Below are positions 1 through 64,000 of a stretch of DNA of 64,000 nt, one piece after another (positions within the stretch are counted from its first letter, which is position 1; the number at the start of each line of letters is the position of its first letter). The position numbers were made by a program, and so were the translations under genes. The DNA is from Bdellovibrionales bacterium. GTDB taxonomy: Bacteria; Bdellovibrionota; Bdellovibrionia; Bdellovibrionales; JAUICD01. The notes beneath the pieces are model-generated. The model did no database searches. It was given only the letters and a program-made list of their open reading frames with translations, and was not told the origin of the DNA. The DNA lies in contig OZ241865.1 of NCBI GenBank assembly GCA_965203275.1, positions 2,112,001-2,176,000 of the forward strand. Reading direction: 5' to 3'.

Positions 1-1
1 A

Positions 2-109
2 AGAGAAGTTCAGGCAATACTAGACTTGGAATTTAGTGGCTACATGGAATTAGCAAAACAAGCAGATAAATTAGGAGCTTTTTTATATAAACTGTGTAAA
101 AATACTTAA
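2..109 (+). CDS. 3' end of a four-helix-bundle (23S rRNA IVS/bAvd-like) protein, partial
   Basis: Open frame from the window edge reads REVQAILDLEFSGYMELAKQADKLGAFLYKLCKNT*, resembling the RE.QAIL.L...AD.LGA.LYKL C-terminus of four-helix-bundle proteins; not in the ORF track. Confidence 0.6.
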   Translation, partial: REVQAILDLEFSGYMELAKQADKLGAFLYKLCKNT

Positions 110-125
110 AGTTAGATTTGATTTT

Positions 126-168
126 ATCCGGGATCTGGGATCCGGCAGTCGGGCAACCCGGCATCAGA
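126..168. repeat. GGGATCY heptamer / GCAACCCGGCATCAG motif (family C)
   Basis: ccgggatctgggatccggcagtcgggcaacccggcatcag, the reverse complement of the motif at 25317-25445. Confidence 0.8.
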
Positions 169-171
169 AAG

Positions 172-595
172 AAATCTTTTTCCTTAACATCTTGTTAAGA
201 AACAAAAGGATCCTCCCTACTAAAAGTAAACGGACTTTTGAGGCAATGACCATTTTGCCAATGGCGTAAAAAGTGAAATAAATATCTTGTTTCCTTAACA
301 TCGTGTAAAGAGACAAGAGGATTTTTCCTACTAAAAATAAACGGATTTTTGAGGCAATCAGCCTTTGATCGACGGTGATAAGCCGTCGGGCTGATTGTCC
401 AAAAACAGCTAGAAGCTGGTTTATTTTTAGTGAGACAAATGCGGTCATTGTCCAAAAGTGGCCAGAGGCCAGTTCACTTTGAGTGAAACAGACGGCATGA
501 TGCATTTTGTTCACTTTGAGTGAAACAGACGGCATGATGCATTTTGAGTGAAAAAGACCGCTTTTAGTGAAAAGGCCCACTTTTAGGGAAACGAA
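172..595 (+). repeat. Family A structured repeat cluster 1 (nested copies plus stacked 3'-arm fragments)
   Basis: TTTCCTTAACAT...GATCCT...ACTAAAA(G/A)TAAAC...hairpin...CCAGAGG...GTGAAA modules; a full copy at about 287-436 lies between an interrupted 5' part and a 3' part. Confidence 0.9.
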
Positions 596-627
596 AGTTA
601 TATATTCTTTTATTAAAATATCTCTTC

Positions 628-1275
628 TTATAAACTTTCTTCTGCAAAATGTAAATAACTACTAGCTATGGCTACTGCTTTTTCTATAAAAGCAATGCCT
701 GTTCCTAAATAATCTTCTGCTTGGAAACAAAAGCTATAAGCTTTTGGAGCTATGAGATTCCAATTGGAAATAAATATTTGGCTTATTAAAAAACTCTTAT
801 GTTCTTTTTGAGGAATACACTTTAAAGCAGATTCTTTAGCAACCCATAAAAGAGCAACTTGTGGAGCCTCTGTAATTTCTTCCTTTTGAGAGATGCGATT
901 TGCTAAAGTAAGTTTAACTCGCAAGACTTCTTCAACATCAAGTCCTATAAGAGTTTGAGGGTCAAAGGAAACAATAAATCCTCCTAAGATTTTGCAGTGA
1001 GAGATAGAAATAGACGCTGATGGATGATATGGTTTCCCCCCAGGAGTTAAAAGCTCTTGTTTATTTTTTATTGAAATATGTTTTTCTAAATAGTTCACAA
1101 GAACTTTTCTAAGATATAGACGTTGTTGCCACGTGGGACTAGAAGGACGACTCCATGATTGGAAATAACAATAAATAGAGTTATTTGCTTGATTGAGTGT
1201 TTTAAATTTATTTTGTATTTTGATTAAATCCATTGTAATCCATTTTAATCCATTATTTTGATTCCAAATAATCAT
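628..1275 (-). CDS. 4'-phosphopantetheinyl transferase family protein
   Basis: GKP..SISH..IGLDVE..WVAKESALK motifs; the true start may be about 13 codons downstream. Confidence 0.8.
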   Translation of the reverse strand: MIIWNQNNGLKWITMDLIKIQNKFKTLNQANNSIYCYFQSWSRPSSPTWQQRLYLRKVLVNYLEKHISIKNKQELLTPGGKPYHPSASISISHCKILGGFIVSFDPQTLIGLDVEEVLRVKLTLANRISQKEEITEAPQVALLWVAKESALKCIPQKEHKSFLISQIFISNWNLIAPKAYSFCFQAEDYLGTGIAFIEKAVAIASSYLHFAEESL

Positions 1276-1525
1276 AACTTATGTAAAAAACTATATAAAA
1301 AATCCAAACCTCATGTAAACTCTTTGCTTTATTGTTTGGGTATTGACAAATGATTATTTTGAGTATAAAGTCACTTAAGTTATCATTTATTTGGCTTTTA
1401 AATCAAATAAAATGGGTGAGTATCCTTTGTTATTTTGTGAGGAGGAGGTACTTTTATGCTTTTTCTCTTATCTTTTAGCTAACATTTAGCTAAAACAGAT
1501 TGTCAAATCAGGCAGAGTCTTTCTA

Positions 1526-1571
1526 TGAGGTGTGCCATATTGAGGTGTGCCATATTGAGATGTGCCATATT
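1526..1571. repeat. 15-bp tandem repeat x3 (TGAGGTGTGCCATAT)
   Basis: Directly visible upstream of rplS. Confidence 0.85.
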
Positions 1572-1703
1572 CTTATATGAAAAGAAGGGTTTTACTTATT
1601 TTTTGTGTTATGATATTGTAATATTTTAAGTCAAGTTTTATTAAACTTTTTATTAAACTCTAAGCAAACATAACCTATAACTATAATAAAGAAAGGATAG
1701 ACT

Positions 1704-2090
1704 ATGCATCATTTAATACAGGACATTGCGAAAAAAACAAATCATATTCCATTTAAGACAGGTGACACAGTTGAGGTCTATGCTCAAGTAAAAGAGGGGG
1801 AGAAAGAAAGACTGCAAGTTTTTAAAGGCTTAGTCCTTAAAATGCAGGGTTCTGGTGCTGGACGCTCATTTACTGTCAGAAAGATTGCCAGCGGAGTTGG
1901 CGTAGAGCGTACATTTCCTTTTGCAAGTCCTGCTATCAATAAAATTAAGCTAATTGCACATGGTCGTGTACGTCGCTCTCGCTTATATTACATTCGTAAG
2001 CTCAAAGGTAAAGCTGCTCGTATTGATTTTGAGCTGGCAACTCCAACTTCTACTCCATCTGCCACCTCATCAGAAGTTTCAACAAAATAA
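1704..2090 (+). CDS. rplS: 50S ribosomal protein L19
   Basis: FKTGDTVEV..EGEKERLQVFKG..FTVRKIASGVGVERTFP..GRVRRSRLYYIR. Confidence 0.98.
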   Translation: MHHLIQDIAKKTNHIPFKTGDTVEVYAQVKEGEKERLQVFKGLVLKMQGSGAGRSFTVRKIASGVGVERTFPFASPAINKIKLIAHGRVRRSRLYYIRKLKGKAARIDFELATPTSTPSATSSEVSTK

Positions 2091-2285
2091 AGTATATATT
2101 ACTTAGTAGTAAGCCTTGACAAAATGAAAAAAATACAGAAATTTAAGAAATAAGAGGTAAAAAACAAGATAATATTTTAATTGCTTGATTTTTGAATAAC
2201 TTGATCATTATAATATAATTAAAAGATAATTAATTAAAAGAAGCAAACCAACAGCAAAACAAGTCAACCAAAAGGAGATAAGCCA

Positions 2286-3986
2286 GTGATAAATAAAATT
2301 AAAAATATTCTTAAAGAAAAGCTAGGAGAAAAAGAAAACTCTAAGCCCTCTAATAATAAAGTTCCATCCCCTGAGGAGATACGTAGAGAGTTTGAGAGAG
2401 TCATCCGAGACAAGTTTGGAGCTTCTGTGCAGTTTCATACAGAAGTGGCTGTTCCTCGGAGCGTAGGTACATCAAAAGCACGTAGAGGATCAGATGATGA
2501 CGATGATGATCTTCTTAAAAAAATCAAATTTGAACACACCCCTAAAGAAGTCAAAGCTCATTTAGATAAAAATATTGTTCACCAGACAGAAGCTAAAAAA
2601 GCTTTAGCTATTGCTATCTGTGATCATTACAATCATGCTTTAGAATGTATTCACAACAAAAAAGACAACGACTATAAAGAAATAAACTATGCGAAACAAA
2701 ATGTACTTATGTTAGGACCTACAGGTGTAGGTAAAACTTATCTTGTTCGAGAACTGGCTAAACTTATTGGTGTGCCTTTTGTAAAGGCCGATTCGACTCG
2801 ATTTAGTGAAACTGGCTATGTGGGTGCTAATGTAGATGATTTGATCAGAGATTTAGTCTCTCAAGCTGATGGATATGTGGATTTAGCTCAATATGGCATT
2901 GTCTATTTAGATGAAGCTGATAAACTAGCATCTAATCAAACGAGAGGGAAGGACATCACAGGCCGAGGTGTACAATTTGGATTATTAAAGCTTATGGAGG
3001 AGACAGAAGTCGATTTAAGAGGTTCACATGATTTGATGTCTCAGATCAAAGCATTTTCAGATATGCAAAACAAAGGCAAAGTGGACAGAGAAGTCATTAA
3101 CACAAAACATATTCTATTTATTGTCAGTGGAGCTTTTACAGGTTTAAGAGATATTATTGAGGCAAGAGTCAGTAAGGGAAGTCTGGGTTTAGGAGGAGAG
3201 CTTAAGGATGAAAAAAGTGACTCTGAATATTTACGACAAGTGGCTACGGAAGATTTAATTGAATTTGGTTTTGAACCAGAATTTGTAGGTCGATTGCCTG
3301 TGCGTGTCACCTGCCATGAACTTTCTGAGAAGGATCTTTTTGATATTTTGAAATACTCTGAAGGGTCTATTTTAAAACAATACCGGCAAGCTTTTAAAAG
3401 CTATGATATTCAGTTTTGTTTTGAAGATTCAGGATTGAAAGCAATTGCTGAAAAAGCTTATAAAGAAAAAACTGGAGCAAGAGGTCTTGTGACTGTTTTA
3501 GAGACTCTTTTGAGAGATTACAAATTTGAATTGCCATCGACTGCTGTACAAAAGTTTACCTTAAGTCGTCACTTAGTTAATAATCCACCACATTACCTTA
3601 AAAATTTAATCTCTAGATCTAAAAAGAACAAATATTCTACTTTTCATAAAGAAATTTCAAAATTTGAAGATGATTTTTATAAAAAGCATGGTATTAAAAT
3701 CACTTTTGATACCAATGCTTGCAATGAGATATTATCGAAAGCTCAAGATCGTGCTGTCTCTCCAACAGAGATTTGCGAAGAAGTTCTTGCTTCTTATGAA
3801 CATGGATTTAATCTGATCAGACAAAACACAGGAAAGTCTGAATTTGAATTAACTCAAAATGTAGTTTTATTCCCAAGAATTACTTTAGAAGATTGGATTA
3901 AAGAATCATATTCTCAAGCAACTTCAAAAAACAAAAAAGCTTCTGCCACAAAAACTTCTGCTAAAACTAAAAAAAATCAAAAATAA
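2286..3986 (+). CDS. ClpX-like AAA+ ATPase lacking the N-terminal C4 zinc finger, with a C-terminal extension
   Basis: Walker A GPTGVGKT, ETGYVG, Walker B YLDEADK, PEFVGRLPV, TGARGL; AGGAG RBS before a GTG start. Confidence 0.85.
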   Translation: MINKIKNILKEKLGEKENSKPSNNKVPSPEEIRREFERVIRDKFGASVQFHTEVAVPRSVGTSKARRGSDDDDDDLLKKIKFEHTPKEVKAHLDKNIVHQTEAKKALAIAICDHYNHALECIHNKKDNDYKEINYAKQNVLMLGPTGVGKTYLVRELAKLIGVPFVKADSTRFSETGYVGANVDDLIRDLVSQADGYVDLAQYGIVYLDEADKLASNQTRGKDITGRGVQFGLLKLMEETEVDLRGSHDLMSQIKAFSDMQNKGKVDREVINTKHILFIVSGAFTGLRDIIEARVSKGSLGLGGELKDEKSDSEYLRQVATEDLIEFGFEPEFVGRLPVRVTCHELSEKDLFDILKYSEGSILKQYRQAFKSYDIQFCFEDSGLKAIAEKAYKEKTGARGLVTVLETLLRDYKFELPSTAVQKFTLSRHLVNNPPHYLKNLISRSKKNKYSTFHKEISKFEDDFYKKHGIKITFDTNACNEILSKAQDRAVSPTEICEEVLASYEHGFNLIRQNTGKSEFELTQNVVLFPRITLEDWIKESYSQATSKNKKASATKTSAKTKKNQK

Positions 3987-4849
3987 CGACTTTTAGCAGT
4001 GTTATGTTTTTTGATTTCACTTTGGAGTCGGTGGAGGGCTGTTTTACAATACTCTGTATCAATTTCTACTCCAAGGCTTTTCCGGCGGAGCATATAGGTT
4101 GCAATTAAAGTTGAACCACTTCCTAAAAAAGGATCTAATACAATATCACCTACAAAACTAAATAACTTAATACATCTTTTAGGGAGTTCTATAGGAAAGG
4201 CTGCTGGATGACCACCTGCTCCTTTTTTGCTTTGTCCTGAAAATGTCCATAGACCATTAGTCCAATCTATAAATTCTTTTTTTGTAATGTCATTTTCTTT
4301 GATGGTTTTCTTTTTCCAATATTTTTTATACAAAACTAAGATGACTTCAACAGGAGCAATGACATAAGGAGCAGATGCTGATAACCAAGACCCCCAAGCA
4401 GTCCTACGAGAAATATTCCCTTCATTCCAAATAATTGTAGAATGATAATGCCATCCCACTTTTTTAGCAATTGCTGTTATATCAGCACAAATAGACTGTT
4501 GTCCTCCTTTGTTTTTATCTAAGGGTATATTAAGACACAATCGACCATCATCTTTTGCCAATAGGTAACATTTCAAAAGCCACTTTTGAGTAAATTCCAA
4601 ATAATCTTTGTAAGATAAACAGTCTTTGTGTGTATTATAGTGAACATCTATATTGTAAGGAGGGGATGTGATCATAAGATCAACAGAAGTGTTAGGAATA
4701 TCTGTGACTTTTAAAATATCTTGATTGTATATAGAAAAATTCTCTCCTTGAAAATAAGGAACTTTTTGAGAAAAAGATTTACAAGTGCGGAAAGGTTCTA
4801 GCACAGTCATCAGTTGAAGTAGTATATTAAAAGCTTTCACAATTGTCAA
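3977..4849 (-). CDS. Orphan N4/N6 DNA methyltransferase (beta class)
   Basis: TSPPY precedes HPAAFP and DPFLGSGST; no adjacent endonuclease; start codon uncertain. Confidence 0.9.
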   Translation of the reverse strand: MTIVKAFNILLQLMTVLEPFRTCKSFSQKVPYFQGENFSIYNQDILKVTDIPNTSVDLMITSPPYNIDVHYNTHKDCLSYKDYLEFTQKWLLKCYLLAKDDGRLCLNIPLDKNKGGQQSICADITAIAKKVGWHYHSTIIWNEGNISRRTAWGSWLSASAPYVIAPVEVILVLYKKYWKKKTIKENDITKKEFIDWTNGLWTFSGQSKKGAGGHPAAFPIELPKRCIKLFSFVGDIVLDPFLGSGSTLIATYMLRRKSLGVEIDTEYCKTALHRLQSEIKKHNTAKSRYF

Positions 4850-4854
4850 ATTGC

Positions 4855-4898
4855 TTCACTTTGAGTGAAACAAACGACTGAGTTACTTTTAGTGAAAA
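4855..4898 (+). repeat. Two family A 3'-arm fragments
   Basis: ttcactttgagtgaaac and ttacttttagtgaaa. Confidence 0.65.
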
Positions 4899-4961
4899 TA
4901 ACGGCTTGACTTTGTTGTTATAAGGTTGTTATAAGATTAAAAATTCAAAAGGAAGGTACAA

Positions 4962-6104
4962 ATGAAAAAATATATTTTTATCCTATTTATTGCTTTGCTT
5001 GTTTCTAGTGATTCTCTATCTATGGACCTACGGAGGAGGACTTGTGCTAAATTCCTTATGCCAAATTCAAAACAAAAAGTTATTAAAGAGTCCTTAAGTG
5101 AGAGTGAATTATTGAAGCTAAATAATAGGTTATTAAATCTTGTTTATGCCGGTGTTTATGTCGGCCGTATTAGATTGATAAAGAAATTGCTAGAGGCTGG
5201 AGCTAACGTCAATTATCAAAACGGCTATGGCAGGACGGCTTTAATGTTGGCTATTGAGAATGGCCATATAGAGGTTGTAAGGGTATTGCTAGAAAATGGA
5301 GCTAACGTCAATCTTCAAGACAAAAAAGGCAGGACGGCTTTAATATTTGCTAGCCGTGAAGGCCATACTGAAATTGTAAGGTTATTGCTAGAATATAGTG
5401 CGGACGTCAATCTTCAAGACAAAAAAGGCAGGACGGCTTTAATGTGGGCTAGCCGTGAAGGCCATACTGAAATTGTAAGGTTATTGCTAGAATATAGTGC
5501 GGACGTCAATCTTCAAGACAAAAAAGGCAGGACAGCTTTAATGTGGGCTAGCCGTGAAGGCCATACTGAAATTGTAAGGTTATTGCTAGAATATAATGCG
5601 GACGTCAATCTTCAAGACAAAAAAGGCAGGACAGCTTTAATATTTGCTATCCGTTTTGGCCTTACTGAAATTGTAAGATTATTGCTAGAAAATGGAGCTA
5701 ACGTCAATCTTCAAGACAAAAAAGGCAAGACAGCTTTAATATTTGCTAGCCGTTTTGGCCTTACTGAAATTGTAAGATTATTGCTAGAAAATGGAGCTAA
5801 CGTCAATCTTCAAGACAAAAAAGGCAGGACGGCTTTAATATTTGCTAGCCGTTTTGGCCATACTGAAATTGTAAGATTATTGCTAGAATATAGTGCGGAC
5901 GTCAATCTTCAAGACAAAAAAGGCAGGACAGCTTTAATATTTGCTAGCCGTTTTGGCCATACTGAAATTGTAAGATTATTGCTAGAGTTTAGAGCTAACG
6001 TCAATCTTCAAGAAAATGATGGCTGGACGGCTTTAATGTATGCTAGTTTGAATCGTCATATTGAAATTGAAAGACTATTAAAAGAGGCCGGAGCTACAGA
6101 ATAA
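4962..6104 (+). CDS. Secreted ankyrin-repeat protein (about 9 repeats encoded by near-identical 99-bp units)
   Basis: Signal peptide plus repeated VNLQDKKGRTAL..AS..GHTEIVRLLLE units. Confidence 0.95.
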   Translation: MKKYIFILFIALLVSSDSLSMDLRRRTCAKFLMPNSKQKVIKESLSESELLKLNNRLLNLVYAGVYVGRIRLIKKLLEAGANVNYQNGYGRTALMLAIENGHIEVVRVLLENGANVNLQDKKGRTALIFASREGHTEIVRLLLEYSADVNLQDKKGRTALMWASREGHTEIVRLLLEYSADVNLQDKKGRTALMWASREGHTEIVRLLLEYNADVNLQDKKGRTALIFAIRFGLTEIVRLLLENGANVNLQDKKGKTALIFASRFGLTEIVRLLLENGANVNLQDKKGRTALIFASRFGHTEIVRLLLEYSADVNLQDKKGRTALIFASRFGHTEIVRLLLEFRANVNLQENDGWTALMYASLNRHIEIERLLKEAGATE

Positions 6105-6156
6105 GACCAATCTATATTTGTCTCAAAATAAGAATCTTTTTTATCAAATAAATCAT

Positions 6157-6183
6157 TAAGTCAGACCAAAGCCAGACCGATAG
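6157..6183 (+). promoter_or_regulatory. sigma28 (FliA)-like promoter with no intact downstream + strand gene
   Basis: TAAG-N15-ACCGATAG; same module as at 39080, 39973 and 51737. Confidence 0.45.
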
Positions 6184-6454
6184 TTTCTTTAGGTATTTAA
6201 TTTAATCAATTAATATAGATCGAATAAAGAACAGATGACTTGAGCTTATCCTCTACAATCTGACGAATTTCTGACAAAGTATTGTCTGAAACTTGAAATG
6301 AATGACTATCTTTGGTACACATTCATAATGGCTCCTTTCTTTTTATTTTTAAAATTAATGGTTAATGAAATTTGGTTGGCTGAAATATGCCAACCAGGAG
6401 CCTTCTATCTTACATCCTCTCTAAGAAAAATTCACCGAATTATAGGACATGCTC

Positions 6455-7725
6455 CTTTTTCTCCTTAACATTTCACTCAAAATGAACTGGCCTCTGGCCA
6501 CTTTTGAGCTGGATCTTCAATTTATTTCTTAAATTTCAAAATCATTGCCCTGAGACCAGACTCTTTCCCATTCATATCATTAGCTTTTAAAAACCTTCAT
6601 CTTATTTGGCTTTGAAATTCTGTGCTTACAAATATCTCAAAAAGCGGGGTGCGATAAAGGAAATTTTTCCTTAACATTATGTAAAAAAACGAGGAGATCC
6701 TCCTTCCTAAAATTGAACAAGCTTTTGAGGGCATCAGGCAGAAAAGGCATTTTGTTTCCTTAACATGGTGTTAAGAGACAAGGAGATCCTCCTTACTAAA
6801 AGTGGTCGACAGCAAGCTTCTCTGAAGCTTGCCATGTAACAACACTAGGTGATGACCATTTTATCGACGGCGGTAGCCGTCGTGGTCATCGCCAGAAAGT
6901 AGCCAGAGGCTAGACCAAGTGAAACAGCTCCTCCAGCCTGCCCTCGCCTCCCACTCATAATATTCACGCTTTTTTGAGATTTACGCAGAATCTAAAAAGA
7001 ATAAAAAAACAAAAAAACGAACTCTTGTTTCCTTAACATTGTGTAAAGAGAGAAGAGGATTCTTCCTACTAAAAATAAACGGATTTTTGAGGCATTGCTC
7101 TTTTTAGACAGCGTAAGCTGTCAGAGCAATGCCCAAAAACAGCCAGAGGCTGGTTTATTTTTAGTGAGACAAACGCGGTCATTGCCCAAGGTGTAAGAAG
7201 GCATGTGGTCAAGAGACGAAGAGAGCGGTTAGCCTTTGATCGACGGCGGTAGCCGTCGGGCTAACTGCCCAAAAGTAGCCAGAGGCTAGTTTATTTTTAG
7301 TGAGACAAACGCGGTCATTGCCCAAGGTGTAAGAAGGAACTTTTTCCTTAACATGTGGTCAAGAGACGAAGAGATTCTTCTTCCTAAAATTGAACAAGCT
7401 TTTGAGGCGGTTAGCCTTTGATCGACGGCGGTAGCCGTCGGGCTAACTGCCCAAAAGTAGCCAGAGGCTAGTTTATTTTTAGTGAGACAAACGCGGTCAT
7501 TGCCCAAGGTGTAAGAAGGAACTTTTTCCTTAACATGTGGTCAAGAGACGAAGAGATTCTTCTTCCTAAAATTGAACAAGCTTTTGAGGCGGTTAGCCTT
7601 TGATCGACGGCGGTAGCCGTCGGGCTAACTGCCCAAAAGTAGCCAGAGGCTAGTTCAATTTTAGGGAAACAGAGGCATGATGCATTTTGAGTGCAAAAGA
7701 CGGCATGATTTATTTTGAGTGAATT
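6455..7725. repeat. Composite repeat cluster: family A copies (including a 182-bp tandem), a family B fragment and insert D
   Basis: 182-bp period at about 7215-7660; 6472-6633 is a near-identical inverted copy of 28802-28963. Confidence 0.9.
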
Positions 7726-7794
7726 AGACAATAAAAGATTCAAACTAAATAAAAATTATTGATCATCCGATGAGAATACAAAGAGGAGAACATC

Positions 7795-10029
7795 ATGGCA
7801 TTTCAGCCTAAAAGTCACTTGATTGCTATAGTTGGAGGTAAGGGAGGAGTGGGTAAAAGCATTATTGCTGCTAACCTTGCTGTAGCCATCACAAAAGAAC
7901 TACGTCAAAAAGCTTTACTTATTGATGCTGATGCCCTTTCTTGTGGCGATCAAAATGTCATTCTAGGACTTCGTCCTAATAAAACTCTCTCTGAAATTGC
8001 TAATTTCACAGGACAAATCAATGCCCAGACAGTAGCCTCTCTTGTAACAAAACACGCTCTAGGTATAGGCTATATTGGAGCTGTAAGATTTCCTGAGGAA
8101 ACACTTAAAGTTGACCCCGGACTTATTGAAAGACCACTCAACTCCTTAAGCCAAATCTTCCCTTACATGGTAGCAGATTTAGGCTCTACAATGACCAATC
8201 TTCAACAAGAGATCATCCAACTTGCTAGTATAATTCTTGTGGTCACATCTCCTGAAATGCTTGCTGTCAACCAAACATCCAGATTGATCAGTGACTTTAC
8301 AACAGCTTCCATCCCTGGAGATCTGATTCATGTCGTTGTAAATAAAATTTCCCCTACAGGGTTCCTTCCCCCTCAATCTATACAAAAAATACTTAAAACT
8401 CCTATCATGGCAAACCTTGTTCAAGATGATAAACTCGCTTTTGCAGCTCTCCAAAGAGGTGTCCCACTTGTAGGGTTGCAACCTGCATCTAAAATAGCCT
8501 CATCCTTTCACGATCTTGTCCGTCGAATCACCTCTAGCGGTCTACTAGATAAACTTAAAGCCATAGCAAAACCTAGCCAAATATCTCTGAATGCAAGAGC
8601 TACTTCAGCAGATATTGAAGTAAAAGGAGCTGCTTCCTCTAATGTATCAAGAGATGGCCATAATAAACCTCAAAGCCGTAGAAACATTATTAAATTAAGT
8701 ATCCACAGGCAACTTATACAAGCAATGGATTTGAGAAAGGGCGAGACTGACACCAAAGGTGACCCCGAAAAAGAAAAAGCCCTCAGAAAAAAAACTCAAG
8801 CTATGATCTCACAAATTATAGATCAAGAACATAAGGGTCTTTCTCGCACAGAACGAAATCCTTTGATCAAAGAAGTCCTTGATGAAGCCCTTGGCTTAGG
8901 AGCTTTAGAGGAACTTCTTGCCAATGATGACATCAGTGAAATTATGGTCAATGGCCACGATCAAATCTTTGTAGAAAATAAAGGCAAAATCTCTCTAAGC
9001 AAGGTCACATTTACTTCTAATTTTCACCTCAGGAAAGTCATAGAGAGAATTGTCACACCACTAGGCCGTCGTATTGATGAAACATCTCCCTACGTAGATG
9101 CTAGACTCAAGGATGGTAGCCGGGTCAATGCTGTCATTGAACCTATTGCCATTGATGGCCCTTCTATCACTATCCGTAAATTTTCTAAATCGCCTTTTAC
9201 CATTAAAAATTACTTGGAATACAAATCTCTCACACAATCTATGATTGACTTTTTAAAAATCTGTGTAGAAAACGGAATGAATGTACTGATATCCGGAGGA
9301 ACTGGTTCTGGTAAAACAACTCTCCTTAATTCTCTGTCTAGTTTTATTCCTGCCACAGAAAGAATTGTCACAGTAGAAGATGCAGCCGAGCTACAATTAA
9401 AGCAAGAACATGTCGTTCGTCTTGAAACAAGGCCATCCAATCTGGAAGGTACTGGTGCTGTTACAATCAGAGACCTCGTTCGCAATAGCCTCCGTATGCG
9501 TCCTGATCGCATTATTGTAGGGGAATGCCGGGGAGGTGAAGCCCTTGATATGTTGCAAGCTATGAATACAGGACACGATGGCTCCATGACGACTGTTCAT
9601 GCCAACAACCCAACAGAGGCTGTAGGTAGGGTGGAAACCCTATGTATGATGGCTGGCATGGATCTGCCAGCACCCGCTTTACGTAAACAAATAGCCAGTG
9701 CAGTTAATTTAATCGTGCAAATTTCTCGCCTTTCAGATGGCAGTCGAAAAGTCAAAAGCATTACAGAAGTTGTTGGTATGTCAGGAGAAAATGTCACACT
9801 CACAGAAATATTTAAGTTTAAAGAAGAAGGCTTTGATAAAAATAGAAAAATAGTCGGTAGCTTTCAAGCTCTTGGACGTATTCCAACCTTTATTGAAGAG
9901 TTTGAAAGGCGGGGTATTAAAATACCACGAACTCTCTTTACAGGTTCAAATGCTCCACCTCAAAAACCTCTAACTAAAGTACAATCTAAAATAAAGCCTC
10001 AAGGGCCACTTAAGAGAGGAGTCGCTTAA
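7795..10029 (+). CDS. tadA: Tad pilus ATPase: N-terminal CpaE/TadZ (MinD-like) domain fused to CpaF/TadA
   Basis: GGKGGVGKS at the N-terminus; GGTGSGKTT, EDAAEL, LRMRPDRIIVGECRG, MNTGHDGS. Confidence 0.92.
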   Translation: MAFQPKSHLIAIVGGKGGVGKSIIAANLAVAITKELRQKALLIDADALSCGDQNVILGLRPNKTLSEIANFTGQINAQTVASLVTKHALGIGYIGAVRFPEETLKVDPGLIERPLNSLSQIFPYMVADLGSTMTNLQQEIIQLASIILVVTSPEMLAVNQTSRLISDFTTASIPGDLIHVVVNKISPTGFLPPQSIQKILKTPIMANLVQDDKLAFAALQRGVPLVGLQPASKIASSFHDLVRRITSSGLLDKLKAIAKPSQISLNARATSADIEVKGAASSNVSRDGHNKPQSRRNIIKLSIHRQLIQAMDLRKGETDTKGDPEKEKALRKKTQAMISQIIDQEHKGLSRTERNPLIKEVLDEALGLGALEELLANDDISEIMVNGHDQIFVENKGKISLSKVTFTSNFHLRKVIERIVTPLGRRIDETSPYVDARLKDGSRVNAVIEPIAIDGPSITIRKFSKSPFTIKNYLEYKSLTQSMIDFLKICVENGMNVLISGGTGSGKTTLLNSLSSFIPATERIVTVEDAAELQLKQEHVVRLETRPSNLEGTGAVTIRDLVRNSLRMRPDRIIVGECRGGEALDMLQAMNTGHDGSMTTVHANNPTEAVGRVETLCMMAGMDLPAPALRKQIASAVNLIVQISRLSDGSRKVKSITEVVGMSGENVTLTEIFKFKEEGFDKNRKIVGSFQALGRIPTFIEEFERRGIKIPRTLFTGSNAPPQKPLTKVQSKIKPQGPLKRGVA

Positions 10030-10030
10030 A

Positions 10031-10906
10031 ATGTTTTTACTTCGAGAGCCTATTATTTTTTATCCCTTAATCACTGGCCTATTCACCCTAACTGTTTATT
10101 TTTACATAGATCGTATCTTAGCATGGCTACATGAAAAATCATTAGGTAGTAGAGAACATGTCCTTGACAAACTAGAAACTATGTTTGTTGAAACCAACAC
10201 AAAAAAAGTCACTGCGGCAATGATTGCCCTTAGCTTTGGTCCAGGTTTCTTAATATTTTTCGCCTTATTACCGAACCTTATTTTAGGGATTATTCTTGGC
10301 AGTATCATCACTATTGTGGGATGGCAAGTTCCTAAATTAGCTGTAGATTACTTGCTTAAGAAAAGATCAGCTCTGTTTGTGAATCAAATGATTGATGGAT
10401 TAACCCTTTTATCAAATGGTGTTAGAAGTGGATTGACAGTACCACAATCTATGGAACGCGTTGTAGAAAATTTACCTGCTCCAATCAGTCAAGAGTTTGG
10501 GCTAGTTTTATCACAAATGCGATTGGGACTCAGCTTAGAAGAAGCATTGAATAACTTAGGAGAGAGAATACCTATGCCAGATGTGCAAATGTTTGTCACA
10601 ACAGTCAACATTCTCAAAGAAACAGGTGGGGATATGTCAGAAACCTTCTCCATCATTGTAGAAACTATTCGTGAGAGACAAAAAGTGCAGAAAAAAGTCG
10701 AAGCCCTTACAGCACAAGGCATGATGCAAGGGATTATTATGAGCCTTGTGCCATTTTTCTTAATGGTGATGTTTTTGCTTTTTGATCCTGATTATATAAC
10801 GCCTATGTTTTCAACAACGTTAGGTATTATTATGCTTTTTATGATGCTCACTCTTCAAGTGATTGGAGGATTGGTTATTAAAAAAGTAGTCACTATAAAA
10901 GTGTAA
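10031..10906 (+). CDS. tadB: Flp pilus assembly protein TadB (T2SS F family)
   Basis: Follows tadA; L..GVRSG, PISQEF, ETGG..SE, KV.ALTAQG and TM helices. Confidence 0.88.
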   Translation: MFLLREPIIFYPLITGLFTLTVYFYIDRILAWLHEKSLGSREHVLDKLETMFVETNTKKVTAAMIALSFGPGFLIFFALLPNLILGIILGSIITIVGWQVPKLAVDYLLKKRSALFVNQMIDGLTLLSNGVRSGLTVPQSMERVVENLPAPISQEFGLVLSQMRLGLSLEEALNNLGERIPMPDVQMFVTTVNILKETGGDMSETFSIIVETIRERQKVQKKVEALTAQGMMQGIIMSLVPFFLMVMFLLFDPDYITPMFSTTLGIIMLFMMLTLQVIGGLVIKKVVTIKV

Positions 10907-10990
10907 GTATTTTGATTATTTTTAAATTTTTAAGAAAAAATTAATATTTTTTTTAAATATGACGAAAAAGATAAATAAGAGGTTATAACT

Positions 10991-12616
10991 ATGAAAAAAT
11001 ACATTCTCAGCTTTACAATGTTTTTTATGTTCTTGATTTCTTCAATAGCTTATGCAGCTATGGATACAAGGCTTGCTAACTATTTTGATTCGTGGACAGA
11101 TCTAGAATTTCCAGGAACTGGTTATAATCTAAAAATCACAAGAACATACAATAGTCGATCACTTTTCAATGGCATGTTTGGCTTTGGCTGGTGTTCTACT
11201 TTTGAAACTCGTTTTGAACTCCAAGCCGATGGTAGCATTAAACTCAAAGAATGCGGAGATGGACGAACAACAGTGTATGTTCCACAAAATTTCTCTAACC
11301 GCAATACCGATAGAGTCGTTCAACAAATTATCAATCAATCTCGAAAGAGAAGAAATCTCACTCAAAGACAAATACAAAATTTAAAGTCACAGCTGGTATC
11401 TAACTCTCAGTTACGTCAAAGATATGCTAGACAATATGGTATTAAGTCTCGTATCTTGCAAGGCCAAGCCTACCGTGCCTTAGGTAATTCAGTGGAAACC
11501 CTTGTGAAAAAAGGTACTTATTATGAACGCCTCTTACCAGATGGTACAAAACAACGATTTGATGCTCGAGGAAGATTAATGTACCTTTATGATAAAAATG
11601 GCAATTATGTACAGCTTGTTTACAAAAAAGACCTTATTTCTATTATCAAAGATAACAACAATCGACAGCTGGTTTTGAGTTATTATTCAAATAAAAAAGT
11701 CAGATTAATTCAAGGGCCAGGACGACTTAAGGTTTCCTATCGATATTCTGGCAGTGATTTAATCCATGTTGTATCCGCATGGGGCAACGCTTATGCTTAT
11801 GGATATGATAAATTACATAACCTCACTCGTGTCACATATCCTGATAAAAGTACAAAGATCATTGCTTATAATACAAATAAAGATTGGGTGACAAGTTTTA
11901 AAAGTCGAACAGGCTGTTTAGAAAATTATAAATACAACTTTTCGCCTAAGAATCCTCAAAACCACTATTGGACAGATGTCATAAAAAGATGTGAAAAGAA
12001 AGTAGTCACAAAAGCCCGATTTGAATACTGGTATCAACCACGTAAATTGACAACAGGTAAATTTTTAGCTAGAACACGTGCAAAGATCAACAACAATACA
12101 AATGATGTGTTCTTTTCTGAAAAATTTTCCAGACCTATTAAAACTGTCACCAATGGTCAAACAATAACTTTTGCTTATTACCCCAATGGACTACTTAAAA
12201 CACGTAAGTCTGCTGGAGAAGTTGTGGCATTTAAATACAATAAATTCAGTAAGCCTTCAGAGGTTGTGGTAGGTAATGTGAAAACATCCTTTAGATATGA
12301 TGGTAAAGGTAATATGGTACAAGCAGCTAGCACTAACGGTCAAAGGGTACAATTAACTTATGATCGTATGGGACGTATTTTAGCCTTATCTGATCAGGCA
12401 AAGCGACATGTTAAGATTATGTATGATGAGCGTTTTGGCAAGCCTAAAAGAATAGAGCGTCCCGGTGTAGGAACTCTGCACATAGCCTATAAACCTAATG
12501 GAGATATCAGAACAGTGAAGAATACAGGAGGTCCTACAGTAGCTAGGCAAGTGGCTTCTACATTCAATAATTTATTAGATGTGGTCTCACCCGCAGGGAT
12601 TGAATTAAATTTATAA
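10991..12616 (+). CDS. Secreted YD/RHS-repeat protein (Bd0109-like)
   Basis: RTYNSRS..GMFGFGW motif, many YD repeats, signal peptide, position after tadB. Confidence 0.85.
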   Translation: MKKYILSFTMFFMFLISSIAYAAMDTRLANYFDSWTDLEFPGTGYNLKITRTYNSRSLFNGMFGFGWCSTFETRFELQADGSIKLKECGDGRTTVYVPQNFSNRNTDRVVQQIINQSRKRRNLTQRQIQNLKSQLVSNSQLRQRYARQYGIKSRILQGQAYRALGNSVETLVKKGTYYERLLPDGTKQRFDARGRLMYLYDKNGNYVQLVYKKDLISIIKDNNNRQLVLSYYSNKKVRLIQGPGRLKVSYRYSGSDLIHVVSAWGNAYAYGYDKLHNLTRVTYPDKSTKIIAYNTNKDWVTSFKSRTGCLENYKYNFSPKNPQNHYWTDVIKRCEKKVVTKARFEYWYQPRKLTTGKFLARTRAKINNNTNDVFFSEKFSRPIKTVTNGQTITFAYYPNGLLKTRKSAGEVVAFKYNKFSKPSEVVVGNVKTSFRYDGKGNMVQAASTNGQRVQLTYDRMGRILALSDQAKRHVKIMYDERFGKPKRIERPGVGTLHIAYKPNGDIRTVKNTGGPTVARQVASTFNNLLDVVSPAGIELNL

Positions 12617-12700
12617 ATAATAATTAACAGATTAACCTTTTGTGATATTTAGGTAGTCTGTATAAGAAAATAGGATAAATTAAAAAAAAGGTAGGTCAAC

Positions 12701-12949
12701 ATGAGATTATTTATTTTATTAAGTTTTGTTTTAGCTTTTTTCTTTCTTCAAGGTCCACAGAGCTTAGCTCAAGAGCAACCTAATGGAGGACATGAAAGTA
12801 CATCCAGTCCTGATAGACTTTCTGCCACCCATGAAACAGATTGTCATAGTGTGGGTGATATTGCTTTGAATGACAACACAAATCCTGGAGGAGAAATTGT
12901 GAATGTTCCAGCACCTCGTTCAAATAGCAGACAAGGCGTGGGTAATTAA
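12701..12949 (+). CDS. Small secreted, probably disordered protein; positional Bd0108 (hit) analogue
   Basis: Signal peptide, low-complexity S/G/N/P body with one Cys, immediately downstream of the RHS gene. Confidence 0.6.
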   Translation: MRLFILLSFVLAFFFLQGPQSLAQEQPNGGHESTSSPDRLSATHETDCHSVGDIALNDNTNPGGEIVNVPAPRSNSRQGVGN

Positions 12950-12996
12950 CTTGGTATGTCTGTCTTTCATCTATTTGTACAAATCTGCTTCGAATG

Positions 12997-14100
12997 CTAG
13001 TTTTTATTAAAGTCAAAAGTATAATAAATGCTTTTTCCTTTAAGTATTGAAGGGAAAAGCCATGTTTTTAAATAATCTGTAATGCATTTCTGAAAACTCT
13101 TTAAATTAACTGTTTCATTTTGATTCATTTGCAATTGAGCCACTTGAATATTTTGAGCTTGACTTTTATCATCAACAATCCATGAAAGTGAAATACTTCC
13201 CTTAAATTCAGGGAAAAACTGAAGACCATTTTCATAACATCTTCTCAAAGAACCTTCCTCTTTAGAAATAATTAGTGCCAAAGCTTGCTGTTGATCTAAA
13301 GTCCAATTTTTATCATTTTTTTGAAATAATTGCTTTTGATCTGAACTCCCTTTATTTTTTCCTAAAGAAGCTATACTCACATCTTGATCACGCATTTTTA
13401 TATCTGGATGATAGTCTCCACCGCCTTCAAGCTGTGCCTGAGGTAGAGACGATGAAAATATCTCTTGAGTGTATACATTTTTGCTCTCACCTTCTGGAAA
13501 AGACTTATTTTGACTCTCTGGCAACAATACGTCAGGTTCTACATTTAAATTTAAATTTTGAGAATCTGGTTTTGTGGATTTAAGTACATCTAAAATACTA
13601 AGATGATTGATAGAGGTTGCTTTGTGATTTTCAATGACTGGCTTTTTATGGACTTCTAATACAGGGTAGTGACTGAGTGCAGGTTGAATGATCTGGGCTG
13701 TGATTTCTTTTTTTGTTTCTGTAGTCACCTCTATCAGAGTAGGAGAATAATCTTTTAAAATGAAATACCAACAAATACAAAAAGCTATCAAACAAGCTTG
13801 TATATAAGAAAAATAATCTTTTCTTAATGGATATTGCAGATCACATTGCAATTGTTGAGATGAGATATCTCCTTGTTTTAATTGACCTACTTGAGGAATA
13901 GGTATTCCTTGAGAAGGCATTTGACCAGATATAGACCCTAACACTTTATAGGAGGTTTGCTTTTGTGCGTAAAGTTTTGATTCTGCCCATAAATGAACAC
14001 GACCTGTTTTGAGACATTTTATAATAAAGCTGGGATAAGAATTCCAACAAAAAATTCTAATAACTCGACCATGTTTATTTTCAAGAAATAAATGTTTCAT
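12997..14100 (-). CDS. AgmX/PglI-type (GltG-like) protein with TonB-like C-terminal domain
   Basis: Single TM; C-terminal LRRCYENGL..P.FKG.I..W..CI...KTW.FP. Confidence 0.7.
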   Translation of the reverse strand: MKHLFLENKHGRVIRIFCWNSYPSFIIKCLKTGRVHLWAESKLYAQKQTSYKVLGSISGQMPSQGIPIPQVGQLKQGDISSQQLQCDLQYPLRKDYFSYIQACLIAFCICWYFILKDYSPTLIEVTTETKKEITAQIIQPALSHYPVLEVHKKPVIENHKATSINHLSILDVLKSTKPDSQNLNLNVEPDVLLPESQNKSFPEGESKNVYTQEIFSSSLPQAQLEGGGDYHPDIKMRDQDVSIASLGKNKGSSDQKQLFQKNDKNWTLDQQQALALIISKEEGSLRRCYENGLQFFPEFKGSISLSWIVDDKSQAQNIQVAQLQMNQNETVNLKSFQKCITDYLKTWLFPSILKGKSIYYTFDFNKN

Positions 14101-14109
14101 TTGCCTTAA

Positions 14110-14565
14110 TTAATATTTTTCAAAAGAATCTTTGATACGATCTCTAAAGTCTTTTCTAGGAACTAAAATTGTATTAGATAGTCTACTTTCAACTTTAAAA
14201 GGAGTTTTGTCAAAGTCATCATACCTCCCATAAATACTTCTCTTTTGAGAAAGCCTTTTAGGAGGAGGGTTTTCTGGGATTTCATTTTCTATTGATTTTT
14301 CCAAGTCTTCATCTGTAACTTCTACCAGGACTTCATCTGTAACTTCTACTGAGCCTTCTTCTGTAGTTTCTACCGGGACTCCTTCTGTAGCTTCTACTGG
14401 AAATCCTTCTGTAACTTCTACTGAGCCTCCTTCTGTAGTTTCTACCGGGACTCCTTCTGTAACTTCTACTAAACCTCCTTCTGTAACTTCTTGGGCTTGT
14501 AGAGTGTTTAAAAAACAAGTTAAACAACATACAACAAAACCTATAAATAAAATTTGGTTACTCAT
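14110..14565 (-). CDS. Secreted GltF/CglF-like protein with acidic 8-aa repeats
   Basis: C-terminal ILVPRKDFRDRIKDS; EVTEGxxV repeats; lies in the gliding operon. Confidence 0.55.
   Translation of the reverse strand: MSNQILFIGFVVCCLTCFLNTLQAQEVTEGGLVEVTEGVPVETTEGGSVEVTEGFPVEATEGVPVETTEEGSVEVTDEVLVEVTDEDLEKSIENEIPENPPPKRLSQKRSIYGRYDDFDKTPFKVESRLSNTILVPRKDFRDRIKDSFEKY
14305..14490. repeat. 24-bp intragenic tandem repeat (about 7-8 units)
   Basis: ccttctgtaacttctac-like units encoding (V)EVTEG. Confidence 0.85.
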
Positions 14566-14704
14566 AACTCATATCCTCTTTTTTTTATAAACGGCCTCAA
14601 AGATACAAAACCTACAAATTTACTTTATTCATTTTTTGTGTTTTTATGAAGTCTGGTATATCTAATAAAACTCCTTTTATTTTAACAAAAGTTTTATTAT
14701 ATTT

Positions 14705-17677
14705 CTAGTTTTTCTCTAACATAACTAGTCGTCTTTCTTTTAGATAAATAGCCATTGTCTCATAACCATGCGTGTCAGCTAGTTTAATAAGCTGATTTAT
14801 TTTTTCTATATCAAAAGGATCTTTGCGTATATCCTGTAAAATAGTTTTAATAGCTGGATGATAGTCTGATGCAATTTGTCTGTTAAGATTTTTATTATTA
14901 AAGCTCTCTAAAAATTTTTTTACAAGAGATGAATTATTTTTTGATAAATAATTCATAAGTGAAGATAAATGAGATTGAGCCATTCTTTTTGTAGCTCTAT
15001 TCATCTGTGTAAAATAATCTCTTAATTTTTGGGCAAGATGATCAGGACTGCTAAAAAGTTTTTGCATTTGAGAATCAATATGAGATGACTTTGTTTTATA
15101 TATAGCTGCTTGTTTTTCTAAAAGAGCCAAATGCTGTTGTTCTGTATCTGTATTTAATTCATTAGGTATAGCCATGAACATCAAATCACTATGGAGCCTT
15201 TGAGCTTCTCTTTTAGTCAAAGAAAGAGCAATCACTTGACTGATAAAATCCTTTAATTGTATGACAGCTATAGCTTTTTTTTCTAAAGTAGTAAATAAAT
15301 TAAATCTTTGTTTTAAATCATTTCCTACTTGTTGAGAGTTTGTTCTTATTTGATGTTGAGCTATTTTTTTTTCAAATAAGCTTAAATCTTTTAAGAGTTT
15401 ATCTCTTAAAAAAGTTTGATAAGCAGGTGTTTTACTGAACTGCTTTTGTTTTAATAACTGACTCATAATGTTTTTTTGTTGATCATTAAGATAATGTTCT
15501 AATAAAGCATCAGCAAATAGATTTGGGTTATGGAGTAACACACTTCGATGTTGTTGTGCAAAACGATGAGGGTTAGAAGCCTCTTGAAATAATTTTAAAG
15601 CGACTTCAAACTTCTTTTGTGTGTTTTCAGAGAGTTTTAAAAAATCTAAAGAATGTTTTGTATAATCTCTTCGAGCCAACTGAGCAAAAACAGCTAATTT
15701 AAGAGCTTGTTGAGCAGGGGTGATCTTTTGAGGTTTGACTTGTTGGGCTAGCTCATACATTGTAGGAAAGTCTAATATCAACTCTGACAAATAAAGCTTT
15801 CTGGAAAGAGCAAAGCTTTTATCTGCTGGGGATAAAGTTTTTATTTTCAATAGATGCTCTATAAATTGAAACTCATCAGATATGAGGCGAAGTTTACCTG
15901 CTAAAATAATTCTATTTTTATAATATTTAATTTTTTCATCATCACTAGCACCTGATAAATTTATACGATCAAGAGTTTGCCATGCTTGCTGAGCATTTTC
16001 AGATGCCATTTGATTCATAAGAGATACTCTATTAGCTTTAATAAAGTTTTGAGAGTCTTTTGGAAAAGCTTTTATGAATTCAAGAGATGTTTTTTCTAGC
16101 TCTTGATTATTTTGAAGTTTTGCAAATGAGTCTAAAGTCAGCAAGGCTGCTTGCATTTGAATCTTTTTATCTTTGGTAGAACCTTTTGTTTTAAGAAGAG
16201 CCACATTTTTTAAAGCTTGAGCTGCTTTTTTATAATCTTTTTCATCATAAAATAGTTTAGCATCGAGGTAAGAGACTTTAAGCCATTGGGTTTTTTGAAG
16301 ACTTGCTGTCATATAAGTTTTGTAAGCTTTTTTTAAAGCTACTTTATTTTTAGAAAGATCTGCAGCTGTGATATAATTAATTAAAATATCTTCTAAGAAA
16401 AGAGCTTCCTTTTGTTGTTGTGCTTTTGAGTTACTTTTTAAAGATGCTATTTTTTTTGCTTGTATTTGAAAGGTCAAGTCGTAGAGTTTGAGAGCAGCCT
16501 TCCATGATTTCAAGTTATGGGCAAGCTGAGCAGCTTGATATGTGATTTCTATATCATTGATAAACAATTTTAAATAATAGAGGTGAGCTTTTAGAAGATG
16601 CTCTGAGAATTTGTTGGGTTGGCTTTCTTTATACCAACGAGTAAGAGTTTGACGTGTATTATTTTTAAAATCTTGACACTTTGACCCTTTAAGGTTGCAG
16701 GTGTTATTCCAAATCTGGGTCATAGATTTTATTTCATAAATAGTAGCTTGAAATTGATTTGTTTCAAAAAAAAGCTGAAAGAGTTGAGCATGAGATTCTA
16801 ATTGTATAGTTTTATCTAATCCTTTTGATTGTAGTTCTTTCCATACCAAAATGGCTTTCTTTTTATGACCTAATCTTACAAGCTCATTGGCTAAATAGAT
16901 CAAATTATTTGTTCTTTTATTTTGGGGACTTAAGCTATAAAGTTGCTTGATCTCTTGACCTTGTGGGCTTTTTTTAGCTAAAAAAGTCGCTAGGTCGTAA
17001 GATATTTGTTCATGAAATAAGCTGGCTTGATTGTTTTTACTTTGATGGACTAATAGTTTAAAAAGATCACTTACGGCAAGGTCTATTTTGCCAAGACGGT
17101 AATTACACCAAGCTATTTTATATTTTGCTAAATTTTGATCTTCAAAATGGGCATTGATAGCTTCTAAAAAATAATCTTTAGATTTTTGAAACTGACCTTG
17201 TTTATAAAAAATCTCTCCAAGGGCTGCATAGACCTTTGCTTTAATAGCTTTTGATGTTTTTGTATTTTGTGCATTACGAATCACTTGATTATAGGCATGG
17301 ATGCCTTGTCTTTCATGGCCTAAGAGAGTATTGATATATCCTATTTGAAAGAAAATATGATCTTTTATTGAAGGGTCAACCTGATTTTTAACAGAGTGGT
17401 ATAAAGACAAAGCTCTTTTAAAATCCCCATGCCCTGCATGACACTGGCTTTTACAACCATTATTTATTTGACGAGATTCTTTTATTTTAGCTCTGTCCAC
17501 AAGAGCATCAGCTAATCTCAATGTAGAAGGTATTCTGAGAGGGTCTTGAGGTGATAAAGTTTTTAAAATATTATTAAAGCGGGTAATTAATTGATTCACA
17601 TCATCAAGAGAAGCCCATCCCACAATACAGTAACAGTAAATCAAAAATACAAGAAAATATTTAATAAAAATTTGCAC
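14705..17677 (-). CDS. Large secreted TPR protein (GltD/AgmU-like)
   Basis: TPR motifs (LGEIFYKQGQFQKS, YKIAWCNYRLG); co-oriented with exbB/exbD-like genes. Confidence 0.75.
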   Translation of the reverse strand: MQIFIKYFLVFLIYCYCIVGWASLDDVNQLITRFNNILKTLSPQDPLRIPSTLRLADALVDRAKIKESRQINNGCKSQCHAGHGDFKRALSLYHSVKNQVDPSIKDHIFFQIGYINTLLGHERQGIHAYNQVIRNAQNTKTSKAIKAKVYAALGEIFYKQGQFQKSKDYFLEAINAHFEDQNLAKYKIAWCNYRLGKIDLAVSDLFKLLVHQSKNNQASLFHEQISYDLATFLAKKSPQGQEIKQLYSLSPQNKRTNNLIYLANELVRLGHKKKAILVWKELQSKGLDKTIQLESHAQLFQLFFETNQFQATIYEIKSMTQIWNNTCNLKGSKCQDFKNNTRQTLTRWYKESQPNKFSEHLLKAHLYYLKLFINDIEITYQAAQLAHNLKSWKAALKLYDLTFQIQAKKIASLKSNSKAQQQKEALFLEDILINYITAADLSKNKVALKKAYKTYMTASLQKTQWLKVSYLDAKLFYDEKDYKKAAQALKNVALLKTKGSTKDKKIQMQAALLTLDSFAKLQNNQELEKTSLEFIKAFPKDSQNFIKANRVSLMNQMASENAQQAWQTLDRINLSGASDDEKIKYYKNRIILAGKLRLISDEFQFIEHLLKIKTLSPADKSFALSRKLYLSELILDFPTMYELAQQVKPQKITPAQQALKLAVFAQLARRDYTKHSLDFLKLSENTQKKFEVALKLFQEASNPHRFAQQHRSVLLHNPNLFADALLEHYLNDQQKNIMSQLLKQKQFSKTPAYQTFLRDKLLKDLSLFEKKIAQHQIRTNSQQVGNDLKQRFNLFTTLEKKAIAVIQLKDFISQVIALSLTKREAQRLHSDLMFMAIPNELNTDTEQQHLALLEKQAAIYKTKSSHIDSQMQKLFSSPDHLAQKLRDYFTQMNRATKRMAQSHLSSLMNYLSKNNSSLVKKFLESFNNKNLNRQIASDYHPAIKTILQDIRKDPFDIEKINQLIKLADTHGYETMAIYLKERRLVMLEKN

Positions 17678-17689
17678 TTTAACTTTCTC

Positions 17690-18184
17690 CTATTGAGGGG
17701 ATAGCTGGTCTGTTAAAACAACAAATTGCATGAGATGATATCCTGCTTGATGGCCTGCTAAAACAATATGATTAAGGTATTTGTATTGCGTTTTTTTGTC
17801 TGCTTCTAAAATAAGAGTCGATTCCTCTTCATTTAGGTTATTATTTTTTTTATGCTCTAATAATTTTTCAATAAGATTGTTTGAAAGTACTTGCTGTTTT
17901 TCAATAAAATATTGACCATTTTTAAATTGGACCGATATGTGGTGAGGGTTTAGCTTTGTTCCATTTTGTGCAGAAGGCAGTTGGATACCTTGAGTAGGAA
18001 TATCCCCTGAAACATTCATTAAAAGATAAACTACAAGGATAGAAAAAACATCAATCAAGGAGGTCAATATAAGAGGTGCTGTGAATGTTTTATTTTTTTT
18101 ACATAAATTATTATTTTTGATAAAGGTCATATTTTGAAGAGAGCTTTGAGAGGATGTATTTTGTAAGATGCTGTTTTTAATCAT
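17690..18184 (-). CDS. ExbD/TolR family protein (AglS/AglQ-like)
   Basis: LTSLIDVFSILVVYLL TM with conserved Asp; ADKKTQY. Confidence 0.85.
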   Translation of the reverse strand: MIKNSILQNTSSQSSLQNMTFIKNNNLCKKNKTFTAPLILTSLIDVFSILVVYLLMNVSGDIPTQGIQLPSAQNGTKLNPHHISVQFKNGQYFIEKQQVLSNNLIEKLLEHKKNNNLNEEESTLILEADKKTQYKYLNHIVLAGHQAGYHLMQFVVLTDQLSPQ

Positions 18185-18196
18185 TTTTTCTCCTTT

Positions 18197-18676
18197 TTAA
18201 ATAGGAAGAACTCCTAGTGAGTAAAGCCCTGCTTTTTTAATACAGTCCATAAGATCTATGACATCTTGATATGGAGCTTGAGGATATGGAATGACAATAG
18301 CCCGGGATAAATAGGGTATTTGCTCCATCAACGCTTCTAAATGCATTGCAATATTTTGATTATCGATTTGTGGAATACCATTTTGATTTGTCCACCCTGG
18401 GATCAAAAAATCGTGCCATTTTATATCAATATCCGGTGGAGGGCTTTGTAATGAAAGAGTCACTTGTCCATGGGTAGACATTTTAGCTAAAAGGGTTGTA
18501 TTTGTTGCTTGATCTGTTGTGTTCTGAGAAGATTGTGTTTCTATAGATGGTTGAACTTTTATAGAGGCCATTTGTGCCTGAAAGGCTGTAAGAAGTAAAA
18601 AACAAATACACACAGCGAGCATGCCGATAAATGAAATAATATTGAGGTCAAAGTCTAATGATTTTTTTGTTTTCAA
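18197..18676 (-). CDS. ExbD/TolR family protein; conserved TM Asp replaced by Gly
   Basis: DLNIISFIGMLAVCICFLLLTA; PYQDVIDLMD. Confidence 0.8.
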   Translation of the reverse strand: MKTKKSLDFDLNIISFIGMLAVCICFLLLTAFQAQMASIKVQPSIETQSSQNTTDQATNTTLLAKMSTHGQVTLSLQSPPPDIDIKWHDFLIPGWTNQNGIPQIDNQNIAMHLEALMEQIPYLSRAIVIPYPQAPYQDVIDLMDCIKKAGLYSLGVLPI

Positions 18677-19386
18677 GAGAAACCTCTTTTGACACTTGTA
18701 GGTAAATTTTCATCTGTGGAAGCAGGTTCGTAAGTATAACTAAGCCAGTTAAAAATTTTCAATGCACCTTGGTTAAGATCTTCGGAGAGAGTATTGGTGC
18801 GATTTTGTAAAATAGCGAACATAATCAGTGCCGGGATAGCCATAATCAAGCCATAAGCTGTGGTGTTCATAGCTTCTGAAATGCCTTGTGAAAGTAGTGT
18901 GGCTTTTTCTTCAGGGTTAGATATGCTGACAGCAGAAAAGGCTTTGATCATACCTACAATAGTACCTAAAAGTCCTGCTAATGTTCCTACATTACCTAGC
19001 ATAGATAAATAACCTGTTCTTTTTTCAATATGAGCTTGTTCTTCTAATAGAACTTCGTCCATTTTACCTTGGATTTCATTTTGGCCACCAGAATCTCTTG
19101 CAACTGTTGTTCCAGCAACAATAGCTCTAGCAATAGGATTTTCAAATCCTAATTTTTTAGCTTTTTCTAAAACTTTGTCTAAGTGGCCTTTGCGGATATC
19201 TTTTTCAAATATAAGGGCTATGTTTTTCTGAGTGAGGTTACGTTTGATATAGAGGACCCAAAGACGATCTATAATAATGATCACAGATATGATTTGAATG
19301 AAAAAAATAAACCACATCCAAAACCCACCTTGATGGAATTTTTCAGCAATATTATTGAATAAATTTAACAGGTCAAGTGATCTCAT
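18673..19386 (-). CDS. MotA/TolQ/ExbB proton channel (AglR-like)
   Basis: GLLGTIVGMIKAF..GISEAMNTTAYGL. Confidence 0.92.
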   Translation of the reverse strand: MRSLDLLNLFNNIAEKFHQGGFWMWFIFFIQIISVIIIIDRLWVLYIKRNLTQKNIALIFEKDIRKGHLDKVLEKAKKLGFENPIARAIVAGTTVARDSGGQNEIQGKMDEVLLEEQAHIEKRTGYLSMLGNVGTLAGLLGTIVGMIKAFSAVSISNPEEKATLLSQGISEAMNTTAYGLIMAIPALIMFAILQNRTNTLSEDLNQGALKIFNWLSYTYEPASTDENLPTSVKRGFS

Positions 19387-19537
19387 AAGAAACTCCTTTT
19401 TTGCATTTCCCTAATCATTTATTAACTTATAAAATGGCTTTATTCTCAAATAAATAAAGCATTTGATGTCGTAAACTCTCTTTAAGGCTTACGACTTATG
19501 GACCAATTGATTTTGCTTTCTTTTGACCTTGATAGTT

Positions 19538-20791
19538 TCAATCATGGAGGGCAAATGTGTCAGTGGCATGAACTTTTTTAGGAGGAGGCTTTTTCTTAGA
19601 GCTTCCAATTTGAGAAACTAACAACCCTGTCCCTATACCACCTAATATTATCCATAACCAAATATGCTGTTTAAAAAAACTCTTAGAAGATCTGTCCTGA
19701 TTTTTTGTCAAAAGGCCTTTTTTCATCATGCCTTTTGTCAGATCAGCCTTATTATTTGTATCAGAAAAACCACTGCCACTAGCTAAACTGGTTAAATTAA
19801 AAGAGAGTTTCTTATCAGAATCTGCAAATGCAATCATATCAGAAGGATCAGAAGTAGATACCTTCTGATCTCTATTTTGTTCTTGAATGTTCTTATTGTT
19901 TTTATTTGTTTTCTTATCTATTACATGTATGCTTTTATCTACATAACTTTTATCTAAAGCACCCGTATTGTTTTGATGATCTTTTTGATGATCTTCAAAA
20001 GGATAAAGCTCTCTATGATCAACAGAAGAACCTTTTAAAAGGATTTTTTGTGGTAAAGGATTTGCTTCTGCTAAGATCTGAGAAGGCTTAAAAGGATAAA
20101 TGATTAAATTTTGACCATTTAAAACCATTGATAAAAAAGGCTCTTGATAAGAAGTCAGAGGATTATTTTGTTGAGGATTGTCTTCTATTAAACTCACCCG
20201 ATATTTTAATTGAGGATGAATTTTGCGAGAAAAACCCAATCTATCAAATATCTCTCCGTTGATCACAATATATTTGACATCTTCTGGTAAGTTTTCCCCA
20301 TACCATGAAGAAGTTTTTGCTTGATATTCTTTATGTTTATTTTTAACCCATTTTACAAATTGAGGGGGAAATAATTTTTCATCGATAAAAACCTCCTCAT
20401 TAAATGCTAAAAACTCATTAACCCATTTATAGCGATAAAGCTCATCCATCTGTGCAAGTCTTAAATAAGCAGTCGATAATATCTTTCTCTCCATTGTATT
20501 CCAATCTCTTAAAAAGCTTAATTCTACAATTTGCTTTAAAGAATATTGAGCTTTTTGAAATTCAAAATTCAAATATTGCTTTTGAAACTTTACAAATAAA
20601 GCCTTTAATTTTTGAGAATGCAAATGTTCCTGACTCAATGCCATTTTAATCTCTGCAAAATAAGCACTATTTTGAGTATTTTGAATATTTTGAATATTTT
20701 GAATATTTTGAATAGATAAACATCTCTGAGGAGGAAAAGTCATCCCTATAATTGATAAAAAAACCACAATATTTGTTTTAAAGGTCTTCAT
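19538..20791 (-). CDS. Hypothetical secreted protein with a C-terminal TM anchor
   Basis: Long ORF, signal-like N-terminus with IQN x4 (9-bp repeat), C-terminal TM. Confidence 0.7.
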   Translation of the reverse strand: MKTFKTNIVVFLSIIGMTFPPQRCLSIQNIQNIQNIQNTQNSAYFAEIKMALSQEHLHSQKLKALFVKFQKQYLNFEFQKAQYSLKQIVELSFLRDWNTMERKILSTAYLRLAQMDELYRYKWVNEFLAFNEEVFIDEKLFPPQFVKWVKNKHKEYQAKTSSWYGENLPEDVKYIVINGEIFDRLGFSRKIHPQLKYRVSLIEDNPQQNNPLTSYQEPFLSMVLNGQNLIIYPFKPSQILAEANPLPQKILLKGSSVDHRELYPFEDHQKDHQNNTGALDKSYVDKSIHVIDKKTNKNNKNIQEQNRDQKVSTSDPSDMIAFADSDKKLSFNLTSLASGSGFSDTNNKADLTKGMMKKGLLTKNQDRSSKSFFKQHIWLWIILGGIGTGLLVSQIGSSKKKPPPKKVHATDTFALHD

Positions 20792-21359
20792 ATTTGTCTT
20801 CCTGATCGCTTGCCTTTTCTTCTGATTCTTCTTCTAAATATTCAATGAGATTTCTTTTTCGAGTCTCTTTTCTGACAGAAACCTGCTCTTGAATAGATGG
20901 ATTTTGTATAGTGACAAAAAACTCTCCATTATAACGGATTAAAGCCTCTGCTTGAGATTCTGGTGCAAGGACTGCAAATTTTTCTGGATTGAGTGGCGAT
21001 CGAATCAATTTGATCCTTTCTGCTACAGTTTTAATTTGTCTTCTCATACCAACACCTTGCATAGCAACTTGAGGGTGTAGTCCTGCATACAAATTAACAA
21101 TGGCATGTCCGCTCACTAAGGCATTTAAAGATTCAAAATTAGAGACCATAATAGGAATAAGCACGTAACCGTTAGGGATAAAAGTATCAGGAGATGCTTG
21201 AATGCCATCTTTTTTTTGAGGTTCTTTTGTATCATCTTGATAAGAGGTTCTACTTAAAAATAAAGCCAAAGCTGTGATAGCTGTGATCACAACTAAAATA
21301 TAACCTATCTTATGAGAAGATAAAAATTGCAATTCTTTTAACTTCATTTGGCCCTTCAT
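20778..21359 (-). CDS. Hypothetical protein, possibly CpaB/RcpC-like
   Basis: N-terminal TM; DTFIPNGYVLIPI resembles the IP.G.R.V.I start of the RcpC domain; near flp/tadE. Confidence 0.55.
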   Translation of the reverse strand: MKGQMKLKELQFLSSHKIGYILVVITAITALALFLSRTSYQDDTKEPQKKDGIQASPDTFIPNGYVLIPIMVSNFESLNALVSGHAIVNLYAGLHPQVAMQGVGMRRQIKTVAERIKLIRSPLNPEKFAVLAPESQAEALIRYNGEFFVTIQNPSIQEQVSVRKETRKRNLIEYLEEESEEKASDQEDKYEDL

Positions 21360-21371
21360 TCGGTCTATTTC

Positions 21372-21780
21372 ACTGGTTCACTATTTCACTAAAAGTAAAC
21401 CAGCCTTTGTTTCACTAAAAGTGGTCTGACCTCTGGTCACTTTCTGGCGATGACCACGATGGCTTTCGCCATCGATAAAATGGTCATTTGGTTCACTCAA
21501 AGTGAACTGGCCTCTGGCCACTTTTGGACGATGACCGCAAAGGCTTTCGCCTTTGACAAAATGGTCATCGTCTCAAAAGCCTGTTCACTTTGAGTAGGAA
21601 GGATCCTTTCCTCTTTTGACACGATGTTAAGGAAAAAGTTCCTTCTTACACCTTGAGTGTTGCCTGCAAAGGCTTTCGCCTTTGACAAAATGGTCATCGC
21701 CTCAAAAGCCTGTTCACTTTGAGTAGGGAGGATCTCTTCGTCTCTTAACACCATGTTAAGGAAAAATTCCTTCTTACACC
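21372..21780 (-). repeat. Family A cluster
   Basis: Reverse-orientation copies with CGATGGC/CAAAGGC apical hairpins. Confidence 0.9.
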
Positions 21781-21782
21781 TA

Positions 21783-21853
21783 CCTGCCTGATTGCCGGAT
21801 CCCAGTTCCCGGATGCCGGATCCCGGATCCCGGACCCCAGATCCCAGAGATCC
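21783..21853. repeat. RGATCCC heptamer tract (family C)
   Basis: gccggatcccagttcccggatgccggatcccggatcccggaccccagatccc. Confidence 0.85.
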
Positions 21854-21880
21854 TTAGAATACCCAAAATAACATAGTCTT

Positions 21881-22021
21881 TTAAGTCACCCACCTCCATT
21901 GTGCAATAGCCTTTGATCCTTTATTATAAATTTCTACAGAGGCAAAAAATAAAGCACATAACACAAATAAAACCATCAAAAGTTCAATTATACTTTGCCC
22001 TATAGAAGAATAGATTGCCAT
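21881..22021 (-). CDS. 46-aa prepilin-like (Tad pseudopilin) small protein
   Basis: MAIYSSIG/QSIIELLMVLFVLCALFF...; AGGAG RBS; overlaps the end of the upstream gene; absent from the ORF track. Confidence 0.75.
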   Translation of the reverse strand: MAIYSSIGQSIIELLMVLFVLCALFFASVEIYNKGSKAIAQWRWVT

Positions 22022-22752
22022 TTTTTATCTCCTTCTTTATTGAGTACTTGAAATACATCTCCTGTTATAGACCTAGAAGCCCGCAGGCTAGATCGACATT
22101 CCCCGTGAACAGACGGCAAACTTCCTAAAAAAACTTTTAAAAAAGAAGGTATAATATGAGCAGGTTGTTCAACCCATTGAACTTGAATGGATTGCTTTTG
22201 AGTAAAATTCCAAACTGTGTGATAAGAAGGTGCCAAAGCAGTCGGCGGAGATGCTACAACCGCTAATCTTGCTGTCGATGGAACCTGACTAGAAGACACT
22301 AATAAAGGTCCATTTATTTTGTATTTTAATACTCTTAAATGTTTTGTTGCATAAGCCTCTGCCTTTTTGATTAAAAACTTTTGTTTCAAAGCTAGCTTGA
22401 CTTGCCTAGCTTTAACATAAGCTAGCTTAGCTATTATAGCCGGCTTAGCAATAGGAGGTGAAATCTTTAAAAGATATTGTAATCTCTTAGCTTCTATTCT
22501 TAATTTTTTAGCTAAAGGATTAAGCTTTTGCAAATTTGCTAAAGAACTCGACATTTGGTTTTGAATTTCTAAAAGATGTTGACGACATAAAGATAAAATT
22601 TTGGTTTTCTCTTTTAAATATAAAGCAGATAAAGATAAACTCGAAATACCTGCAAGCAAGATAGGCAAAAAAATCAAAAAACTCATCAATATATAACCTT
22701 TTTTGCATTTGATCATCAACCTATTGTCTGCTTTTCTTTTAATACTTTGCAT
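22000..22752 (-). CDS. Tad-associated pseudopilin-like protein (TadG-like)
   Basis: KKG/YILM plus hydrophobic helix; in an operon with flp and tadE. Confidence 0.6.
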   Translation of the reverse strand: MQSIKRKADNRLMIKCKKGYILMSFLIFLPILLAGISSLSLSALYLKEKTKILSLCRQHLLEIQNQMSSSLANLQKLNPLAKKLRIEAKRLQYLLKISPPIAKPAIIAKLAYVKARQVKLALKQKFLIKKAEAYATKHLRVLKYKINGPLLVSSSQVPSTARLAVVASPPTALAPSYHTVWNFTQKQSIQVQWVEQPAHIIPSFLKVFLGSLPSVHGECRSSLRASRSITGDVFQVLNKEGDKKWQSILL

Positions 22753-23191
22753 AAAAAGACTCCTTTGCTGTAATGGCTGTGTGTGGAGGAAAATAAGCTT
22801 TGATAAAAGACTCTTGATGTTGAGAATAAGATTGAAAAGTCACTTGCACTTGATTCAAATAAGGTAAAGCTTGGGAAATCCACTTTTTAGATTGTCTTAT
22901 ACAATAATCAGAACTTATTGTATAATGTAAGCAAACAGAATTTTCATAAGCAATATGATGAAGATAGAGCTTGGCTTGATAAATCAGTGTCAAATATAAA
23001 ATGCCCAATACAAAAATTAAAAAAACACTTAAGGTGATTAAACTTTCTAAAAGTACCTGCCCCTTTGTATCCTTGAAGGAGTCTTGATACTTGTGTTGCC
23101 TTTTTAAGTAGAGTACAGTTAATGGATTGGTTTGAACCCTCCATTTAAAAAAACAATCTAAAAAAACAAAAAATATCCAATATAAATTCAA
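22739..23191 (-). CDS. TadE-like pseudopilin
   Basis: KG/QVLLE plus TM helix. Confidence 0.7.
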   Translation of the reverse strand: MNLYWIFFVFLDCFFKWRVQTNPLTVLYLKRQHKYQDSFKDTKGQVLLESLITLSVFLIFVLGILYLTLIYQAKLYLHHIAYENSVCLHYTISSDYCIRQSKKWISQALPYLNQVQVTFQSYSQHQESFIKAYFPPHTAITAKESFYAKY

Positions 23192-23481
23192 TTTTCATCC
23201 TTAGATTTTGTGGTTGCATTATTGAAAAAATTACTTAAGTCTTTTTGTTTGTAATAACTTTTATTAATGCTTTGCAAGCGAGGTTTTTTACTTTCACCTT
23301 TTAAAGCATGAGCTACCCTTGCAAATTGTCCTTGTAAATTTTGACCTAATACCTTGACAATACCTATGGAAGCTATTGCCATTAAGGCAACTAAAATAAG
23401 ATATTCTATTAAACTTTGACCTCTTTGCCTTTTACTTAATGTAGGATGATTGTTTTTCTGCCTTTTTTCTTGATGAAACAT
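23188..23481 (-). CDS. flp: Flp family type IVb pilin
   Basis: RG/QSLIEYLILVALMAIASI Flp motif; GGAGG RBS. Confidence 0.88.
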   Translation of the reverse strand: MFHQEKRQKNNHPTLSKRQRGQSLIEYLILVALMAIASIGIVKVLGQNLQGQFARVAHALKGESKKPRLQSINKSYYKQKDLSNFFNNATTKSKDEN

Positions 23482-23642
23482 AATGAACCTCCTAATGTTT
23501 TGCTGTTGTTGATTAATATGAGTTTGTAAAGATTACTTTCAAAATTTTAATAAGCTTTCTTCATTCAAAATATTTTTATCTTCCTTCAAATTTTCCTTAA
23601 GTGCTTTTTTAATTTCTGAATTGTTGTACTATGAAGATATAT

Positions 23643-23658
23643 AGCAAATGACATGCCA
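23643..23658 (-). promoter_or_regulatory. sigma54 -24/-12 promoter upstream of the flp operon
   Basis: Minus strand TGGCATG-TCAT-TTGCT. Confidence 0.65.
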
Positions 23659-23850
23659 AAATATTCTTTAAATAAAGGCACTTTTAGCTTGGATTTTGTC
23701 TTTTTTGTTGCCTAAAACCCGGCATTGCCGGATTTTAAACAAAAATTCATGTTGTTCTTTTGATTGGTTTGATTTGAAAAAATGTGTTTTAGATATAGTG
23801 GACTGATTGCATATTGATCAAGCTATGACATAACTGCATAGTGATTAAGG

Positions 23851-24600
23851 TCAAGGGTTTAAAGTTTGAAGTGAAGATAGTACATCTTTCATAGAATAAA
23901 GTCCTACTTTTTGATGTACTAACCAACGAGCAGCTACAATAGCTCCTCTGGCAAAAACTTTGCTATTGAGTGCCGTGTGTGAAATTTTTATTTGTTCTTC
24001 TTCTCCCATACACCATATTTCGTGGATTCCAAAAATACCGCCTCCTCTTAGAGAAAGAATATCTGGCATTCTTGATGAAAGTTTTGTTTTCATTTGATTT
24101 TGTAGTAAATGTGCTGTGCCACTTGGTTTGTCTTTTTTATGACGATGGTGTGCTTCTACAATTTGAAAGTCATAGTCTGAAAGAACTTTTAAAAATGGAA
24201 TGATCTCTGCAATAAGATTGATCCCAAGACTCATATTTGGGGCCCAAAGACAGGCTATTTTTTGAGAAGCTTCCTTCAAAGATACAAAATCTTTATCAGA
24301 AAGGCCTGTTGTGCCACTAACAAATTTCACTTGATGCTTCTTGCACCAGCTGATCAATGAGGCAAAGCAATCTTGTGAAGAAAAATCAATCATCATATCA
24401 ATAGATTGAGGATCCACTTGATCAATATGAGAAAATAGCTTAACTCCTTGAAGATGTGCTGGTTTTGTAGCAATGCCTGCCACTTGTATGAGATGAGGAT
24501 CTTTTTGAATAAGATGAAAAAGCTCTTGTCCCATACGTCCCGAAGCACCCATAACTGCTAATTTCATTTTAATAGGTTCTACCATTATTGTACCTTTCAT
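23851..24600 (-). CDS. dapB: 4-hydroxy-tetrahydrodipicolinate reductase
   Basis: GASGRMG, IDFS, GTTG, APNMSLG, EAHHRHKKDKPSGTA, FARGA. Confidence 0.95.
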   Translation of the reverse strand: MKGTIMVEPIKMKLAVMGASGRMGQELFHLIQKDPHLIQVAGIATKPAHLQGVKLFSHIDQVDPQSIDMMIDFSSQDCFASLISWCKKHQVKFVSGTTGLSDKDFVSLKEASQKIACLWAPNMSLGINLIAEIIPFLKVLSDYDFQIVEAHHRHKKDKPSGTAHLLQNQMKTKLSSRMPDILSLRGGGIFGIHEIWCMGEEEQIKISHTALNSKVFARGAIVAARWLVHQKVGLYSMKDVLSSLQTLNP

Positions 24601-24644
24601 TTATTTCTTAACATCCTGTTAAAGACTGTTAAAGACAAATTTCC

Positions 24645-25312
24645 TTCTGATGCCCGGTTGCCTGATCCTGGATCCTTTTGTCTTTTTACATGATGTTAAG
24701 GAAACAAGTCAATTGGTTTTTCACTCAAAATGAGCCACACCTCTGGTTCACTAAAAGTAAACTAGCCTCTGGCTACTTTTGGACAATGACCGCAATGGCT
24801 TTCGCCATTGGCAAAATGGTCATTGTCTCAAAAGTCCGTTTACTTTTAGTAGGGAAGGATCTCCTCATTTCTTAACACAATGTTAAGGAAACAAGATGTT
24901 TATTTCACTTTGATATTTCGCCATTGGCAAAATGGTCATTGTCTCAAAAGTCCGTTTACTTTTAGTAGGGAGGATCTCCTCATTTCTTAACACAATGTTA
25001 AGGAAACAAGATGTTTATTTCACTTTGATATTTCGCCATTGGCAAAATGGTCATTGTCTCAAAAGTCCGTTTACTTTTAGTAGGGAAGGATCTCCTCATT
25101 TCTTAACACCATGTTAAGGAAAAAGTTCAGTTTTAGGACCTGATGCCGGGTTGCCTGATTGTTTCCCTAAAATTGAACTAGCCTCTGGCTACTTTTGGGT
25201 AGCCAGCCCGACGACTTTCGTCGTCGATCAAAGGCTGGCTACCTCAAAAGCTTGTTCAATTTTAGGAAGGAGGATCCCTTCGTTTCTTGACAACATGTTA
25301 AGGAAAAAGTTT
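24645..25312 (-). repeat. Family A cluster with about 115-bp tandem half-copies
   Basis: ccattggcaaaatggtcattgtctc at 24805, 24921 and 25036; full copy at about 25160-25305. Confidence 0.9.
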
Positions 25313-25316
25313 TTTT

Positions 25317-25446
25317 TGATGCCGGGTTGCCTGATTGCCGGTTGCCGGATCCCGGATCCCAGATCCCGGATCCCGGATCCCAGATCCCGGATCCCAGATC
25401 CCAGATCCCGGATCCCGGATCCCGGATCCCGGATGCCGAATCCGGA
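25317..25446. repeat. RGATCCC heptamer array (12 perfect units at 25347-25430) with TGATGCCGGGTTGCCTGATTG leader
   Basis: Directly visible. Confidence 0.95.
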
Positions 25447-27038
25447 TTACTTTGAGTAAACTAATGTGGGGAACAGTAGCTTTATGGTGCGGGAGACTTT
25501 TTGGAAGTTGGTTAAACCATTTGCGGGTGTGACCTCTTCGTTTTTAGCCTGCTGGACACTTGCAGGTCCTCGCTTCTTTTGAGGCTTCCGCAATAGATAA
25601 TCACTATAACTTAAACCTGATATTTTTTTGTGGAGATTCCTTGCTCGCCTGCCACTACCTAAATTTGTATATCGACCATTCACAAGAGCATGGACATTCC
25701 CATCCTTATCCACCTTTATCACAGATGATCCTGCCAGTGGCTTTAATCCTTCTGCACCATCTCCGCTTGCAAAATCAGAGCCTAAGCCACCACTGCCAGA
25801 GCCTCCTCCACTGCCAGAACCTCCACCAGCAGAACCACCAGCACTTCCGCCACCAGCAAAGCTTACACCTTTTAATCCTAAACTTGTATGACCACTTAAA
25901 GGGTCGACCTTATTCTTAGCTAAATCGGCCGCTCTTTTTTTACATTGAGGCAATTGAGAGAGATGTTTACAAATAACTTCTATACCTTCTGAATGGCATA
26001 AACCACGAGTCGTTGAAGTTGGTAAAGAATTACACTCATCTCTCTTACACTCCGGACTATCTGGATCTTGTTGACATATTTCAGACGTGGCTAAGTCTTG
26101 TTGTGATTGATCTCCTGGACGTTTGTCCCCCCCCCCCCCCTGGGAAGCCTTTGTTTTAAGGGGTTTGAAGTGATGGCATTGGCATTCGTATGACCAGGAC
26201 CGGGGGTATCTGTCTTGCCGGCAAAGAGGCTATCTACACTATGGCAAAAATCTATCTTTGGATGTTGTTTGCAAAAGGCCACCTCACCTAGTTGTTGACA
26301 GAGGTTTTTTTTAGCTAGCGGAAGTTGATCGCAATTAGAAGAATCGCTTAGATCACTAGATCCACCCAAACCATCTACGCAGTCTTTAGCTTGCTTAATG
26401 GCATCTGTATTACGAGCTATCTGAAGATCGCTGGTTTTCTTAACACTGGCCCATTTGCTAGCACAGCTTGCCATACTCTTGCTAATAGCGGTCATCTCTG
26501 CCCAGAACATAGCTTTGGCCGTAGGTTCAATAGCAGCAGCGTGGGCTACTTTTGCATTTTTAAGGGCCATACCACAAGTGGTTTTACATGAGAGGATGGC
26601 CGTATGGCATTTGCCTGTGATGGATTGATTGATTTTTTTAGTTACTTCATTCATCTGTTGTACCAACTGGCACTGGTCCTTTTGACTTCCATTGCTATTA
26701 TTGGCCATCATCTGTTCGAAGCGATCTGTAACGGGTTTGGTCGCCGATGCATAAGCCTTCTGATTGCATGCTAAATCTAGGACTGTGCTTTGAATAGTAG
26801 TGCAAGCCATTGAATATATACCAAATCTATTGCCCTTTTTTGTTGCATCTTCCGCACCAGGTGGTGTAGATTGATTTGGTGTGCTATTTAGTGTTACTCC
26901 ATCTCCTGCATCACATAGAAGAGGATTCTCATCACAAGCTAAGCTTGGTATAGGAATAAAGACAAATATAAGGCCAATATAAATAATTAAACTAGAAAAA
27001 CAAAATAGATCTTTTTTAAAATACTTTTTGTTGATCAC
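25447..27038 (-). pseudogene. Secreted Cys/Gly-rich protein split by a frameshift at or near a G14 tract (ORFs 26091-27038 and 25447-25953)
   Basis: The frame after the tract is open into the downstream ORF and repeats the C-x9/10-C-x8-C-x8-C module seen upstream. Confidence 0.75.
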
Positions 27039-27091
27039 AAATCAATCCCCCTTTGATTTGAATGAAATAAAACCTCACCTACTTTAAAACA

Positions 27092-27107
27092 TGCAAGGGG
27101 GATGCCA
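27092..27107 (-). promoter_or_regulatory. sigma54 promoter
   Basis: Minus strand TGGCATC-CCCC-TTGCA, about 55 bp upstream of 27038. Confidence 0.65.
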
Positions 27108-27198
27108 AGTTTTAAGGCATTTATTTGCTTTTTAGTGTCTACTTTTTATCAAACTGTCAATATTTTAGATAATTAATATGCTCAAATATAAAATCATT

Positions 27199-28194
27199 TT
27201 ATCTATATTTTAAACAGAGTTGCTCAATGGTTTTTGGACCAATTTGAGTGGTACCAAAAATTTCTTGATTAAAATTAACTCTAGCCTCTTGACGCGTTTG
27301 ATTACTTCCATATCCTTTTATATATACGTACATATTTGCTTCATTTCTATAAATTTGATTATATTGTTGATCATATTCTTGTCCTTTTATCTGATTATTA
27401 CAATATCTTGATAAAAGACGACGATAATTACCTCTTATTTGATGGTCATATCTCACCTCTGCCAGGTCCATAATGGATCTGCCAGATCTATTCCTTACAA
27501 GACTATCCACACTTTTACCTTCATATATAAACGTCGCTATAGCCCGGGCAACTCCTTCTGTTAGTGGGGTTAAGGAATCTTGTAGGGCAATATGTAAAGG
27601 GCGATCACCTCTACCGCAGTCATAATTGACATCCAAACCTGGCGTACGCATCACAGCCTGCATACGGCTTGTGATTTGAGGTTGACCCTGCCGATAAAAC
27701 GACTGCCACCAACGAGGGTCACACAGGTTATTATGAGCTTCGGCCCTTGCTTCAAATCCACGTCTGACTTCATTGCACACACTGCGATCGATCCGGCCTC
27801 TATCACATTGGTCGGTGATCACTTGATTGGGTGTTTTTTGAGTGTAAGGGTCTTGATGATCTAAATTAGCACCTGCCCGTATCAATGCCAGGACCGCATC
27901 GGCTCTGCCATAATCTAATGCAAGCAGTAGAGGGGACGACCCACTTGAGCAAGATTGATTGACATTAGAGCCACCTCTGATAGCATTTGATATATCGTTG
28001 CTACTGGCAGAACTATACCAATCAGAATCACAAAGGTTAGTTGTTTGAGCTAAGGCATCCACCGAGCTTAAAAGCAAAGCCACTAAAAACACCCCTACTA
28101 TCTTCATACTGAAACCTGTTACCTTTGTACTTAAACTTACCATTTTTCCTAAACTTGCTACTTTCTTACTAATTTTAATGCTGAATTTTCTCAT
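27199..28194 (-). CDS. Secreted ankyrin-repeat protein with a duplicated NLCDxxW module
   Basis: GSSPLLLALDYG..LIRAGANLD, GDRPLHIAL; extended signal region. Confidence 0.8.
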   Translation of the reverse strand: MRKFSIKISKKVASLGKMVSLSTKVTGFSMKIVGVFLVALLLSSVDALAQTTNLCDSDWYSSASSNDISNAIRGGSNVNQSCSSGSSPLLLALDYGRADAVLALIRAGANLDHQDPYTQKTPNQVITDQCDRGRIDRSVCNEVRRGFEARAEAHNNLCDPRWWQSFYRQGQPQITSRMQAVMRTPGLDVNYDCGRGDRPLHIALQDSLTPLTEGVARAIATFIYEGKSVDSLVRNRSGRSIMDLAEVRYDHQIRGNYRRLLSRYCNNQIKGQEYDQQYNQIYRNEANMYVYIKGYGSNQTRQEARVNFNQEIFGTTQIGPKTIEQLCLKYR

Positions 28195-28239
28195 AATATC
28201 TCTCCTTCTTTAAGTTTTTTAATTGTTAAACAATTCCTT

Positions 28240-28280
28240 TTGATGCCGGCTCCCGGATTGCCAGATCCCGGATCCCGGAA
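28240..28280. repeat. Family C heptamer fragment
   Basis: tgatgccggctcccggattgccagatcccggatcccgg. Confidence 0.75.
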
Positions 28281-28384
28281 TAAATCCTTCCAATGCCTTA
28301 TTATGCACAGATTACAAAAGATTGCAAACAAAAACAACCCACATTGTAAAGGTTATAGGGTACTTTGTAATTTTTACATAGTCT

Positions 28385-29100
28385 ATTTCCCTAAAATTGA
28401 ACTGGCCTCTAGCCACTTTTGGGCAGTTAGCCCGACGGCTGTCGCCGTCGATCAAAGGCTAAGCTGTTTCACTAAAAGTGGTCTAGCCTCTGGCTACTTT
28501 CTGGCAATGACCGCAATGGCTTTCGCCATTGGCAAAATGGTCATCGCCTAGAAAGCCTGACCACTTTTAGTAGGAAGGATCTCCTTGCTTTTTAACACCA
28601 TGTTAAGGAAAAAGTTCCTTTATTGCATTGAGCTTGCTTTCCAAAAACATTTTAGAGGTATATCTTGTTTCCCTAACATGGTGTAGAGGAATAAAAGGAT
28701 CCTCCTCTACTCAAAATGAACAAGCTTTTGAGGTAGCCAGCCTTTTACGACGGCGGTAGCCGTCGGGCTGATTGCCCATTACCATTCGCATCCAGATTTT
28801 TTATTTGTAAGCACAGAATTTCAAAGCCAAATAAGATGAAGGGTTGTAAAAGCTAATGATATAAATGGGAAAGAGTCTGGTCTCAGGGCAATGATTTTGA
28901 AATTTAAGAAATAAATTGAAGATCCAGCTCAAAAGTGGCCAGAGGCCAGTTCATTTTGAGTGAAAAAAATTGAGGACTTCGGAAGGCTCACACTGCCCTA
29001 TCCTCAAATAAAAATAAAATGGAAAAGCAGAATCGAAGGGTGGTGGGTGAGGTTAGGGAAGTTCCTTCTGACCAGATCCCAGATCCCGGATCCCAGATCA
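28385..29100. repeat. Composite cluster: family A (minus then plus, one copy carrying the ~150-bp insert D), family B right half, heptamers
   Basis: ACTAAAAGTGGTC/GACCACTTTTAGT copy; ACTCAAAATGAAC...GTTCATTTTGAGT copy expanded by an insert; 28969-29060 matches 35600-35692. Confidence 0.88.
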
Positions 29101-29328
29101 ACACAATGTTTAGGACTTTATTTGAATTTAGACAAAAGCTATAAAAACAAATAGGGGTCTTTTATGGGATGGCAAGTTTTTATTTTAGAGATACTTAATA
29201 GGTCCCTCACAGATCAATCAACTGTCAAACTCAGGAGTTCTCACCGATTGAAGATGACTAGACTTTTATCTCGTAAAATACTTACACTTCATAGCCATTG
29301 TAAACGGCGACATAGCTATTGTGAATGG

Positions 29329-29922
29329 CTACATACCATAAGGAAATTCTTCAAAGTCTATACCAGAAGACCTCACTTTTGCAAGGGCTAGAGCGTATTC
29401 TTTTAATACGAGTAAAGAAAAATCTATTCTCTTATGTATAAGTTTGTCTTCTGGCGAAGAAGGTTTTGAATCATTTAAGATATTTTCTACATTTCTGATA
29501 ATGATATGATCTGGGATATAACATAATTTTGTGTTTTTGTAGCTACTAGATCGCAGTTCTGCAACTGGATAGGCCCCTCCTTGACCTGCTGAAACAGCTA
29601 CAATCAAAGCTGGTTTATGAAATAGCACAGAACTTGAAAAATGCAAAAAGAAATTTTTAATAGCAGGGGTGGTCATGCCACTCCATTCAGGTGTGATGAT
29701 CACCAAAGCTTCTGATTGGTTTATTTCTTGAGATAGCGATAAAATAGTCCCTTCATCTGTTTTATTAAGATGAGCTGTCCAAAAAGGCAGAGGGTTTGTT
29801 GCAAGATCAAGAATAAAAGTAGACTTAAACCCTTGATCTTCTGCTCTCAAAGCCACAAATTGAGTGACTTTCATGGATTGAGAATTTGTATTGTGACTAC
29901 CACACAGCAAAAAGAGTTTCAT
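29329..29922 (-). CDS. NADPH-dependent FMN reductase
   Basis: GSH..SQS, TPEWSG..PAIKN, SAGQGGAYP. Confidence 0.9.
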   Translation of the reverse strand: MKLFLLCGSHNTNSQSMKVTQFVALRAEDQGFKSTFILDLATNPLPFWTAHLNKTDEGTILSLSQEINQSEALVIITPEWSGMTTPAIKNFFLHFSSSVLFHKPALIVAVSAGQGGAYPVAELRSSSYKNTKLCYIPDHIIIRNVENILNDSKPSSPEDKLIHKRIDFSLLVLKEYALALAKVRSSGIDFEEFPYGM

Positions 29923-30258
29923 AGACAGTTCCTCTTATGTTTAAAAAATTGACATCTAAAGTGTATAACCTTATGGCAACATATTATCAAGGTCATAATG
30001 AAAAAATAATGATAATTATAGGAGCATCATAAGGCCCCATTTCAATCAAAAATTATTTTAACCTTTTTGCTTTTTTACCATGTCTCATTTTAATACAAAA
30101 GTTCTCTAATTATGTGTGCATTTTTTGCATTAATCATAATTAGGGGATAAGAATAGTCAATTTGCATATCAGCGACGAAGAATGAGACACCTGACTAAAA
30201 CATAAACAACAAAGCATCTGAGATTTGACTAAAAAATATAAAAAGTGGAGGATATTTC

Positions 30259-32124
30259 GTGAAATTAAGACATTTAAAATATATTTTTATTTTATTGATT
30301 ATGTTAAGCCTTTATGAGGCAAAAGGGCAATCATCTTTAGGATATGTAGAAGGTGACGTTATTATTAGGTTCAAAGAGACAGATGATCCTGCTATTAGAC
30401 AAAGCTTAAGTGGTGATTTAGATGTTTTAACCCTTCAAGGTGTTTCAAAGTCTGTACAGTTAAGCCTATCAAGTGCATTTAATAATTTTGATGTTCAACA
30501 TTATCAAGGGGTTGGAGGAACACAAACAACTCAAGAGATCATTGAACAAATCCAAGATCATCCTGCTGTGGAATATATAGAACCCAACTATCTGATCAGC
30601 AAAACAGACATAAGCAGTCAATCTTTTAACAATCCTGATCGTATTTTTGCTAGAAAAGCTTGGAGTGCTCTCCAAAAAAGCAATGCCACACCCATCACTA
30701 TTGCTGTTTTAGACACAGGCATTGAAGTGACACATCGAGATTTAAGCAATGTCGTATGGGAAAACAGAAATGAAATTCCTAATGATGGTATAGATAATGA
30801 CGGCAATGGTTTTATAGATGATATTCATGGTTGGAACTTTGTAGATCGTAACGGAGATTTAAGTGATTGTGATGGTCATGGTACACATGTTTCTGGCATT
30901 ATTGAACAAACAACAACTATAGATGATTCAACTTCGACGGATACCTCATCTCCTATTCGTATTATGGGATTAAAGTTTTTAGGATGTGATGGTATTGGTT
31001 CTACAGCTCATGCTATTAGTGCTATTGATTATGCTATAGACCATGGGGCTAAAGTTTTAAATAATTCTTGGGGAAATGATTCTTATAGTAATGCTCTCCA
31101 TGAAGCTGTCATCAGAAGCTACAATGCTGAAACTGTTTTTGTTGCAGCAGCAGGGAATAACGGATCCAATAATGATGTGACTCCTTTTTATCCAGCAAGC
31201 TTCTCTATTCCTCATGTCATTTCTGTAGCTGCCACTGATTTTAATGATAACTTTGCAGTGGCTTTTTCTAATTATGGTCTTCGATCTGTTGCACTAACAG
31301 CTCCAGGTGTAGCTGTGCAAAGTGCTTACCCAAATAATCAAGATAATGTACGGCTTTCTGGAACAAGCCAATCAACTCCATTTGTATCTGCTGTGTTAGG
31401 ATTGATGTTTTGGCAACAGCCTTTATTAAATGGATACCAAGCCAAGCAGCTTTTACTTGATGCAGCAGATGAGTTGAGTGTTTTAAGTGATATTGTAGAT
31501 CAAGGAAGACGATTAAATGCACTCAGATCAATTTTAGCAGCTCAAAATATGAGAGAACCAAGCTCTTATATGCCAGAATATGCAAGTCAGACTTTTTCTT
31601 CAAAAACATCTGGTGGGTGCGGCTTAGTATATAAAATGTATTCTGATCTTAACAAAATACAATCAGGTAAAAATCAACAGCAAAAGGGCAGAGGAGGCCA
31701 TTTGCCAAAAGCTCTCTTTGGACTGATGTTAGTTCTTCCTTTGATGGTATGGACATTTTTAAAGCAAAAAGCTCTTCATTCAAATAAGAGAAAGTACGAA
31801 AGATATGAAGTGGATATGCCAATGCATTTATCTATTGAAGGCCATTTTGTTCCTGCCCATTTATTCTCTATCTCTCAGGGTGGTGCTGGTATCTCTGTAA
31901 GTAAAGCATTGCAAACTCAGCTAAAGAAAGGCTCACATATTGATGTACTCTTATCATCTCACAATGAAAATGTCCAAATATCTGGACGCATTGTTTGGAT
32001 GTCGAATGATCAGATAGGTGTTCAGTTTAAACAAGAAGCTACCTGGATTAAAGAACTTTTTGCAGTGTGGCACCTTGAAGTAGCCAAAGAAAACTCAAAG
32101 TCAAATCACCGCCCGACTTTGTAA
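30259..32124 (+). CDS. Subtilisin (S8) serine peptidase with C-terminal GGC-TM segment and PilZ domain
   Basis: VLDTG, HGTHVSG, GTSQSTP catalytic triad; RKYERY...SISQGG PilZ-like motifs. Confidence 0.9.
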   Translation: MKLRHLKYIFILLIMLSLYEAKGQSSLGYVEGDVIIRFKETDDPAIRQSLSGDLDVLTLQGVSKSVQLSLSSAFNNFDVQHYQGVGGTQTTQEIIEQIQDHPAVEYIEPNYLISKTDISSQSFNNPDRIFARKAWSALQKSNATPITIAVLDTGIEVTHRDLSNVVWENRNEIPNDGIDNDGNGFIDDIHGWNFVDRNGDLSDCDGHGTHVSGIIEQTTTIDDSTSTDTSSPIRIMGLKFLGCDGIGSTAHAISAIDYAIDHGAKVLNNSWGNDSYSNALHEAVIRSYNAETVFVAAAGNNGSNNDVTPFYPASFSIPHVISVAATDFNDNFAVAFSNYGLRSVALTAPGVAVQSAYPNNQDNVRLSGTSQSTPFVSAVLGLMFWQQPLLNGYQAKQLLLDAADELSVLSDIVDQGRRLNALRSILAAQNMREPSSYMPEYASQTFSSKTSGGCGLVYKMYSDLNKIQSGKNQQQKGRGGHLPKALFGLMLVLPLMVWTFLKQKALHSNKRKYERYEVDMPMHLSIEGHFVPAHLFSISQGGAGISVSKALQTQLKKGSHIDVLLSSHNENVQISGRIVWMSNDQIGVQFKQEATWIKELFAVWHLEVAKENSKSNHRPTL

Positions 32125-32204
32125 GGTCATAGAGTTATATCTTGTCGATATTCTTGTTGATATTGATTTTGATATAACTCTGTCATTTGACGGAAATAAT
32201 CTTA

Positions 32205-32294
32205 TGGCGGAGAGGGTGAGATTCGAACTCACGGTGCCTTTGACAGCACACACGCATTCCAAACGTGCGGATTAGACCACTCTCCCACCTCTCC
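32205..32294 (-). tRNA. tRNA-Ser (GGA)
   Basis: GGAGAGG acceptor stem, anticodon loop TTGGAAT, long variable arm, TTCGAAT T-loop, encoded CCA. Confidence 0.95.
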
Positions 32295-32359
32295 CTAAGT
32301 ATTTATCATAACATTATATGCCTTTAAAATGGCTATATTTTTTATTTTAAAAAAAAAGC

Positions 32360-32386
32360 TAAAGCTTTAACCATTTTCTCCGATAA
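32360..32386 (+). promoter_or_regulatory. sigma28-like promoter
   Basis: TAAA-N15-TCCGATAA upstream of the PilZ gene. Confidence 0.6.
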
Positions 32387-32486
32387 GAATATAAAGACAC
32401 TAAGAAAGGCTAATAAGTGATTCTGAAGTGAAACTGTATTTAGATAACAGTGAAAACAATTTATACAACATACCCTAGAGGGGAAA

Positions 32487-33077
32487 ATGGTCAAAAAAAG
32501 AACTCTTAATCATCAAAAGAAGGCTACAAATGTTGTTTGGGTGGATTTTCAAAAGCAAGCCATAAAAAAAAATATGTCGGCTGATCTCATACCTAAAGAG
32601 AAAAAGTCAACATCAAAGACATGGCCTATAACAGAAAATCACAATACACAAGAAATGCCTAATATCATTAATCTTTCTCCTAAAATTAATGAGGGTAGGC
32701 GAAAAAAACGCCGTATTGTCATATCTGGACTAATGCATGCTGCCATTGTTGTTCCAGGAAAAGGCCTCATCAATCAAATAGAGCTTCATGATATTTCAGA
32801 ATCAGGGGTTAGCTTTGATCTACCCTATAGTAGGAGTTTTAATGGACAAAAGCTGGCTATGAGAGTTTACTTAAATCCAGAAGATTTCTTCCATTTTAAT
32901 ATTTTGATCACAGAAAATATTAGATATATACAAGAAGAAGGTGTGTATCGATATGGTGCAAAGCTTTTGCCCAATCATCGCAATAAAAAAGCCATCCAGA
33001 ATCTTGTTGATTTTATAGAATCTGTCAGTGGCATTCTCCATAAAGACCATGGTGAAATTCTTTTATATAAACAATAA
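32487..33077 (+). CDS. PilZ domain protein
   Basis: RxxxR (RKKRR) and DISESGVS motifs. Confidence 0.75.
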   Translation: MVKKRTLNHQKKATNVVWVDFQKQAIKKNMSADLIPKEKKSTSKTWPITENHNTQEMPNIINLSPKINEGRRKKRRIVISGLMHAAIVVPGKGLINQIELHDISESGVSFDLPYSRSFNGQKLAMRVYLNPEDFFHFNILITENIRYIQEEGVYRYGAKLLPNHRNKKAIQNLVDFIESVSGILHKDHGEILLYKQ

Positions 33078-33088
33078 AAGGTTCTTAC

Positions 33089-33808
33089 TTAAAGGGTATG
33101 GATCCATTCCTTATAGCTGTCATAGAGTTCTTCAGGTGAGTCAAAGGTCCACACAGGTCCTATATAAATAGTCAACTTTCCTCCAGGAGGTAAAAACCTT
33201 ACTCCTTTGGGCCACAGATCAAAAGATCCCTTTAAAAATAAAAATAACACAGGGGTTTGTGTCTTTTTGGCAATTAGATTGACCCCCCTTTTAAAAGGCT
33301 GCACTTTGCCATCTAAAGATCGAGTCCCTTCTGGAAAAATTAAAAGCCAAATTTTGTTTAATCTGCTTATCAAATCAATACACAATTTCAAAGATTGTCT
33401 TATATAACCAGACCTTTCAACAGGTACAGCTTGAATGCAATGTTTAGAAAAAAAAGTCATCCAAATATCTGAAAAAAAATAATCCTTTGCAACTGAGGTA
33501 TAAAAATATATCCAACCAGACAAAGGAATGACAGATGCAATAGCAATAGCATCTAAATGACTGGCATGGTTAGATACGATCAATAATTTTGGATATTTAG
33601 CAGTGAGAGTCTTTAAATCTTCACCTTTTACATCTAACCGAAGATAAAATTTAAAAAATATTTTCAAAATTTGCAACCATACAATTCTCAATAAAAAACT
33701 TGAAAGATCAAAATAATTTGTCACTAAGGGTAAATGACGTGTATATTTTGAAAGCCCCACCCATTGCTTGTTTTGATAAGACCATGCTCGAAAAGACTTT
33801 GCTTGCAT
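33089..33808 (-). CDS. Lysophospholipid acyltransferase (PlsC family)
   Basis: NHASHLD, FPEGTRS. Confidence 0.9.
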   Translation of the reverse strand: MQAKSFRAWSYQNKQWVGLSKYTRHLPLVTNYFDLSSFLLRIVWLQILKIFFKFYLRLDVKGEDLKTLTAKYPKLLIVSNHASHLDAIAIASVIPLSGWIYFYTSVAKDYFFSDIWMTFFSKHCIQAVPVERSGYIRQSLKLCIDLISRLNKIWLLIFPEGTRSLDGKVQPFKRGVNLIAKKTQTPVLFLFLKGSFDLWPKGVRFLPPGGKLTIYIGPVWTFDSPEELYDSYKEWIHTL

Positions 33809-33831
33809 TTTCTACACCCTGCACCAAAAGA

Positions 33832-34605
33832 TTATATTTTATTTTGATTTAAACTTAAAAACAAACCCTTTAATACTAAGTCAGGGTCAATACTGTGAAA
33901 AACATCTTGATTATAAAATAAACTAGAAAAGCCTCCTGTCCCTATGACAAAGGGAGACTCATTATCAAAGGCCTCTCTTGTAATAGCTTTAACAATCTCT
34001 TTAACTATGCCTAATGTGCCATAATAAAGTCCTGATTGAATACTTTCTACAGTAGATCGTCCAATCACTGTTTGAGGACGGATAATTTCTACCTTTGGCA
34101 ATTTTGCTGTGTTTTCTTCTAAGGCTTTCATAGAAATTTTTAGACCAGGTGAGATCACCCCTCCTAAATATTCTTGCTTTTTAGATAAGATACAAAAAGT
34201 AATGGCTGTACCAAAATCAATCACAATAATATTTTTGTGAGGATGAAGGTGCATTGCTGCAATGCTGTTGGCAATTCTGTCAGAACCTACCTCAATGGGA
34301 TTATGGTATTTGATTTTGATACCACTTTTAACTCCTGGTTGCAGAATAAAGGCTGGTTTTGTAAAATATTTTTTACAGCAGTTGTTGAGAGAATGCAACA
34401 AATCTGGTACAACACAACAAAAAGCAACATCTTGAATATGATCAGGGTTTATGTCATTTTCCCTTAAAACACCCTTTAAAAATAAACCCATATCATCAGA
34501 AGAGCTATTATTTAAAGTGTTTTTACGAAATCTCAATTTAAGATTTCCATCTTGAAAAACCCCACCAAAAATTTGAGAATTTCCTACATCAAGACATAAA
34601 ATCAT
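33832..34605 (-). CDS. coaX: Type III pantothenate kinase
   Basis: LDVGNS, VGSDR, IDFGTA, GGVISPG, TGG. Confidence 0.95.
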   Translation of the reverse strand: MILCLDVGNSQIFGGVFQDGNLKLRFRKNTLNNSSSDDMGLFLKGVLRENDINPDHIQDVAFCCVVPDLLHSLNNCCKKYFTKPAFILQPGVKSGIKIKYHNPIEVGSDRIANSIAAMHLHPHKNIIVIDFGTAITFCILSKKQEYLGGVISPGLKISMKALEENTAKLPKVEIIRPQTVIGRSTVESIQSGLYYGTLGIVKEIVKAITREAFDNESPFVIGTGGFSSLFYNQDVFHSIDPDLVLKGLFLSLNQNKI

Positions 34606-34841
34606 TTGTGACCTTCCACATTTCGTTTTTTTATATCAAAATCATATAGATTTAACAAACAATATTTGTAACGAAGAATATTATCTTTAAATACTGCTCT
34701 GTACCTGAAGTGATAAAAAATATAAATGTTTTTTAAATCTTTGGTAGGCTATTCTCAGTGAAAGATGATTTTTTATTGACAGGTAGGGAGTATTTTGGTA
34801 CATTCCTTACAAGTTTTTATAGTTTATAGGGAATAAAATTT

Positions 34842-35315
34842 ATGAAAGACTTACAAGTTTTTGAACTTTTAAAAAAGCATCAGCAAACTGTGGGCTTTGC
34901 CGAAAGCTGTACAGGTGGGATGCTGTCTTCTGCGTTCACTGAGGTGGAAGGCATATCGGCTGTTTTTAAGGGATCTGTAATAGCTTATTGTGATGAAGTT
35001 AAAACAAAACTTCTTAAAGTAGATGCAACACATCTTAAAAAGCAAGGTCCTTACAATCAAGAAACTGCAAAACAAATGGCAGAAGGTCTTAAAAAGCAAA
35101 TACAATCTGATTGGTCTGTAGCGACTACAGGTATTGCAAGTCCTATCCCTGGCCAAGAACAAAATACAGGTCTTGTGTATTTTGCTGTGGTGGGACCTAA
35201 AAACTTTATCGAAACATCACAAAAATATTTTAATGGCACAAGAGATCAGGTGATCTCGCAAGCTGTTTTAGAGTCCATGACATTGTTAAAAAAAAGCATG
35301 GAAGGGAACAGCTAG
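34842..35315 (+). CDS. CinA family protein (NMN amidohydrolase, PncC-like)
   Basis: AESCTGG, TTGIA motifs. Confidence 0.9.
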   Translation: MKDLQVFELLKKHQQTVGFAESCTGGMLSSAFTEVEGISAVFKGSVIAYCDEVKTKLLKVDATHLKKQGPYNQETAKQMAEGLKKQIQSDWSVATTGIASPIPGQEQNTGLVYFAVVGPKNFIETSQKYFNGTRDQVISQAVLESMTLLKKSMEGNS

Positions 35316-35392
35316 TGTGTTTTTAAAAGAGATTTGTCAGAGTAGCCGAAGGTGGTCAATGAAGCGATGAGAAACGAGAGTACTCTCTTCTA

Positions 35393-35466
35393 GGATCCGG
35401 GATCTGGGATCTGGCAACCCGGCATCCCGGGTTCTAGGACCTGATGCCGGGTTGCTGGATCCCGGA
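35393..35466. repeat. Family C heptamer/leader motifs in inverted arrangement
   Basis: ggatccgggatctgggatctggcaacccggcatc...gatgccgggttgctggatcccgg. Confidence 0.8.
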
Positions 35467-35481
35467 GGAAGTATTTTTTTT

Positions 35482-35692
35482 TTTTTATTCTCTTTTAGAT
35501 TCTGCTTAACTCTCAAACAAAAAGTAATTAGGTAGAGGATGGGGCAACGGGAGACTGAAGATCTTCCGCAAATTGAGCTTGCTCCTTAAAAGCAAGCTCA
35601 ATTGAGGACTTCGGAAGGCTCCCGTTGCCCCATCCTCAAGTAAAAATAAAATGGAAAAGCAGAATCGAAGGGCGGTGGGTGGGGTTAGGGAG
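35482..35692. repeat. Family B long nested hairpin element
   Basis: 19-bp perfect stem 35535-35553/35619-35637; 13-bp inner stem 35571-35583/35591-35603; outer stem 35498-35507/35657-35666; partial copies near 6925-7010 and 28969-29060. Confidence 0.8.
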
Positions 35693-35694
35693 TT

Positions 35695-36700
35695 GTTTCA
35701 CTCAAAGTGAACGGACTTTTTAGGTAGCCAGCCTTGATGAAGGAACTTTTTCCTTAACATTTCACTCAAAATGAACCACACCTCTGGTGTGTTTTTTGGT
35801 GTTGCCTGCAAAGGCTTACGCCTTTGACAAAATAGGCAACACCTAAAAAATCTGTTCATTTTGAGTAGGGAGGATCCACTCGTCTCTTTACACGATGTTA
35901 AGGAAAAAGAGTTTCATTTGTAAAGTCGCTTGCTCCTGAGGTAATAAAAGAAATTTTCCCTAACATGGTGTAAAGGAATAAAAGGATCCTCTTTTACTCA
36001 AAATAAATGAATTTTCTAGGCAGTTAGCCTTTGATCGACGGCGAAAGCCGTCGGGCTAACCATTAGAAGGATGTTTTCCTTAACATGTAGTCAAAAAACG
36101 AAGAGATCCTCCCTACTCAAAGTGAACAGGCTTTTGAGACAATGACCATTTTGTCAAAGGCGAAAGCCTTTGCGGTCATTGTCCAAAAGTGGCCAGAGGC
36201 CAGTTCACTTTGAGTGAAAAAGAGGCTGGTTTATTTTTAGTGAACCTTGATGAAGGAACTTTTTCCTTAACATGGTGTTAAGAAACGAAGAGATCCTCCC
36301 TACTCAAAGTGAACAGGCTTTTGAGACAATGACCATTTTGTCCTTAACATGGTGTTAAGAAACGAAAGATCCTCCCTACTCAAAGTGAACAGGCTTTTGA
36401 GACAATGACCATTTTGTCAAAGGCGAAAGCCTTTGCGGTCATTGTCCAAAAGTGGCCAGAGGCCAGTTCACTTTGAGTGAAAAAGAGGCTGGTTTATTTT
36501 TAGTGAACCTTGATGAAGGAACTTTTTCCTTAACATGGTGTTAAGAAACGAAGAGATCCTCCCTACTCAAAGTGAACAGGCTTTTGAGACAATGACCATT
36601 TTGTCAAAGGCGAAAGCCTTTGCGGTCATTGTCCAAAAGTGGCCAGAGGCCAGTTCACTTTGAGTGAAAAAGAGGCATGATGCATTTTGAGTGAAAAAGA
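35695..36700. repeat. Family A cluster with a ~186-bp tandem
   Basis: ccttaacatg starts at 36078, 36265, 36342 and 36528. Confidence 0.92.
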
Positions 36701-36780
36701 TAAGCAGGCTTGACTCTTTTAAGGAAACATGAGATTAATCTTTGCATTCAAGGAAAAAAGCTTATATATTAAAGCATCAA

Positions 36781-36825
36781 TAAAATAAAACCATGTAAAA
36801 TAAAACCATGTAAACTAAAACCATG
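36781..36825. repeat. 15-bp tandem x3 (TAAAATAAAACCATG)
   Basis: Directly visible upstream of tatA. Confidence 0.8.
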
Positions 36826-36843
36826 AAAACCAGGAGGCTATTT

Positions 36844-37038
36844 ATGAGTCCAAGCTTACCTCAAATTCTCATTATATTAGCAATTGTGTTATTGATTTTT
36901 GGTCCTAAAAGGATCCCCGGTATAGGCCGTTCCTTAGGGCAAGCCCTGAGAGGTTTTAAAAAAGGAGTGACGGGGGAAGATGAAGGAGACAAAGCCTATC
37001 AAAATCAAAATGACAACTCGGGCAACAAAAATGAGTAA
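36844..37038 (+). CDS. tatA: Twin-arginine translocase TatA/E
   Basis: LLIFGPKRIPGIGRSLGQALRGFKKG; AGGAGG RBS before ATG 36844. Confidence 0.92.
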   Translation: MSPSLPQILIILAIVLLIFGPKRIPGIGRSLGQALRGFKKGVTGEDEGDKAYQNQNDNSGNKNE

Positions 37039-37654
37039 ATTTATTTTAAAAGATCGCAATGAAATTCATATTGCTAGAAAATTACTTCATATTATAGGTG
37101 TGGGTATTATTCTAGGTTTTTATCTCTATCTATCCAGAAATGACTCTTTATTTTTTTTAATGCTGACGACAGTATTTCTCTTTACTGTTGAACTGTTAAG
37201 AAAAAAAGTGCCTTTTATTCAAAATATGGTTTTACATGCTTTTAGTCACGTTATGCGAAAAGAAGAAATCAATGGATTTTCAGGCATTTCTTGGCTTTTT
37301 ATTGGTATTTTTATTATTGTTTATCTTTTCCCTATAGAAGTGGTCACCCTATCTCTTTTGATGTTAGGTATAGGAGACCCCGTATGCAATATCATAGGCA
37401 TTAAATATGGTACAGATAAACTAATAGGAAATAAAAGCTTGCAAGGCACCTTAGCTGGTTTTGTAGCTTGCACTATTGTCTCTGCCGTTTATTTTATGCT
37501 GATGGATATTATGTTAGATAGATGGGTGTTGGTAAGCTTACTGTCTGGTTCTATTGGAGCTTTTGCTGAAGCTGTCCCCTTATATTTAGACGATAATTTT
37601 GTTATTCCTGTCATTAATGGCTTGTTATTATGGGGATTATTTATGCTTTTTTGA
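37031..37654 (+). CDS. Phytol/dolichol kinase-like (CTP_transf_1) membrane protein
   Basis: RKLLH, GDP...IG..YG, KSLQGTLAG, DDNFVIP. Confidence 0.85.
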   Translation: MSKFILKDRNEIHIARKLLHIIGVGIILGFYLYLSRNDSLFFLMLTTVFLFTVELLRKKVPFIQNMVLHAFSHVMRKEEINGFSGISWLFIGIFIIVYLFPIEVVTLSLLMLGIGDPVCNIIGIKYGTDKLIGNKSLQGTLAGFVACTIVSAVYFMLMDIMLDRWVLVSLLSGSIGAFAEAVPLYLDDNFVIPVINGLLLWGLFMLF

Positions 37655-37884
37655 TAAAATTTGAATAAATTTTAGATAAGCTTTGAATAAAATATATTTT
37701 ATAAAAGATACCTATTACTTTCTATTGCTACAGCTATTACATATTGTCAATGATGGCAAAAAAAGAGCATGAAACAGAGAGCATGAATCCAATAAACAAA
37801 GCTTGTAAAAAACTTAAATAATAGGTTTAATGAAAGGAATTTAAAACCAAATAAATAAAAAGAGAGAACAGAAAGGGAAAATAC

Positions 37885-38343
37885 ATGAAAAAAGTCAAAA
37901 AAGCTTTTGGTTTATTTTTTTTAGTTATTATTGGTCTTTTGGTGTGGGATATATGGTTCGTGCCGAGCCAATCAGATTTATTTTTTAAACTTTGGGCAGA
38001 AGATCTTAGACAATTGCAACAGGAAGGAAAACTACCTGATACTTTGCAAAATGTGCGTGAGGTTTCTATACAAACTATCAATCAAGAGGCTACAGATTTG
38101 ATGAATAAAGGAAATTCTCCTTTTGTAGATCGACCTGATGGCAGTATGATCTTAGAAATCCTTGTTGATGTTTGGCAGGATGAAGAAGCTGAACATCCAC
38201 AAAGAGGTGTCTTTCTTCAGTATGATCTCATTGCCGAGGATGGCAACACTATTTGGGAGTTATCTAGGACAATCATGTTACCAGATACTCCATCTCTCAT
38301 TCTATCTTGGCTTCCTGAGCTTTTCCCTGAGGTTTCAGAATAA
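37885..38343 (+). CDS. Hypothetical protein with N-terminal TM
   Basis: Clean ORF with RBS. Confidence 0.7.
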   Translation: MKKVKKAFGLFFLVIIGLLVWDIWFVPSQSDLFFKLWAEDLRQLQQEGKLPDTLQNVREVSIQTINQEATDLMNKGNSPFVDRPDGSMILEILVDVWQDEEAEHPQRGVFLQYDLIAEDGNTIWELSRTIMLPDTPSLILSWLPELFPEVSE

Positions 38344-38360
38344 ATTCAGAGAAAAGCTTA

Positions 38361-38612
38361 CTAATCGCGTCTGAGATTTATAGCTAAGTCATCTGTTGCT
38401 ACTGTCATAGAAAAATTCTCAAAAACAGGCTGAGCTTCTTCTGTGGTTATAGCTAAAGGGACCTGCATTAAAGAGGCTTGCATAGAAGAGTCTACAGTGT
38501 TTTGAGGTAACTCTGAAGAAACATAAGCAACAGCTAAACTAAAAACTGCACCAACAAAAATCAAAGAAATAGACCTAAAAATCTTTTCTGTAATATATAC
38601 ATTCTTATTCAT
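38361..38612 (-). CDS. Small hypothetical membrane protein
   Basis: AGGAG RBS, TM helix, upstream sigma54 motif. Confidence 0.65.
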   Translation of the reverse strand: MNKNVYITEKIFRSISLIFVGAVFSLAVAYVSSELPQNTVDSSMQASLMQVPLAITTEEAQPVFENFSMTVATDDLAINLRRD

Positions 38613-38667
38613 AATTAATACTCCTTATACGTTCTGTAAATCACTTTATAAATTCTACTATTTAAGT

Positions 38668-38683
38668 AGCAAATTTCTTGCCA
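38668..38683 (-). promoter_or_regulatory. sigma54 promoter
   Basis: Minus strand TGGCAAG-AAAT-TTGCT. Confidence 0.6.
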
Positions 38684-39079
38684 ACAAAAAATACTCGATT
38701 TAACACCATCAAAGTATGATCATTTGCATATCATCCCACAAAGAAGTATAAATTAGAGACATTTTTTGTCAAAGACTGACATATTTTGTCCATCAAAAGC
38801 ACTTTAAGTGACAAATGATCACCTTCTAAATAATCAAAACTCCAGTGATGGAGCTAAAATTCTATATAGATGTCCTGAGTTTGACAGTTGATTTGCAGAT
38901 GTGGATATCTTTTTTTTAAAGAATACTTTATTTATAGGTGTTAGAGGGATTTATAAGCTTGAATTTTTGGGATTTTGTAAAAAATCCTAGTGACACAAAA
39001 TCTCTTTCGACTCATAACCTACTGCTCAACTTTATTTTTGCAGGCTATCAAACTCAGGAAGACCAATTCTATTTATCCT

Positions 39080-39106
39080 TAAGTAAATCCAAAGACCTGC
39101 CGATAA
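39080..39106 (+). promoter_or_regulatory. sigma28 promoter
   Basis: TAAG-N15-GCCGATAA. Confidence 0.7.
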
Positions 39107-39149
39107 AGTATTTAGATAGCAATTTAATCTTTATAAAGGTAGGTATAAA

Positions 39150-39953
39150 ATGCATAGAAAAAAGAAAGTTTATTTATCGTTAGTATTATTTGGTTTGTCT
39201 TGTGTGGCCTTCGGGTTTAACAACTGTAAGAAAAGTAAAGTAGCAAATCAGACATCAAGCTCCACAATGACACACACAAGCCCATCACCAACTCCAACAC
39301 CAGCCTCGGATCCAATACCATTATTTCCAGCTCCAACATACGCTTGCAATCAAGATTATGGTATGAGTTTATATAGAGCTGTTTCAAATGGTGATATAGA
39401 GACTGTAAAGGATTTGCTAGAGACCGGAGCCGATCCTAACAAAGGACATGATCAGGTTTTAACGGCCTCTATTAAACATATAAATATTTTCAAGTTATTG
39501 CTAAAAACTTGTATTGATGTTGATAAAAAAGATCATCAAGGCAGTACGGCTTTAATATGGGCTAGTGGACTAAAGGCAAACATTGAAGCTGTAAAGTTAT
39601 TGCTAGCGGCCGGAGCGGACGTCGATGTTCAAGATACCTTTGGCTATACGGCTTTAATAATGGCTAGTGATAAAGAAAAGCTTGAAATTGTCAGGCTGTT
39701 GCTAGAGGCCGATGCCAATACAGACTTTAAATCGGCTAACGTAGGCTATACGGCCTTAATGTATGCTATTCAAAGAGGTGATATAGAGATTGTAGAGCTA
39801 TTGCTAGAGGCCGGTGCCGATCTCCATATTCAAAATAACTCTGGCCGGACAGCTTTATCAATGGCTAAATCGAGAGTTAGTTTAGGTGGAGATTATACCG
39901 GTATTGTAAGGCTATTAAAGTACAAAATAAACCCGCCGAGGCTTACAGATTAA
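39150..39953 (+). CDS. Ankyrin-repeat lipoprotein-like protein
   Basis: GFNNC leader, S/T/P linker, about 5 ankyrin repeats. Confidence 0.92.
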   Translation: MHRKKKVYLSLVLFGLSCVAFGFNNCKKSKVANQTSSSTMTHTSPSPTPTPASDPIPLFPAPTYACNQDYGMSLYRAVSNGDIETVKDLLETGADPNKGHDQVLTASIKHINIFKLLLKTCIDVDKKDHQGSTALIWASGLKANIEAVKLLLAAGADVDVQDTFGYTALIMASDKEKLEIVRLLLEADANTDFKSANVGYTALMYAIQRGDIEIVELLLEAGADLHIQNNSGRTALSMAKSRVSLGGDYTGIVRLLKYKINPPRLTD

Positions 39954-39972
39954 GACCAATTATATTTATCCT

Positions 39973-39999
39973 TAAGTAAGTCAAAAGCCCTGCCGATAG
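39973..39999 (+). promoter_or_regulatory. sigma28 promoter
   Basis: TAAG-N15-GCCGATAG. Confidence 0.7.
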
Positions 40000-40040
40000 A
40001 GTATTTAGATAGCCATTTACTATCTAAAGGTCGGTACAAA

Positions 40041-40733
40041 ATTCCTAGAAAACAGAAAGCTTATTTATCGTTATTATTGTTTGTTTTATCTTGTTTGGCA
40101 TTCGGGTTTAACAATTGTTATAAAGATAAGTTAGACAAGGTCGAAAGCCAGACATCTAGCTCTAAGATGACACACACAAACCCATCACCAATTCAAAGTT
40201 CAACACCGACCATAAACCCATCACCAAATCCCGAAGCAAATCAATCGCTAATCGAAGCCGTATGGGAAGGGAATATCAGTAAAGTAAGAGATGCCTTAAA
40301 TAATGGAGCGAACATTAATTTTCGTTGCAATGATGGCTATGCCAGTACGGCTTTAATGGTTGCTGTTAGAATGGGTGATATAGAGATTGTAGAGCTATTG
40401 CTAGAGGCCGGAGCCAACGTCAATGCTCAAGACATTAATGGCAAGACGGCTTTAATGTGGACATCTTCAATAGCCTTTACTTATTATTTAACATATTGGC
40501 CAGCTATAACGAAAATGAATCTTTGTACTGGTCTTCCTTGCAATGATACTCAGGGACCAATAAGAGAAAATGAACAAAACGTGGAACGTCTTAATATTGC
40601 AAAGTTATTGCTAGAGGCCGGAGCGGATGTCAATCTTCAAGACAACACTGGCAAGACGGCTTTATATTATGCTAGATCAGAAGATCAAGAGGATATTGTA
40701 AGGCTATTAAAAGAGTCCGGAGCTACAGAATAA
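40041..40733 (+). CDS. Ankyrin-repeat lipoprotein-like protein (paralog; the aligned start codon is ATT)
   Basis: ATTCCTAGAAAACAGAAAG aligns with ATGCATAGAAAAAAGAAAG of the upstream paralog; GFNNC leader. Confidence 0.85.
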   Translation: MPRKQKAYLSLLLFVLSCLAFGFNNCYKDKLDKVESQTSSSKMTHTNPSPIQSSTPTINPSPNPEANQSLIEAVWEGNISKVRDALNNGANINFRCNDGYASTALMVAVRMGDIEIVELLLEAGANVNAQDINGKTALMWTSSIAFTYYLTYWPAITKMNLCTGLPCNDTQGPIRENEQNVERLNIAKLLLEAGADVNLQDNTGKTALYYARSEDQEDIVRLLKESGATE

Positions 40734-40816
40734 TACCAATTCTATAAAGCCATGTATCTTTTGACTTTCTTAAAGCTGTGTTGCACTTTAAAGTAAGCTA
40801 GAGTGGGAGACACAGC

Positions 40817-41506
40817 TTGAATATCAAACAATATGTAGCTTATTATAGAGTATCAACATCAAGGCAAACTATTGGCTTGCAAGCTCAAGAGACAATGGTC
40901 AAAGCCTATCTTAAAGATCAATGGCCCCCTATCAAGTCATTCACAGAAAAGGAAAGTGGCAAGTGTGATAAGAATCGACCGCAATTGCAATTGGCTTTGG
41001 AGTATTGCCAACAGCACAAGGCTACTTTGATAGTGGCTACATTGAGTCGATTAAGTCGGGATTTGCATTTTATAACGTCTCTATCCAAATCTAAGATAGA
41101 TTTTGTATGTTGTGATATGCCGGATGCAACACCATTGACAATAAACTTGATGGGAGCAATAGCTCAATATGAAAGAGAAACTATATCTAAGAGGACAAAG
41201 CGGGCTTTGGAAGAGTTAAAAAGTCGTGGGGTAGAACTTGGAGCAAATAATCCTAAGGTAAGGGCAGGTCTTGAGAAATATCGTGAAAGACAAAAAAAAG
41301 AACAAGATAACAAGGTAAAGCCTCAAAAAGTTAAAGCAAACTCTCAAATAAATGAACCATCAAAGATCGAGCAAGCTGATCAAAAACATATTCAAGCATT
41401 ACAAATATTGAGACGAAACAAACATTCATGGAAAAGGATTGCCTACGAATTTAACCTGCACGGGTTTCAAACACGTTTAGAGGCAAGTGGCATCGAACAT
41501 CAATGA
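40817..41506 (+). CDS. Serine recombinase (resolvase/invertase family), C-terminal HTH apparently frameshifted
   Basis: YYRVST, ESGK, RPQL..AL, LSRLSRD, ERETISKRT; GKWHRTS continues in another frame after TRL. Confidence 0.9.
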   Translation: MNIKQYVAYYRVSTSRQTIGLQAQETMVKAYLKDQWPPIKSFTEKESGKCDKNRPQLQLALEYCQQHKATLIVATLSRLSRDLHFITSLSKSKIDFVCCDMPDATPLTINLMGAIAQYERETISKRTKRALEELKSRGVELGANNPKVRAGLEKYRERQKKEQDNKVKPQKVKANSQINEPSKIEQADQKHIQALQILRRNKHSWKRIAYEFNLHGFQTRLEASGIEHQ

Positions 41507-41533
41507 CGTAACGTATAAGAGAAAGGACTTTTA

Positions 41534-42409
41534 ATGATGCGGGTGATCTTTATTGTAGGACCTACAGGGGTAGGCAAATCAGATTTTGCGACTCATTGGG
41601 CTAAGTCTGTCAATGGTCACATCTTAAATGCTGATAGTGTTCAATGCTTTAAATCTCTTAATATTGGTGCTAATAAACCTTCAAGCTTATTGCAAGCAGA
41701 AGTTCCACATCATTTATTTGATATTGTAGAAGAAGGGCAGTCTTTTACTGCCGGAGATTTCAGAAGGACTGCACTTAAACAGCTAAAAAAACTTACAATA
41801 CAAAAAGTTTCTCATGTGTTTGTTGTAGGAGGTAGTGGTTTTTATTTACAAGCCTTACTTAAAGGCATGCCACAATTCCCTAAAGCCTCAACTCAAGAAA
41901 GGCAAAATATTATGAAGGACTTAAAAACTTATGGTTTAAATTTTCTCTATCAGGAGCTACAAAGCAAAGATCCTCTTTATGCTAAAAAAGTGCATCCACA
42001 AGATCATTACAGGATTGTAAGAGGGGTAGAAATCTTACGTATACAACCTAAGACGATCACTCAAATAGAAAGTGCATTTCAACCTGATGTTTTTCCATAC
42101 CCTAAAACTCTCATTGGTTTGAAATGTGAAAGAAAGCAACTAAAGAAAAACCTTCAAATACGCACAAATCAAATGTTGCAAGCAGGTCTCATAGAGGAAG
42201 TGGAAGCTTTATTGAAAAAAGGTTTAAGAGATTGGCCTGTTTTGCAAAGTGTAGGCTATAAACAGGTGATAGAACTTTTAGAAGGACGTATGAAACAAGA
42301 GGAGTTAATAGAAGGTATTCTCCGAGCAAGTATGAAACTTGCTAAAAAACAAATGACATGGTTCCGTAATAAATATTCTGATATTCATTGGATTAGTTTA
42401 TTTCCCTAA
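41534..42409 (+). CDS. miaA: tRNA dimethylallyltransferase
   Basis: GPTGVGKS, NADSVQ, VGGSGFY, SVGYKQ, AKKQMTWF. Confidence 0.95.
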   Translation: MMRVIFIVGPTGVGKSDFATHWAKSVNGHILNADSVQCFKSLNIGANKPSSLLQAEVPHHLFDIVEEGQSFTAGDFRRTALKQLKKLTIQKVSHVFVVGGSGFYLQALLKGMPQFPKASTQERQNIMKDLKTYGLNFLYQELQSKDPLYAKKVHPQDHYRIVRGVEILRIQPKTITQIESAFQPDVFPYPKTLIGLKCERKQLKKNLQIRTNQMLQAGLIEEVEALLKKGLRDWPVLQSVGYKQVIELLEGRMKQEELIEGILRASMKLAKKQMTWFRNKYSDIHWISLFP

Positions 42410-42604
42410 AAATAAAAAGGCTTTTAAATCCATCATCTGTCTACAAGGGTGTAGGGTTGCCTATCTAACAATCTTTAAAAGTATAATGCATTTTGAATGA
42501 TTTTTTTTATCAATAAATTTGTTGAAAGTGATCTAAGTCAAGAAGTCTAGTCTGTATAAAATAGTCCAAAAAGTATAGTTATTCAATACAGCAGTTAAAA
42601 TAAG

Positions 42605-44260
42605 ATGATCAAAATATTCTGCCATAAGATAATATTTCAAGAAACAATAAAAAATCATAAGGGAAATATGCCTATAATTAAAATTTTTATTTTAATAGTT
42701 AGCTTTTTATTTTGCATTGGTTGTATGCAAGATCCTTTTGGTTCATACCCTGAAAGCATAAGAAATGCTACACCACATGAAGAAATCAACCCACCTCTTG
42801 TAATCCCTCATCGCATGGTATCAGAAGATTTTGCTCAAATAACAGCAAGTCATAATGATCTATGGAGAGCTTCTGTTGGTAATGAATTTTCTATGGTGAT
42901 CACTAGCCGTATCTTTTTAGATGAAGAAGATTTTGATGATTTTATTGTAGAGATAGTCTCACCTCCTCTCATCGGTGAGGTTTATTCTTTTAGAGAAATA
43001 CAACAAGTCAGTTCAAAAGAAAAAAGATATCTTTTTAAATGGACGCCTAGCAGATCATTTACAGGAGATCATTTAAAAAAAGCCATCAATTTAAGATTTC
43101 AAGTCAGAACCGCCGGTCGCCTTAACCTCAACAAGCTTGAAAACTTCCCTGTCATTGTCTATAGGACATCCTTATTGGTCCGACCAGAAGTGACTTCTAT
43201 CACCATGCCATCAATACTGGAAGACGGGGAGGGATGTGTTATTCAAGTTCAAGTTTTTGATATTAATTCCAATGAAAATCATCCTCCTATCATTGAGTTT
43301 ATTAATATGGACGAAGATTATGACTTAACTGATTTGATTGCCTTTGTAGATAAAAAAATGATAAGCCAATATCTTTGGGAATTTGAGTTTCATTTTAAGA
43401 CAGAAATGCTAGACGAAATAAACAGAGATTCAATTCATTATAAATTAGGTGTACAAGCAAGGTCACACTTTAATGTACCTTCTCTTGTCAAAGCATCCCA
43501 CTTCACTATCATAAAAGACCAAAACAATATTCCTCAAATAACAGGGCCAACAAATATAACAGTTTATACAGGAACTCAATCTCATTTTCAATTACATGTA
43601 GAAGATCAGCTAAGAGAGTCCTTATCTATACAGATTATAGTCCCTCAAGACCAACACAATATACCAGGTTCTTTTGAATACTATACTCAAGAAAAAGATG
43701 AAGGTTTTGATATCACTGTGATTTGGAAAATATCAGAACAATCACTTTTACCTCATCTTGATACTGATACTGATATTGAAAGTAATGAATCCAATCAGTA
43801 CAACTTAAAGATAGAAATCACAAACAGCGATAATGGAGAACCGCTCCTTCATATCATTACAGCTCATGTCAATCCTGATATGCCTGAGTCATCGGTAAAC
43901 CTTTTCCCATTAATAGAACAGAATGAACAAGTAGACAATCATTCAGATCAAGTAGATACAGCAGATGTAGACAATCCTTCAGATCATGTAAACACAGAAG
44001 AAGATGTAGACAATCCTTCAGATCAGGTAGATATAACAGATGTAGACAATCCTTCAGATGATGCAACTACAGAAGATGTAGAAGATCCTACATTAGAAGA
44101 TAATCCAAAAAATTCTCCTGTAGAGGATAGTTCAACAGGTACACAACCTTCTGCTGACATAGAAGCAATAGATCATTCGCCATCTTCTCTAACAGATCCA
44201 CAAGTAGATCCTCTTTCAGATTCGGAAAAAACAAATGATGAAGCAGTAGATGAATCTTAA
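42605..44260 (+). CDS. Hypothetical lipoprotein with Ig-like segments and acidic DNPSDQV repeats
   Basis: IGC lipobox (start probably at the second Met, MPII); C-terminal tandem repeats. Confidence 0.7.
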   Translation: MIKIFCHKIIFQETIKNHKGNMPIIKIFILIVSFLFCIGCMQDPFGSYPESIRNATPHEEINPPLVIPHRMVSEDFAQITASHNDLWRASVGNEFSMVITSRIFLDEEDFDDFIVEIVSPPLIGEVYSFREIQQVSSKEKRYLFKWTPSRSFTGDHLKKAINLRFQVRTAGRLNLNKLENFPVIVYRTSLLVRPEVTSITMPSILEDGEGCVIQVQVFDINSNENHPPIIEFINMDEDYDLTDLIAFVDKKMISQYLWEFEFHFKTEMLDEINRDSIHYKLGVQARSHFNVPSLVKASHFTIIKDQNNIPQITGPTNITVYTGTQSHFQLHVEDQLRESLSIQIIVPQDQHNIPGSFEYYTQEKDEGFDITVIWKISEQSLLPHLDTDTDIESNESNQYNLKIEITNSDNGEPLLHIITAHVNPDMPESSVNLFPLIEQNEQVDNHSDQVDTADVDNPSDHVNTEEDVDNPSDQVDITDVDNPSDDATTEDVEDPTLEDNPKNSPVEDSSTGTQPSADIEAIDHSPSSLTDPQVDPLSDSEKTNDEAVDES

Positions 44261-44314
44261 TCAAGATAGTGGGTCGCAACAAGGAGTATAACAAAAAGAA
44301 AAAAGGATAGATCC

Positions 44315-45028
44315 ATGAGGTTTTATTATTTTTTTATTTTGATTATTTTTTATGCTTCTTTTGTACAAGCTGATATTTTTAAAGATTTACGAGCTTTAGG
44401 TGGAAATAATGTTTTGTTTAAAAAAGCAAAGCTCTTAGCTCCAGAAAAAAAAATCACTATTGTACAGAAAAGATTAGTAGATAGAAAACTCAGACATGAG
44501 TTTAATTTTGAAATGGCTTATCTTTTAGGTGGGGATGCTTTTTTAAATACTTCAAGGTTTGGAATAAATTATTTATTTCATATCACACCCCATTTGTCTT
44601 TTGGACTTAAAGGGACAATGGCTTTTAATCAAATTTCAAAAGAAGGTGAAGTTTTTATTGATAGGGCCATGAATTTATATAATGAATTTAAAAGTTTAAA
44701 ACCTCTAGTGCCTGATATAGATTATGAAAAATATGCCGCTTATTTAACCTTTGTTTGGTATCCTCTCTATGGAAAATTCAATCTTTATGAAATAGGTATT
44801 GGCCATTATGATCTTTACTTTCTTATAGGAGGAGGAAGACTATGGCTAAGGAGAGGGACGGCATTGGGTTTAACGGGTGGTGGTGGTTTAGCCTTTTGGT
44901 TAGCCAATCATTTTTCTTTAAGACTTGAGCTAAGATACGAAACATACAAAGCAAAAAGATTAAGTATCACATCTGGGCAAAGATTGCATTTAACAACATT
45001 AAATGTGGCATTAGGTTATATTTTGTGA
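44315..45028 (+). CDS. Outer-membrane beta-barrel protein (GltA/B/H-like)
   Basis: IVQKR..RHE, WYPLYGK, alternating beta-strands, aromatic C-terminus. Confidence 0.8.
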   Translation: MRFYYFFILIIFYASFVQADIFKDLRALGGNNVLFKKAKLLAPEKKITIVQKRLVDRKLRHEFNFEMAYLLGGDAFLNTSRFGINYLFHITPHLSFGLKGTMAFNQISKEGEVFIDRAMNLYNEFKSLKPLVPDIDYEKYAAYLTFVWYPLYGKFNLYEIGIGHYDLYFLIGGGRLWLRRGTALGLTGGGGLAFWLANHFSLRLELRYETYKAKRLSITSGQRLHLTTLNVALGYIL

Positions 45029-45105
45029 TCTTCAACAAAAATAAATTAACACCAAGGTCCGGAGTTTTTAGAGTGCAGAAAGTATAATATATTTTAAGGT
45101 GATCT

Positions 45106-46788
45106 ATGAAGAATATCATTTATACTTTATTACTTTGTTTTTTTTATTTCTCTGATGCTCAAGCAACACCTTCAAAAAAAGAAGTCCGTGAAACAGAAAA
45201 AAAGCTCTTAAATATTTTAAATAAAGCTTTATGGACACAGTCAAATGATGAAGACTTAAATCATTTTTTAACTGCTTTTAGAAAACATAAATGGCAAGAA
45301 GCTTTTTATATATGGGATAGCAGTTTCAATAAAAGTTCTTCATTTCTTCGATCTGAAACAGGCCAAGCTCTTTATGCTTATTTGCTGTTTAAAAATAATA
45401 TTAAAATTATGGGGCTTGAAACTCTTTTTACTATCCGCAATCCTATGAAAATATTAAATGAGTTAAGAGTTCTACTGCGTTCAGCTCTGCCTCACAATCA
45501 TAAAGTTTGGCATTTTGTGGAGGTCAAATGGAGTAGCCAATGGACAAAAGTGCTTGGTACTCAAACACAGAAGACCTTCGCATTAAGTCAAGCATTGTCT
45601 TTTAAAGACGCAATAAATATACAAGAAGCACTTGAAAATCTTCCAGAAGCTTCTATATCTCATAAACTACGATGGTATGCTACACTTATGTTTGCTGTGC
45701 GTGGCAATTCTCAAAGAGCAATAAAACAGCTTCAAATACTTATGAAACTTAAAAAACCACCTGTTAGTCGCCAGTTAATGTACTTAACAGCAGGTCGTAT
45801 TTTTATCCAACTTGGAAATTTAGATCAAGCTTTATCTTATTATGAGAGAATTTCTAAACGTTCTGATTATTGGTTATTGGCCCATGAAGAAATGGCATGG
45901 ATATCTATGTTGAAAAATGATCCTCAAAGGGCATTAGGTTATACTCATACTCTTATGTATCCTGTTTTGGCCAATCAAGTGGGTCCTGAACCTAGTTATC
46001 TCCATGCATTAGCTTCTGTAAAAGTCTGCGATTATTGGGAAGCTTTGGAAACTCTTAGAAAGTTTAAGATTCAATTTGCACCTAGAATTAAATCATTACA
46101 ATTTTTAGCAAAGCATGGCCACACAAAATCCTCAAGGCATTTAAGACAACGTTTTTTGTTAAAAGGTAAAAAAATGCCTTTAAGTATATTTCACTTAGGA
46201 TGGCGAGCTAAGAACTTACCTACTTTAGCTCATCGAGATCAAAAGCTATTTCACTTTACACGTACACAATATTTTTTAATCAAAGAAGCTAAGGTCATAC
46301 ATGATCTATCTAAAGAACTCAATGCCAAAGCAAAAGACAAAAATCTTGCGAAGCTGAGTCGCTATAAAAGGAGCTACTCTCAAAAAATTCTTGCAGGTTT
46401 AAAGCAAAAAATAGATCAAAAAATTAAGAAATACAATAAGCAGTTTTATAGAAGGCTTCAAAAACTAGCTAGCAAAGACTTGGTAAATATTCATAATGTC
46501 ATAAAAAAATTACATGTTGTAGAAGCAGAAGTTCTTCAACTTATGACCAATAGAACTCCTGCAACTGCTGATCAAATGAATATAAGGAGGCAAAATAAAA
46601 TTACCTTAAGTGCAGAAAATATTTATAAACATGATTCGTCTTATTCAAGGATATTTACAGATAAAGAAAGAGAATTATGGTTTGATGAACTAGGTTCTTA
46701 TCGTGTGCATGTTAATGTTGCAGATTGTGAAGATGGGAAAATTATTCCTATTCCAAACATTAAAGAAACAACAGAAACAGCAATATAA
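45106..46788 (+). CDS. TPR protein, GltC-like
   Basis: YWL.A.EE.AW, PEPSYL..L..VK.CDY, ELWFDELGSYRV...C. Confidence 0.7.
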   Translation: MKNIIYTLLLCFFYFSDAQATPSKKEVRETEKKLLNILNKALWTQSNDEDLNHFLTAFRKHKWQEAFYIWDSSFNKSSSFLRSETGQALYAYLLFKNNIKIMGLETLFTIRNPMKILNELRVLLRSALPHNHKVWHFVEVKWSSQWTKVLGTQTQKTFALSQALSFKDAINIQEALENLPEASISHKLRWYATLMFAVRGNSQRAIKQLQILMKLKKPPVSRQLMYLTAGRIFIQLGNLDQALSYYERISKRSDYWLLAHEEMAWISMLKNDPQRALGYTHTLMYPVLANQVGPEPSYLHALASVKVCDYWEALETLRKFKIQFAPRIKSLQFLAKHGHTKSSRHLRQRFLLKGKKMPLSIFHLGWRAKNLPTLAHRDQKLFHFTRTQYFLIKEAKVIHDLSKELNAKAKDKNLAKLSRYKRSYSQKILAGLKQKIDQKIKKYNKQFYRRLQKLASKDLVNIHNVIKKLHVVEAEVLQLMTNRTPATADQMNIRRQNKITLSAENIYKHDSSYSRIFTDKERELWFDELGSYRVHVNVADCEDGKIIPIPNIKETTETAI

Positions 46789-46824
46789 TAATAAAAAAAT
46801 TAAGTAAAATAAGATAGTTAAGGA

Positions 46825-47174
46825 GAACTTTTTCCTTAACATGATGTAAAGAAACGAAGGGATCCTCCATACTCAAAGTGGTCAGGCTTTTGAGGAGATG
46901 AGCATTTTATCGACGGCGAGAAAATAAACATCTTGTTTCCTTAACATGGTGTTAAGAAATGAGGACATCCTTCTTCCTAAAATTGAACAGGCTTTTGAGG
47001 GCATCAGGCAGAAAAGGCATTTTGTTTCCTTAACATGGTGTTAAGAGACGAGAGGATCCTCCCCTACTAAAAGTAAACGGACTTTTGAGGTAGCCAGCCT
47101 TTGATCGACGGCGGTAGCCGTCGGGCTGGCTACCCAAAAGTGACCAGAGGTCAGTTTACTTTTAGTGAAACAGA
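46825..47174 (+). repeat. Family A cluster; clean reference copy at 47021-47174
   Basis: All helices intact. Confidence 0.92.
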
Positions 47175-47191
47175 ACGAATGAAAGGAACAA

Positions 47192-48280
47192 ATGTACAAT
47201 AGAATATTAAAAACTTTCTTTTTTTTAAATATTGTGGTGATAGGAGCATGCACTCAAGATTCTCATCTTTTGATGCTTAAACCCTCTAGCTCCCACTCTT
47301 TAGATTTATCTATTCATCAACAGCATCCTAAGTTCCCTTTAAAAATTTGGTTTGTAGTTGAAAGTTCCAGAGATATGACTTCTCATAAAGAGCTTTGGAC
47401 TTGGTATATAGAGTATTTTTTAAAATCTTTGCTCTTACAAAAACAGGTGATTGATTTTCATATCCAATGGACACTTGCTTCCTCTGATCCAGAAGTCGCT
47501 TCTGATGTTGTAGGCTCAAATGTTTTCACCCATGAAAACCTAGATAATATGTTTCAAGAAAATCAACTACAACTCGAAAGCCTTCAAAATATTTTAAGTT
47601 TAGAGTCTTTGAATAATGACTTTTTAGGGGCGACTGTAAGACTTCTTGATAGCAATCAACAGAAAGATCAAAGCCATTTGTTGATTGTTTTTGTTGGAGG
47701 AGACAGCTTAAATAATTTATCTCTTATGGATAATTTTTCTGAAAAACTTTTAGCATTTCAATCCAATCAAAAAAATAAAATTACCCTTTTATCTCTTCAA
47801 CCACTTCTGACTAATTGCTCTACTTTTAGAAGGTCTAATGAAAACAGCCTCAGTGAGTTTATAGGTGTGTTAGATGGTGCTACAATCTTCCTTTGTGATT
47901 CTGGCACAGAGAGTTTATTGCAAGCAGCTCAATTTGTTTATCAACGTGTTGCTTTGATTCCTTTCACAAGATTACCTGTAATAGAGACAGCTCAATTATG
48001 CTATGGCCCTGACTTGATTTCTCAACATGCTCTTGAAGGTTGGTCTTATGTCCCTGAAGGCAATCAGGTGGCTTTAGCCTGGAATGTGAAGTTATCTTCT
48101 ACAGATGAGGAATCTTCTACAGATGAAGAATCTTCTCAAAAATCTCAAGCTGAAGAAAATAAAGAAGACCCATTAAAAACTTCTTACTGCAAGGAAAACA
48201 ATCCTCAAAAAAATGCATTTTATTTAAATTACATGCCTGTGATTCCAGATCAGACTGTCGAAACATTTGACAATCGTTGA
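47192..48280 (+). CDS. Hypothetical lipoprotein
   Basis: IGAC lipobox, long ORF. Confidence 0.65.
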   Translation: MYNRILKTFFFLNIVVIGACTQDSHLLMLKPSSSHSLDLSIHQQHPKFPLKIWFVVESSRDMTSHKELWTWYIEYFLKSLLLQKQVIDFHIQWTLASSDPEVASDVVGSNVFTHENLDNMFQENQLQLESLQNILSLESLNNDFLGATVRLLDSNQQKDQSHLLIVFVGGDSLNNLSLMDNFSEKLLAFQSNQKNKITLLSLQPLLTNCSTFRRSNENSLSEFIGVLDGATIFLCDSGTESLLQAAQFVYQRVALIPFTRLPVIETAQLCYGPDLISQHALEGWSYVPEGNQVALAWNVKLSSTDEESSTDEESSQKSQAEENKEDPLKTSYCKENNPQKNAFYLNYMPVIPDQTVETFDNR

Positions 48281-48350
48281 TGACATCTTGCATTCGATAA
48301 AAAAATTATTTAAAATAAAAGATATAGGTATTTTATTTAGGGAGCAAAGT

Positions 48351-48899
48351 ATGAGAAGGTGCATAGTGTTTAATAAAAAAGGTTTTTCTATCATAGAGAT
48401 TATGGTTGTGGCTTCTATTTTAGGTTTGTTATCTTTAATGTTGATGCCTAGCTATCAGGAGTTTAAAAAGAACGGACATCGACAAGCTGCTAGGGTGCAT
48501 TTATCAACTTATCAGCGTTCTGCAAAAATGATGATTGGAGAGTTTGGATATAATCCAGGGAATTTTGTAGCATTGGGATTTCAACCAGAAGGAAATATTT
48601 ATTATAGGATTATAGCAGCTGATAGTAACAGAAACCCACCTGATTATTACCCAAATAACGATTGTTGTTTTTCAACTGGGCATGATTCTAATCATACTCA
48701 TACTAATTGTACTGGCACTAATGATTGTGTGGATTGTGGTGCAGGTTATCGTGATGCCTGGCAAGAAACATTATCTAATTATAGTAATAAAACTGCAACA
48801 GTTAATGGGAGGAGCTTTAAAGTGTATGCTGTTTCTGACAAGAGCGATGACTTTCTTTGTACCAATGAGGCTGATGTTTTTACTGGCGATTGTGGATAA
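48351..48899 (+). CDS. Type IV pilin-like protein
   Basis: KKG/FSIIEIMVV N-methylation motif; GFQPEG. Confidence 0.85.
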   Translation: MRRCIVFNKKGFSIIEIMVVASILGLLSLMLMPSYQEFKKNGHRQAARVHLSTYQRSAKMMIGEFGYNPGNFVALGFQPEGNIYYRIIAADSNRNPPDYYPNNDCCFSTGHDSNHTHTNCTGTNDCVDCGAGYRDAWQETLSNYSNKTATVNGRSFKVYAVSDKSDDFLCTNEADVFTGDCG

Positions 48900-49483
48900 T
48901 GCCTAATATAGTTTTAGTTTTTCTTGGATTATTTGGAGGGTTAGCTTTTCTTTTGATATCTAATCCTCTACACACAGCTTGTCGTTCTCAAATGACAGAG
49001 TTGACCCATCAACATACCCCTTTTTTTATTTTAGATAAATCGTTGAAGTTTCAAGAGAAAACAGAGCATCAACAAGCTTTAGAAGCCTGTCGAAAAACCA
49101 ATACTCCAGGGGGTTGTCTTCGGCTATTTAATGGAATCAGAGAATTAACTGGTAGTTTAGAATCTTTGCCTAGTGATTGCATCACGTCTCTTTGTACTCG
49201 TAAGGAGTTTAATCAACCGTTATGGGATGCAGTAGATATTTTAGTACGCATTGGGTGGGGAGATGTGCCACCTCAGGATATTTATGAGCAAACCCGTTGG
49301 TTAGATCGCTCTCACTTTTTGCTATTTTGTCGTATGAAAAAAATTTTAAATACATGCCATGGAGAGGATCGATGGAATCAAGAACAAGAAAAGATCCTTT
49401 ATAGTCTACCGGGGAGTGAAGATATGACAAGAAAGGATATATGGAGAAAGGCTCTTTTTGCTATTAGTTGTCGAAACCTATAG
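48890..49483 (+). CDS. Hypothetical Cys-containing membrane-anchored protein
   Basis: N-terminal TM followed by a Cys-rich soluble domain. Confidence 0.7.
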   Translation: MWIMPNIVLVFLGLFGGLAFLLISNPLHTACRSQMTELTHQHTPFFILDKSLKFQEKTEHQQALEACRKTNTPGGCLRLFNGIRELTGSLESLPSDCITSLCTRKEFNQPLWDAVDILVRIGWGDVPPQDIYEQTRWLDRSHFLLFCRMKKILNTCHGEDRWNQEQEKILYSLPGSEDMTRKDIWRKALFAISCRNL

Positions 49484-49491
49484 AAGGCATT

Positions 49492-50379
49492 TTAATCTCT
49501 TTGTCCAAAGCGTAGTTTCTCTCGCAGAGTATCAAAATAATGACTGGATGGAGGCATAAGCATTTTAAGTTTTTGCTGAGCTTTTGTGATAGCAATAGAA
49601 TCTTGAGATGTAAAATCCGTTTCTTTATGGCCGTCTACCAAGAACACAGCTTTTTGAGTTCGGTTGGTGAGTTTTAGTTCAATGGACTGCTCATTGGAAA
49701 TAGTGATTGGCTTATTGGTTAAACTATGAGAACAAATAGGAGAGATCACTGTTGCAGGCACTTCTGGTTCTGGACATACAATAGGTCCACCAGATGCTAG
49801 ATTATATGCTGTAGAACCTGTAGGTGTTGCTACAATCAAACCATCTGCTTTGAGGTGAGTGACTAAGTGACCATCTACAACAATGGATATATAGATCAAT
49901 CGACCTATCCGACCTCTCTCTAAAACAACATCATTTAAAGCTAAAAAAGTATGTGTTTTTTGTTTTGCTTTTGGTAATCCAATATTTTGTGTAAAAGTGA
50001 CATTTAAAAGGGAGCGGTAAGAAACTTGCAATTGTCCTTTTAATGCTCTTTTAATATTTATTTTGATTTCTTCCTCTGGAGTTTGTGTGAGAAAACCTAG
50101 AGATCCTAAATTGACACCAAGTATAGGGATCAGAGATTTATGAAATAACTTTACTGTTTTAAGATATGTCCCATCACCACCTAACACAATGGCAAAGTTT
50201 AAGTGATTGATGTTCGATGAGGTTATTTTTTCTGTACCAGGGATTGGCTCTTGATCAGGATGGCTATAGCATTGACAACCTTGGGAGTTAAGCCAATCGG
50301 TTGTTTTAACAGCTATGTCCCAAGCTTGCTTTTTTGTTGGCCGATAAATCACAGCAATTTTATGTTTATGCACTGACAT
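49492..50379 (-). CDS. nadK: NAD(+) kinase
   Basis: LGGDGT, NLGSLGFL, LND, ADGLIVATPTGSTAYNLASGGP. Confidence 0.95.
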   Translation of the reverse strand: MSVHKHKIAVIYRPTKKQAWDIAVKTTDWLNSQGCQCYSHPDQEPIPGTEKITSSNINHLNFAIVLGGDGTYLKTVKLFHKSLIPILGVNLGSLGFLTQTPEEEIKINIKRALKGQLQVSYRSLLNVTFTQNIGLPKAKQKTHTFLALNDVVLERGRIGRLIYISIVVDGHLVTHLKADGLIVATPTGSTAYNLASGGPIVCPEPEVPATVISPICSHSLTNKPITISNEQSIELKLTNRTQKAVFLVDGHKETDFTSQDSIAITKAQQKLKMLMPPSSHYFDTLREKLRFGQRD

Positions 50380-50467
50380 ATTGTCATCTCACATTGTTAT
50401 TTTACTTGTGTTATTAAGAGATAAGTCTATTTATCAGTCATACTTTAGTCAAGGCTTTTGTTTCCTC

Positions 50468-51352
50468 TGTTTCACTAAAAGTGGTCTGTTTCCCTAAAAG
50501 TAAACTGACCTCTGTTTCACTAAAAGTAAACTGACCTCTGGTCACTTTTGGGCGATGACCACGACGACTGTCGTCGTCGATAAAATGGTCATCACCTCAA
50601 AAGTCCGTTTACTTTTAGTAGGGGAGGATCCTCTCGTCTCTTAACACAATGTTAAGGGTTTGTCTCACTAAAAGTAAACTGACCTCTGGTCACTTTTGGG
50701 CGATGACCACGACGACTGTCGTCGTCGATAAAATGGTCATCACCTCAAAAGTCCGTTTACTTTTAGTAGGGGAGGATCCTCTCGTCTCTTAACACAATGT
50801 TAAGGGTTTGTCTCACTAAAAGTAAACTGACCTCTGGTCACTTTTGGGCGATGACCACGACGACTGTCGTCGTCGATAAAATGGTCATCACCTCAAAAGT
50901 CCGTTTACTTTTAGTAGGGGAGGATCCTCTCGTCTCTTAACACGATGTTAAGGGTTTGTCTCACTAAAAGTAAACTGACCTCTGGTCACTTTTGGTCATC
51001 ACCTCAAAAGTCCGTTTACTTTTAGTAGGGGAGGATCCTCTCGTCTCTTAACACGATGTTAAGGGTTTGTCTCACTAAAAGTAAACTGACCTCTGGTCAC
51101 TTTTGGGCGATCGATAAAATGGTCATCACCTCAAAAGTCCGTTTACTTTTAGTAGGGGAGGATCCTCTCGTCTCTTAACACGATGTTAAGGGTTTGTCTC
51201 ACTAAAAGTAAACTGACCTCTGGTCACTTTTGGGCGATGACCACGACGACTGTCGTCGTCGATAAAATGGTCATCACCTCAAAAGTCCGTTTACTTTTAG
51301 TAGGGAGGATCCCTTCGTTTCTTTACTCCATGTTAAGGAAAAAGTTCCTTCA
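50468..51352 (-). repeat. Family A tandem array, six units (148, 148, 148, 111, 127 bp plus a terminal copy)
   Basis: taaaagtaaactgacc at 50521, 50669, 50817, 50965, 51076 and 51203. Confidence 0.95.
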
Positions 51353-51582
51353 TCAAGGCTGGCAACCTCATAAAACTTCAAATAAAAAAAGAGACCACAA
51401 GGCCCCCTTTTGTCTAAATACATAGAAAAGATTTAGTTTTCATATCTACAAAGATAGACATTGTCTTTAAGTGTGTCTAAAAGAGACAATAAAAAATATA
51501 AAAATTTTATAAAACCCACAATAACCCCACTTTTAAAGGTTAAACTTTGATAGCTCGCATCATTTATTGACCCACACACCAC

Positions 51583-51675
51583 AATCTTCAAAACCAATAT
51601 GGCTGGACGGCTTTAACGCATGCTAAGGACACTGATATTGTAAGACTATTAAAAGAGGCCGGGGTTACAAAATAA
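51583..51675 (+). pseudogene. Orphan 3' end of an ankyrin gene
   Basis: NLQNQYGWTALTHAKDTDIVRLLKEAGVTK*, homologous to the ends of 4962-6104 and 40041-40733. Confidence 0.8.
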
Positions 51676-51736
51676 GACCAATTCTATATTTGTCTCAAAA
51701 TAAGAATTTTTTTTTATCTTTTATCAAATAAATCAT

Positions 51737-51763
51737 TTAGTAAGTCAAAAGTCCTGCCGATAC
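51737..51763 (+). promoter_or_regulatory. sigma28 promoter
   Basis: TTAG-N15-GCCGATAC. Confidence 0.6.
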
Positions 51764-51799
51764 TTTCTTTAGGTATACTTTTAAGAAAGGAAACAAAAT

Positions 51800-52432
51800 A
51801 TGAAACAATCAGGCTTTTCTTTGTTAGAGTTATTAATAGTCGTAAGCATAATTGGTCTTTTAAGTGTTGTGGCAATCCCACAATATCAAAAGTATAAAAG
51901 AAAAGCTATGCAAACAGAGGCTAAAACTACTCTAGCTATTCTTTACACAATGCAATCATCTTTTATAATAAATCACGGATACGGGACTCCAAACTTTTCT
52001 CAAATTGGATTTTATCCTAAAGGTACTTATTGGTATAACACCGGCTGGAATGGTAACGATCGATATAGAGGACAAAACAATATCAATAAAACATCCGAGT
52101 CTAATCTACCCAATTTGTCACCAGAATACGAAGGCCCGTTAGCAAAGACTTGTCAGCCAACCTGGACTTGCAATTCGGTAAACATAAGAGGGGCGTGCGA
52201 TCGTGTCAATAGACAGCAAGGCAAGCCTTGTTTTCTTAGAACACCATCTAATGGTAGAATTGTGGCATTAAGAACAGTTGATAAATCACAGATCGGAGAG
52301 GGAACAGGAACTAGGGACGTGGTCGTAGATAATAATGGCTATAAGGATGTGGAGTTTATAATTGGAGCTATAAATATGTATGACGATAAGTGGATTATAA
52401 CCGAAAATCAAAAGCTGGTTAATATTCCTTAA
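51800..52432 (+). CDS. Type IV pilin (PilA-like)
   Basis: QSG/FSLLELLIVVSIIGLLSVVAIPQYQKY..A.QTEAK. Confidence 0.92.
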   Translation: MKQSGFSLLELLIVVSIIGLLSVVAIPQYQKYKRKAMQTEAKTTLAILYTMQSSFIINHGYGTPNFSQIGFYPKGTYWYNTGWNGNDRYRGQNNINKTSESNLPNLSPEYEGPLAKTCQPTWTCNSVNIRGACDRVNRQQGKPCFLRTPSNGRIVALRTVDKSQIGEGTGTRDVVVDNNGYKDVEFIIGAINMYDDKWIITENQKLVNIP

Positions 52433-52467
52433 TCCCTTTTGTCTTTATTGCCTTTTTTCAAACAACT

Positions 52468-52820
52468 TTATTTTTGCAGGCTATCAAACTCAGGTTTCAT
52501 CATGCGATTATAATGTCTTTCATATCCACTCTCTTTAAAAACCAACTGAAATGCTTCTTTGAAATTTTCATAATCAAGCTCTTTTGTATCAGATATATTT
52601 TGACTGTCAGAATGAGACTCTCTATTTATGTAGCGATGAAAGGCTTGGTATTTTGATTCTTTAAATTTTTCAAAAACTTCATTTAAGTCTTCTTTTTCAA
52701 TAAAATTCAATAAAACCAAAAAAAATATTCAAGACGCATGCCATTTGCCATTAAGGCTCGTGGTTGCTGGCGGTCTTTTACAATACTCCAGTAAGAATGT
52801 CAAGTTATTTTTCAATTGGT
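52468..52820 (-). pseudogene. 3' remnant of an AAA_13/RloC-like ATPase gene
   Basis: HSYWSIVKD..LMANGMR..EYFF (frameshifted), then YINRESHSD..F..VF..GYERHY..MM. Confidence 0.6.
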
Positions 52821-52823
52821 TAA

Positions 52824-54530
52824 ATGATTGCAATAAAAAAACAATTAAGGCAAACTGCAAAATTGATGAATAAAATTTTGACCTACCTCCTCCAAAGCCA
52901 TAGATTTTTGAGACATTGTTTGTTTCGCCAAGACCTTAAACATTCAAAAGAAACTCATACAGATGTATTTCATTCTGCTACTATTATGGCAGCAGGAACA
53001 TTAACAAGTCGATCTGTAGCTCTTATCAGAGAAATGGTTCTGGCTGCTTATTTCCCTCGCTTTGTCACTGATATATGGATTGTAGCACTACGTATTCCCA
53101 ATCTCTGTCGTCGCCTCTTTGGCGAAGGAGCTTTATCCGTAGCCTTTATTCCTATCTTTGTAGAACTTTTGGAAAATAATTCTAAAGATCAAGCTAAAAA
53201 ACTTGTTGATGCCGTTTTTAGCATCATGCTCATTTCTCTCTTAACCATTTTTATGCTAGGTCTCATATTTGCTCCTCAAATTGTCCATTGGCTGACTGCT
53301 GGAGAGGGCTTTGCACAAATAGAAAACAAAGTAGCTCTGACTATTTACTTTACTCGCATTATGATGGTCTTTTTGATTTTGGTTTGTCTCTATGCCTTTT
53401 TTATGTCCATTCAAAACAGCTTCAAACAATTTGCTATACCTGCCCTTGCCCCTGTATTTTTTAATTTGTCTATTGTAGTCGCAGCTCTTTTACCTTCTAA
53501 TTTATTTGATGTGTCAGGTGAAGTTTTAGCTTGGGCTGTAGTTATAGGTGGCATTTTGCAGTTAGCCGTTATGATCCCAGGTGTATACCATCTAGGCTAC
53601 TTACCACGCTTCCGTTTGAAACAAAGTTTAACCTTTAAGCCTGTCAGAAAAGTCTTTCAAAAACTTTTACCTAGTGTCATAGGTGTTGGAGTCTTACAGC
53701 TAACTGTTTTAGTTAATACAAGATTTGCAAGTTATTTACAAGAAGGTGCAAATTCTTGGATATTTTGGGCAGATCGCTTATTAGAACTCCCATTATCCTT
53801 AATAGCTGTCAGTATGGGGACAGCTCTCTTGCCTACATTATCAAAATACTCTGCTCAAAAACAAATGAATGAAATATCTGACTTAATCCATCAAAGTCTT
53901 AGATATGTATTGTTTTTAGGGATACCTGCAAGTATAGCCTTTTTTATACTCTCAGAGCTTTTAGTGCAGGTCATATTTCAAAGAGGGCATTTCAAACTTG
54001 AAGATGTCATGTACACATCTGCTGTGTTGCGTATTTATGGGATAGGTATTGTAGCTTATGGAAGCATCCGTGTATTACAACCAGCTTTTTATGCTATTCA
54101 AAACACATGGATTCCTGCATTGATATCCGCTATCTGTTTAGCTTTTCATATTCTACTAGCATCTTATCTGTTAGAAAGTTATAAAATTGAAGGACTTGCT
54201 TTTTCATCTATAGTTAGTGCTATGCTCAATATGTTTTTTTTACTTTTAATGTATAAGTTTTTCATTGGTCCTTTAGAATACTTAAAAATGTTTCTTTATT
54301 TGATACGTATATTACTGGCTGCTTTTGTTATGGCCGTAGGATTAAAAATAACTGTGTTTTATTTTTCTCCTGAGAGTATAGGTTTGCGTTTTTTGCTTTT
54401 GTGTGTGACTTGTTTGATAGGCTTGATATGTTATTTTAAAACAGCACTGTACCTTCAATGTCCAGAAGCTACAAATATTTTAAATAGAATAAAAAATATC
54501 CAATGGCTTAAATTTTTTAATAAAAAGTGA
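52824..54530 (+). CDS. murJ: Lipid II flippase
   Basis: TLTSR..RE, RIPNL.RRLFGEGALS.AFIP, ADRLLELP; the true start is probably downstream. Confidence 0.95.
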   Translation: MIAIKKQLRQTAKLMNKILTYLLQSHRFLRHCLFRQDLKHSKETHTDVFHSATIMAAGTLTSRSVALIREMVLAAYFPRFVTDIWIVALRIPNLCRRLFGEGALSVAFIPIFVELLENNSKDQAKKLVDAVFSIMLISLLTIFMLGLIFAPQIVHWLTAGEGFAQIENKVALTIYFTRIMMVFLILVCLYAFFMSIQNSFKQFAIPALAPVFFNLSIVVAALLPSNLFDVSGEVLAWAVVIGGILQLAVMIPGVYHLGYLPRFRLKQSLTFKPVRKVFQKLLPSVIGVGVLQLTVLVNTRFASYLQEGANSWIFWADRLLELPLSLIAVSMGTALLPTLSKYSAQKQMNEISDLIHQSLRYVLFLGIPASIAFFILSELLVQVIFQRGHFKLEDVMYTSAVLRIYGIGIVAYGSIRVLQPAFYAIQNTWIPALISAICLAFHILLASYLLESYKIEGLAFSSIVSAMLNMFFLLLMYKFFIGPLEYLKMFLYLIRILLAAFVMAVGLKITVFYFSPESIGLRFLLLCVTCLIGLICYFKTALYLQCPEATNILNRIKNIQWLKFFNKK

Positions 54531-54537
54531 GTCTTAG

Positions 54538-55434
54538 ATGATAAAAATTTATATATTTTTTTTCTCTATAATATTTTTTAAGGGTTTGGTTTTTGCAGAA
54601 GATAGCTTGCTACCCCCTCCAAGCTCCTTAAGTTTATATGAGATTTTTAAACACAATCAGACTTTAGATAACATCATAGCAAGACAAAAAACACAGCAAC
54701 CATCTTCAAGCAATAAAGAGCAGATGTCTTTGGAAGCAAAGATACAAGATCAAGAGTTTAACATTCAAAAATCTGAACGTGATTTTTTTGAAAGACTGTT
54801 AGCAAAATATCCTGATCAGATCGTTTTACATTATAATTTTGCTTGGTTTTTTATAAATAAGCAGAAAACCATAAGCCAGTTTAACTTTGTTTTAAAATCA
54901 AAAACATTTGATGAGCTGAGGTTTATGTCTGCTTTTAATATAGGGACTTTATATGGATTTGACAAAAAATTGCATACTGAAGATGAAAGCCGACTTGATC
55001 GAGCCCTTCAATATTATCAGATGGCTTTAGATATAAAACCAGACTCTCAAGAAACAAAACAAAATATTGAGATGCTCTTTCTACAACAAGCTAGACAACA
55101 ACAAACTGAATCTTCACAACAAGACAGCTCCCAAGAAAATAATAAACAGCAACAACAAGATAAATCTCAAAAGCAAGGTCAAAAAAATGAAACCTCTCAT
55201 CAAAAAAAGTCCGATAAAAATGGTCAAAAAGAAGAGCCAAAACAAGAATTTCAAAGCCAAAAATTAAGCAAAAGAGATGTACAAGATATTTTAGAAGAAC
55301 TCAAACAACAAGAGCAGAAGATTTGGCAAGAACTTATTCGCAAGCAAAGTCAAAATAATCAAGCCCGACCTTTGCCCAACAAGATGTTTAAAGAACAACA
55401 GTCTCAAGACAAAGCTTTAGAAAAGGATTGGTAA
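54538..55434 (+). CDS. BatC-like TPR protein
   Basis: FNIG..AL..Y..AL.I.P...K.N.E, Q-rich linker, C-terminal EKDW. Confidence 0.8.
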   Translation: MIKIYIFFFSIIFFKGLVFAEDSLLPPPSSLSLYEIFKHNQTLDNIIARQKTQQPSSSNKEQMSLEAKIQDQEFNIQKSERDFFERLLAKYPDQIVLHYNFAWFFINKQKTISQFNFVLKSKTFDELRFMSAFNIGTLYGFDKKLHTEDESRLDRALQYYQMALDIKPDSQETKQNIEMLFLQQARQQQTESSQQDSSQENNKQQQQDKSQKQGQKNETSHQKKSDKNGQKEEPKQEFQSQKLSKRDVQDILEELKQQEQKIWQELIRKQSQNNQARPLPNKMFKEQQSQDKALEKDW

Positions 55435-55548
55435 ATATGCAGGACTTATGTAGGGTGCATATTTAACAAAAATTAAAGTTATCTGAAGTTTTTACCGAAC
55501 AATTAAATGTACCTTTACAAGTAGTATGAAATAAGAGGGGAAATTATA

Positions 55549-57096
55549 ATGACTAAAATAATGACTAAAAAACCAAAAAGTAAAAGCATGTCACATCAAC
55601 AAAGGACATACTTGCTACTTATTTGTCTTACATTTTTGTTTATTGGATTCCAAAATTGTGGTCGAGATAACGCTCTAGAGAGTGATTCAGAGAATCCATC
55701 CACTCCTACAGCGTCGCCTTCACCCACACCGGCAAAAATTAAAAAAATATATACAGGTATTCAACATAACTGTTCTTTAGATGATGCAGGGCAGGTAAAA
55801 TGCTGGGGACTCAATGATAGTGGTCAGTTAGGTCAAGGTCATATAACAGATATTGGTACTTCAAGCGATCACATAACAGATTTAGATGATATCAATTTAG
55901 ATTCCAAACATAAAAGTGTGTCTCTTGCTCTGGGGGATAAATATAGCTGTAGCCTTTTAGATAACGATCATGTTAAGTGCTGGGGGCTTAATAATAAAGG
56001 TCAGTTAGGTTATAACAACACAGAAGATTTAGGTGATGAACCTAATGAAATGGGATCTCACCTGGCCATTGTAGGTGGTACGAATTTCAAAGTTAGATCG
56101 ATTGCATCAGGATATAGCCATACCTGTGTGATTATGAAAAAGTCTGGCCAAACCAATGCAGGACCAGTCAAATGCTGGGGAGAAAATAACTATGGTCAGT
56201 TGGGTCAAGGCAATACTAACAATATTAAGACTCCAAGTGACCATGAAAATATCGATCTTGGACATGATAGTATAGCTCTTGCTACTGGTCATAAACACAC
56301 TTGTGCTTTGCTCGATAATGACTGTGTGAAATGCTGGGGAGGCAATGATTTTGGTCAGTTAGGTTACGAAGACCTTGATAGTCGGGGTGATGCATCAAAT
56401 GAAATGGGGTCTAACTTAGACCCTGTAGGAGGTCAAGAGTTTAAAGTTAAGGCTATTGTAGCAGGACATAGCCATACCTGTGTGATCAGAAAGAACTTTG
56501 GTTCAGTGACTGATGTAGAAGGTAAAGTGCAATGTTGGGGGAATAACAACAAGGGGCAATTAGGTCAAGGTAATATAGACACTCTAGGTGATGATGCCGA
56601 TGAAATTACAGATTTACAGTTTGTTGATTTAGGTTCAAATCGTAAAGCTAAGTCTATTTTTGCAGGGGAAAATCATACCTGTGCAAGGTTAGATAATGAT
56701 CATTTAAAATGCTGGGGAGAAAATAAATTTGGTCAGCTAGGTCAAGGTTCTACCAATGACATTGGTAACGAAGCTAATGAAATGGGTGATGAATTGATGA
56801 GCGTCCCTATTGCTGCTAGTCGTACTCTTGCTAGTGTACCATCTGATCAAGTAGATCATACAATATCTGTTGGTGGTCATAATACTTGTTTTATCTTAGA
56901 TGATTTCAAAGCAAGATGCTGGGGTGATAATTTTTCTGGTCAGTTAGGTCAAAATCATGCATGTTCTCTAGGCAACGGCAAAGGCTATTTTGCAGAAGGG
57001 GCAGATGCTCAAGCTCAATGTGACCCTCCTAGCAATACTCCAGAAGATAAAGTGGTTGGACACACTGTCGACAAAATCAATCCTATAGATCTCTAA
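55549..57096 (+). CDS. RCC1/BLIP-II beta-propeller repeat lipoprotein
   Basis: Seven HTC...KCWG.N..GQLG repeats; FQNC leader. Confidence 0.92.
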   Translation: MTKIMTKKPKSKSMSHQQRTYLLLICLTFLFIGFQNCGRDNALESDSENPSTPTASPSPTPAKIKKIYTGIQHNCSLDDAGQVKCWGLNDSGQLGQGHITDIGTSSDHITDLDDINLDSKHKSVSLALGDKYSCSLLDNDHVKCWGLNNKGQLGYNNTEDLGDEPNEMGSHLAIVGGTNFKVRSIASGYSHTCVIMKKSGQTNAGPVKCWGENNYGQLGQGNTNNIKTPSDHENIDLGHDSIALATGHKHTCALLDNDCVKCWGGNDFGQLGYEDLDSRGDASNEMGSNLDPVGGQEFKVKAIVAGHSHTCVIRKNFGSVTDVEGKVQCWGNNNKGQLGQGNIDTLGDDADEITDLQFVDLGSNRKAKSIFAGENHTCARLDNDHLKCWGENKFGQLGQGSTNDIGNEANEMGDELMSVPIAASRTLASVPSDQVDHTISVGGHNTCFILDDFKARCWGDNFSGQLGQNHACSLGNGKGYFAEGADAQAQCDPPSNTPEDKVVGHTVDKINPIDL

Positions 57097-57312
57097 TTTT
57101 GGTGACTTTTAATTTTGAATAAGATAGCAAATTAAAAATTGCTTGGAATTAAAGTGGATTTTTTAATTTGGTATGCTATTTTTAACTTGATAAGCTATGC
57201 TATAGATGTTAGTTTGTGAAAATTAAAATAAACAGAATTACAGAATTGAATTACAGAATTTAAGATGAAGATATCAAAGCCTAAGAAACCCTAGGAAACT
57301 CAGAGAAACATT

Positions 57313-58572
57313 ATGCCATCTTTAGATTTTAAAGGCAAATCTGAAATTTATTCTCATCATTTGACAGTACCTTGTTATCCTTTAAAAATAGATAGCAAAA
57401 AGTCTTTTGGTTTTCAAAATGGTACATCACAGTGGACCCCTTCCCTCAACGACAATTTGATCATTCATGGTGATAATCTTTATGCTCTTAAGTCTCTTTT
57501 GCCTCAATATGCAGGTCGGATCAAATGCATTTACATTGACCCACCTTATAATACAGGGAATGAAAAATGGAAATACAATGACAATGTCAACTCTCCTTTA
57601 ATGAAGACATGGCTTGGTCAAGTTGTGGATTTAGACGATCTTGAAAAGCATGATAAATGGCTTTGCATGATGTGGCCTCGGTTGCAGTTGCTCAAAGAAC
57701 TTCTTGCTGAAAATGGTGTTATTTTTGTTTCTATTGATGATCATGAGCAATGCCGGTTACAAATGATGATGAATGAAATTTTTGGAGAAAAAAATTGCAT
57801 CACAACCCTTATCAAGCCTACAAAGATTGGCGGAGGGAATAACTCAAAACACATAGTAAAGAGTCACGAATATATTTTGGTTTATGCTCAAAGCAAGTCA
57901 CAATTAATGCCTCTGTTTGTCAAACATCAAAAAGATTATCTTAAAAGATATAGAGAAAGAGATAAAAAAGGTAGGTTCTTTTGGGATACACTTAATCGTC
58001 CTGGCTTGAGAAATGCTCATTATAGTATCACAGCTCCTGATGGCACTGCTATTGAAGGGTCTTGGATATGGTCCAAAAAGCGAGTAGAAAAAGCTATCCA
58101 ATTAGGTGAAATTAGAATAGAAAAGATCAATCGTAAATGGAGTGTGCATTTTAAACAAAGACTTAATATAAAGGGTAAAAAATTAACTAGCCTGTTAAGT
58201 CGAGAATTAGTTGGAGGGACAATAGAAGGAAGCCGTGAAATGAAAGATATATTTCATAATGCATATATATTTCCTTACCCTAAATCATCTCATTTAATTA
58301 AGTTTCTTTTAGAGAGTTTAAACTGTCAAGATGCCATTGTTTTAGACTCTTTTGCTGGCACAGGTACAACAGCTCATGCTGTTTTGCAGTTGAATCAAGA
58401 AGACGGAGGCCAGCGTAAATTTATTCTTGTTGAATGTGAAGATTATGCTCATACAATCACAGCTGAACGGGTACGTAAAGTGATCAAAGGTATTCCTCAA
58501 TCTCAAAATAAGAAGCTTCAAAAAAAAATGAAAGGTTCTTTTACTTATTGTCAATTAGATTTTAATACTTAA
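57313..58572 (+). CDS. Type III R-M Mod-like methyltransferase lacking the C-terminal domain
   Basis: GDNL.AL, YIDPPYNTG, FVSIDD.E, FPYPK, DSFAGTGTT; ends about 110 aa earlier than its paralog. Confidence 0.9.
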   Translation: MPSLDFKGKSEIYSHHLTVPCYPLKIDSKKSFGFQNGTSQWTPSLNDNLIIHGDNLYALKSLLPQYAGRIKCIYIDPPYNTGNEKWKYNDNVNSPLMKTWLGQVVDLDDLEKHDKWLCMMWPRLQLLKELLAENGVIFVSIDDHEQCRLQMMMNEIFGEKNCITTLIKPTKIGGGNNSKHIVKSHEYILVYAQSKSQLMPLFVKHQKDYLKRYRERDKKGRFFWDTLNRPGLRNAHYSITAPDGTAIEGSWIWSKKRVEKAIQLGEIRIEKINRKWSVHFKQRLNIKGKKLTSLLSRELVGGTIEGSREMKDIFHNAYIFPYPKSSHLIKFLLESLNCQDAIVLDSFAGTGTTAHAVLQLNQEDGGQRKFILVECEDYAHTITAERVRKVIKGIPQSQNKKLQKKMKGSFTYCQLDFNT

Positions 58573-58621
58573 ACACAATGTTTATACCGACAATCAAGCA
58601 AGCTACCCTAGGTTTAGAAGG

Positions 58622-58712
58622 AGCTTTTTCTTTAACATTTCACTCAAAATGCATCATGCCTCTGGCATGTTTTTGGACAATGACCGCGTTTGTTTCACTA
58701 AAAATAAACAAA
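58622..58712 (-). repeat. Family A fragments
   Basis: ctttaacat|ttcactcaaaatgcatcatgcctctggcatg...tgaccgcg...ttcactaaaaataaac. Confidence 0.8.
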
Positions 58713-58750
58713 TTTTTGAGACATTTTAAGAAGCTTTACTTGTAATGATT

Positions 58751-61378
58751 TTAAAGTTCTTTTTGTAGGTTTTGTTGCCATGATTTTTCCATAAGAATTT
58801 TAAATATCATTTTTTGATCTTGTTGATTAGCTACTTCAAAGCTCCCTACATCCATGGATTGATCTTTATGATATTGTTCTAGTAGTTTGAATAATTTTTC
58901 TTTGTACAGTGTATCATCATTGCCTTTCAGGTGGTCTCCTTTGGTTTCTAAAACAACATACTTTTTTTCTTTAGCATTTGAACCTTCTTTAATTGCATAA
59001 GCTAAAAAATCTGGCCAGATTTTTCTTTTCTGCCAGCCTTGCAGATGATAATCAGTAGAGCTTTGTCTTGCAACCATTCGATGCCACCATTTGATAGCTT
59101 GATGTTCGTCTAAGTACCAAGCTACTTGCTTTTCAAGTGTATTGTAATGTTTTTCATAAGTCCTATCAAATAAGCTTAATTGTAAAGGACTTCCATCTCT
59201 CTGGCTCAAGACTCGATTTTGATCAGATATATTGTGAAAACTCATTTCTTGGTCCATTGTCCAGTTCAGATCAATATTATCTTTAAATATCTTAAAACAA
59301 ATCAAGCCTTCTTTTAACTTGCTAATAAATAATTGCTCTGATAATTGACTGACTTGATCTTTAATGTCATTTTCTATTTTATTGAGCAGAAAATTTCTAT
59401 TCAGATAAATATCTTGATGGGATATACCTTGAGATTGAAGGGTTTGGATCACTTCATCAAGTATGCGACTTGCTTCTATAGGGTTAGGGATAAAATGACA
59501 CAGTCTTTTAGACATGAGTGAAAAATCCATCGACATCAATGAGGCTATGTGGGATTGCCTTTGGCTTTCTAACATTTCAAGTTGCCCTTGTGGTTCTTCT
59601 ATATCTACTTTGATGATGTCTGTTTTAAGTTTAAGAGATTGAATATAATCCGGTGTGATAGTTTCTTTTTGAGAATAGGAAATTTGACTGTAGTTTATAT
59701 TTTGTAAAATATCAGATTCATAAATAATATTTCGCCATTTATTATCTTGTTTATACAGCACACGAGGCAAGAATATTGTGGTTTTTTGAAATGCTTTTCT
59801 ACGTGGAATGATTTTTCTTTCCACTTGATGGTCTTTATATTTGATTTGATCAATCACATCGTCCATGCCTTCTTTTTGCAGGCCCTTTTTAATATCCTCT
59901 ACTACGTCTTTAACGATTCGGTTATAACAGAACACATAACTTTCATTCAGATCAGGAAACTCTTTAATGGTTCTTGTGTGGGGTTGTCTTAAGATTCTAC
60001 CAATCAATTGAGTAAGAGCCTGTTTGGATTCAGACTTTCCAAGTATGGCAAGTACATAAGCAAAGGGGCAGTCCCATCCTTCTTGAAGGGCCCTATTGGT
60101 GATGATGTACTCTACTGGAGAAGCATCACTGAGGAGGTCTTCGTCTTTAAGTTCATTACGGCCAGATGTTTTAATACGGACAGATGCAGGATTGATACCT
60201 AAGTGATTTATTAGATATTGCTGGGTGTCTTCTGCGTGGATAAATTTACTGCCTTTTTGTTCTTTGCCTGTTCTTTCTACTTGAATGAGCATGATAGGAC
60301 GTATGTAGCGACGAGAATGATAATGAAATTCCTTAGCTTGAGTTTTAAGTTCTTTGAGTTTTTCGTATGCTTGATGTAGTGTTTTTTTCCAATCACTCTT
60401 TTCAGAATTACTAATATTGATAGGGATTTTGATCATGTTTTCTTCTTTGAGCCTTACACCTGAAACACTTACCAGTACATTACTTTTATGTTCTTTCATG
60501 TTAGGGGTTGCTGATAATTCTAAAATAAAGCGAGGGTTTAATGTGGATATGGTTTTTCTTGCAAGTTGGGAATAAGCTCTATGGCCTTCATCTAATATAA
60601 CAATGGGTCTGACAATACGGAGAGCATTACCCAGGCTATGTTTGATGGATATATTTTTTACACCTCCAAAATTTTGTTTCAGGTCACCCTCATAATCTAA
60701 ATTAGATATTTGATCTAGTAATTGGTTATTGGCTTTATGATGGTCAGATGGAGGGAAGAAATCAACAAATTGACCTGAGTTTTTAAAGACTTTTAAAGAT
60801 TCTTTTGTGTCTCTATTTGCAGATGGCAACATAAGAAGCATCACACAAAGGTGGTCTTGAACATCTTGTAGAGAAAGGGCAGAAGTTTTTTCTAGGATTT
60901 TAACGTTTCCTCTACCGCCAGCAGCCATAGCTAATACATCCTTGTAAGGATGATCTATGTTCTTGAACGCTTGTAACGTTTGTCTATAGATAGCTTCTGT
61001 GGGGACAATCCATAAAATAAATCCTGTATTTCTTTTAAAATAATCAATATTGATTTCGTAAAGAGCATGGAGGGCAATAAGGGTCTTGCCTCCACCTGTA
61101 GGTACTTTAAGACAAACATTCGGCACAGTATTTCCAATTCCATCTTTTACATTTATATATGGAAATGGATGCCCATGTTTATCTTTAGCAATAGGAATTT
61201 TATTTTCTTCTATAAGTTGTTCCCAAGCTTTTTTGCAAAAGTCTTGGAAGTGTCTTGCCTTACCTTCTTTTTTGTGGTGTTGCACAAGAATATTTTCATC
61301 TTTATATGTTTTTTCAAGAGCTTCTACGTATTGTTTTAATTTGTTTAAGATGGCTATTTGAAATTCTTTAAGTTGCAT
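58751..61378 (-). CDS. res: Type III restriction enzyme Res subunit
   Basis: PTGGGKT, DEGH, SATP, L.EGWDCP, Q.IGR.LR, PDF...ETKG nuclease motif. Confidence 0.92.
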   Translation of the reverse strand: MQLKEFQIAILNKLKQYVEALEKTYKDENILVQHHKKEGKARHFQDFCKKAWEQLIEENKIPIAKDKHGHPFPYINVKDGIGNTVPNVCLKVPTGGGKTLIALHALYEINIDYFKRNTGFILWIVPTEAIYRQTLQAFKNIDHPYKDVLAMAAGGRGNVKILEKTSALSLQDVQDHLCVMLLMLPSANRDTKESLKVFKNSGQFVDFFPPSDHHKANNQLLDQISNLDYEGDLKQNFGGVKNISIKHSLGNALRIVRPIVILDEGHRAYSQLARKTISTLNPRFILELSATPNMKEHKSNVLVSVSGVRLKEENMIKIPINISNSEKSDWKKTLHQAYEKLKELKTQAKEFHYHSRRYIRPIMLIQVERTGKEQKGSKFIHAEDTQQYLINHLGINPASVRIKTSGRNELKDEDLLSDASPVEYIITNRALQEGWDCPFAYVLAILGKSESKQALTQLIGRILRQPHTRTIKEFPDLNESYVFCYNRIVKDVVEDIKKGLQKEGMDDVIDQIKYKDHQVERKIIPRRKAFQKTTIFLPRVLYKQDNKWRNIIYESDILQNINYSQISYSQKETITPDYIQSLKLKTDIIKVDIEEPQGQLEMLESQRQSHIASLMSMDFSLMSKRLCHFIPNPIEASRILDEVIQTLQSQGISHQDIYLNRNFLLNKIENDIKDQVSQLSEQLFISKLKEGLICFKIFKDNIDLNWTMDQEMSFHNISDQNRVLSQRDGSPLQLSLFDRTYEKHYNTLEKQVAWYLDEHQAIKWWHRMVARQSSTDYHLQGWQKRKIWPDFLAYAIKEGSNAKEKKYVVLETKGDHLKGNDDTLYKEKLFKLLEQYHKDQSMDVGSFEVANQQDQKMIFKILMEKSWQQNLQKEL

Positions 61379-61775
61379 TTGTTTTCTCTTTTTTTAGGTT
61401 GTTGTTATTTTATTCCTTCATTTGTTGGTTATGTGAGCATTCTTATAAGCATTTTGTGGATTTGAAATGGCATTTGGCAAAACACAAGACCTTTTTGTGG
61501 TAGATCCTCTGGTGGGACAAAACAAGCCATTGCAAACACATAAGCCTTTATATGCTTTTTCAAGAGCTTCTACGTATTGTTTTAATTTGTTTAAGATGGC
61601 TATTTGAAATTCTTTAAGTTGCATTTGTTTCCTCTTTTTTTTAGGTTGTTTGTTGGTTATGTGAGCATTCTTATAAGCATTTTGTGGATTTGAAATGGCA
61701 TTTGGCAAAACACAAGACCTTTTTGTGGTAGATCCTCTGGTGGGACAAAACAAGCCATTGCAAACACATAAGCCC
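61300..61775. repeat. About 230-247 bp tandem duplication of the mod 3' end / res 5' start
   Basis: Two near-identical copies joined at about 61547. Confidence 0.92.
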
Positions 61776-63402
61776 TTTTGCACTTTTCTACCTTCATCGT
61801 TTGCAATATTAAAGCCTCTCTTTTAGCATGCAAGGCTGAAGCATCGCTTCTTAAAAACTCCTTATCTGGTTGATACACTACAAAAATAGCAACGTCGTTT
61901 TTGGTCTTACCTACATAATAATCACCACGCTTTTTAAATTTTTGAAGTGCTTGGCCTGTTGCTGTGTAGAAAATATACGGAGCTAGCACATTGTATGTAG
62001 GTAGAGATTTGCATTTTAAAAAGTTTTCTTCATTGAACTCTTGACCTAAGGTGCAGTAAGCAAATGAACCACCTAAGCCTTTTTTTAATCTGTCGTCTTT
62101 AGCCGTGGGGATACCTTTAATAACCCGTCGGATACGTTCAGCAGTGATGTTATTGGCATAGTCCTCGCATTCTATAAGGATAAATTTGCGATTCCCTCCA
62201 TCTTCCTTGTTGAGGTCAAGGACTGCATGGGCTGTCGTACCACTGCCCGCAAAAGAATCTAAAATAATAGCGTTTTTATCAGCAATTAATGAAATACATC
62301 TTTTAATCAATTCTGGTGATTTTGGAAAATCAAAAGAATCTTCTCCTTGAAATATTTCTTTTAATATCTCCTTGCCAATTTCATGGTTAAAGCTTTTTTC
62401 TATCCATAAGGATTTTGCTTTAGTTGTCCCACCATTTTTGGGTAAATAATCCTTACGATAAATACGCCAACCTTTGTCACTATGGCCATTTGTTTGTACC
62501 CCCACAATCAAATCAGGATTTTGTTTGATTTTTTGTTTGCTCCATGTCCAACACCCTTCTTTCCCTTTTGAATCTTTAGGTAAAACCTTCAGATTATATT
62601 CTTTGTTATGGGTTAAAGATATTTTTCCATTTGTTGGATGAACAAAAATAGGAAAAAATAAATTAGGCCTGGTTTCTTTATTGAAAAATTGGATCCCTGA
62701 ATTTCTAAGGCGTAGTAAACGAAACTTTCCTTTTTTATCTTCTTTATTATATTCATCAATTGTTTTTTGAGGTTTAGGTATTTCTTGAATGACATCTTTA
62801 GAAGGGCTTTTAGTGAAAATTAAAATATGCTCATGAGTTTGTGCAATACCTTTTCTAAGGGATCTTCCTCTTGGATTTGTTTGAACTATAATATCAGCTA
62901 AAAAGTTTCCTTCTCCAAAAATTTCTTCACTGATGCTCTTTAGATTATAACATTCATGATCATCTATACTGATAAAAATCACACCATCTTCAGCAAGTAG
63001 CACTTTGAGTAACTCTAACCGAGGCCACATCATGCAAAGCCATTTATCATGCCTTTCCATATCGTCTTTGCCGATGCCATTTTCTGTAAACCATCTGCAC
63101 ATCACAGGATTGTTGACTTTATCATTGTATTTCCAGTTTTCGTTCCCTGTGTTATAAGGTGGGTCAATATAAATGCATTTGATCTTTCCTCCATAATGAG
63201 GGATAAGGGCTTTAAGAGCATGAAGGTTGTCCCCATGGATCATCAAATGATCATCTAAAGATGGCTTACTAGTCTGGCTTGAAACATAAGATTTTTTGGC
63301 ATTGATCTCAAGAGGATAAAAAGGCACTGTCAAATGATGGGTACGGACAATTGATTTGCCCTTAAAATTCAACACTGGCATAGCACACCTCTTTTTTGCC
63401 AC
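61657..63402 (-). CDS. mod: Type III R-M Mod subunit
   Basis: DPPY, TRD, FDFPK, DSFAGSGTT; upstream of res; the start is probably MPVLNFKGK. Confidence 0.93.
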   Translation of the reverse strand: MAKKRCAMPVLNFKGKSIVRTHHLTVPFYPLEINAKKSYVSSQTSKPSLDDHLMIHGDNLHALKALIPHYGGKIKCIYIDPPYNTGNENWKYNDKVNNPVMCRWFTENGIGKDDMERHDKWLCMMWPRLELLKVLLAEDGVIFISIDDHECYNLKSISEEIFGEGNFLADIIVQTNPRGRSLRKGIAQTHEHILIFTKSPSKDVIQEIPKPQKTIDEYNKEDKKGKFRLLRLRNSGIQFFNKETRPNLFFPIFVHPTNGKISLTHNKEYNLKVLPKDSKGKEGCWTWSKQKIKQNPDLIVGVQTNGHSDKGWRIYRKDYLPKNGGTTKAKSLWIEKSFNHEIGKEILKEIFQGEDSFDFPKSPELIKRCISLIADKNAIILDSFAGSGTTAHAVLDLNKEDGGNRKFILIECEDYANNITAERIRRVIKGIPTAKDDRLKKGLGGSFAYCTLGQEFNEENFLKCKSLPTYNVLAPYIFYTATGQALQKFKKRGDYYVGKTKNDVAIFVVYQPDKEFLRSDASALHAKREALILQTMKVEKCKRAYVFAMACFVPPEDLPQKGLVFCQMPFQIHKMLIRMLT

Positions 63403-63474
63403 ACTCTTACACTTTATAGCTTCTTAGTCAACAAGTAAAATAAGCATTTATTAAACCCTTGAATGGCTATAGAG

Positions 63475-64000
63475 TCAAGGTTTTTCTAAGTCTAAAAACT
63501 CCAGATGACCTGCCTTAAGCAATCGATCTAAGGCATGTTTGCTATGACTAAGGATTTTTGTATTTTGACTTGCAAGCCCTACTTTAAGAATAGCTCTTAT
63601 TTCTTCTTCAGGAATAAACACCATTTGATCTCCTAGTAGCATTATTTCAGTCAGTTTAGCAAAGCACTCTAAAACCTGTTCTTTGTAATTCTCTAAAAAG
63701 GTATACAATACTCTTATTTGCTTATAGACATAGGTATCTTCTATAGTATTGGTCTTTTTGTTTTCTCTACAAATATCTAAAATTTCAGAATATTTACCAA
63801 GCCTCCATTTCACGTCATAAAAGCAATCTGCATTTAAAAAAGCAGTGAATAATTGAAGTTCAATAGGCTCTTTTTCTTCCAATCGCCAAGCTAACCATTC
63901 CTTGATCTTCTTTTTAGAGTGATCATCAAAAACTTTACCATTATCTCTTAATTGATAGCCAACAAATCTAAATAAAAGCATCCAATATTTTTTATCTTGC
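63475..64000 (-). CDS. Hypothetical protein, partial (runs off the window)
   Basis: Frame stays open to the window end. Confidence 0.6.
   Translation of the reverse strand, partial: QDKKYWMLLFRFVGYQLRDNGKVFDDHSKKKIKEWLAWRLEEKEPIELQLFTAFLNADCFYDVKWRLGKYSEILDICRENKKTNTIEDTYVYKQIRVLYTFLENYKEQVLECFAKLTEIMLLGDQMVFIPEEEIRAILKVGLASQNTKILSHSKHALDRLLKAGHLEFLDLEKP

What the first reader, a model, noticed from the sequence alone, without database searches (positions are those of the whole stretch)
172..58712. Family A: abundant ~150-nt intergenic element whose fold, not sequence, is conserved (candidate new structured RNA/ssDNA mobile element)
Seen: about ten clusters (near 0.2, 4.9, 6.5-7.7, 21.4, 24.7, 28.4, 35.7-36.7, 46.8, 50.5 and 58.6 kb) with roughly 25-30 full or partial copies. 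Reference copy 47021-47174: TTTGTTTC-[CTTAACA TGG TGTTAAG]-AGACGA-GAGGATCCTC-CCCT-P1-GGA-CTTTTGAG-P3-TTTGAT-P4-P3'-CAAAAG-P5-P1'-GAAACAG. The core helices covary between copies. P1: ACTAAAAGTAAAC/GTTTACTTTTAGT, ACTCAAAGTGAAC/GTTCACTTTGAGT, CCTAAAATTGAAC/GTTCAATTTTAGG, ACTAAAAGTGGTC/GACCACTTTTAGT, ACTAAAAATAAAC/GTTTATTTTTAGT. P3: GTAGCCAGCC/GGCTGGCTAC, ACAATGACC/GGTCATTGT, GCATTGCTC/GAGCAATGC. P4: CGACGGC, CAAAGGC, CAATGGC, CGATGGC or GACAGC stems with GAAA/GTAA/GGTA loops. P5: TGGCC, TAGCC, CAGCC, TGACC, CATGCC or CACACC stems around a near-invariant AGA loop. The termini also pair (GTTTC/GAAAC, CTTTTTC/GAAAAAG). The mismatches I checked are G-T only in the TTTCC-to-GTGAAA orientation. Inference: selection acts on a single-stranded multi-branch fold, as in a ribozyme, an RT-template RNA or an HUH (REP/REPIN-like) substrate. 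I do not recognise it as a known Rfam or REP family, and no mobilising enzyme is in the window.
Basis: partly seen in the sequence, partly recalled or inferred. Interest (0 to 1): 0.9.

Follow-up and report, generated by a model that had tools for sequence, protein, structure and literature searches.

The report
Self-nesting three-armed hairpin DNA repeat
A 146-base non-coding DNA unit that keeps the same three-armed fold while its sequence varies fills about 6% of an uncultured Bdellovibrio-like genome and often lands inside older copies of itself; it looks like a selfish repeat of a broadly familiar kind whose copying route is unknown.

Summary
The family is real and larger than reported: 38 copies in the window and about 1,330 in the genome (6.1%), none inside long ORFs. 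Helices P1-P5 covary across genomes (31 of 42 pairs; 0 of 500 shuffles). The head hairpin and terminal pairing do not covary, and the G-T bias is real but modest. No Rfam match. It is confined to one genus; copies in a third genome lie on contaminant contigs. Paralogous empty sites show no target duplication and usually target loss (22 of 26). New copies often nest in old ones, rejoining at the P5 loop. No RAYT, RT, IS110 or TnpB was found in this genome. The closest partner is the heptamer-repeat/four-helix-bundle cassette: 204 of 300 heptamer arrays are followed by a copy, and that gene is interrupted at the same base in two species. Such cassettes also occur without the element. Best reading: a non-autonomous ssDNA-folding repeat copied by break-primed template switching, enzyme unknown. 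Eight earlier scan notes described this family in other windows of this genome.

The parts
1..109 (+). 3' part of a four-helix-bundle gene (TIGR02436 / PF05635, 101 aa; starts 197 bases before the window), one of 11 near-identical genes in the genome
128..167 (+). heptamer tandem array (family B), right arm of the four-helix-bundle cassette, directly followed by an A head
172..592 (+). nested cluster: host 5' part 176-268 cut at the P4 loop, linker, full copy 288-438, host 3' part 441-491, then stacked 3' tails
4851..4900 (+). two orphan 3' tails
6450..6510 (-). 3' fragment joined to an orphan head on the other strand
6664..7672 (+). cluster of six full or partial copies, with a tandem 182-base unit
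21381..21766 (-). cluster: 5' part, full copy 21490-21635, 3' part, tail
24670..25309 (-). cluster: full copies 25161-25306 and 24745-24891, two 5' parts, orphan head
28382..28967 (.). inverted pair: minus copies 28383-28614, spacer F, plus copies 28666-28778 and 28926-28967
35694..36700 (.). head, reverse full copy 35759-35906, spacer F, then a plus array with full copies 36075-36220, 36339-36483, 36525-36670 and tails
46828..47006 (+). two 5' parts stacked before the reference copy
47025..47171 (+). reference full copy. Invariant head 47028-47036; P1 47066-47078/47154-47166; P2 47082-47087/47135-47140; P3 47089-47098/47125-47134; P4 47106-47123 (loop 47113-47116); P5 47141-47153 (loop 47146-47148, the nesting hot spot)
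50511..51344 (-). tandem array of six copies, two internally deleted
58616..58720 (.). orphan head joined to a reverse 3' fragment and tail

Best explanation
A non-autonomous selfish repeat whose working form is the folded top strand, most likely as single-stranded DNA: an invariant unpaired head, then a three-way junction of P1, the P2-P3-P4 arm and P5. Shown: it multiplies inside the genome, stays out of long ORFs, leaves no target duplication, usually removes some target bases, and often inserts into an older copy so that the host resumes at its P5 loop. Inferred: copies are written in by break- or gap-primed template switching. A free 3' end at a nick or stalled fork switches onto another copy, copies it from head to right end, and rejoins the target by a few bases of microhomology; ectopic recombination then shuffles helix alleles. 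The fold would serve as the recognition or stalling structure. The break-making factor is not identified. Candidates are the expanded Rpn endonucleases, host hairpin processing, or whatever moves the heptamer/four-helix-bundle cassettes to which the element is attached.
For: Covariation. Top-strand bias, 57 G-T versus 24 A-C. P4 loop G-N-N-A with 230 of 691 loops not GNRA; GCGNNAGC in 585 of 739 copies, the extra-stable DNA mini-hairpin named in the abstract of PMC13037366. Identical dispersed twins for 101 of 700 copies. Empty sites: 22 of 26 lose 4 or more bases, one is a clean insertion without duplication. 330 of 604 orphan 3' ends start at model positions 121-131; 84 of 91 tails differ in allele from the copy before them; outer P1 arms match in 54 of 144 nests versus 17.4 shuffled, maximum 34. 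No Y1, RT, IS110, TnpB or PDDEXK_3 gene found in G000. RpnA ends can prime polymerase template switching (PMC5350276, abstract and section 30); Rpn hits number 57 in G000 and 43 in G001.
Against: No enzyme is shown. Rpn genes are also expanded in G003 (20 hits), which lacks the element, and only 6 of 18 G001 rpn loci have a copy nearby, in no fixed geometry. RpnA is reported as non-specific, which does not explain selection on the fold. Flank identity between twins ends about as far left as right (medians 11 and 10), so a fixed-right, variable-left polarity is not shown by that test. 90 of 144 nests have unmatched outer arms. Empty sites are paralogues, so losses are overestimated and may post-date insertion. 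DNA versus RNA is weakly resolved: both strands fold equally and the P4 closing pair varies in G001. The proteome was not scanned as a whole.
Confidence: 0.5

Rival explanations
1. A REPIN/BIME-like substrate of an HUH transposase acting in trans, encoded outside this assembly or since lost; deletions arose later.
For: High intergenic copy number; invariant unpaired head beside a hairpin; inverted pairs around spacer F (146 of 1,018 heads); mosaic arrays. TnpA-REP cleaves ssDNA near a REP and its 3'-OH may prime replication (PMC8266576 passages).
Against: No Y1 gene in G000; the Y1 gene of G001 has no copy nearby; junctions imprecise; recent identical copies imply an active route. The Y2 search was blank, but its control did not ring either.
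Confidence: 0.18
2. An RNA intermediate: a small structured RNA, possibly a ribozyme or bound by the Avd-like four-helix-bundle protein, copied back by target-primed reverse transcription.
For: Strand-biased fold; many 5'-truncated pieces with an intact 3' end; microhomology at the 3' junction; 12 of 252 ends carry upstream duplications versus 19 of 1,000 controls; G001 has a retron-type and two group II-type RT genes (types judged from the sequences).
Against: No RT in G000 and no remnant of the G001 RTs there; only 1 of 3 G001 RT loci has a copy nearby, at a tRNA; a third of P4 loops are not GNRA; no Rfam match; the truncated pieces are largely explained by nesting.
Confidence: 0.12
3. The covariation is mostly a mutational by-product: arms homogenised by intrastrand template switching, spread by gene conversion, with little selection on the fold.
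For: Few discrete helix alleles with almost no intermediates; many mismatched helices are recombinants of two perfect alleles.
Against: Five helices keep register around one junction in two species with new alleles; G-T exceeds A-C; loop and head bases are invariant.
Confidence: 0.12
4. A host-maintained RNA element (terminator, stabiliser or regulator).
For: Right ends lie close to convergent stop codons (49 of 365 within 5 bases versus 0 of 69 heads) and to 6 of 38 tRNA genes.
Against: Little orientation bias; disrupts dispensable genes and itself; genus-restricted; copy number differs about fourfold between species.
Confidence: 0.05

Closest known systems
REP / BIME / REPIN elements with RAYT (TnpA-REP) (PMC3116915 and PMC8266576, passages read)
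   Same: Non-autonomous, intergenic, hundreds of copies, ssDNA hairpins, inverted doublets and tandem mosaics, invariant unpaired motif beside the stem.
   Different: 146-base three-way junction rather than a 20-50-base palindrome; no GTAG tag; no RAYT in the genome; target loss; nesting at an internal loop.
bcr1 of the Bacillus cereus group (as summarised in PMC3184786, passages read)
   Same: About 155 bases, branched fold kept by compensatory changes, non-conserved positions, no known enzyme of its own.
   Different: bcr1 has 5-base direct repeats; this element has none. No sequence comparison with bcr1 was run.
Bacterial MITEs (PMC3184786, passages read)
   Same: Short, non-coding, stable fold, mobile.
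   Different: No general terminal inverted repeats, no target duplication; ends unrelated to the IS256 and IS1634 of this genome.
Four-helix-bundle (23S rRNA IVS protein, TIGR02436/PF05635) genes with short tandem repeat arms (PMC4990558, search listing only; earlier scan notes)
   Same: Physically linked here: heptamer arrays precede heads, and the gene is cargo and target.
   Different: The cassette occurs without the element in 0 of 9 large-contig G004 loci and 0 of 54 loci of other genomes, so the element is a local passenger or parasite, not a fixed part.

Membership tests
REP/REPIN-RAYT | RAYT (Y1 HUH) gene in the genome, flanked by the repeat | tested here: not met
   0 hits in G000; the one G001 hit has no copy nearby
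REP/REPIN-RAYT | 20-50-base palindrome preceded by a conserved tetranucleotide, mostly GTAG | tested here: not met
   146-base branched fold; the invariant motif is a 9-base head about 30 bases before P1
REP/REPIN-RAYT | High copy number in intergenic DNA, inverted doublets and mosaics | tested here: met
   1,332 copies, 0 wholly inside ORFs of 250 aa or more; 146 of 1,018 heads follow spacer F
REP/REPIN-RAYT | Cleavage of the folded ssDNA by a cognate enzyme | not testable with these tools
   needs biochemistry
MITE | Terminal inverted repeats | tested here: not met
   outer pair at chance level, 228 versus 229 of 700; a reverse head closes only 54 of 726 full copies
MITE | Target site duplication | tested here: not met
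   22 of 26 paralogous empty sites lose bases; the 2 apparent duplications are targets that resemble the right end
bcr1-like | Branched fold kept by compensatory changes | tested here: met
bcr1-like | 5-base flanking direct repeats | tested here: not met
Described RNA families (Rfam 15, ribozymes included) | Covariance-model match | tested here: not met
   only a tRNA at gathering score; best E 0.23 on the reference cluster
Retroelement template | Reverse transcriptase in the genome | tested here: not met
   the genome is 90% complete by markers
Retroelement template or ribozyme | Discrete transcript; self-cleavage | not testable with these tools
   no RNA holder listed
Xer-exploiting element | Head equals an arm of the host dif site | tested here: inconclusive
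   one dif-like 28-mer in G000 shares the head but is not conserved in 40 relatives

The most novel reading that the evidence does not exclude
The element is a transposase-free replicator that parasitises the route by which heptamer-flanked four-helix-bundle cassettes move. Its three-way ssDNA junction provokes and templates break- or gap-primed copy-in by host replication enzymes, possibly with the four-helix-bundle protein as the structure-binding factor. This would explain why it follows heptamer arrays, hits the same base of that gene in two species, and nests at its own P5 loop. It would be a new mobility mechanism and the first handle on TIGR02436 function.
Probability: 0.2. Interest if true: 0.88.

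Novelty: new variant of a known kind. Interest (0 to 1): 0.56.

Why it matters
How structured bacterial repeats spread when no cognate transposase is present (bcr1 is one case) is open. This family gives about 670 distinct full-length alleles, a sharply defined fold, mapped junctions, a self-targeting hot spot and a physical tie to a widespread gene family of unknown function, so the question becomes testable. It also occupies 6% of a small genome and disrupts or carries genes. The organism is uncultured, and the family seems limited to one genus.

Tried and rejected
Four-helix-bundle gene as the cognate mobiliser: 11 of 11 genes have a copy downstream, 10 on the same strand (baseline 386 and 170 of 1,890), and the gene first seemed to co-occur with the element in three genomes. 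But all 9 G004 head matches lie on three small contigs, one of which carries a second rplN 98% identical to G001 while the native one is 79%. The link runs through heptamer arrays (183 of 261 without the gene, 21 of 25 with it). Retron RT beside a copy in G001: judged coincidental. Small HNH gene beside a cluster in G000: the similar G001 gene has no adjacent copy. GIY-YIG: one 653-aa ORF, taken as UvrC from size and recall. TnpB zinc ribbon: one 1,365-aa ORF, taken as rpoC from size and recall. IS256 and IS1634 have their own ends; IS256 sits inside A in 2 of 6 copies. dif/XerD resemblance: not conserved. Hairpin preference of downstream target DNA: no excess (6.8% versus 5.5%). Replication-strand bias: skew too weak to place the origin. 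First empty-site search too noisy. Reads: no RNA holder listed; contigs of 4 runs break at the clusters and show no empty site. No match in viral contigs, plasmids or phages; two metagenome matches were head-only by eye. Ten literature searches listed no paper on this family; the library lacks most subscription journals and no supplements were read.
Full report
Observation. The reference copy is at 47021-47174 as described. An HMM from 200 genomic copies gave 2,034 hits in the window's genome G000 (2.57 Mb, 35% GC, one contig) and 0 on the reversed genome. After removing overlapping opposite-strand hits there are 1,332 copies, 739 full-length, 667 distinct, covering 157,686 bases (6.1%); 0 of 1,332 lie wholly inside an ORF of 250 aa or more. 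The window holds 38 copies, 20 near full length. Relatives of a neighbouring gene come mostly from records titled Bdellovibrionales or Bdellovibrionota.

Fold. Pairs of P1-P5 lead the covariation ranking. On 39 copies from G000, G001 and G004 contigs, 31 of 42 pairs change on both sides and 98.2% of cells pair, against 82.8% in shuffles (0 of 500 reach it) and at most 50.2% with slid partners (copies are related, so this is not a probability). The structure is a three-way junction. Each helix has only about 5-16 perfect alleles, combined in mosaics. Two claims fail: the head hairpin has an invariant 5' arm and an often broken 3' arm, and the terminal pair is at chance level, 228 versus 229 of 700. 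G-T exceeds A-C by 57 to 24 single-mismatch haplotypes, strongly in P3 (145 versus 33 cells) and little or not at all in P1, P2 and P5. The P4 loop is G-N-N-A; 230 of 691 loops have a pyrimidine where RNA GNRA loops need a purine (rule recalled, also in the listing of PMC4371310), and 585 of 739 copies carry the DNA mini-hairpin motif named in the abstract of PMC13037366. This leans to ssDNA, weakly, because the closing pair varies in G001 and both strands fold equally well.

Distribution. A covariance model matched 3 of 151 genomes of the order and only G000 among 151 of the phylum (only 20 candidates per genome are scored). Head motifs number 842 in G000, 224 in G001, 9 in G004 and 0 in G002 and G003. 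The 9 in G004 lie on three small contigs; one carries a second rplN 98% identical to G001, while the rplN on a large contig is 79% identical. I read these contigs as contamination from the G000/G001 genus (shown for one, inferred for two), so the family is genus-restricted among the genomes searched. Rfam, viral contigs, plasmids and phages gave nothing.

Mobility and junctions. 101 of 700 full copies have an identical twin over 5 kb away, often with unrelated flanks. 40 of 563 clusters had a paralogous empty site; I dropped 14 as duplicates of one event or as sites that are themselves repeats. Of the other 26, 22 lose 4 or more target bases (median 23, inflated by paralogue divergence), 2 lie within 3 bases of zero, and 2 apparent duplications are targets resembling the right end. 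By eye, right junctions show 1-5 bases of microhomology and left junctions a variable linker of about 6-22 bases. Of 604 orphan 3' ends, 330 begin at model positions 121-131, the P5 loop. 84 of 91 tails that follow a full copy carry another P1 allele, and outer P1 arms match in 54 of 144 nests versus 17.4 in shuffles (a few of the 144 are copies with short internal insertions). The host's 5' part is cut at scattered positions 69-114. The right end resembles the 5' arm of P5 over about five bases, so microhomology alone may create the hot spot. Window 172-592 is a clear example. Right ends abut convergent stop codons (49 of 365 within 5 bases, 32 overlapping the element; heads 0 of 69) and 6 of 38 tRNA genes. 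Against a simple one-ended model, twin flanks diverge at similar distances on both sides.

Enzyme search. In G000 no Y1 transposase, RT, IS110 or PDDEXK_3 gene was found; GIY-YIG and TnpB profiles hit only one long ORF each; the Y2 search is uninformative. IS256 and IS1634 have unrelated ends. Two tyrosine recombinases and seven HNH hits show no specific tie. About 45 of about 1,900 ORFs were scanned against libraries, so an unusual enzyme could be missed. G001 has three RT genes and one Y1 gene; only a retron-type RT has a copy nearby, and G000 has no trace of them. Rpn genes are expanded (57, 43, 0, 20 and 3 hits in G000-G004) and are frequent among the 58 ORFs flanked by repeats on both sides, but only 6 of 18 G001 loci have a copy nearby. 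PMC5350276 (abstract, section 30) reports RpnA as a non-specific endonuclease whose ends prime template switching.

The four-helix-bundle link. Eleven near-identical TIGR02436 genes all have a copy within 152 bases downstream, 10 on the same strand; one ends at window base 109. The gene sits between heptamer arrays. 204 of 300 arrays are followed by a head, with or without the gene, so the tie is to the arrays. The gene is also a target and cargo: 20 3' fragments exist in G000, nearly all right after a right end, 8 starting at base 204, 4 at 207, 7 at 251 and 1 at 265, and three G001 loci are interrupted at the same base 204 with other left linkers (these may descend from few events). 12 of 17 G001 loci have a copy within 1.5 kb, but 0 of 9 on large G004 contigs and 0 of 54 in other genomes. 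The protein resembles 2GSC; no catalytic activity is known to me (recall).

Reading. Shown: a genus-restricted, recently active, fold-conserving intergenic repeat without target duplication, with target loss and self-nesting. Inferred (0.5): copy-in by break- or gap-primed template switching on folded ssDNA. Rivals: a missing HUH enzyme (0.18), an RNA/RT route (0.12), mutational covariation (0.12), host function (0.05). It works like REPIN/BIME or bcr1 repeats but fails their defining tests (PMC3116915, PMC8266576, PMC3184786; passages only), so I class it as a new variant of a known kind. Eight earlier scan notes describe the same family in other windows of this genome, and eight describe the heptamer/four-helix-bundle cassette elsewhere; these are leads, not support. 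Ten literature searches found no description; subscription journals and supplements were not seen.

Noticed in passing
G004 contigs C1, C4, C11 (L146-L149): Small contigs that look like contamination from the G000/G001 genus: a second rplN 98% identical to G001.
   Followed up: partly
L053-L117 (many loci): In other Bdellovibrionota the four-helix-bundle gene is often preceded by a perfect palindrome and the reverse start of a second copy, that is two genes head to head around one hairpin.
   Followed up: no
L057:1501-1857; L150:2369-2725: In-frame insertion of about 60 bases in several G004 four-helix-bundle genes.
   Followed up: no
G000:2068418-2068444 (L203): A dif-like 28-mer whose right arm equals the bottom strand of the element's head; not conserved in relatives.
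   Followed up: yes
L182 (G001): Retron-type RT fused to an N-terminal domain (590 aa) next to a partly duplicated tRNA-Asp, with a copy joined straight to the tRNA's CCA end.
   Followed up: partly
G000 tRNA genes: 6 of 38 tRNA genes have a right end within about 12 bases, three just after the CCA.
   Followed up: partly
G000 genome-wide: Further repeat modules (D, E, spacer F and another with direct sub-repeats) are joined to the element; about 13% of the genome is covered by high-copy words.
   Followed up: partly
window 40817-41506: Serine resolvase gene, one of six related copies in the genome, each upstream region similar.
   Followed up: no
window 57313-63402: Type III restriction-modification genes (two methylases and a res subunit) beside the 58.6-kb cluster.
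   Followed up: no
G000 genome-wide: Almost no GC-skew polarity, as expected of a heavily rearranged chromosome; many rpn genes are split by copies.
   Followed up: no
window 6800-6845: A 40-base extra hairpin inserted in the P2 region of one copy; the same insert recurs elsewhere in the genome.
   Followed up: no

Follow-up and report, generated by a model that had tools for sequence, protein, structure and literature searches.

Self-nesting of a hairpin repeat in a Bdellovibrionales genome and the possible origin of its recurrent junctions

The window analysed here, a 64 000-nt stretch of a Bdellovibrionales genome (contig OZ241865.1), bears on how REP-like repeats spread and form mosaics. 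In it, copies of a 155-nt non-coding hairpin repeat with a branched fold (family A) break repeatedly at the same places and continue into another copy. A preliminary description proposed that an enzyme nicks hairpin loops and uses existing copies as targets, and that the composites are then copied as units. With more than 1100 scorable junctions and two passive tracers, this genome allows founder events to be separated from recurrent ones, and it shows that breakpoints can recur without the cut itself recurring.

Family A and its nesting within itself

Genome-wide, nhmmer found 1671 family A pieces, 7 of which lie within ORFs of at least 200 aa; by parse, the repeat makes up 7.0% of the genome. 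Its 3′ end is sharp (GTGAAACA(R)AC; boundary from model position 153 to ~162) and is followed, where free, by 532 distinct flanks. The 5′ end is variable (−19 to ~+12) and carries captured flank, with no common dinucleotide at the joins except AA in A-rich flanks; a rule placing these joins after YA was tried and dropped. CTAC is conserved at positions 49–52, giving GTAG on the − strand, and by inspection some joins fall between C and T and many do not. Rfam gave no match to family A above the gathering score, its sole match in the window being one tRNA. Target-site duplications, which the preliminary description had suggested looking for, are not a regular feature of family A insertions (flanks of 591 distinct copies match over 4.75 nt, shuffled pairs over 4.60 nt), and a MITE of a DDE transposase was rejected since the repeat has neither such duplications nor terminal inverted repeats. 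There are 27 candidate pairs of filled and empty sites, in several of which divergence between paralogues inflates the deletion size. Contigs assembled from sequencing runs end at repeats, and no clean empty site was found there; one contig, from another strain, is 26 nt shorter over 17273–21433, which is the length of the stacked tail 21381–21406, the place of the gap within that interval not being fixed.

Nesting of family A copies inside older copies is real. Throughout the genome, 722 of the 1308 intact 3′ ends adjoin another family A piece, in agreement with the proposal that existing copies serve as targets, and 608 of the 670 internal joins fall in 12 registers. At the level of copies, breakpoints are far from random. 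The joins are on the same strand in 571 cases and on opposite strands in 99, and the inner copy replaces 0–20 host nt in 89 of 152 nested cases (median 10.5; null 30%); nesting is in register, at a cost of about 10 host bases. The commonest site, the CAGA loop, is found in three species and displays 48 donor-by-host allele combinations over a 13-nt invariant join, which occurs 14 times in 860 kb of the sister genome, G001, and once in G004. The two commonest same-strand types had been missed earlier: the join of GTGAAAC to AGAGG in the small loop, with 7 cases in the window and 178 genome-wide, and the head-to-tail join at position 13/14, with 5 and 86, respectively.

The claim that breaks lie at hairpin loops held for the two largest 3′ classes (small loop 131–133, head loop 22–24), but just 3 of the 12 3′ target sites are within loops (expected 1.6, P=0.20), even if these three contain 54% of the copies. 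Among the 5′ classes, 6 of 32 are at loops (expected 4.7), and of 40 end-pair classes, 34 have a replaced stretch that meets a loop (expected 17), or 9 of 15 (expected 5.5) with the CAGA site set aside, all with hand-curated junction intervals and with loops set by hand because the consensus fold missed the head hairpin. The model of the preliminary description, in which a strand-specific HUH-like transposase (unrecognised, or supplied at an earlier time) acts on the folded + strand, nicking it at fixed positions where copies are then inserted, with trimming after strand transfer varying the junctions, is perhaps the most credible alternative to the reading we prefer, though a doubtful one. 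The loops are of the DNA type C-GNNA-G, with a pyrimidine at loop position 3 in about one third of 523 distinct copies, and on the + strand G.T exceeds A.C by 756:158; the fixed 3′ end, the lack of duplication, the head-to-tail arrays, the two largest 3′ classes and the precise ends of a second element, D, which has targets in common with family A, fit this model too, a same-strand bias would also be expected of such an enzyme, and TnpA-REP is reported to make mosaic arrays in this way (PMC3333891). However, 9 of the 12 target sites are outside loops, both boundaries are spread over the ranges given above, site choice follows the donor allele and the captured linker, and the Y1 transposase profile (PF01797) has no match in G000 (this genome), G003 and G004 and one in G001, a free-standing IS200-type gene to which no family A copy comes closer than 1.5 kb.

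At one class of 3′ joins the target carries CA in 7 of 28 cases against a 5.3% background (CA/CAG microhomology), with the modal paralogue as reference, the best-paralogue version overstating microhomology; the modal 3′ join is blunt after position 160 (22 of 110 targets). These short matches, together with local tandem arrays and in-register same-strand joins, could speak for a process without nuclease, in which replication stalls at hairpins and the nascent strand switches template at short matches, sometimes at new sites; SbcD was not found in G000, and hairpins may therefore persist. Still, we consider this quite unlikely: there is no replichore or strand bias (157/139 and 173/171), and the sharp 3′ end and blunt modal join are left unexplained. 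Less likely again is an RNA route, in which an RNA copy of fixed 3′ end would be reverse-transcribed at nicks, the product being truncated or gaining flank at its 5′ end and the enzyme jumping between templates. The fixed 3′ and variable 5′ ends, the microhomology and the target deletions do resemble target-primed reverse transcription, the fold is stable when computed as RNA (z −6.8), and four-helix-bundle genes (an Avd-like family) are present in all three repeat-bearing genomes. But reverse transcriptase (RVT_1, PF00078) has no match in G000, G003 or G004, and tblastn with the enzymes of G001 (two resembling those of group II introns and one other) and of G002 detected nothing homologous in G000; sense bias is absent between co-oriented genes (127/117); the loops are GNNA rather than GNRA; and the four-helix genes, which track the repeat within the bacterial family, are also expanded in G021 and G025, which lack it, and were rejected as candidates.

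The named junctions of the window

All 14 junctions named in the preliminary description are present in the window, and they are not chance matches, because their motifs, of 19–40 nt, have 10–108 copies genome-wide. They belong to four types (i–iv), none of which has a match in 860 kb of G001. The parts of the window are listed in Table 1.

Table 1. Family A clusters and associated features in the window (model, position in the family A model)
Positions	Strand	Feature	Remark
1..109	+	3′ end of four-helix-bundle (PF05635) gene, then heptamer arm (~126-166)	separate multi-copy cassette in which family A landed
169..269	+	left half of host copy, model 1-101	broken in apical GNNA loop (type i)
270..438	+	captured 5′ linker and inner full-length copy (model 1-158)	type iii tail at end
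441..592	+	at 441-491, right half of host (model 108-158); at 509-592, stack of four decaying 3′ ends	
6215..6454	+	right-end fragment of the genome's active IS256-like element, 240 nt, 95%	adjoins type ii head
6455..6506	.	type ii junction, where the + head, up to model 22, meets an inverted (-) 3′ end, model 154-120	
6505..6654	-	element D without first 7 nt	at model 121 of inverted copy
6656..6927	+	type iv composite, with pieces of an inner copy after host 1-75 and a heptamer-derived linker (6731-6751)	
7024..7723	+	unit of 182 nt made up of full copy, type iii tail, model 107-122 and GGTGTAAG linker; CAGA-site tail follows	unit amplified locally
21381..21774	-	cluster: host 1-111, full copy, pieces 77-158 and 133-158	
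24607..25316	-	cluster: tandem pair of 1-101 hosts (type i, ATATCAAAG linker), full copy, CAGA-site tail	
28383..28621	-	full copy	tail resumes at model 79
28660..28968	+	host split between model 121 and 122 by element D	bases neither lost nor duplicated
28779..28931	+	element D, 153 nt, unstructured, precise ends	second mobile unit inside family A
35700..36699	.	cluster: type ii (35739-35915), host 10-115 with inner copy and CAGA tail, model copy 36515-36672	
46821..47173	+	type i host (1-101, joined directly), then host 1-75 carrying the type iv linker, then a full copy	
50467..51370	-	148-nt units arrayed head to tail, 3′ end to model 14	stacked CAGA tails
58617..58723	.	type ii head, inverted model 154-107, type iii junction	

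The type i motif, AAATAAAYATCTTGTTTCCTTAAC, occurs at 276 (+), 24905 (−), 25020 (−) and 46922 (+), next to hosts broken at model position 101 (window 269, 24916, 25031 and 46921). Motif and host break are as described, but the junctions are of three kinds and not one: the linker is AAAGTG at 269 and TATCAAAGTG at 24916 and 25031, and the join is direct at 46921. Type ii (6463, 35752 and 58630) is likewise present as a junction, but in only 4 of 94 cases does the sequence past the inverted copy hold the remainder of the supposedly cut host. Type iii lies at 430, 7164, 7300 and 7482 (+) and at 58698 (−). At 169–491, types i and iii are the two ends of one nested copy (host 1–101, inner full copy, host 108–158), and the group 7164/7300/7482 (period 182) and the pair 24905/25020 (period 115) are local tandem repeats and not separate events. 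The type iv composite is present at both 6722 and 46992, as stated.

Each of types i, iii and iv comes with a fixed captured linker or one donor allele (a single allele in 20 of 22 type iii donors), and 68 of 74 type ii donors belong to one group of related alleles; over 485 loci, the donor allele predicts the site with a Cramer's V of 0.45. The linkers of iv and i are also found in copies within heptamer arrays (6 and 2 copies, respectively), which are likely their source. This does not support repeated independent nicking for each recurrent type. Most recurring junctions likely arose once and were then likely copied into other copies by repair on short homology, and therefore the pattern does not show a loop-cutting enzyme. 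The alternative that had been given as a refutation, one ancestral event per type spread by segmental duplication, is borne out in part, because of these fixed linkers and single donor alleles or groups, but the spread was probably by short-tract transfer. At loci of the same type the host side is identical over just 3–10 nt at the median, and the longest shared block is 88–177 nt at the median, exceeding 400 nt at 2 loci; founder junctions recur in different host alleles, and the claim that composites are copied again stands. Although the fixed linkers, the local tandem copies and the lack of types i–iv in the 860 kb of the sister genome would suit duplication of larger blocks, the short shared blocks, the allele combinations of the CAGA site and its occurrence in three species refute it as a general account, and we regard it as highly improbable.

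Tracers, copying and candidate enzymes

Element D, which encodes no protein, is one tracer: its 15 full-length insertion sites in G000 all fall at family A model position 121, the host alleles being varied, and in G001 its targets are of several types. A guide segment was rejected, the part of D complementary to the G000 target being unchanged in G001 copies with other targets; so was an IS110/bridge-RNA element, for want of any target-covarying segment and of IS110 recombinase (PF02371; 0 in G000 and G001). What looked like a circularly permuted copy at G000 2552323 was in fact a pair of D hosts. The other tracer is a pair of PDDEXK_2 genes, 74% identical to each other, with the same insertion at the same base; the flanks are identical over ~36 nt on the left and ~10 nt on the right, and the inner arm is swapped on both strands. 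The same junction is thus found both in different host alleles and in diverged paralogous genes, a pattern of the homing type, in which diverged alleles carry one insertion at homologous bases and short flanks have moved with it.

We would put at about one half the probability that the family A registers mostly descend from one or a few founder joins, copied into hosts by break-primed synthesis on short homology, a reading drawn from sequence comparison. Synthesis would start from a broken or nicked copy, the damage often lying close to a hairpin loop, and would be primed on another copy; if the template were a composite, its junction would be copied in, and captured flanks would thereby direct subsequent copies to that site again. 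Only rarely would a new junction or genomic site arise, the 3′ end being joined bluntly or via 2–4 matching bases (CA/CAG), which may be why the CAGA loop was hit independently in three species. Several points tell against break-primed copying. Mismatch repair (MutS) is present; transfer with just 3–6 shared bases beside the junction is hard for ordinary RecA recombination; the sharp 3′ end with its many free flanks calls for an end-defining activity beyond repair; and later reshuffling is needed, since of the nested cases that could be tested just 37 of 98 have matching left and right host halves, as against 558 of 674 intact copies and 14% at random. In its favour, paired distant arms are linked more tightly than neighbouring ones (NMI 0.73 vs 0.53), for which selection for pairing could be an alternative cause. 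Rather unlikely, in our view, is that family A represents a novel type of mobile DNA in which captured terminal bases form a heritable address, each copy taking between a few and a few dozen bases from the target it last entered, so that an unrecognised enzyme, possibly Rpn-like, would home to matching sites, including the 74%-identical genes, with hairpin arms swapped and D, with its precise ends, using the same machinery.

The searches for an enzyme yielded one weak candidate. The Y2 HUH profile PF04986 has no match in G000 and equally none in all 14 control genomes; in G000, GIY-YIG is limited to one 653-aa ORF and the TnpB zinc finger to one 1365-aa ORF, HNH gave 7 matches, and no candidate endonuclease was seen to travel with the repeat. 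Two tyrosine recombinases (307 and 187 aa) were rejected, as they are missing from repeat-bearing G004, and so were the IS256-like and IS1634-like elements, whose ends are unlike those of family A. The IS256-like element makes 8-nt duplications, and one copy sits in a family A host. A Pfam scan of fifteen multi-copy proteins gave Mutator, DDE_1, resolvase and PDDEXK_2 as the mobility enzymes, and none further. The 30 Rpn-like PD-(D/E)XK genes of this genome (16 + 14) are the best candidate nuclease, a weak one: G003 (16 PF04754) and G022 (14 PF12784) have such genes without the repeat, and in G004 and three G001 stretches they do not adjoin it, except one copy in each of two. Rpn/YhgA-like nucleases are reported to promote RecA-independent recombination and to be non-specific, and RpnA to leave ends that can prime template switching (PMC5350276); our searches found no link to a repeat family, and the genes occur in repeat-less relatives.

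Relation to known systems

Among the systems close to family A are REP/BIME sequences with TnpA-REP (RAYT), which are likewise hundreds of intergenic single-strand hairpin units in mosaic clusters, tandemly amplified and without terminal inverted repeats or target duplication (PMC3333891). The unit of family A, however, is 155 nt with a branched fold as against a REP hairpin of 20–40 nt, its genome has no Y1 gene, many of its joins, by inspection, do not fall at C|T, and its copies nest with ~10-nt deletions at sites that follow the donor's captured flank. ISPpu10, ISPa11 and other REP-targeting ISs are reported to use a repeat as fixed-position target, as D does family A; but family A is mostly its own target, IS110 transposase was not found in G000/G001, and D has no protein (PMC1525189).

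In the literature searched (few subscription journals, without supplements), no description of family A or of flank-directed self-nesting was found; a pattern scan gave no match in viral contigs and, among the matches listed for genome contigs, one outside Bdellovibrionales, weak and partial. IS91/Helitron-type rolling-circle elements have one fixed end and one variable, flank-capturing end. Family A shares with them and with IS200/IS605 derivatives the fixed and variable ends, flank capture, head-to-tail arrays and lack of duplication (for IS200/IS605, PMC3333891), but it follows no tetra- or pentanucleotide target rule, its fixed end is imprecise and a transposase was not found; a non-autonomous IS200/IS605 derivative was rejected on its imprecise ends and the lack of a fixed short 5′ target.

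What the genome does display is that inserts move between alleles and diverged paralogues on very short flanking identity, with MutS present. If an enzyme does this by design, its activity would be insertion directed by the flank, of a kind that our searches did not turn up; if repair is responsible, ectopic conversion would have built 7% of a small genome, a clear natural example of that process. Intron homing and gene conversion by break repair both place a copy of an insertion at the same position in related alleles. Although family A departs from intron homing in having many registers and not one, a shared flank down to 3–6 nt on one side and no recognised site-specific endonuclease, it resembles it in same-position copying with short co-transfer of the flanking bases.

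Sequence, fold and distribution of family A

The profile of the 155-nt non-coding hairpin repeat, family A, was built from 568 full-length copies of the window's genome (G000; 2.57 Mb in one contig, 90% complete by markers), model positions 1-158 corresponding to window 36515-36672. nhmmer finds 1671 pieces in this genome, and the parsed repeats amount to 179 kb, i.e. 7.0% of the total, with no replichore or sense bias. Family A was found in three of 301 genomes of the order, in many copies in G000 and its sister of the same genus, G001, and in few in a further relative, G004; of the 18 loci among the matches listed in a pattern scan, 17 belong to a record titled Bdellovibrionales bacterium. 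Rfam gave no match and we found no description of the repeat in the literature searched. Sequencing runs labelled sponge metagenome contain related strains.

Folding of the + strand gives a hairpin at the head, with its loop at 22-24, and a three-way junction that bears two further loops, an apical one of the C-GNNA-G type (98-101) and a small AGA one (131-133); as DNA the fold has a z of -9.9, as RNA one of -6.8. A pyrimidine at the third loop base suits a DNA hairpin more than an RNA GNRA loop. Because G.T pairs exceed A.C pairs on the + strand (756:158) and the third apical base is a pyrimidine in about one third of 523 distinct copies, a DNA hairpin appears to fit the sequences better. In intact copies, linkage is closer between the two distant strands of the outer stem (NMI 0.73) than between the outer strand and its neighbouring strand (0.53), as expected from central replacement tracts or from selection on pairing. 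In the relatives (L009 4601-5003 and L005 2135-2290; G004 and G001) many copies have an additional small hairpin module, either at the AGA loop or close to position 64; the same module is found in the G001 copies of element D, a second mobile unit sitting within family A.

Junctions, nesting and founders

All 494 clusters were parsed with a profile free to jump between any two positions or strands, giving 2155 segments scoring at least 20; a 60-kb background control gave 11. The 14 junctions named in the preliminary description, sorted there into four types (i-iv), were all found in the window where it had placed them. Its observation holds; its interpretation, nicking at hairpin loops with existing copies as targets, is supported in part only. 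Among 1308 intact 3' ends, 722 adjoin another piece and 586 are free; joins to internal positions (670) occupy 37 registers, five of which account for 444 and 12 for 608. Another piece adjoins 452 of the 1175 5' ends, and ten classes make up 192 of the 384 internal 5' joins. The largest 3' class, GTGAAAC joined to AGAGG in the small loop (the CAGA site, 178 cases), and a head-to-tail join at 13/14 (86 cases) had both been missed. Genome-wide, orphan heads end chiefly at position 22 (94), 28 (62), 25 (21) or 23 (19), within a range of 17-30, and often lie between GGATCCC-type heptamer arrays (see the table).

Nesting was assessed on the 152 full copies that are preceded by a 3'-truncated copy and followed by an internal piece. 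Of the host, 0-20 nt are missing in 89 cases, 21-45 nt in 28 and more than 45 nt in 6 (median 10.5), and the host halves overlap in 29, by 2-16 nt in 10 of these; random pairing puts 30% in the 0-20-nt class. The use of existing copies as targets is real. Window 169-491 represents one nesting event, of which types i and iii are the two ends; genome-wide, the upstream piece ends at 95-101 in 11 of the 14 full type iii copies that have one. Against a simple nesting picture speak the host halves, which match up correctly in 37 of the 98 cases that could be tested (558 of 674 for intact copies, 14% at random), and type ii, for which the remainder of the host was found in 4 of 94. Local duplication as the origin of the CAGA-site tails is ruled out, since only 4 of 108 tails have the allele of the inner copy itself. 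No regular target duplication surrounds family A in G000, in contrast to an IS256-like element of the same genome, which has 8-nt duplications; filled and empty paralogue pairs show short deletions in most cases, and a duplication, about 10 nt long, accompanies one insertion. The IS256-like element exists in seven near-identical copies (99.9-100%) and one at 96%, and one copy lies inside a family A apical hairpin.

Junction classes differ in origin. Recurrence is seen at the CAGA site, where 48 combinations of donor and host alleles meet across a 13-nt invariant join; this is also the main nested join of G001 (17 of 42), is found in G004, and coincides with a 3-4-nt match between the end of family A and its own small loop. 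Types i-iv look like founders, and not, as had been proposed, like products of repeated independent nicking. The type iv linker is the sequence flanking family A copies in heptamer arrays (6 copies), and 7 exact copies of the linker are present in hosts at 75; the type i linker has 44 occurrences, two of them in heptamer arrays and most joined at 95/96 or 101; type iii has one donor allele at 20 of 22 loci and type ii one related allele group in 68 of 74. A search of 860 kb (29%) of G001, with two mismatches allowed, gave none of the four types. The reported presence of the type iv composite at two places holds for about 130 nt, shared with few mismatches, beyond which the sequences diverge. 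Spread of types i-iv as segmental blocks is ruled out because the shared stretches are short (the longest per locus has a median of 88-177 nt and exceeds 400 nt at 2 loci) and because different loci of types i, iii and iv share a median of only 3-10 identical nt on the host side.

Loops, ends and tracers

The rule that junctions fall at hairpin loops holds in part. Counted by copies, the 17 larger 3' classes comprise 646 joins, of which 347 are at loops; counted by distinct sites, with loops and junction intervals set by hand, 3 of 12 3' target sites lie at loops (1.6 expected, P=0.20), as do 6 of 32 5' classes (4.7 expected). In 34 of 40 end-pair classes the stretch that is replaced reaches a loop, against 17 expected on the same hand-set intervals, and with the CAGA site set aside it does so in 9 of 15, against 5.5; many events may therefore begin at loops, yet stems are often cut into, and element D is located in a stem. 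A third multi-copy intergenic unit, with a long hairpin, a G-rich end and about 120 BLAST pieces genome-wide, is a frequent target and flank donor for family A.

Paralogous flanks served to define the boundaries. On the 3' side the commonest boundary falls after position 160 (22 of 110 targets) and another group lies at 156-157; CA occurs in 7 of the 28 targets with a boundary at or before 158 (background 5.3%). On the 5' side, boundaries range from -19 to about +12 and carry foreign bases. By a crude motif test, 295 of 723 free 5' ends have a heptamer-like motif upstream, and 38 of 586 free 3' ends have one downstream. A four-helix-bundle gene (PF05635) with heptamer arms occurs at 14 loci in G000, all 14 with family A within 160 nt downstream, which is seen in none of the inspected G004 copies.

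Element D (153 nt, non-coding, unstructured, with precise ends) serves as a first tracer. All 15 full-length sites in G000 fall exactly between model positions 121 and 122, with no bases lost or gained and in varied host alleles; the roughly 20 copies of G001 are found in heptamer arms, in family A heads and at other places, and almost all of them follow CA or TA. The single target in G000, as against several in G001, is most simply explained by one founder moved between hosts; target-specific insertion by D in G000 is a possible alternative. The second tracer is a family A composite found at one and the same base of two PDDEXK_2 genes, which are 74% identical. The flanks agree over about 36 nt on the near side of the insertion and about 10 nt beyond it, and the inner arm has been swapped on both strands, as copying into a homologous site would look. 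Genes of this Rpn-like family are associated with an internal start for a small antitoxin.

Coordinates of features in the window and in G000
Feature	Coordinates	Strand	Remark
Element D	window 28779-28931	+	between family A model 121 and 122
Element D	window 6505-6654	-	in family A
Element D array	G000 467087-468463		nine head-to-tail copies at one site
Family A composite in PDDEXK_2 (Rpn-like) genes	G000 908240, 893166, 2025604, 1707806, 1587697		just before internal GGAGG...ATG, C-terminal part split off
Third intergenic unit	window 35431-35699, 28968-29059
Heptamer arrays	window 21785-21841, 25328-25447, 28244-28279, 35400-35473
PF05635 gene with heptamer arms	window 1-166
IS256-like element	G000 432218-433617
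IS256-like right-end fragment	window 6215-6454
Methylases and helicase	window 57313-63402		two N6/N4 methylases around type III-like restriction helicase
Small family A composite	window 58617-58723		between first methylase and helicase
Ankyrin-repeat genes	window 4962-6104, 39150-40733		99-nt units; many paralogues in G000
tRNA	window 32208-32294	-	Rfam, 52.8 bits

Possible mechanism and known systems

Family A combines a sharp 3' end, a variable 5' end, in-register same-strand nesting, small deletions and founder junctions in many alleles. The reading we favour, with a probability of roughly one half, is break-primed copying between copies: a break in one copy would prime synthesis on another, composite templates would hand on their junctions, and new classes and loci would be founded by rare blunt or microhomology joins. 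A dedicated strand-specific transposase making the insertions seems less likely to us, and is kept in consideration chiefly because the sharp end is not explained by repair alone; no Y1, RT or IS110 genes were found in G000, and a Y2 profile matched neither G000 nor any of 14 control genomes.

SbcD was not found in G000 and MutS is present. The Rpn-like genes of the PD-(D/E)XK group number 16 (PF04754) and 14 (PF12784), and all 14 of the latter lie within 250 nt of family A, versus 182 of 627 ORFs comparable in length. No such link is seen in G004 and only a weak one in G001, relatives hold Rpn-like genes without family A, and these genes may be mere landing places. The activity reported for RpnA fits template switching (PMC5350276).

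By the membership tests applied, family A does not belong to the REP-RAYT, MITE, IS200/605 or retroelement groups. Repeats acting as insertion targets are known (PMC1525189, PMC3184786), and family A works like a mosaic repeat of the BIME type (PMC3333891), with homing-like spread in addition.
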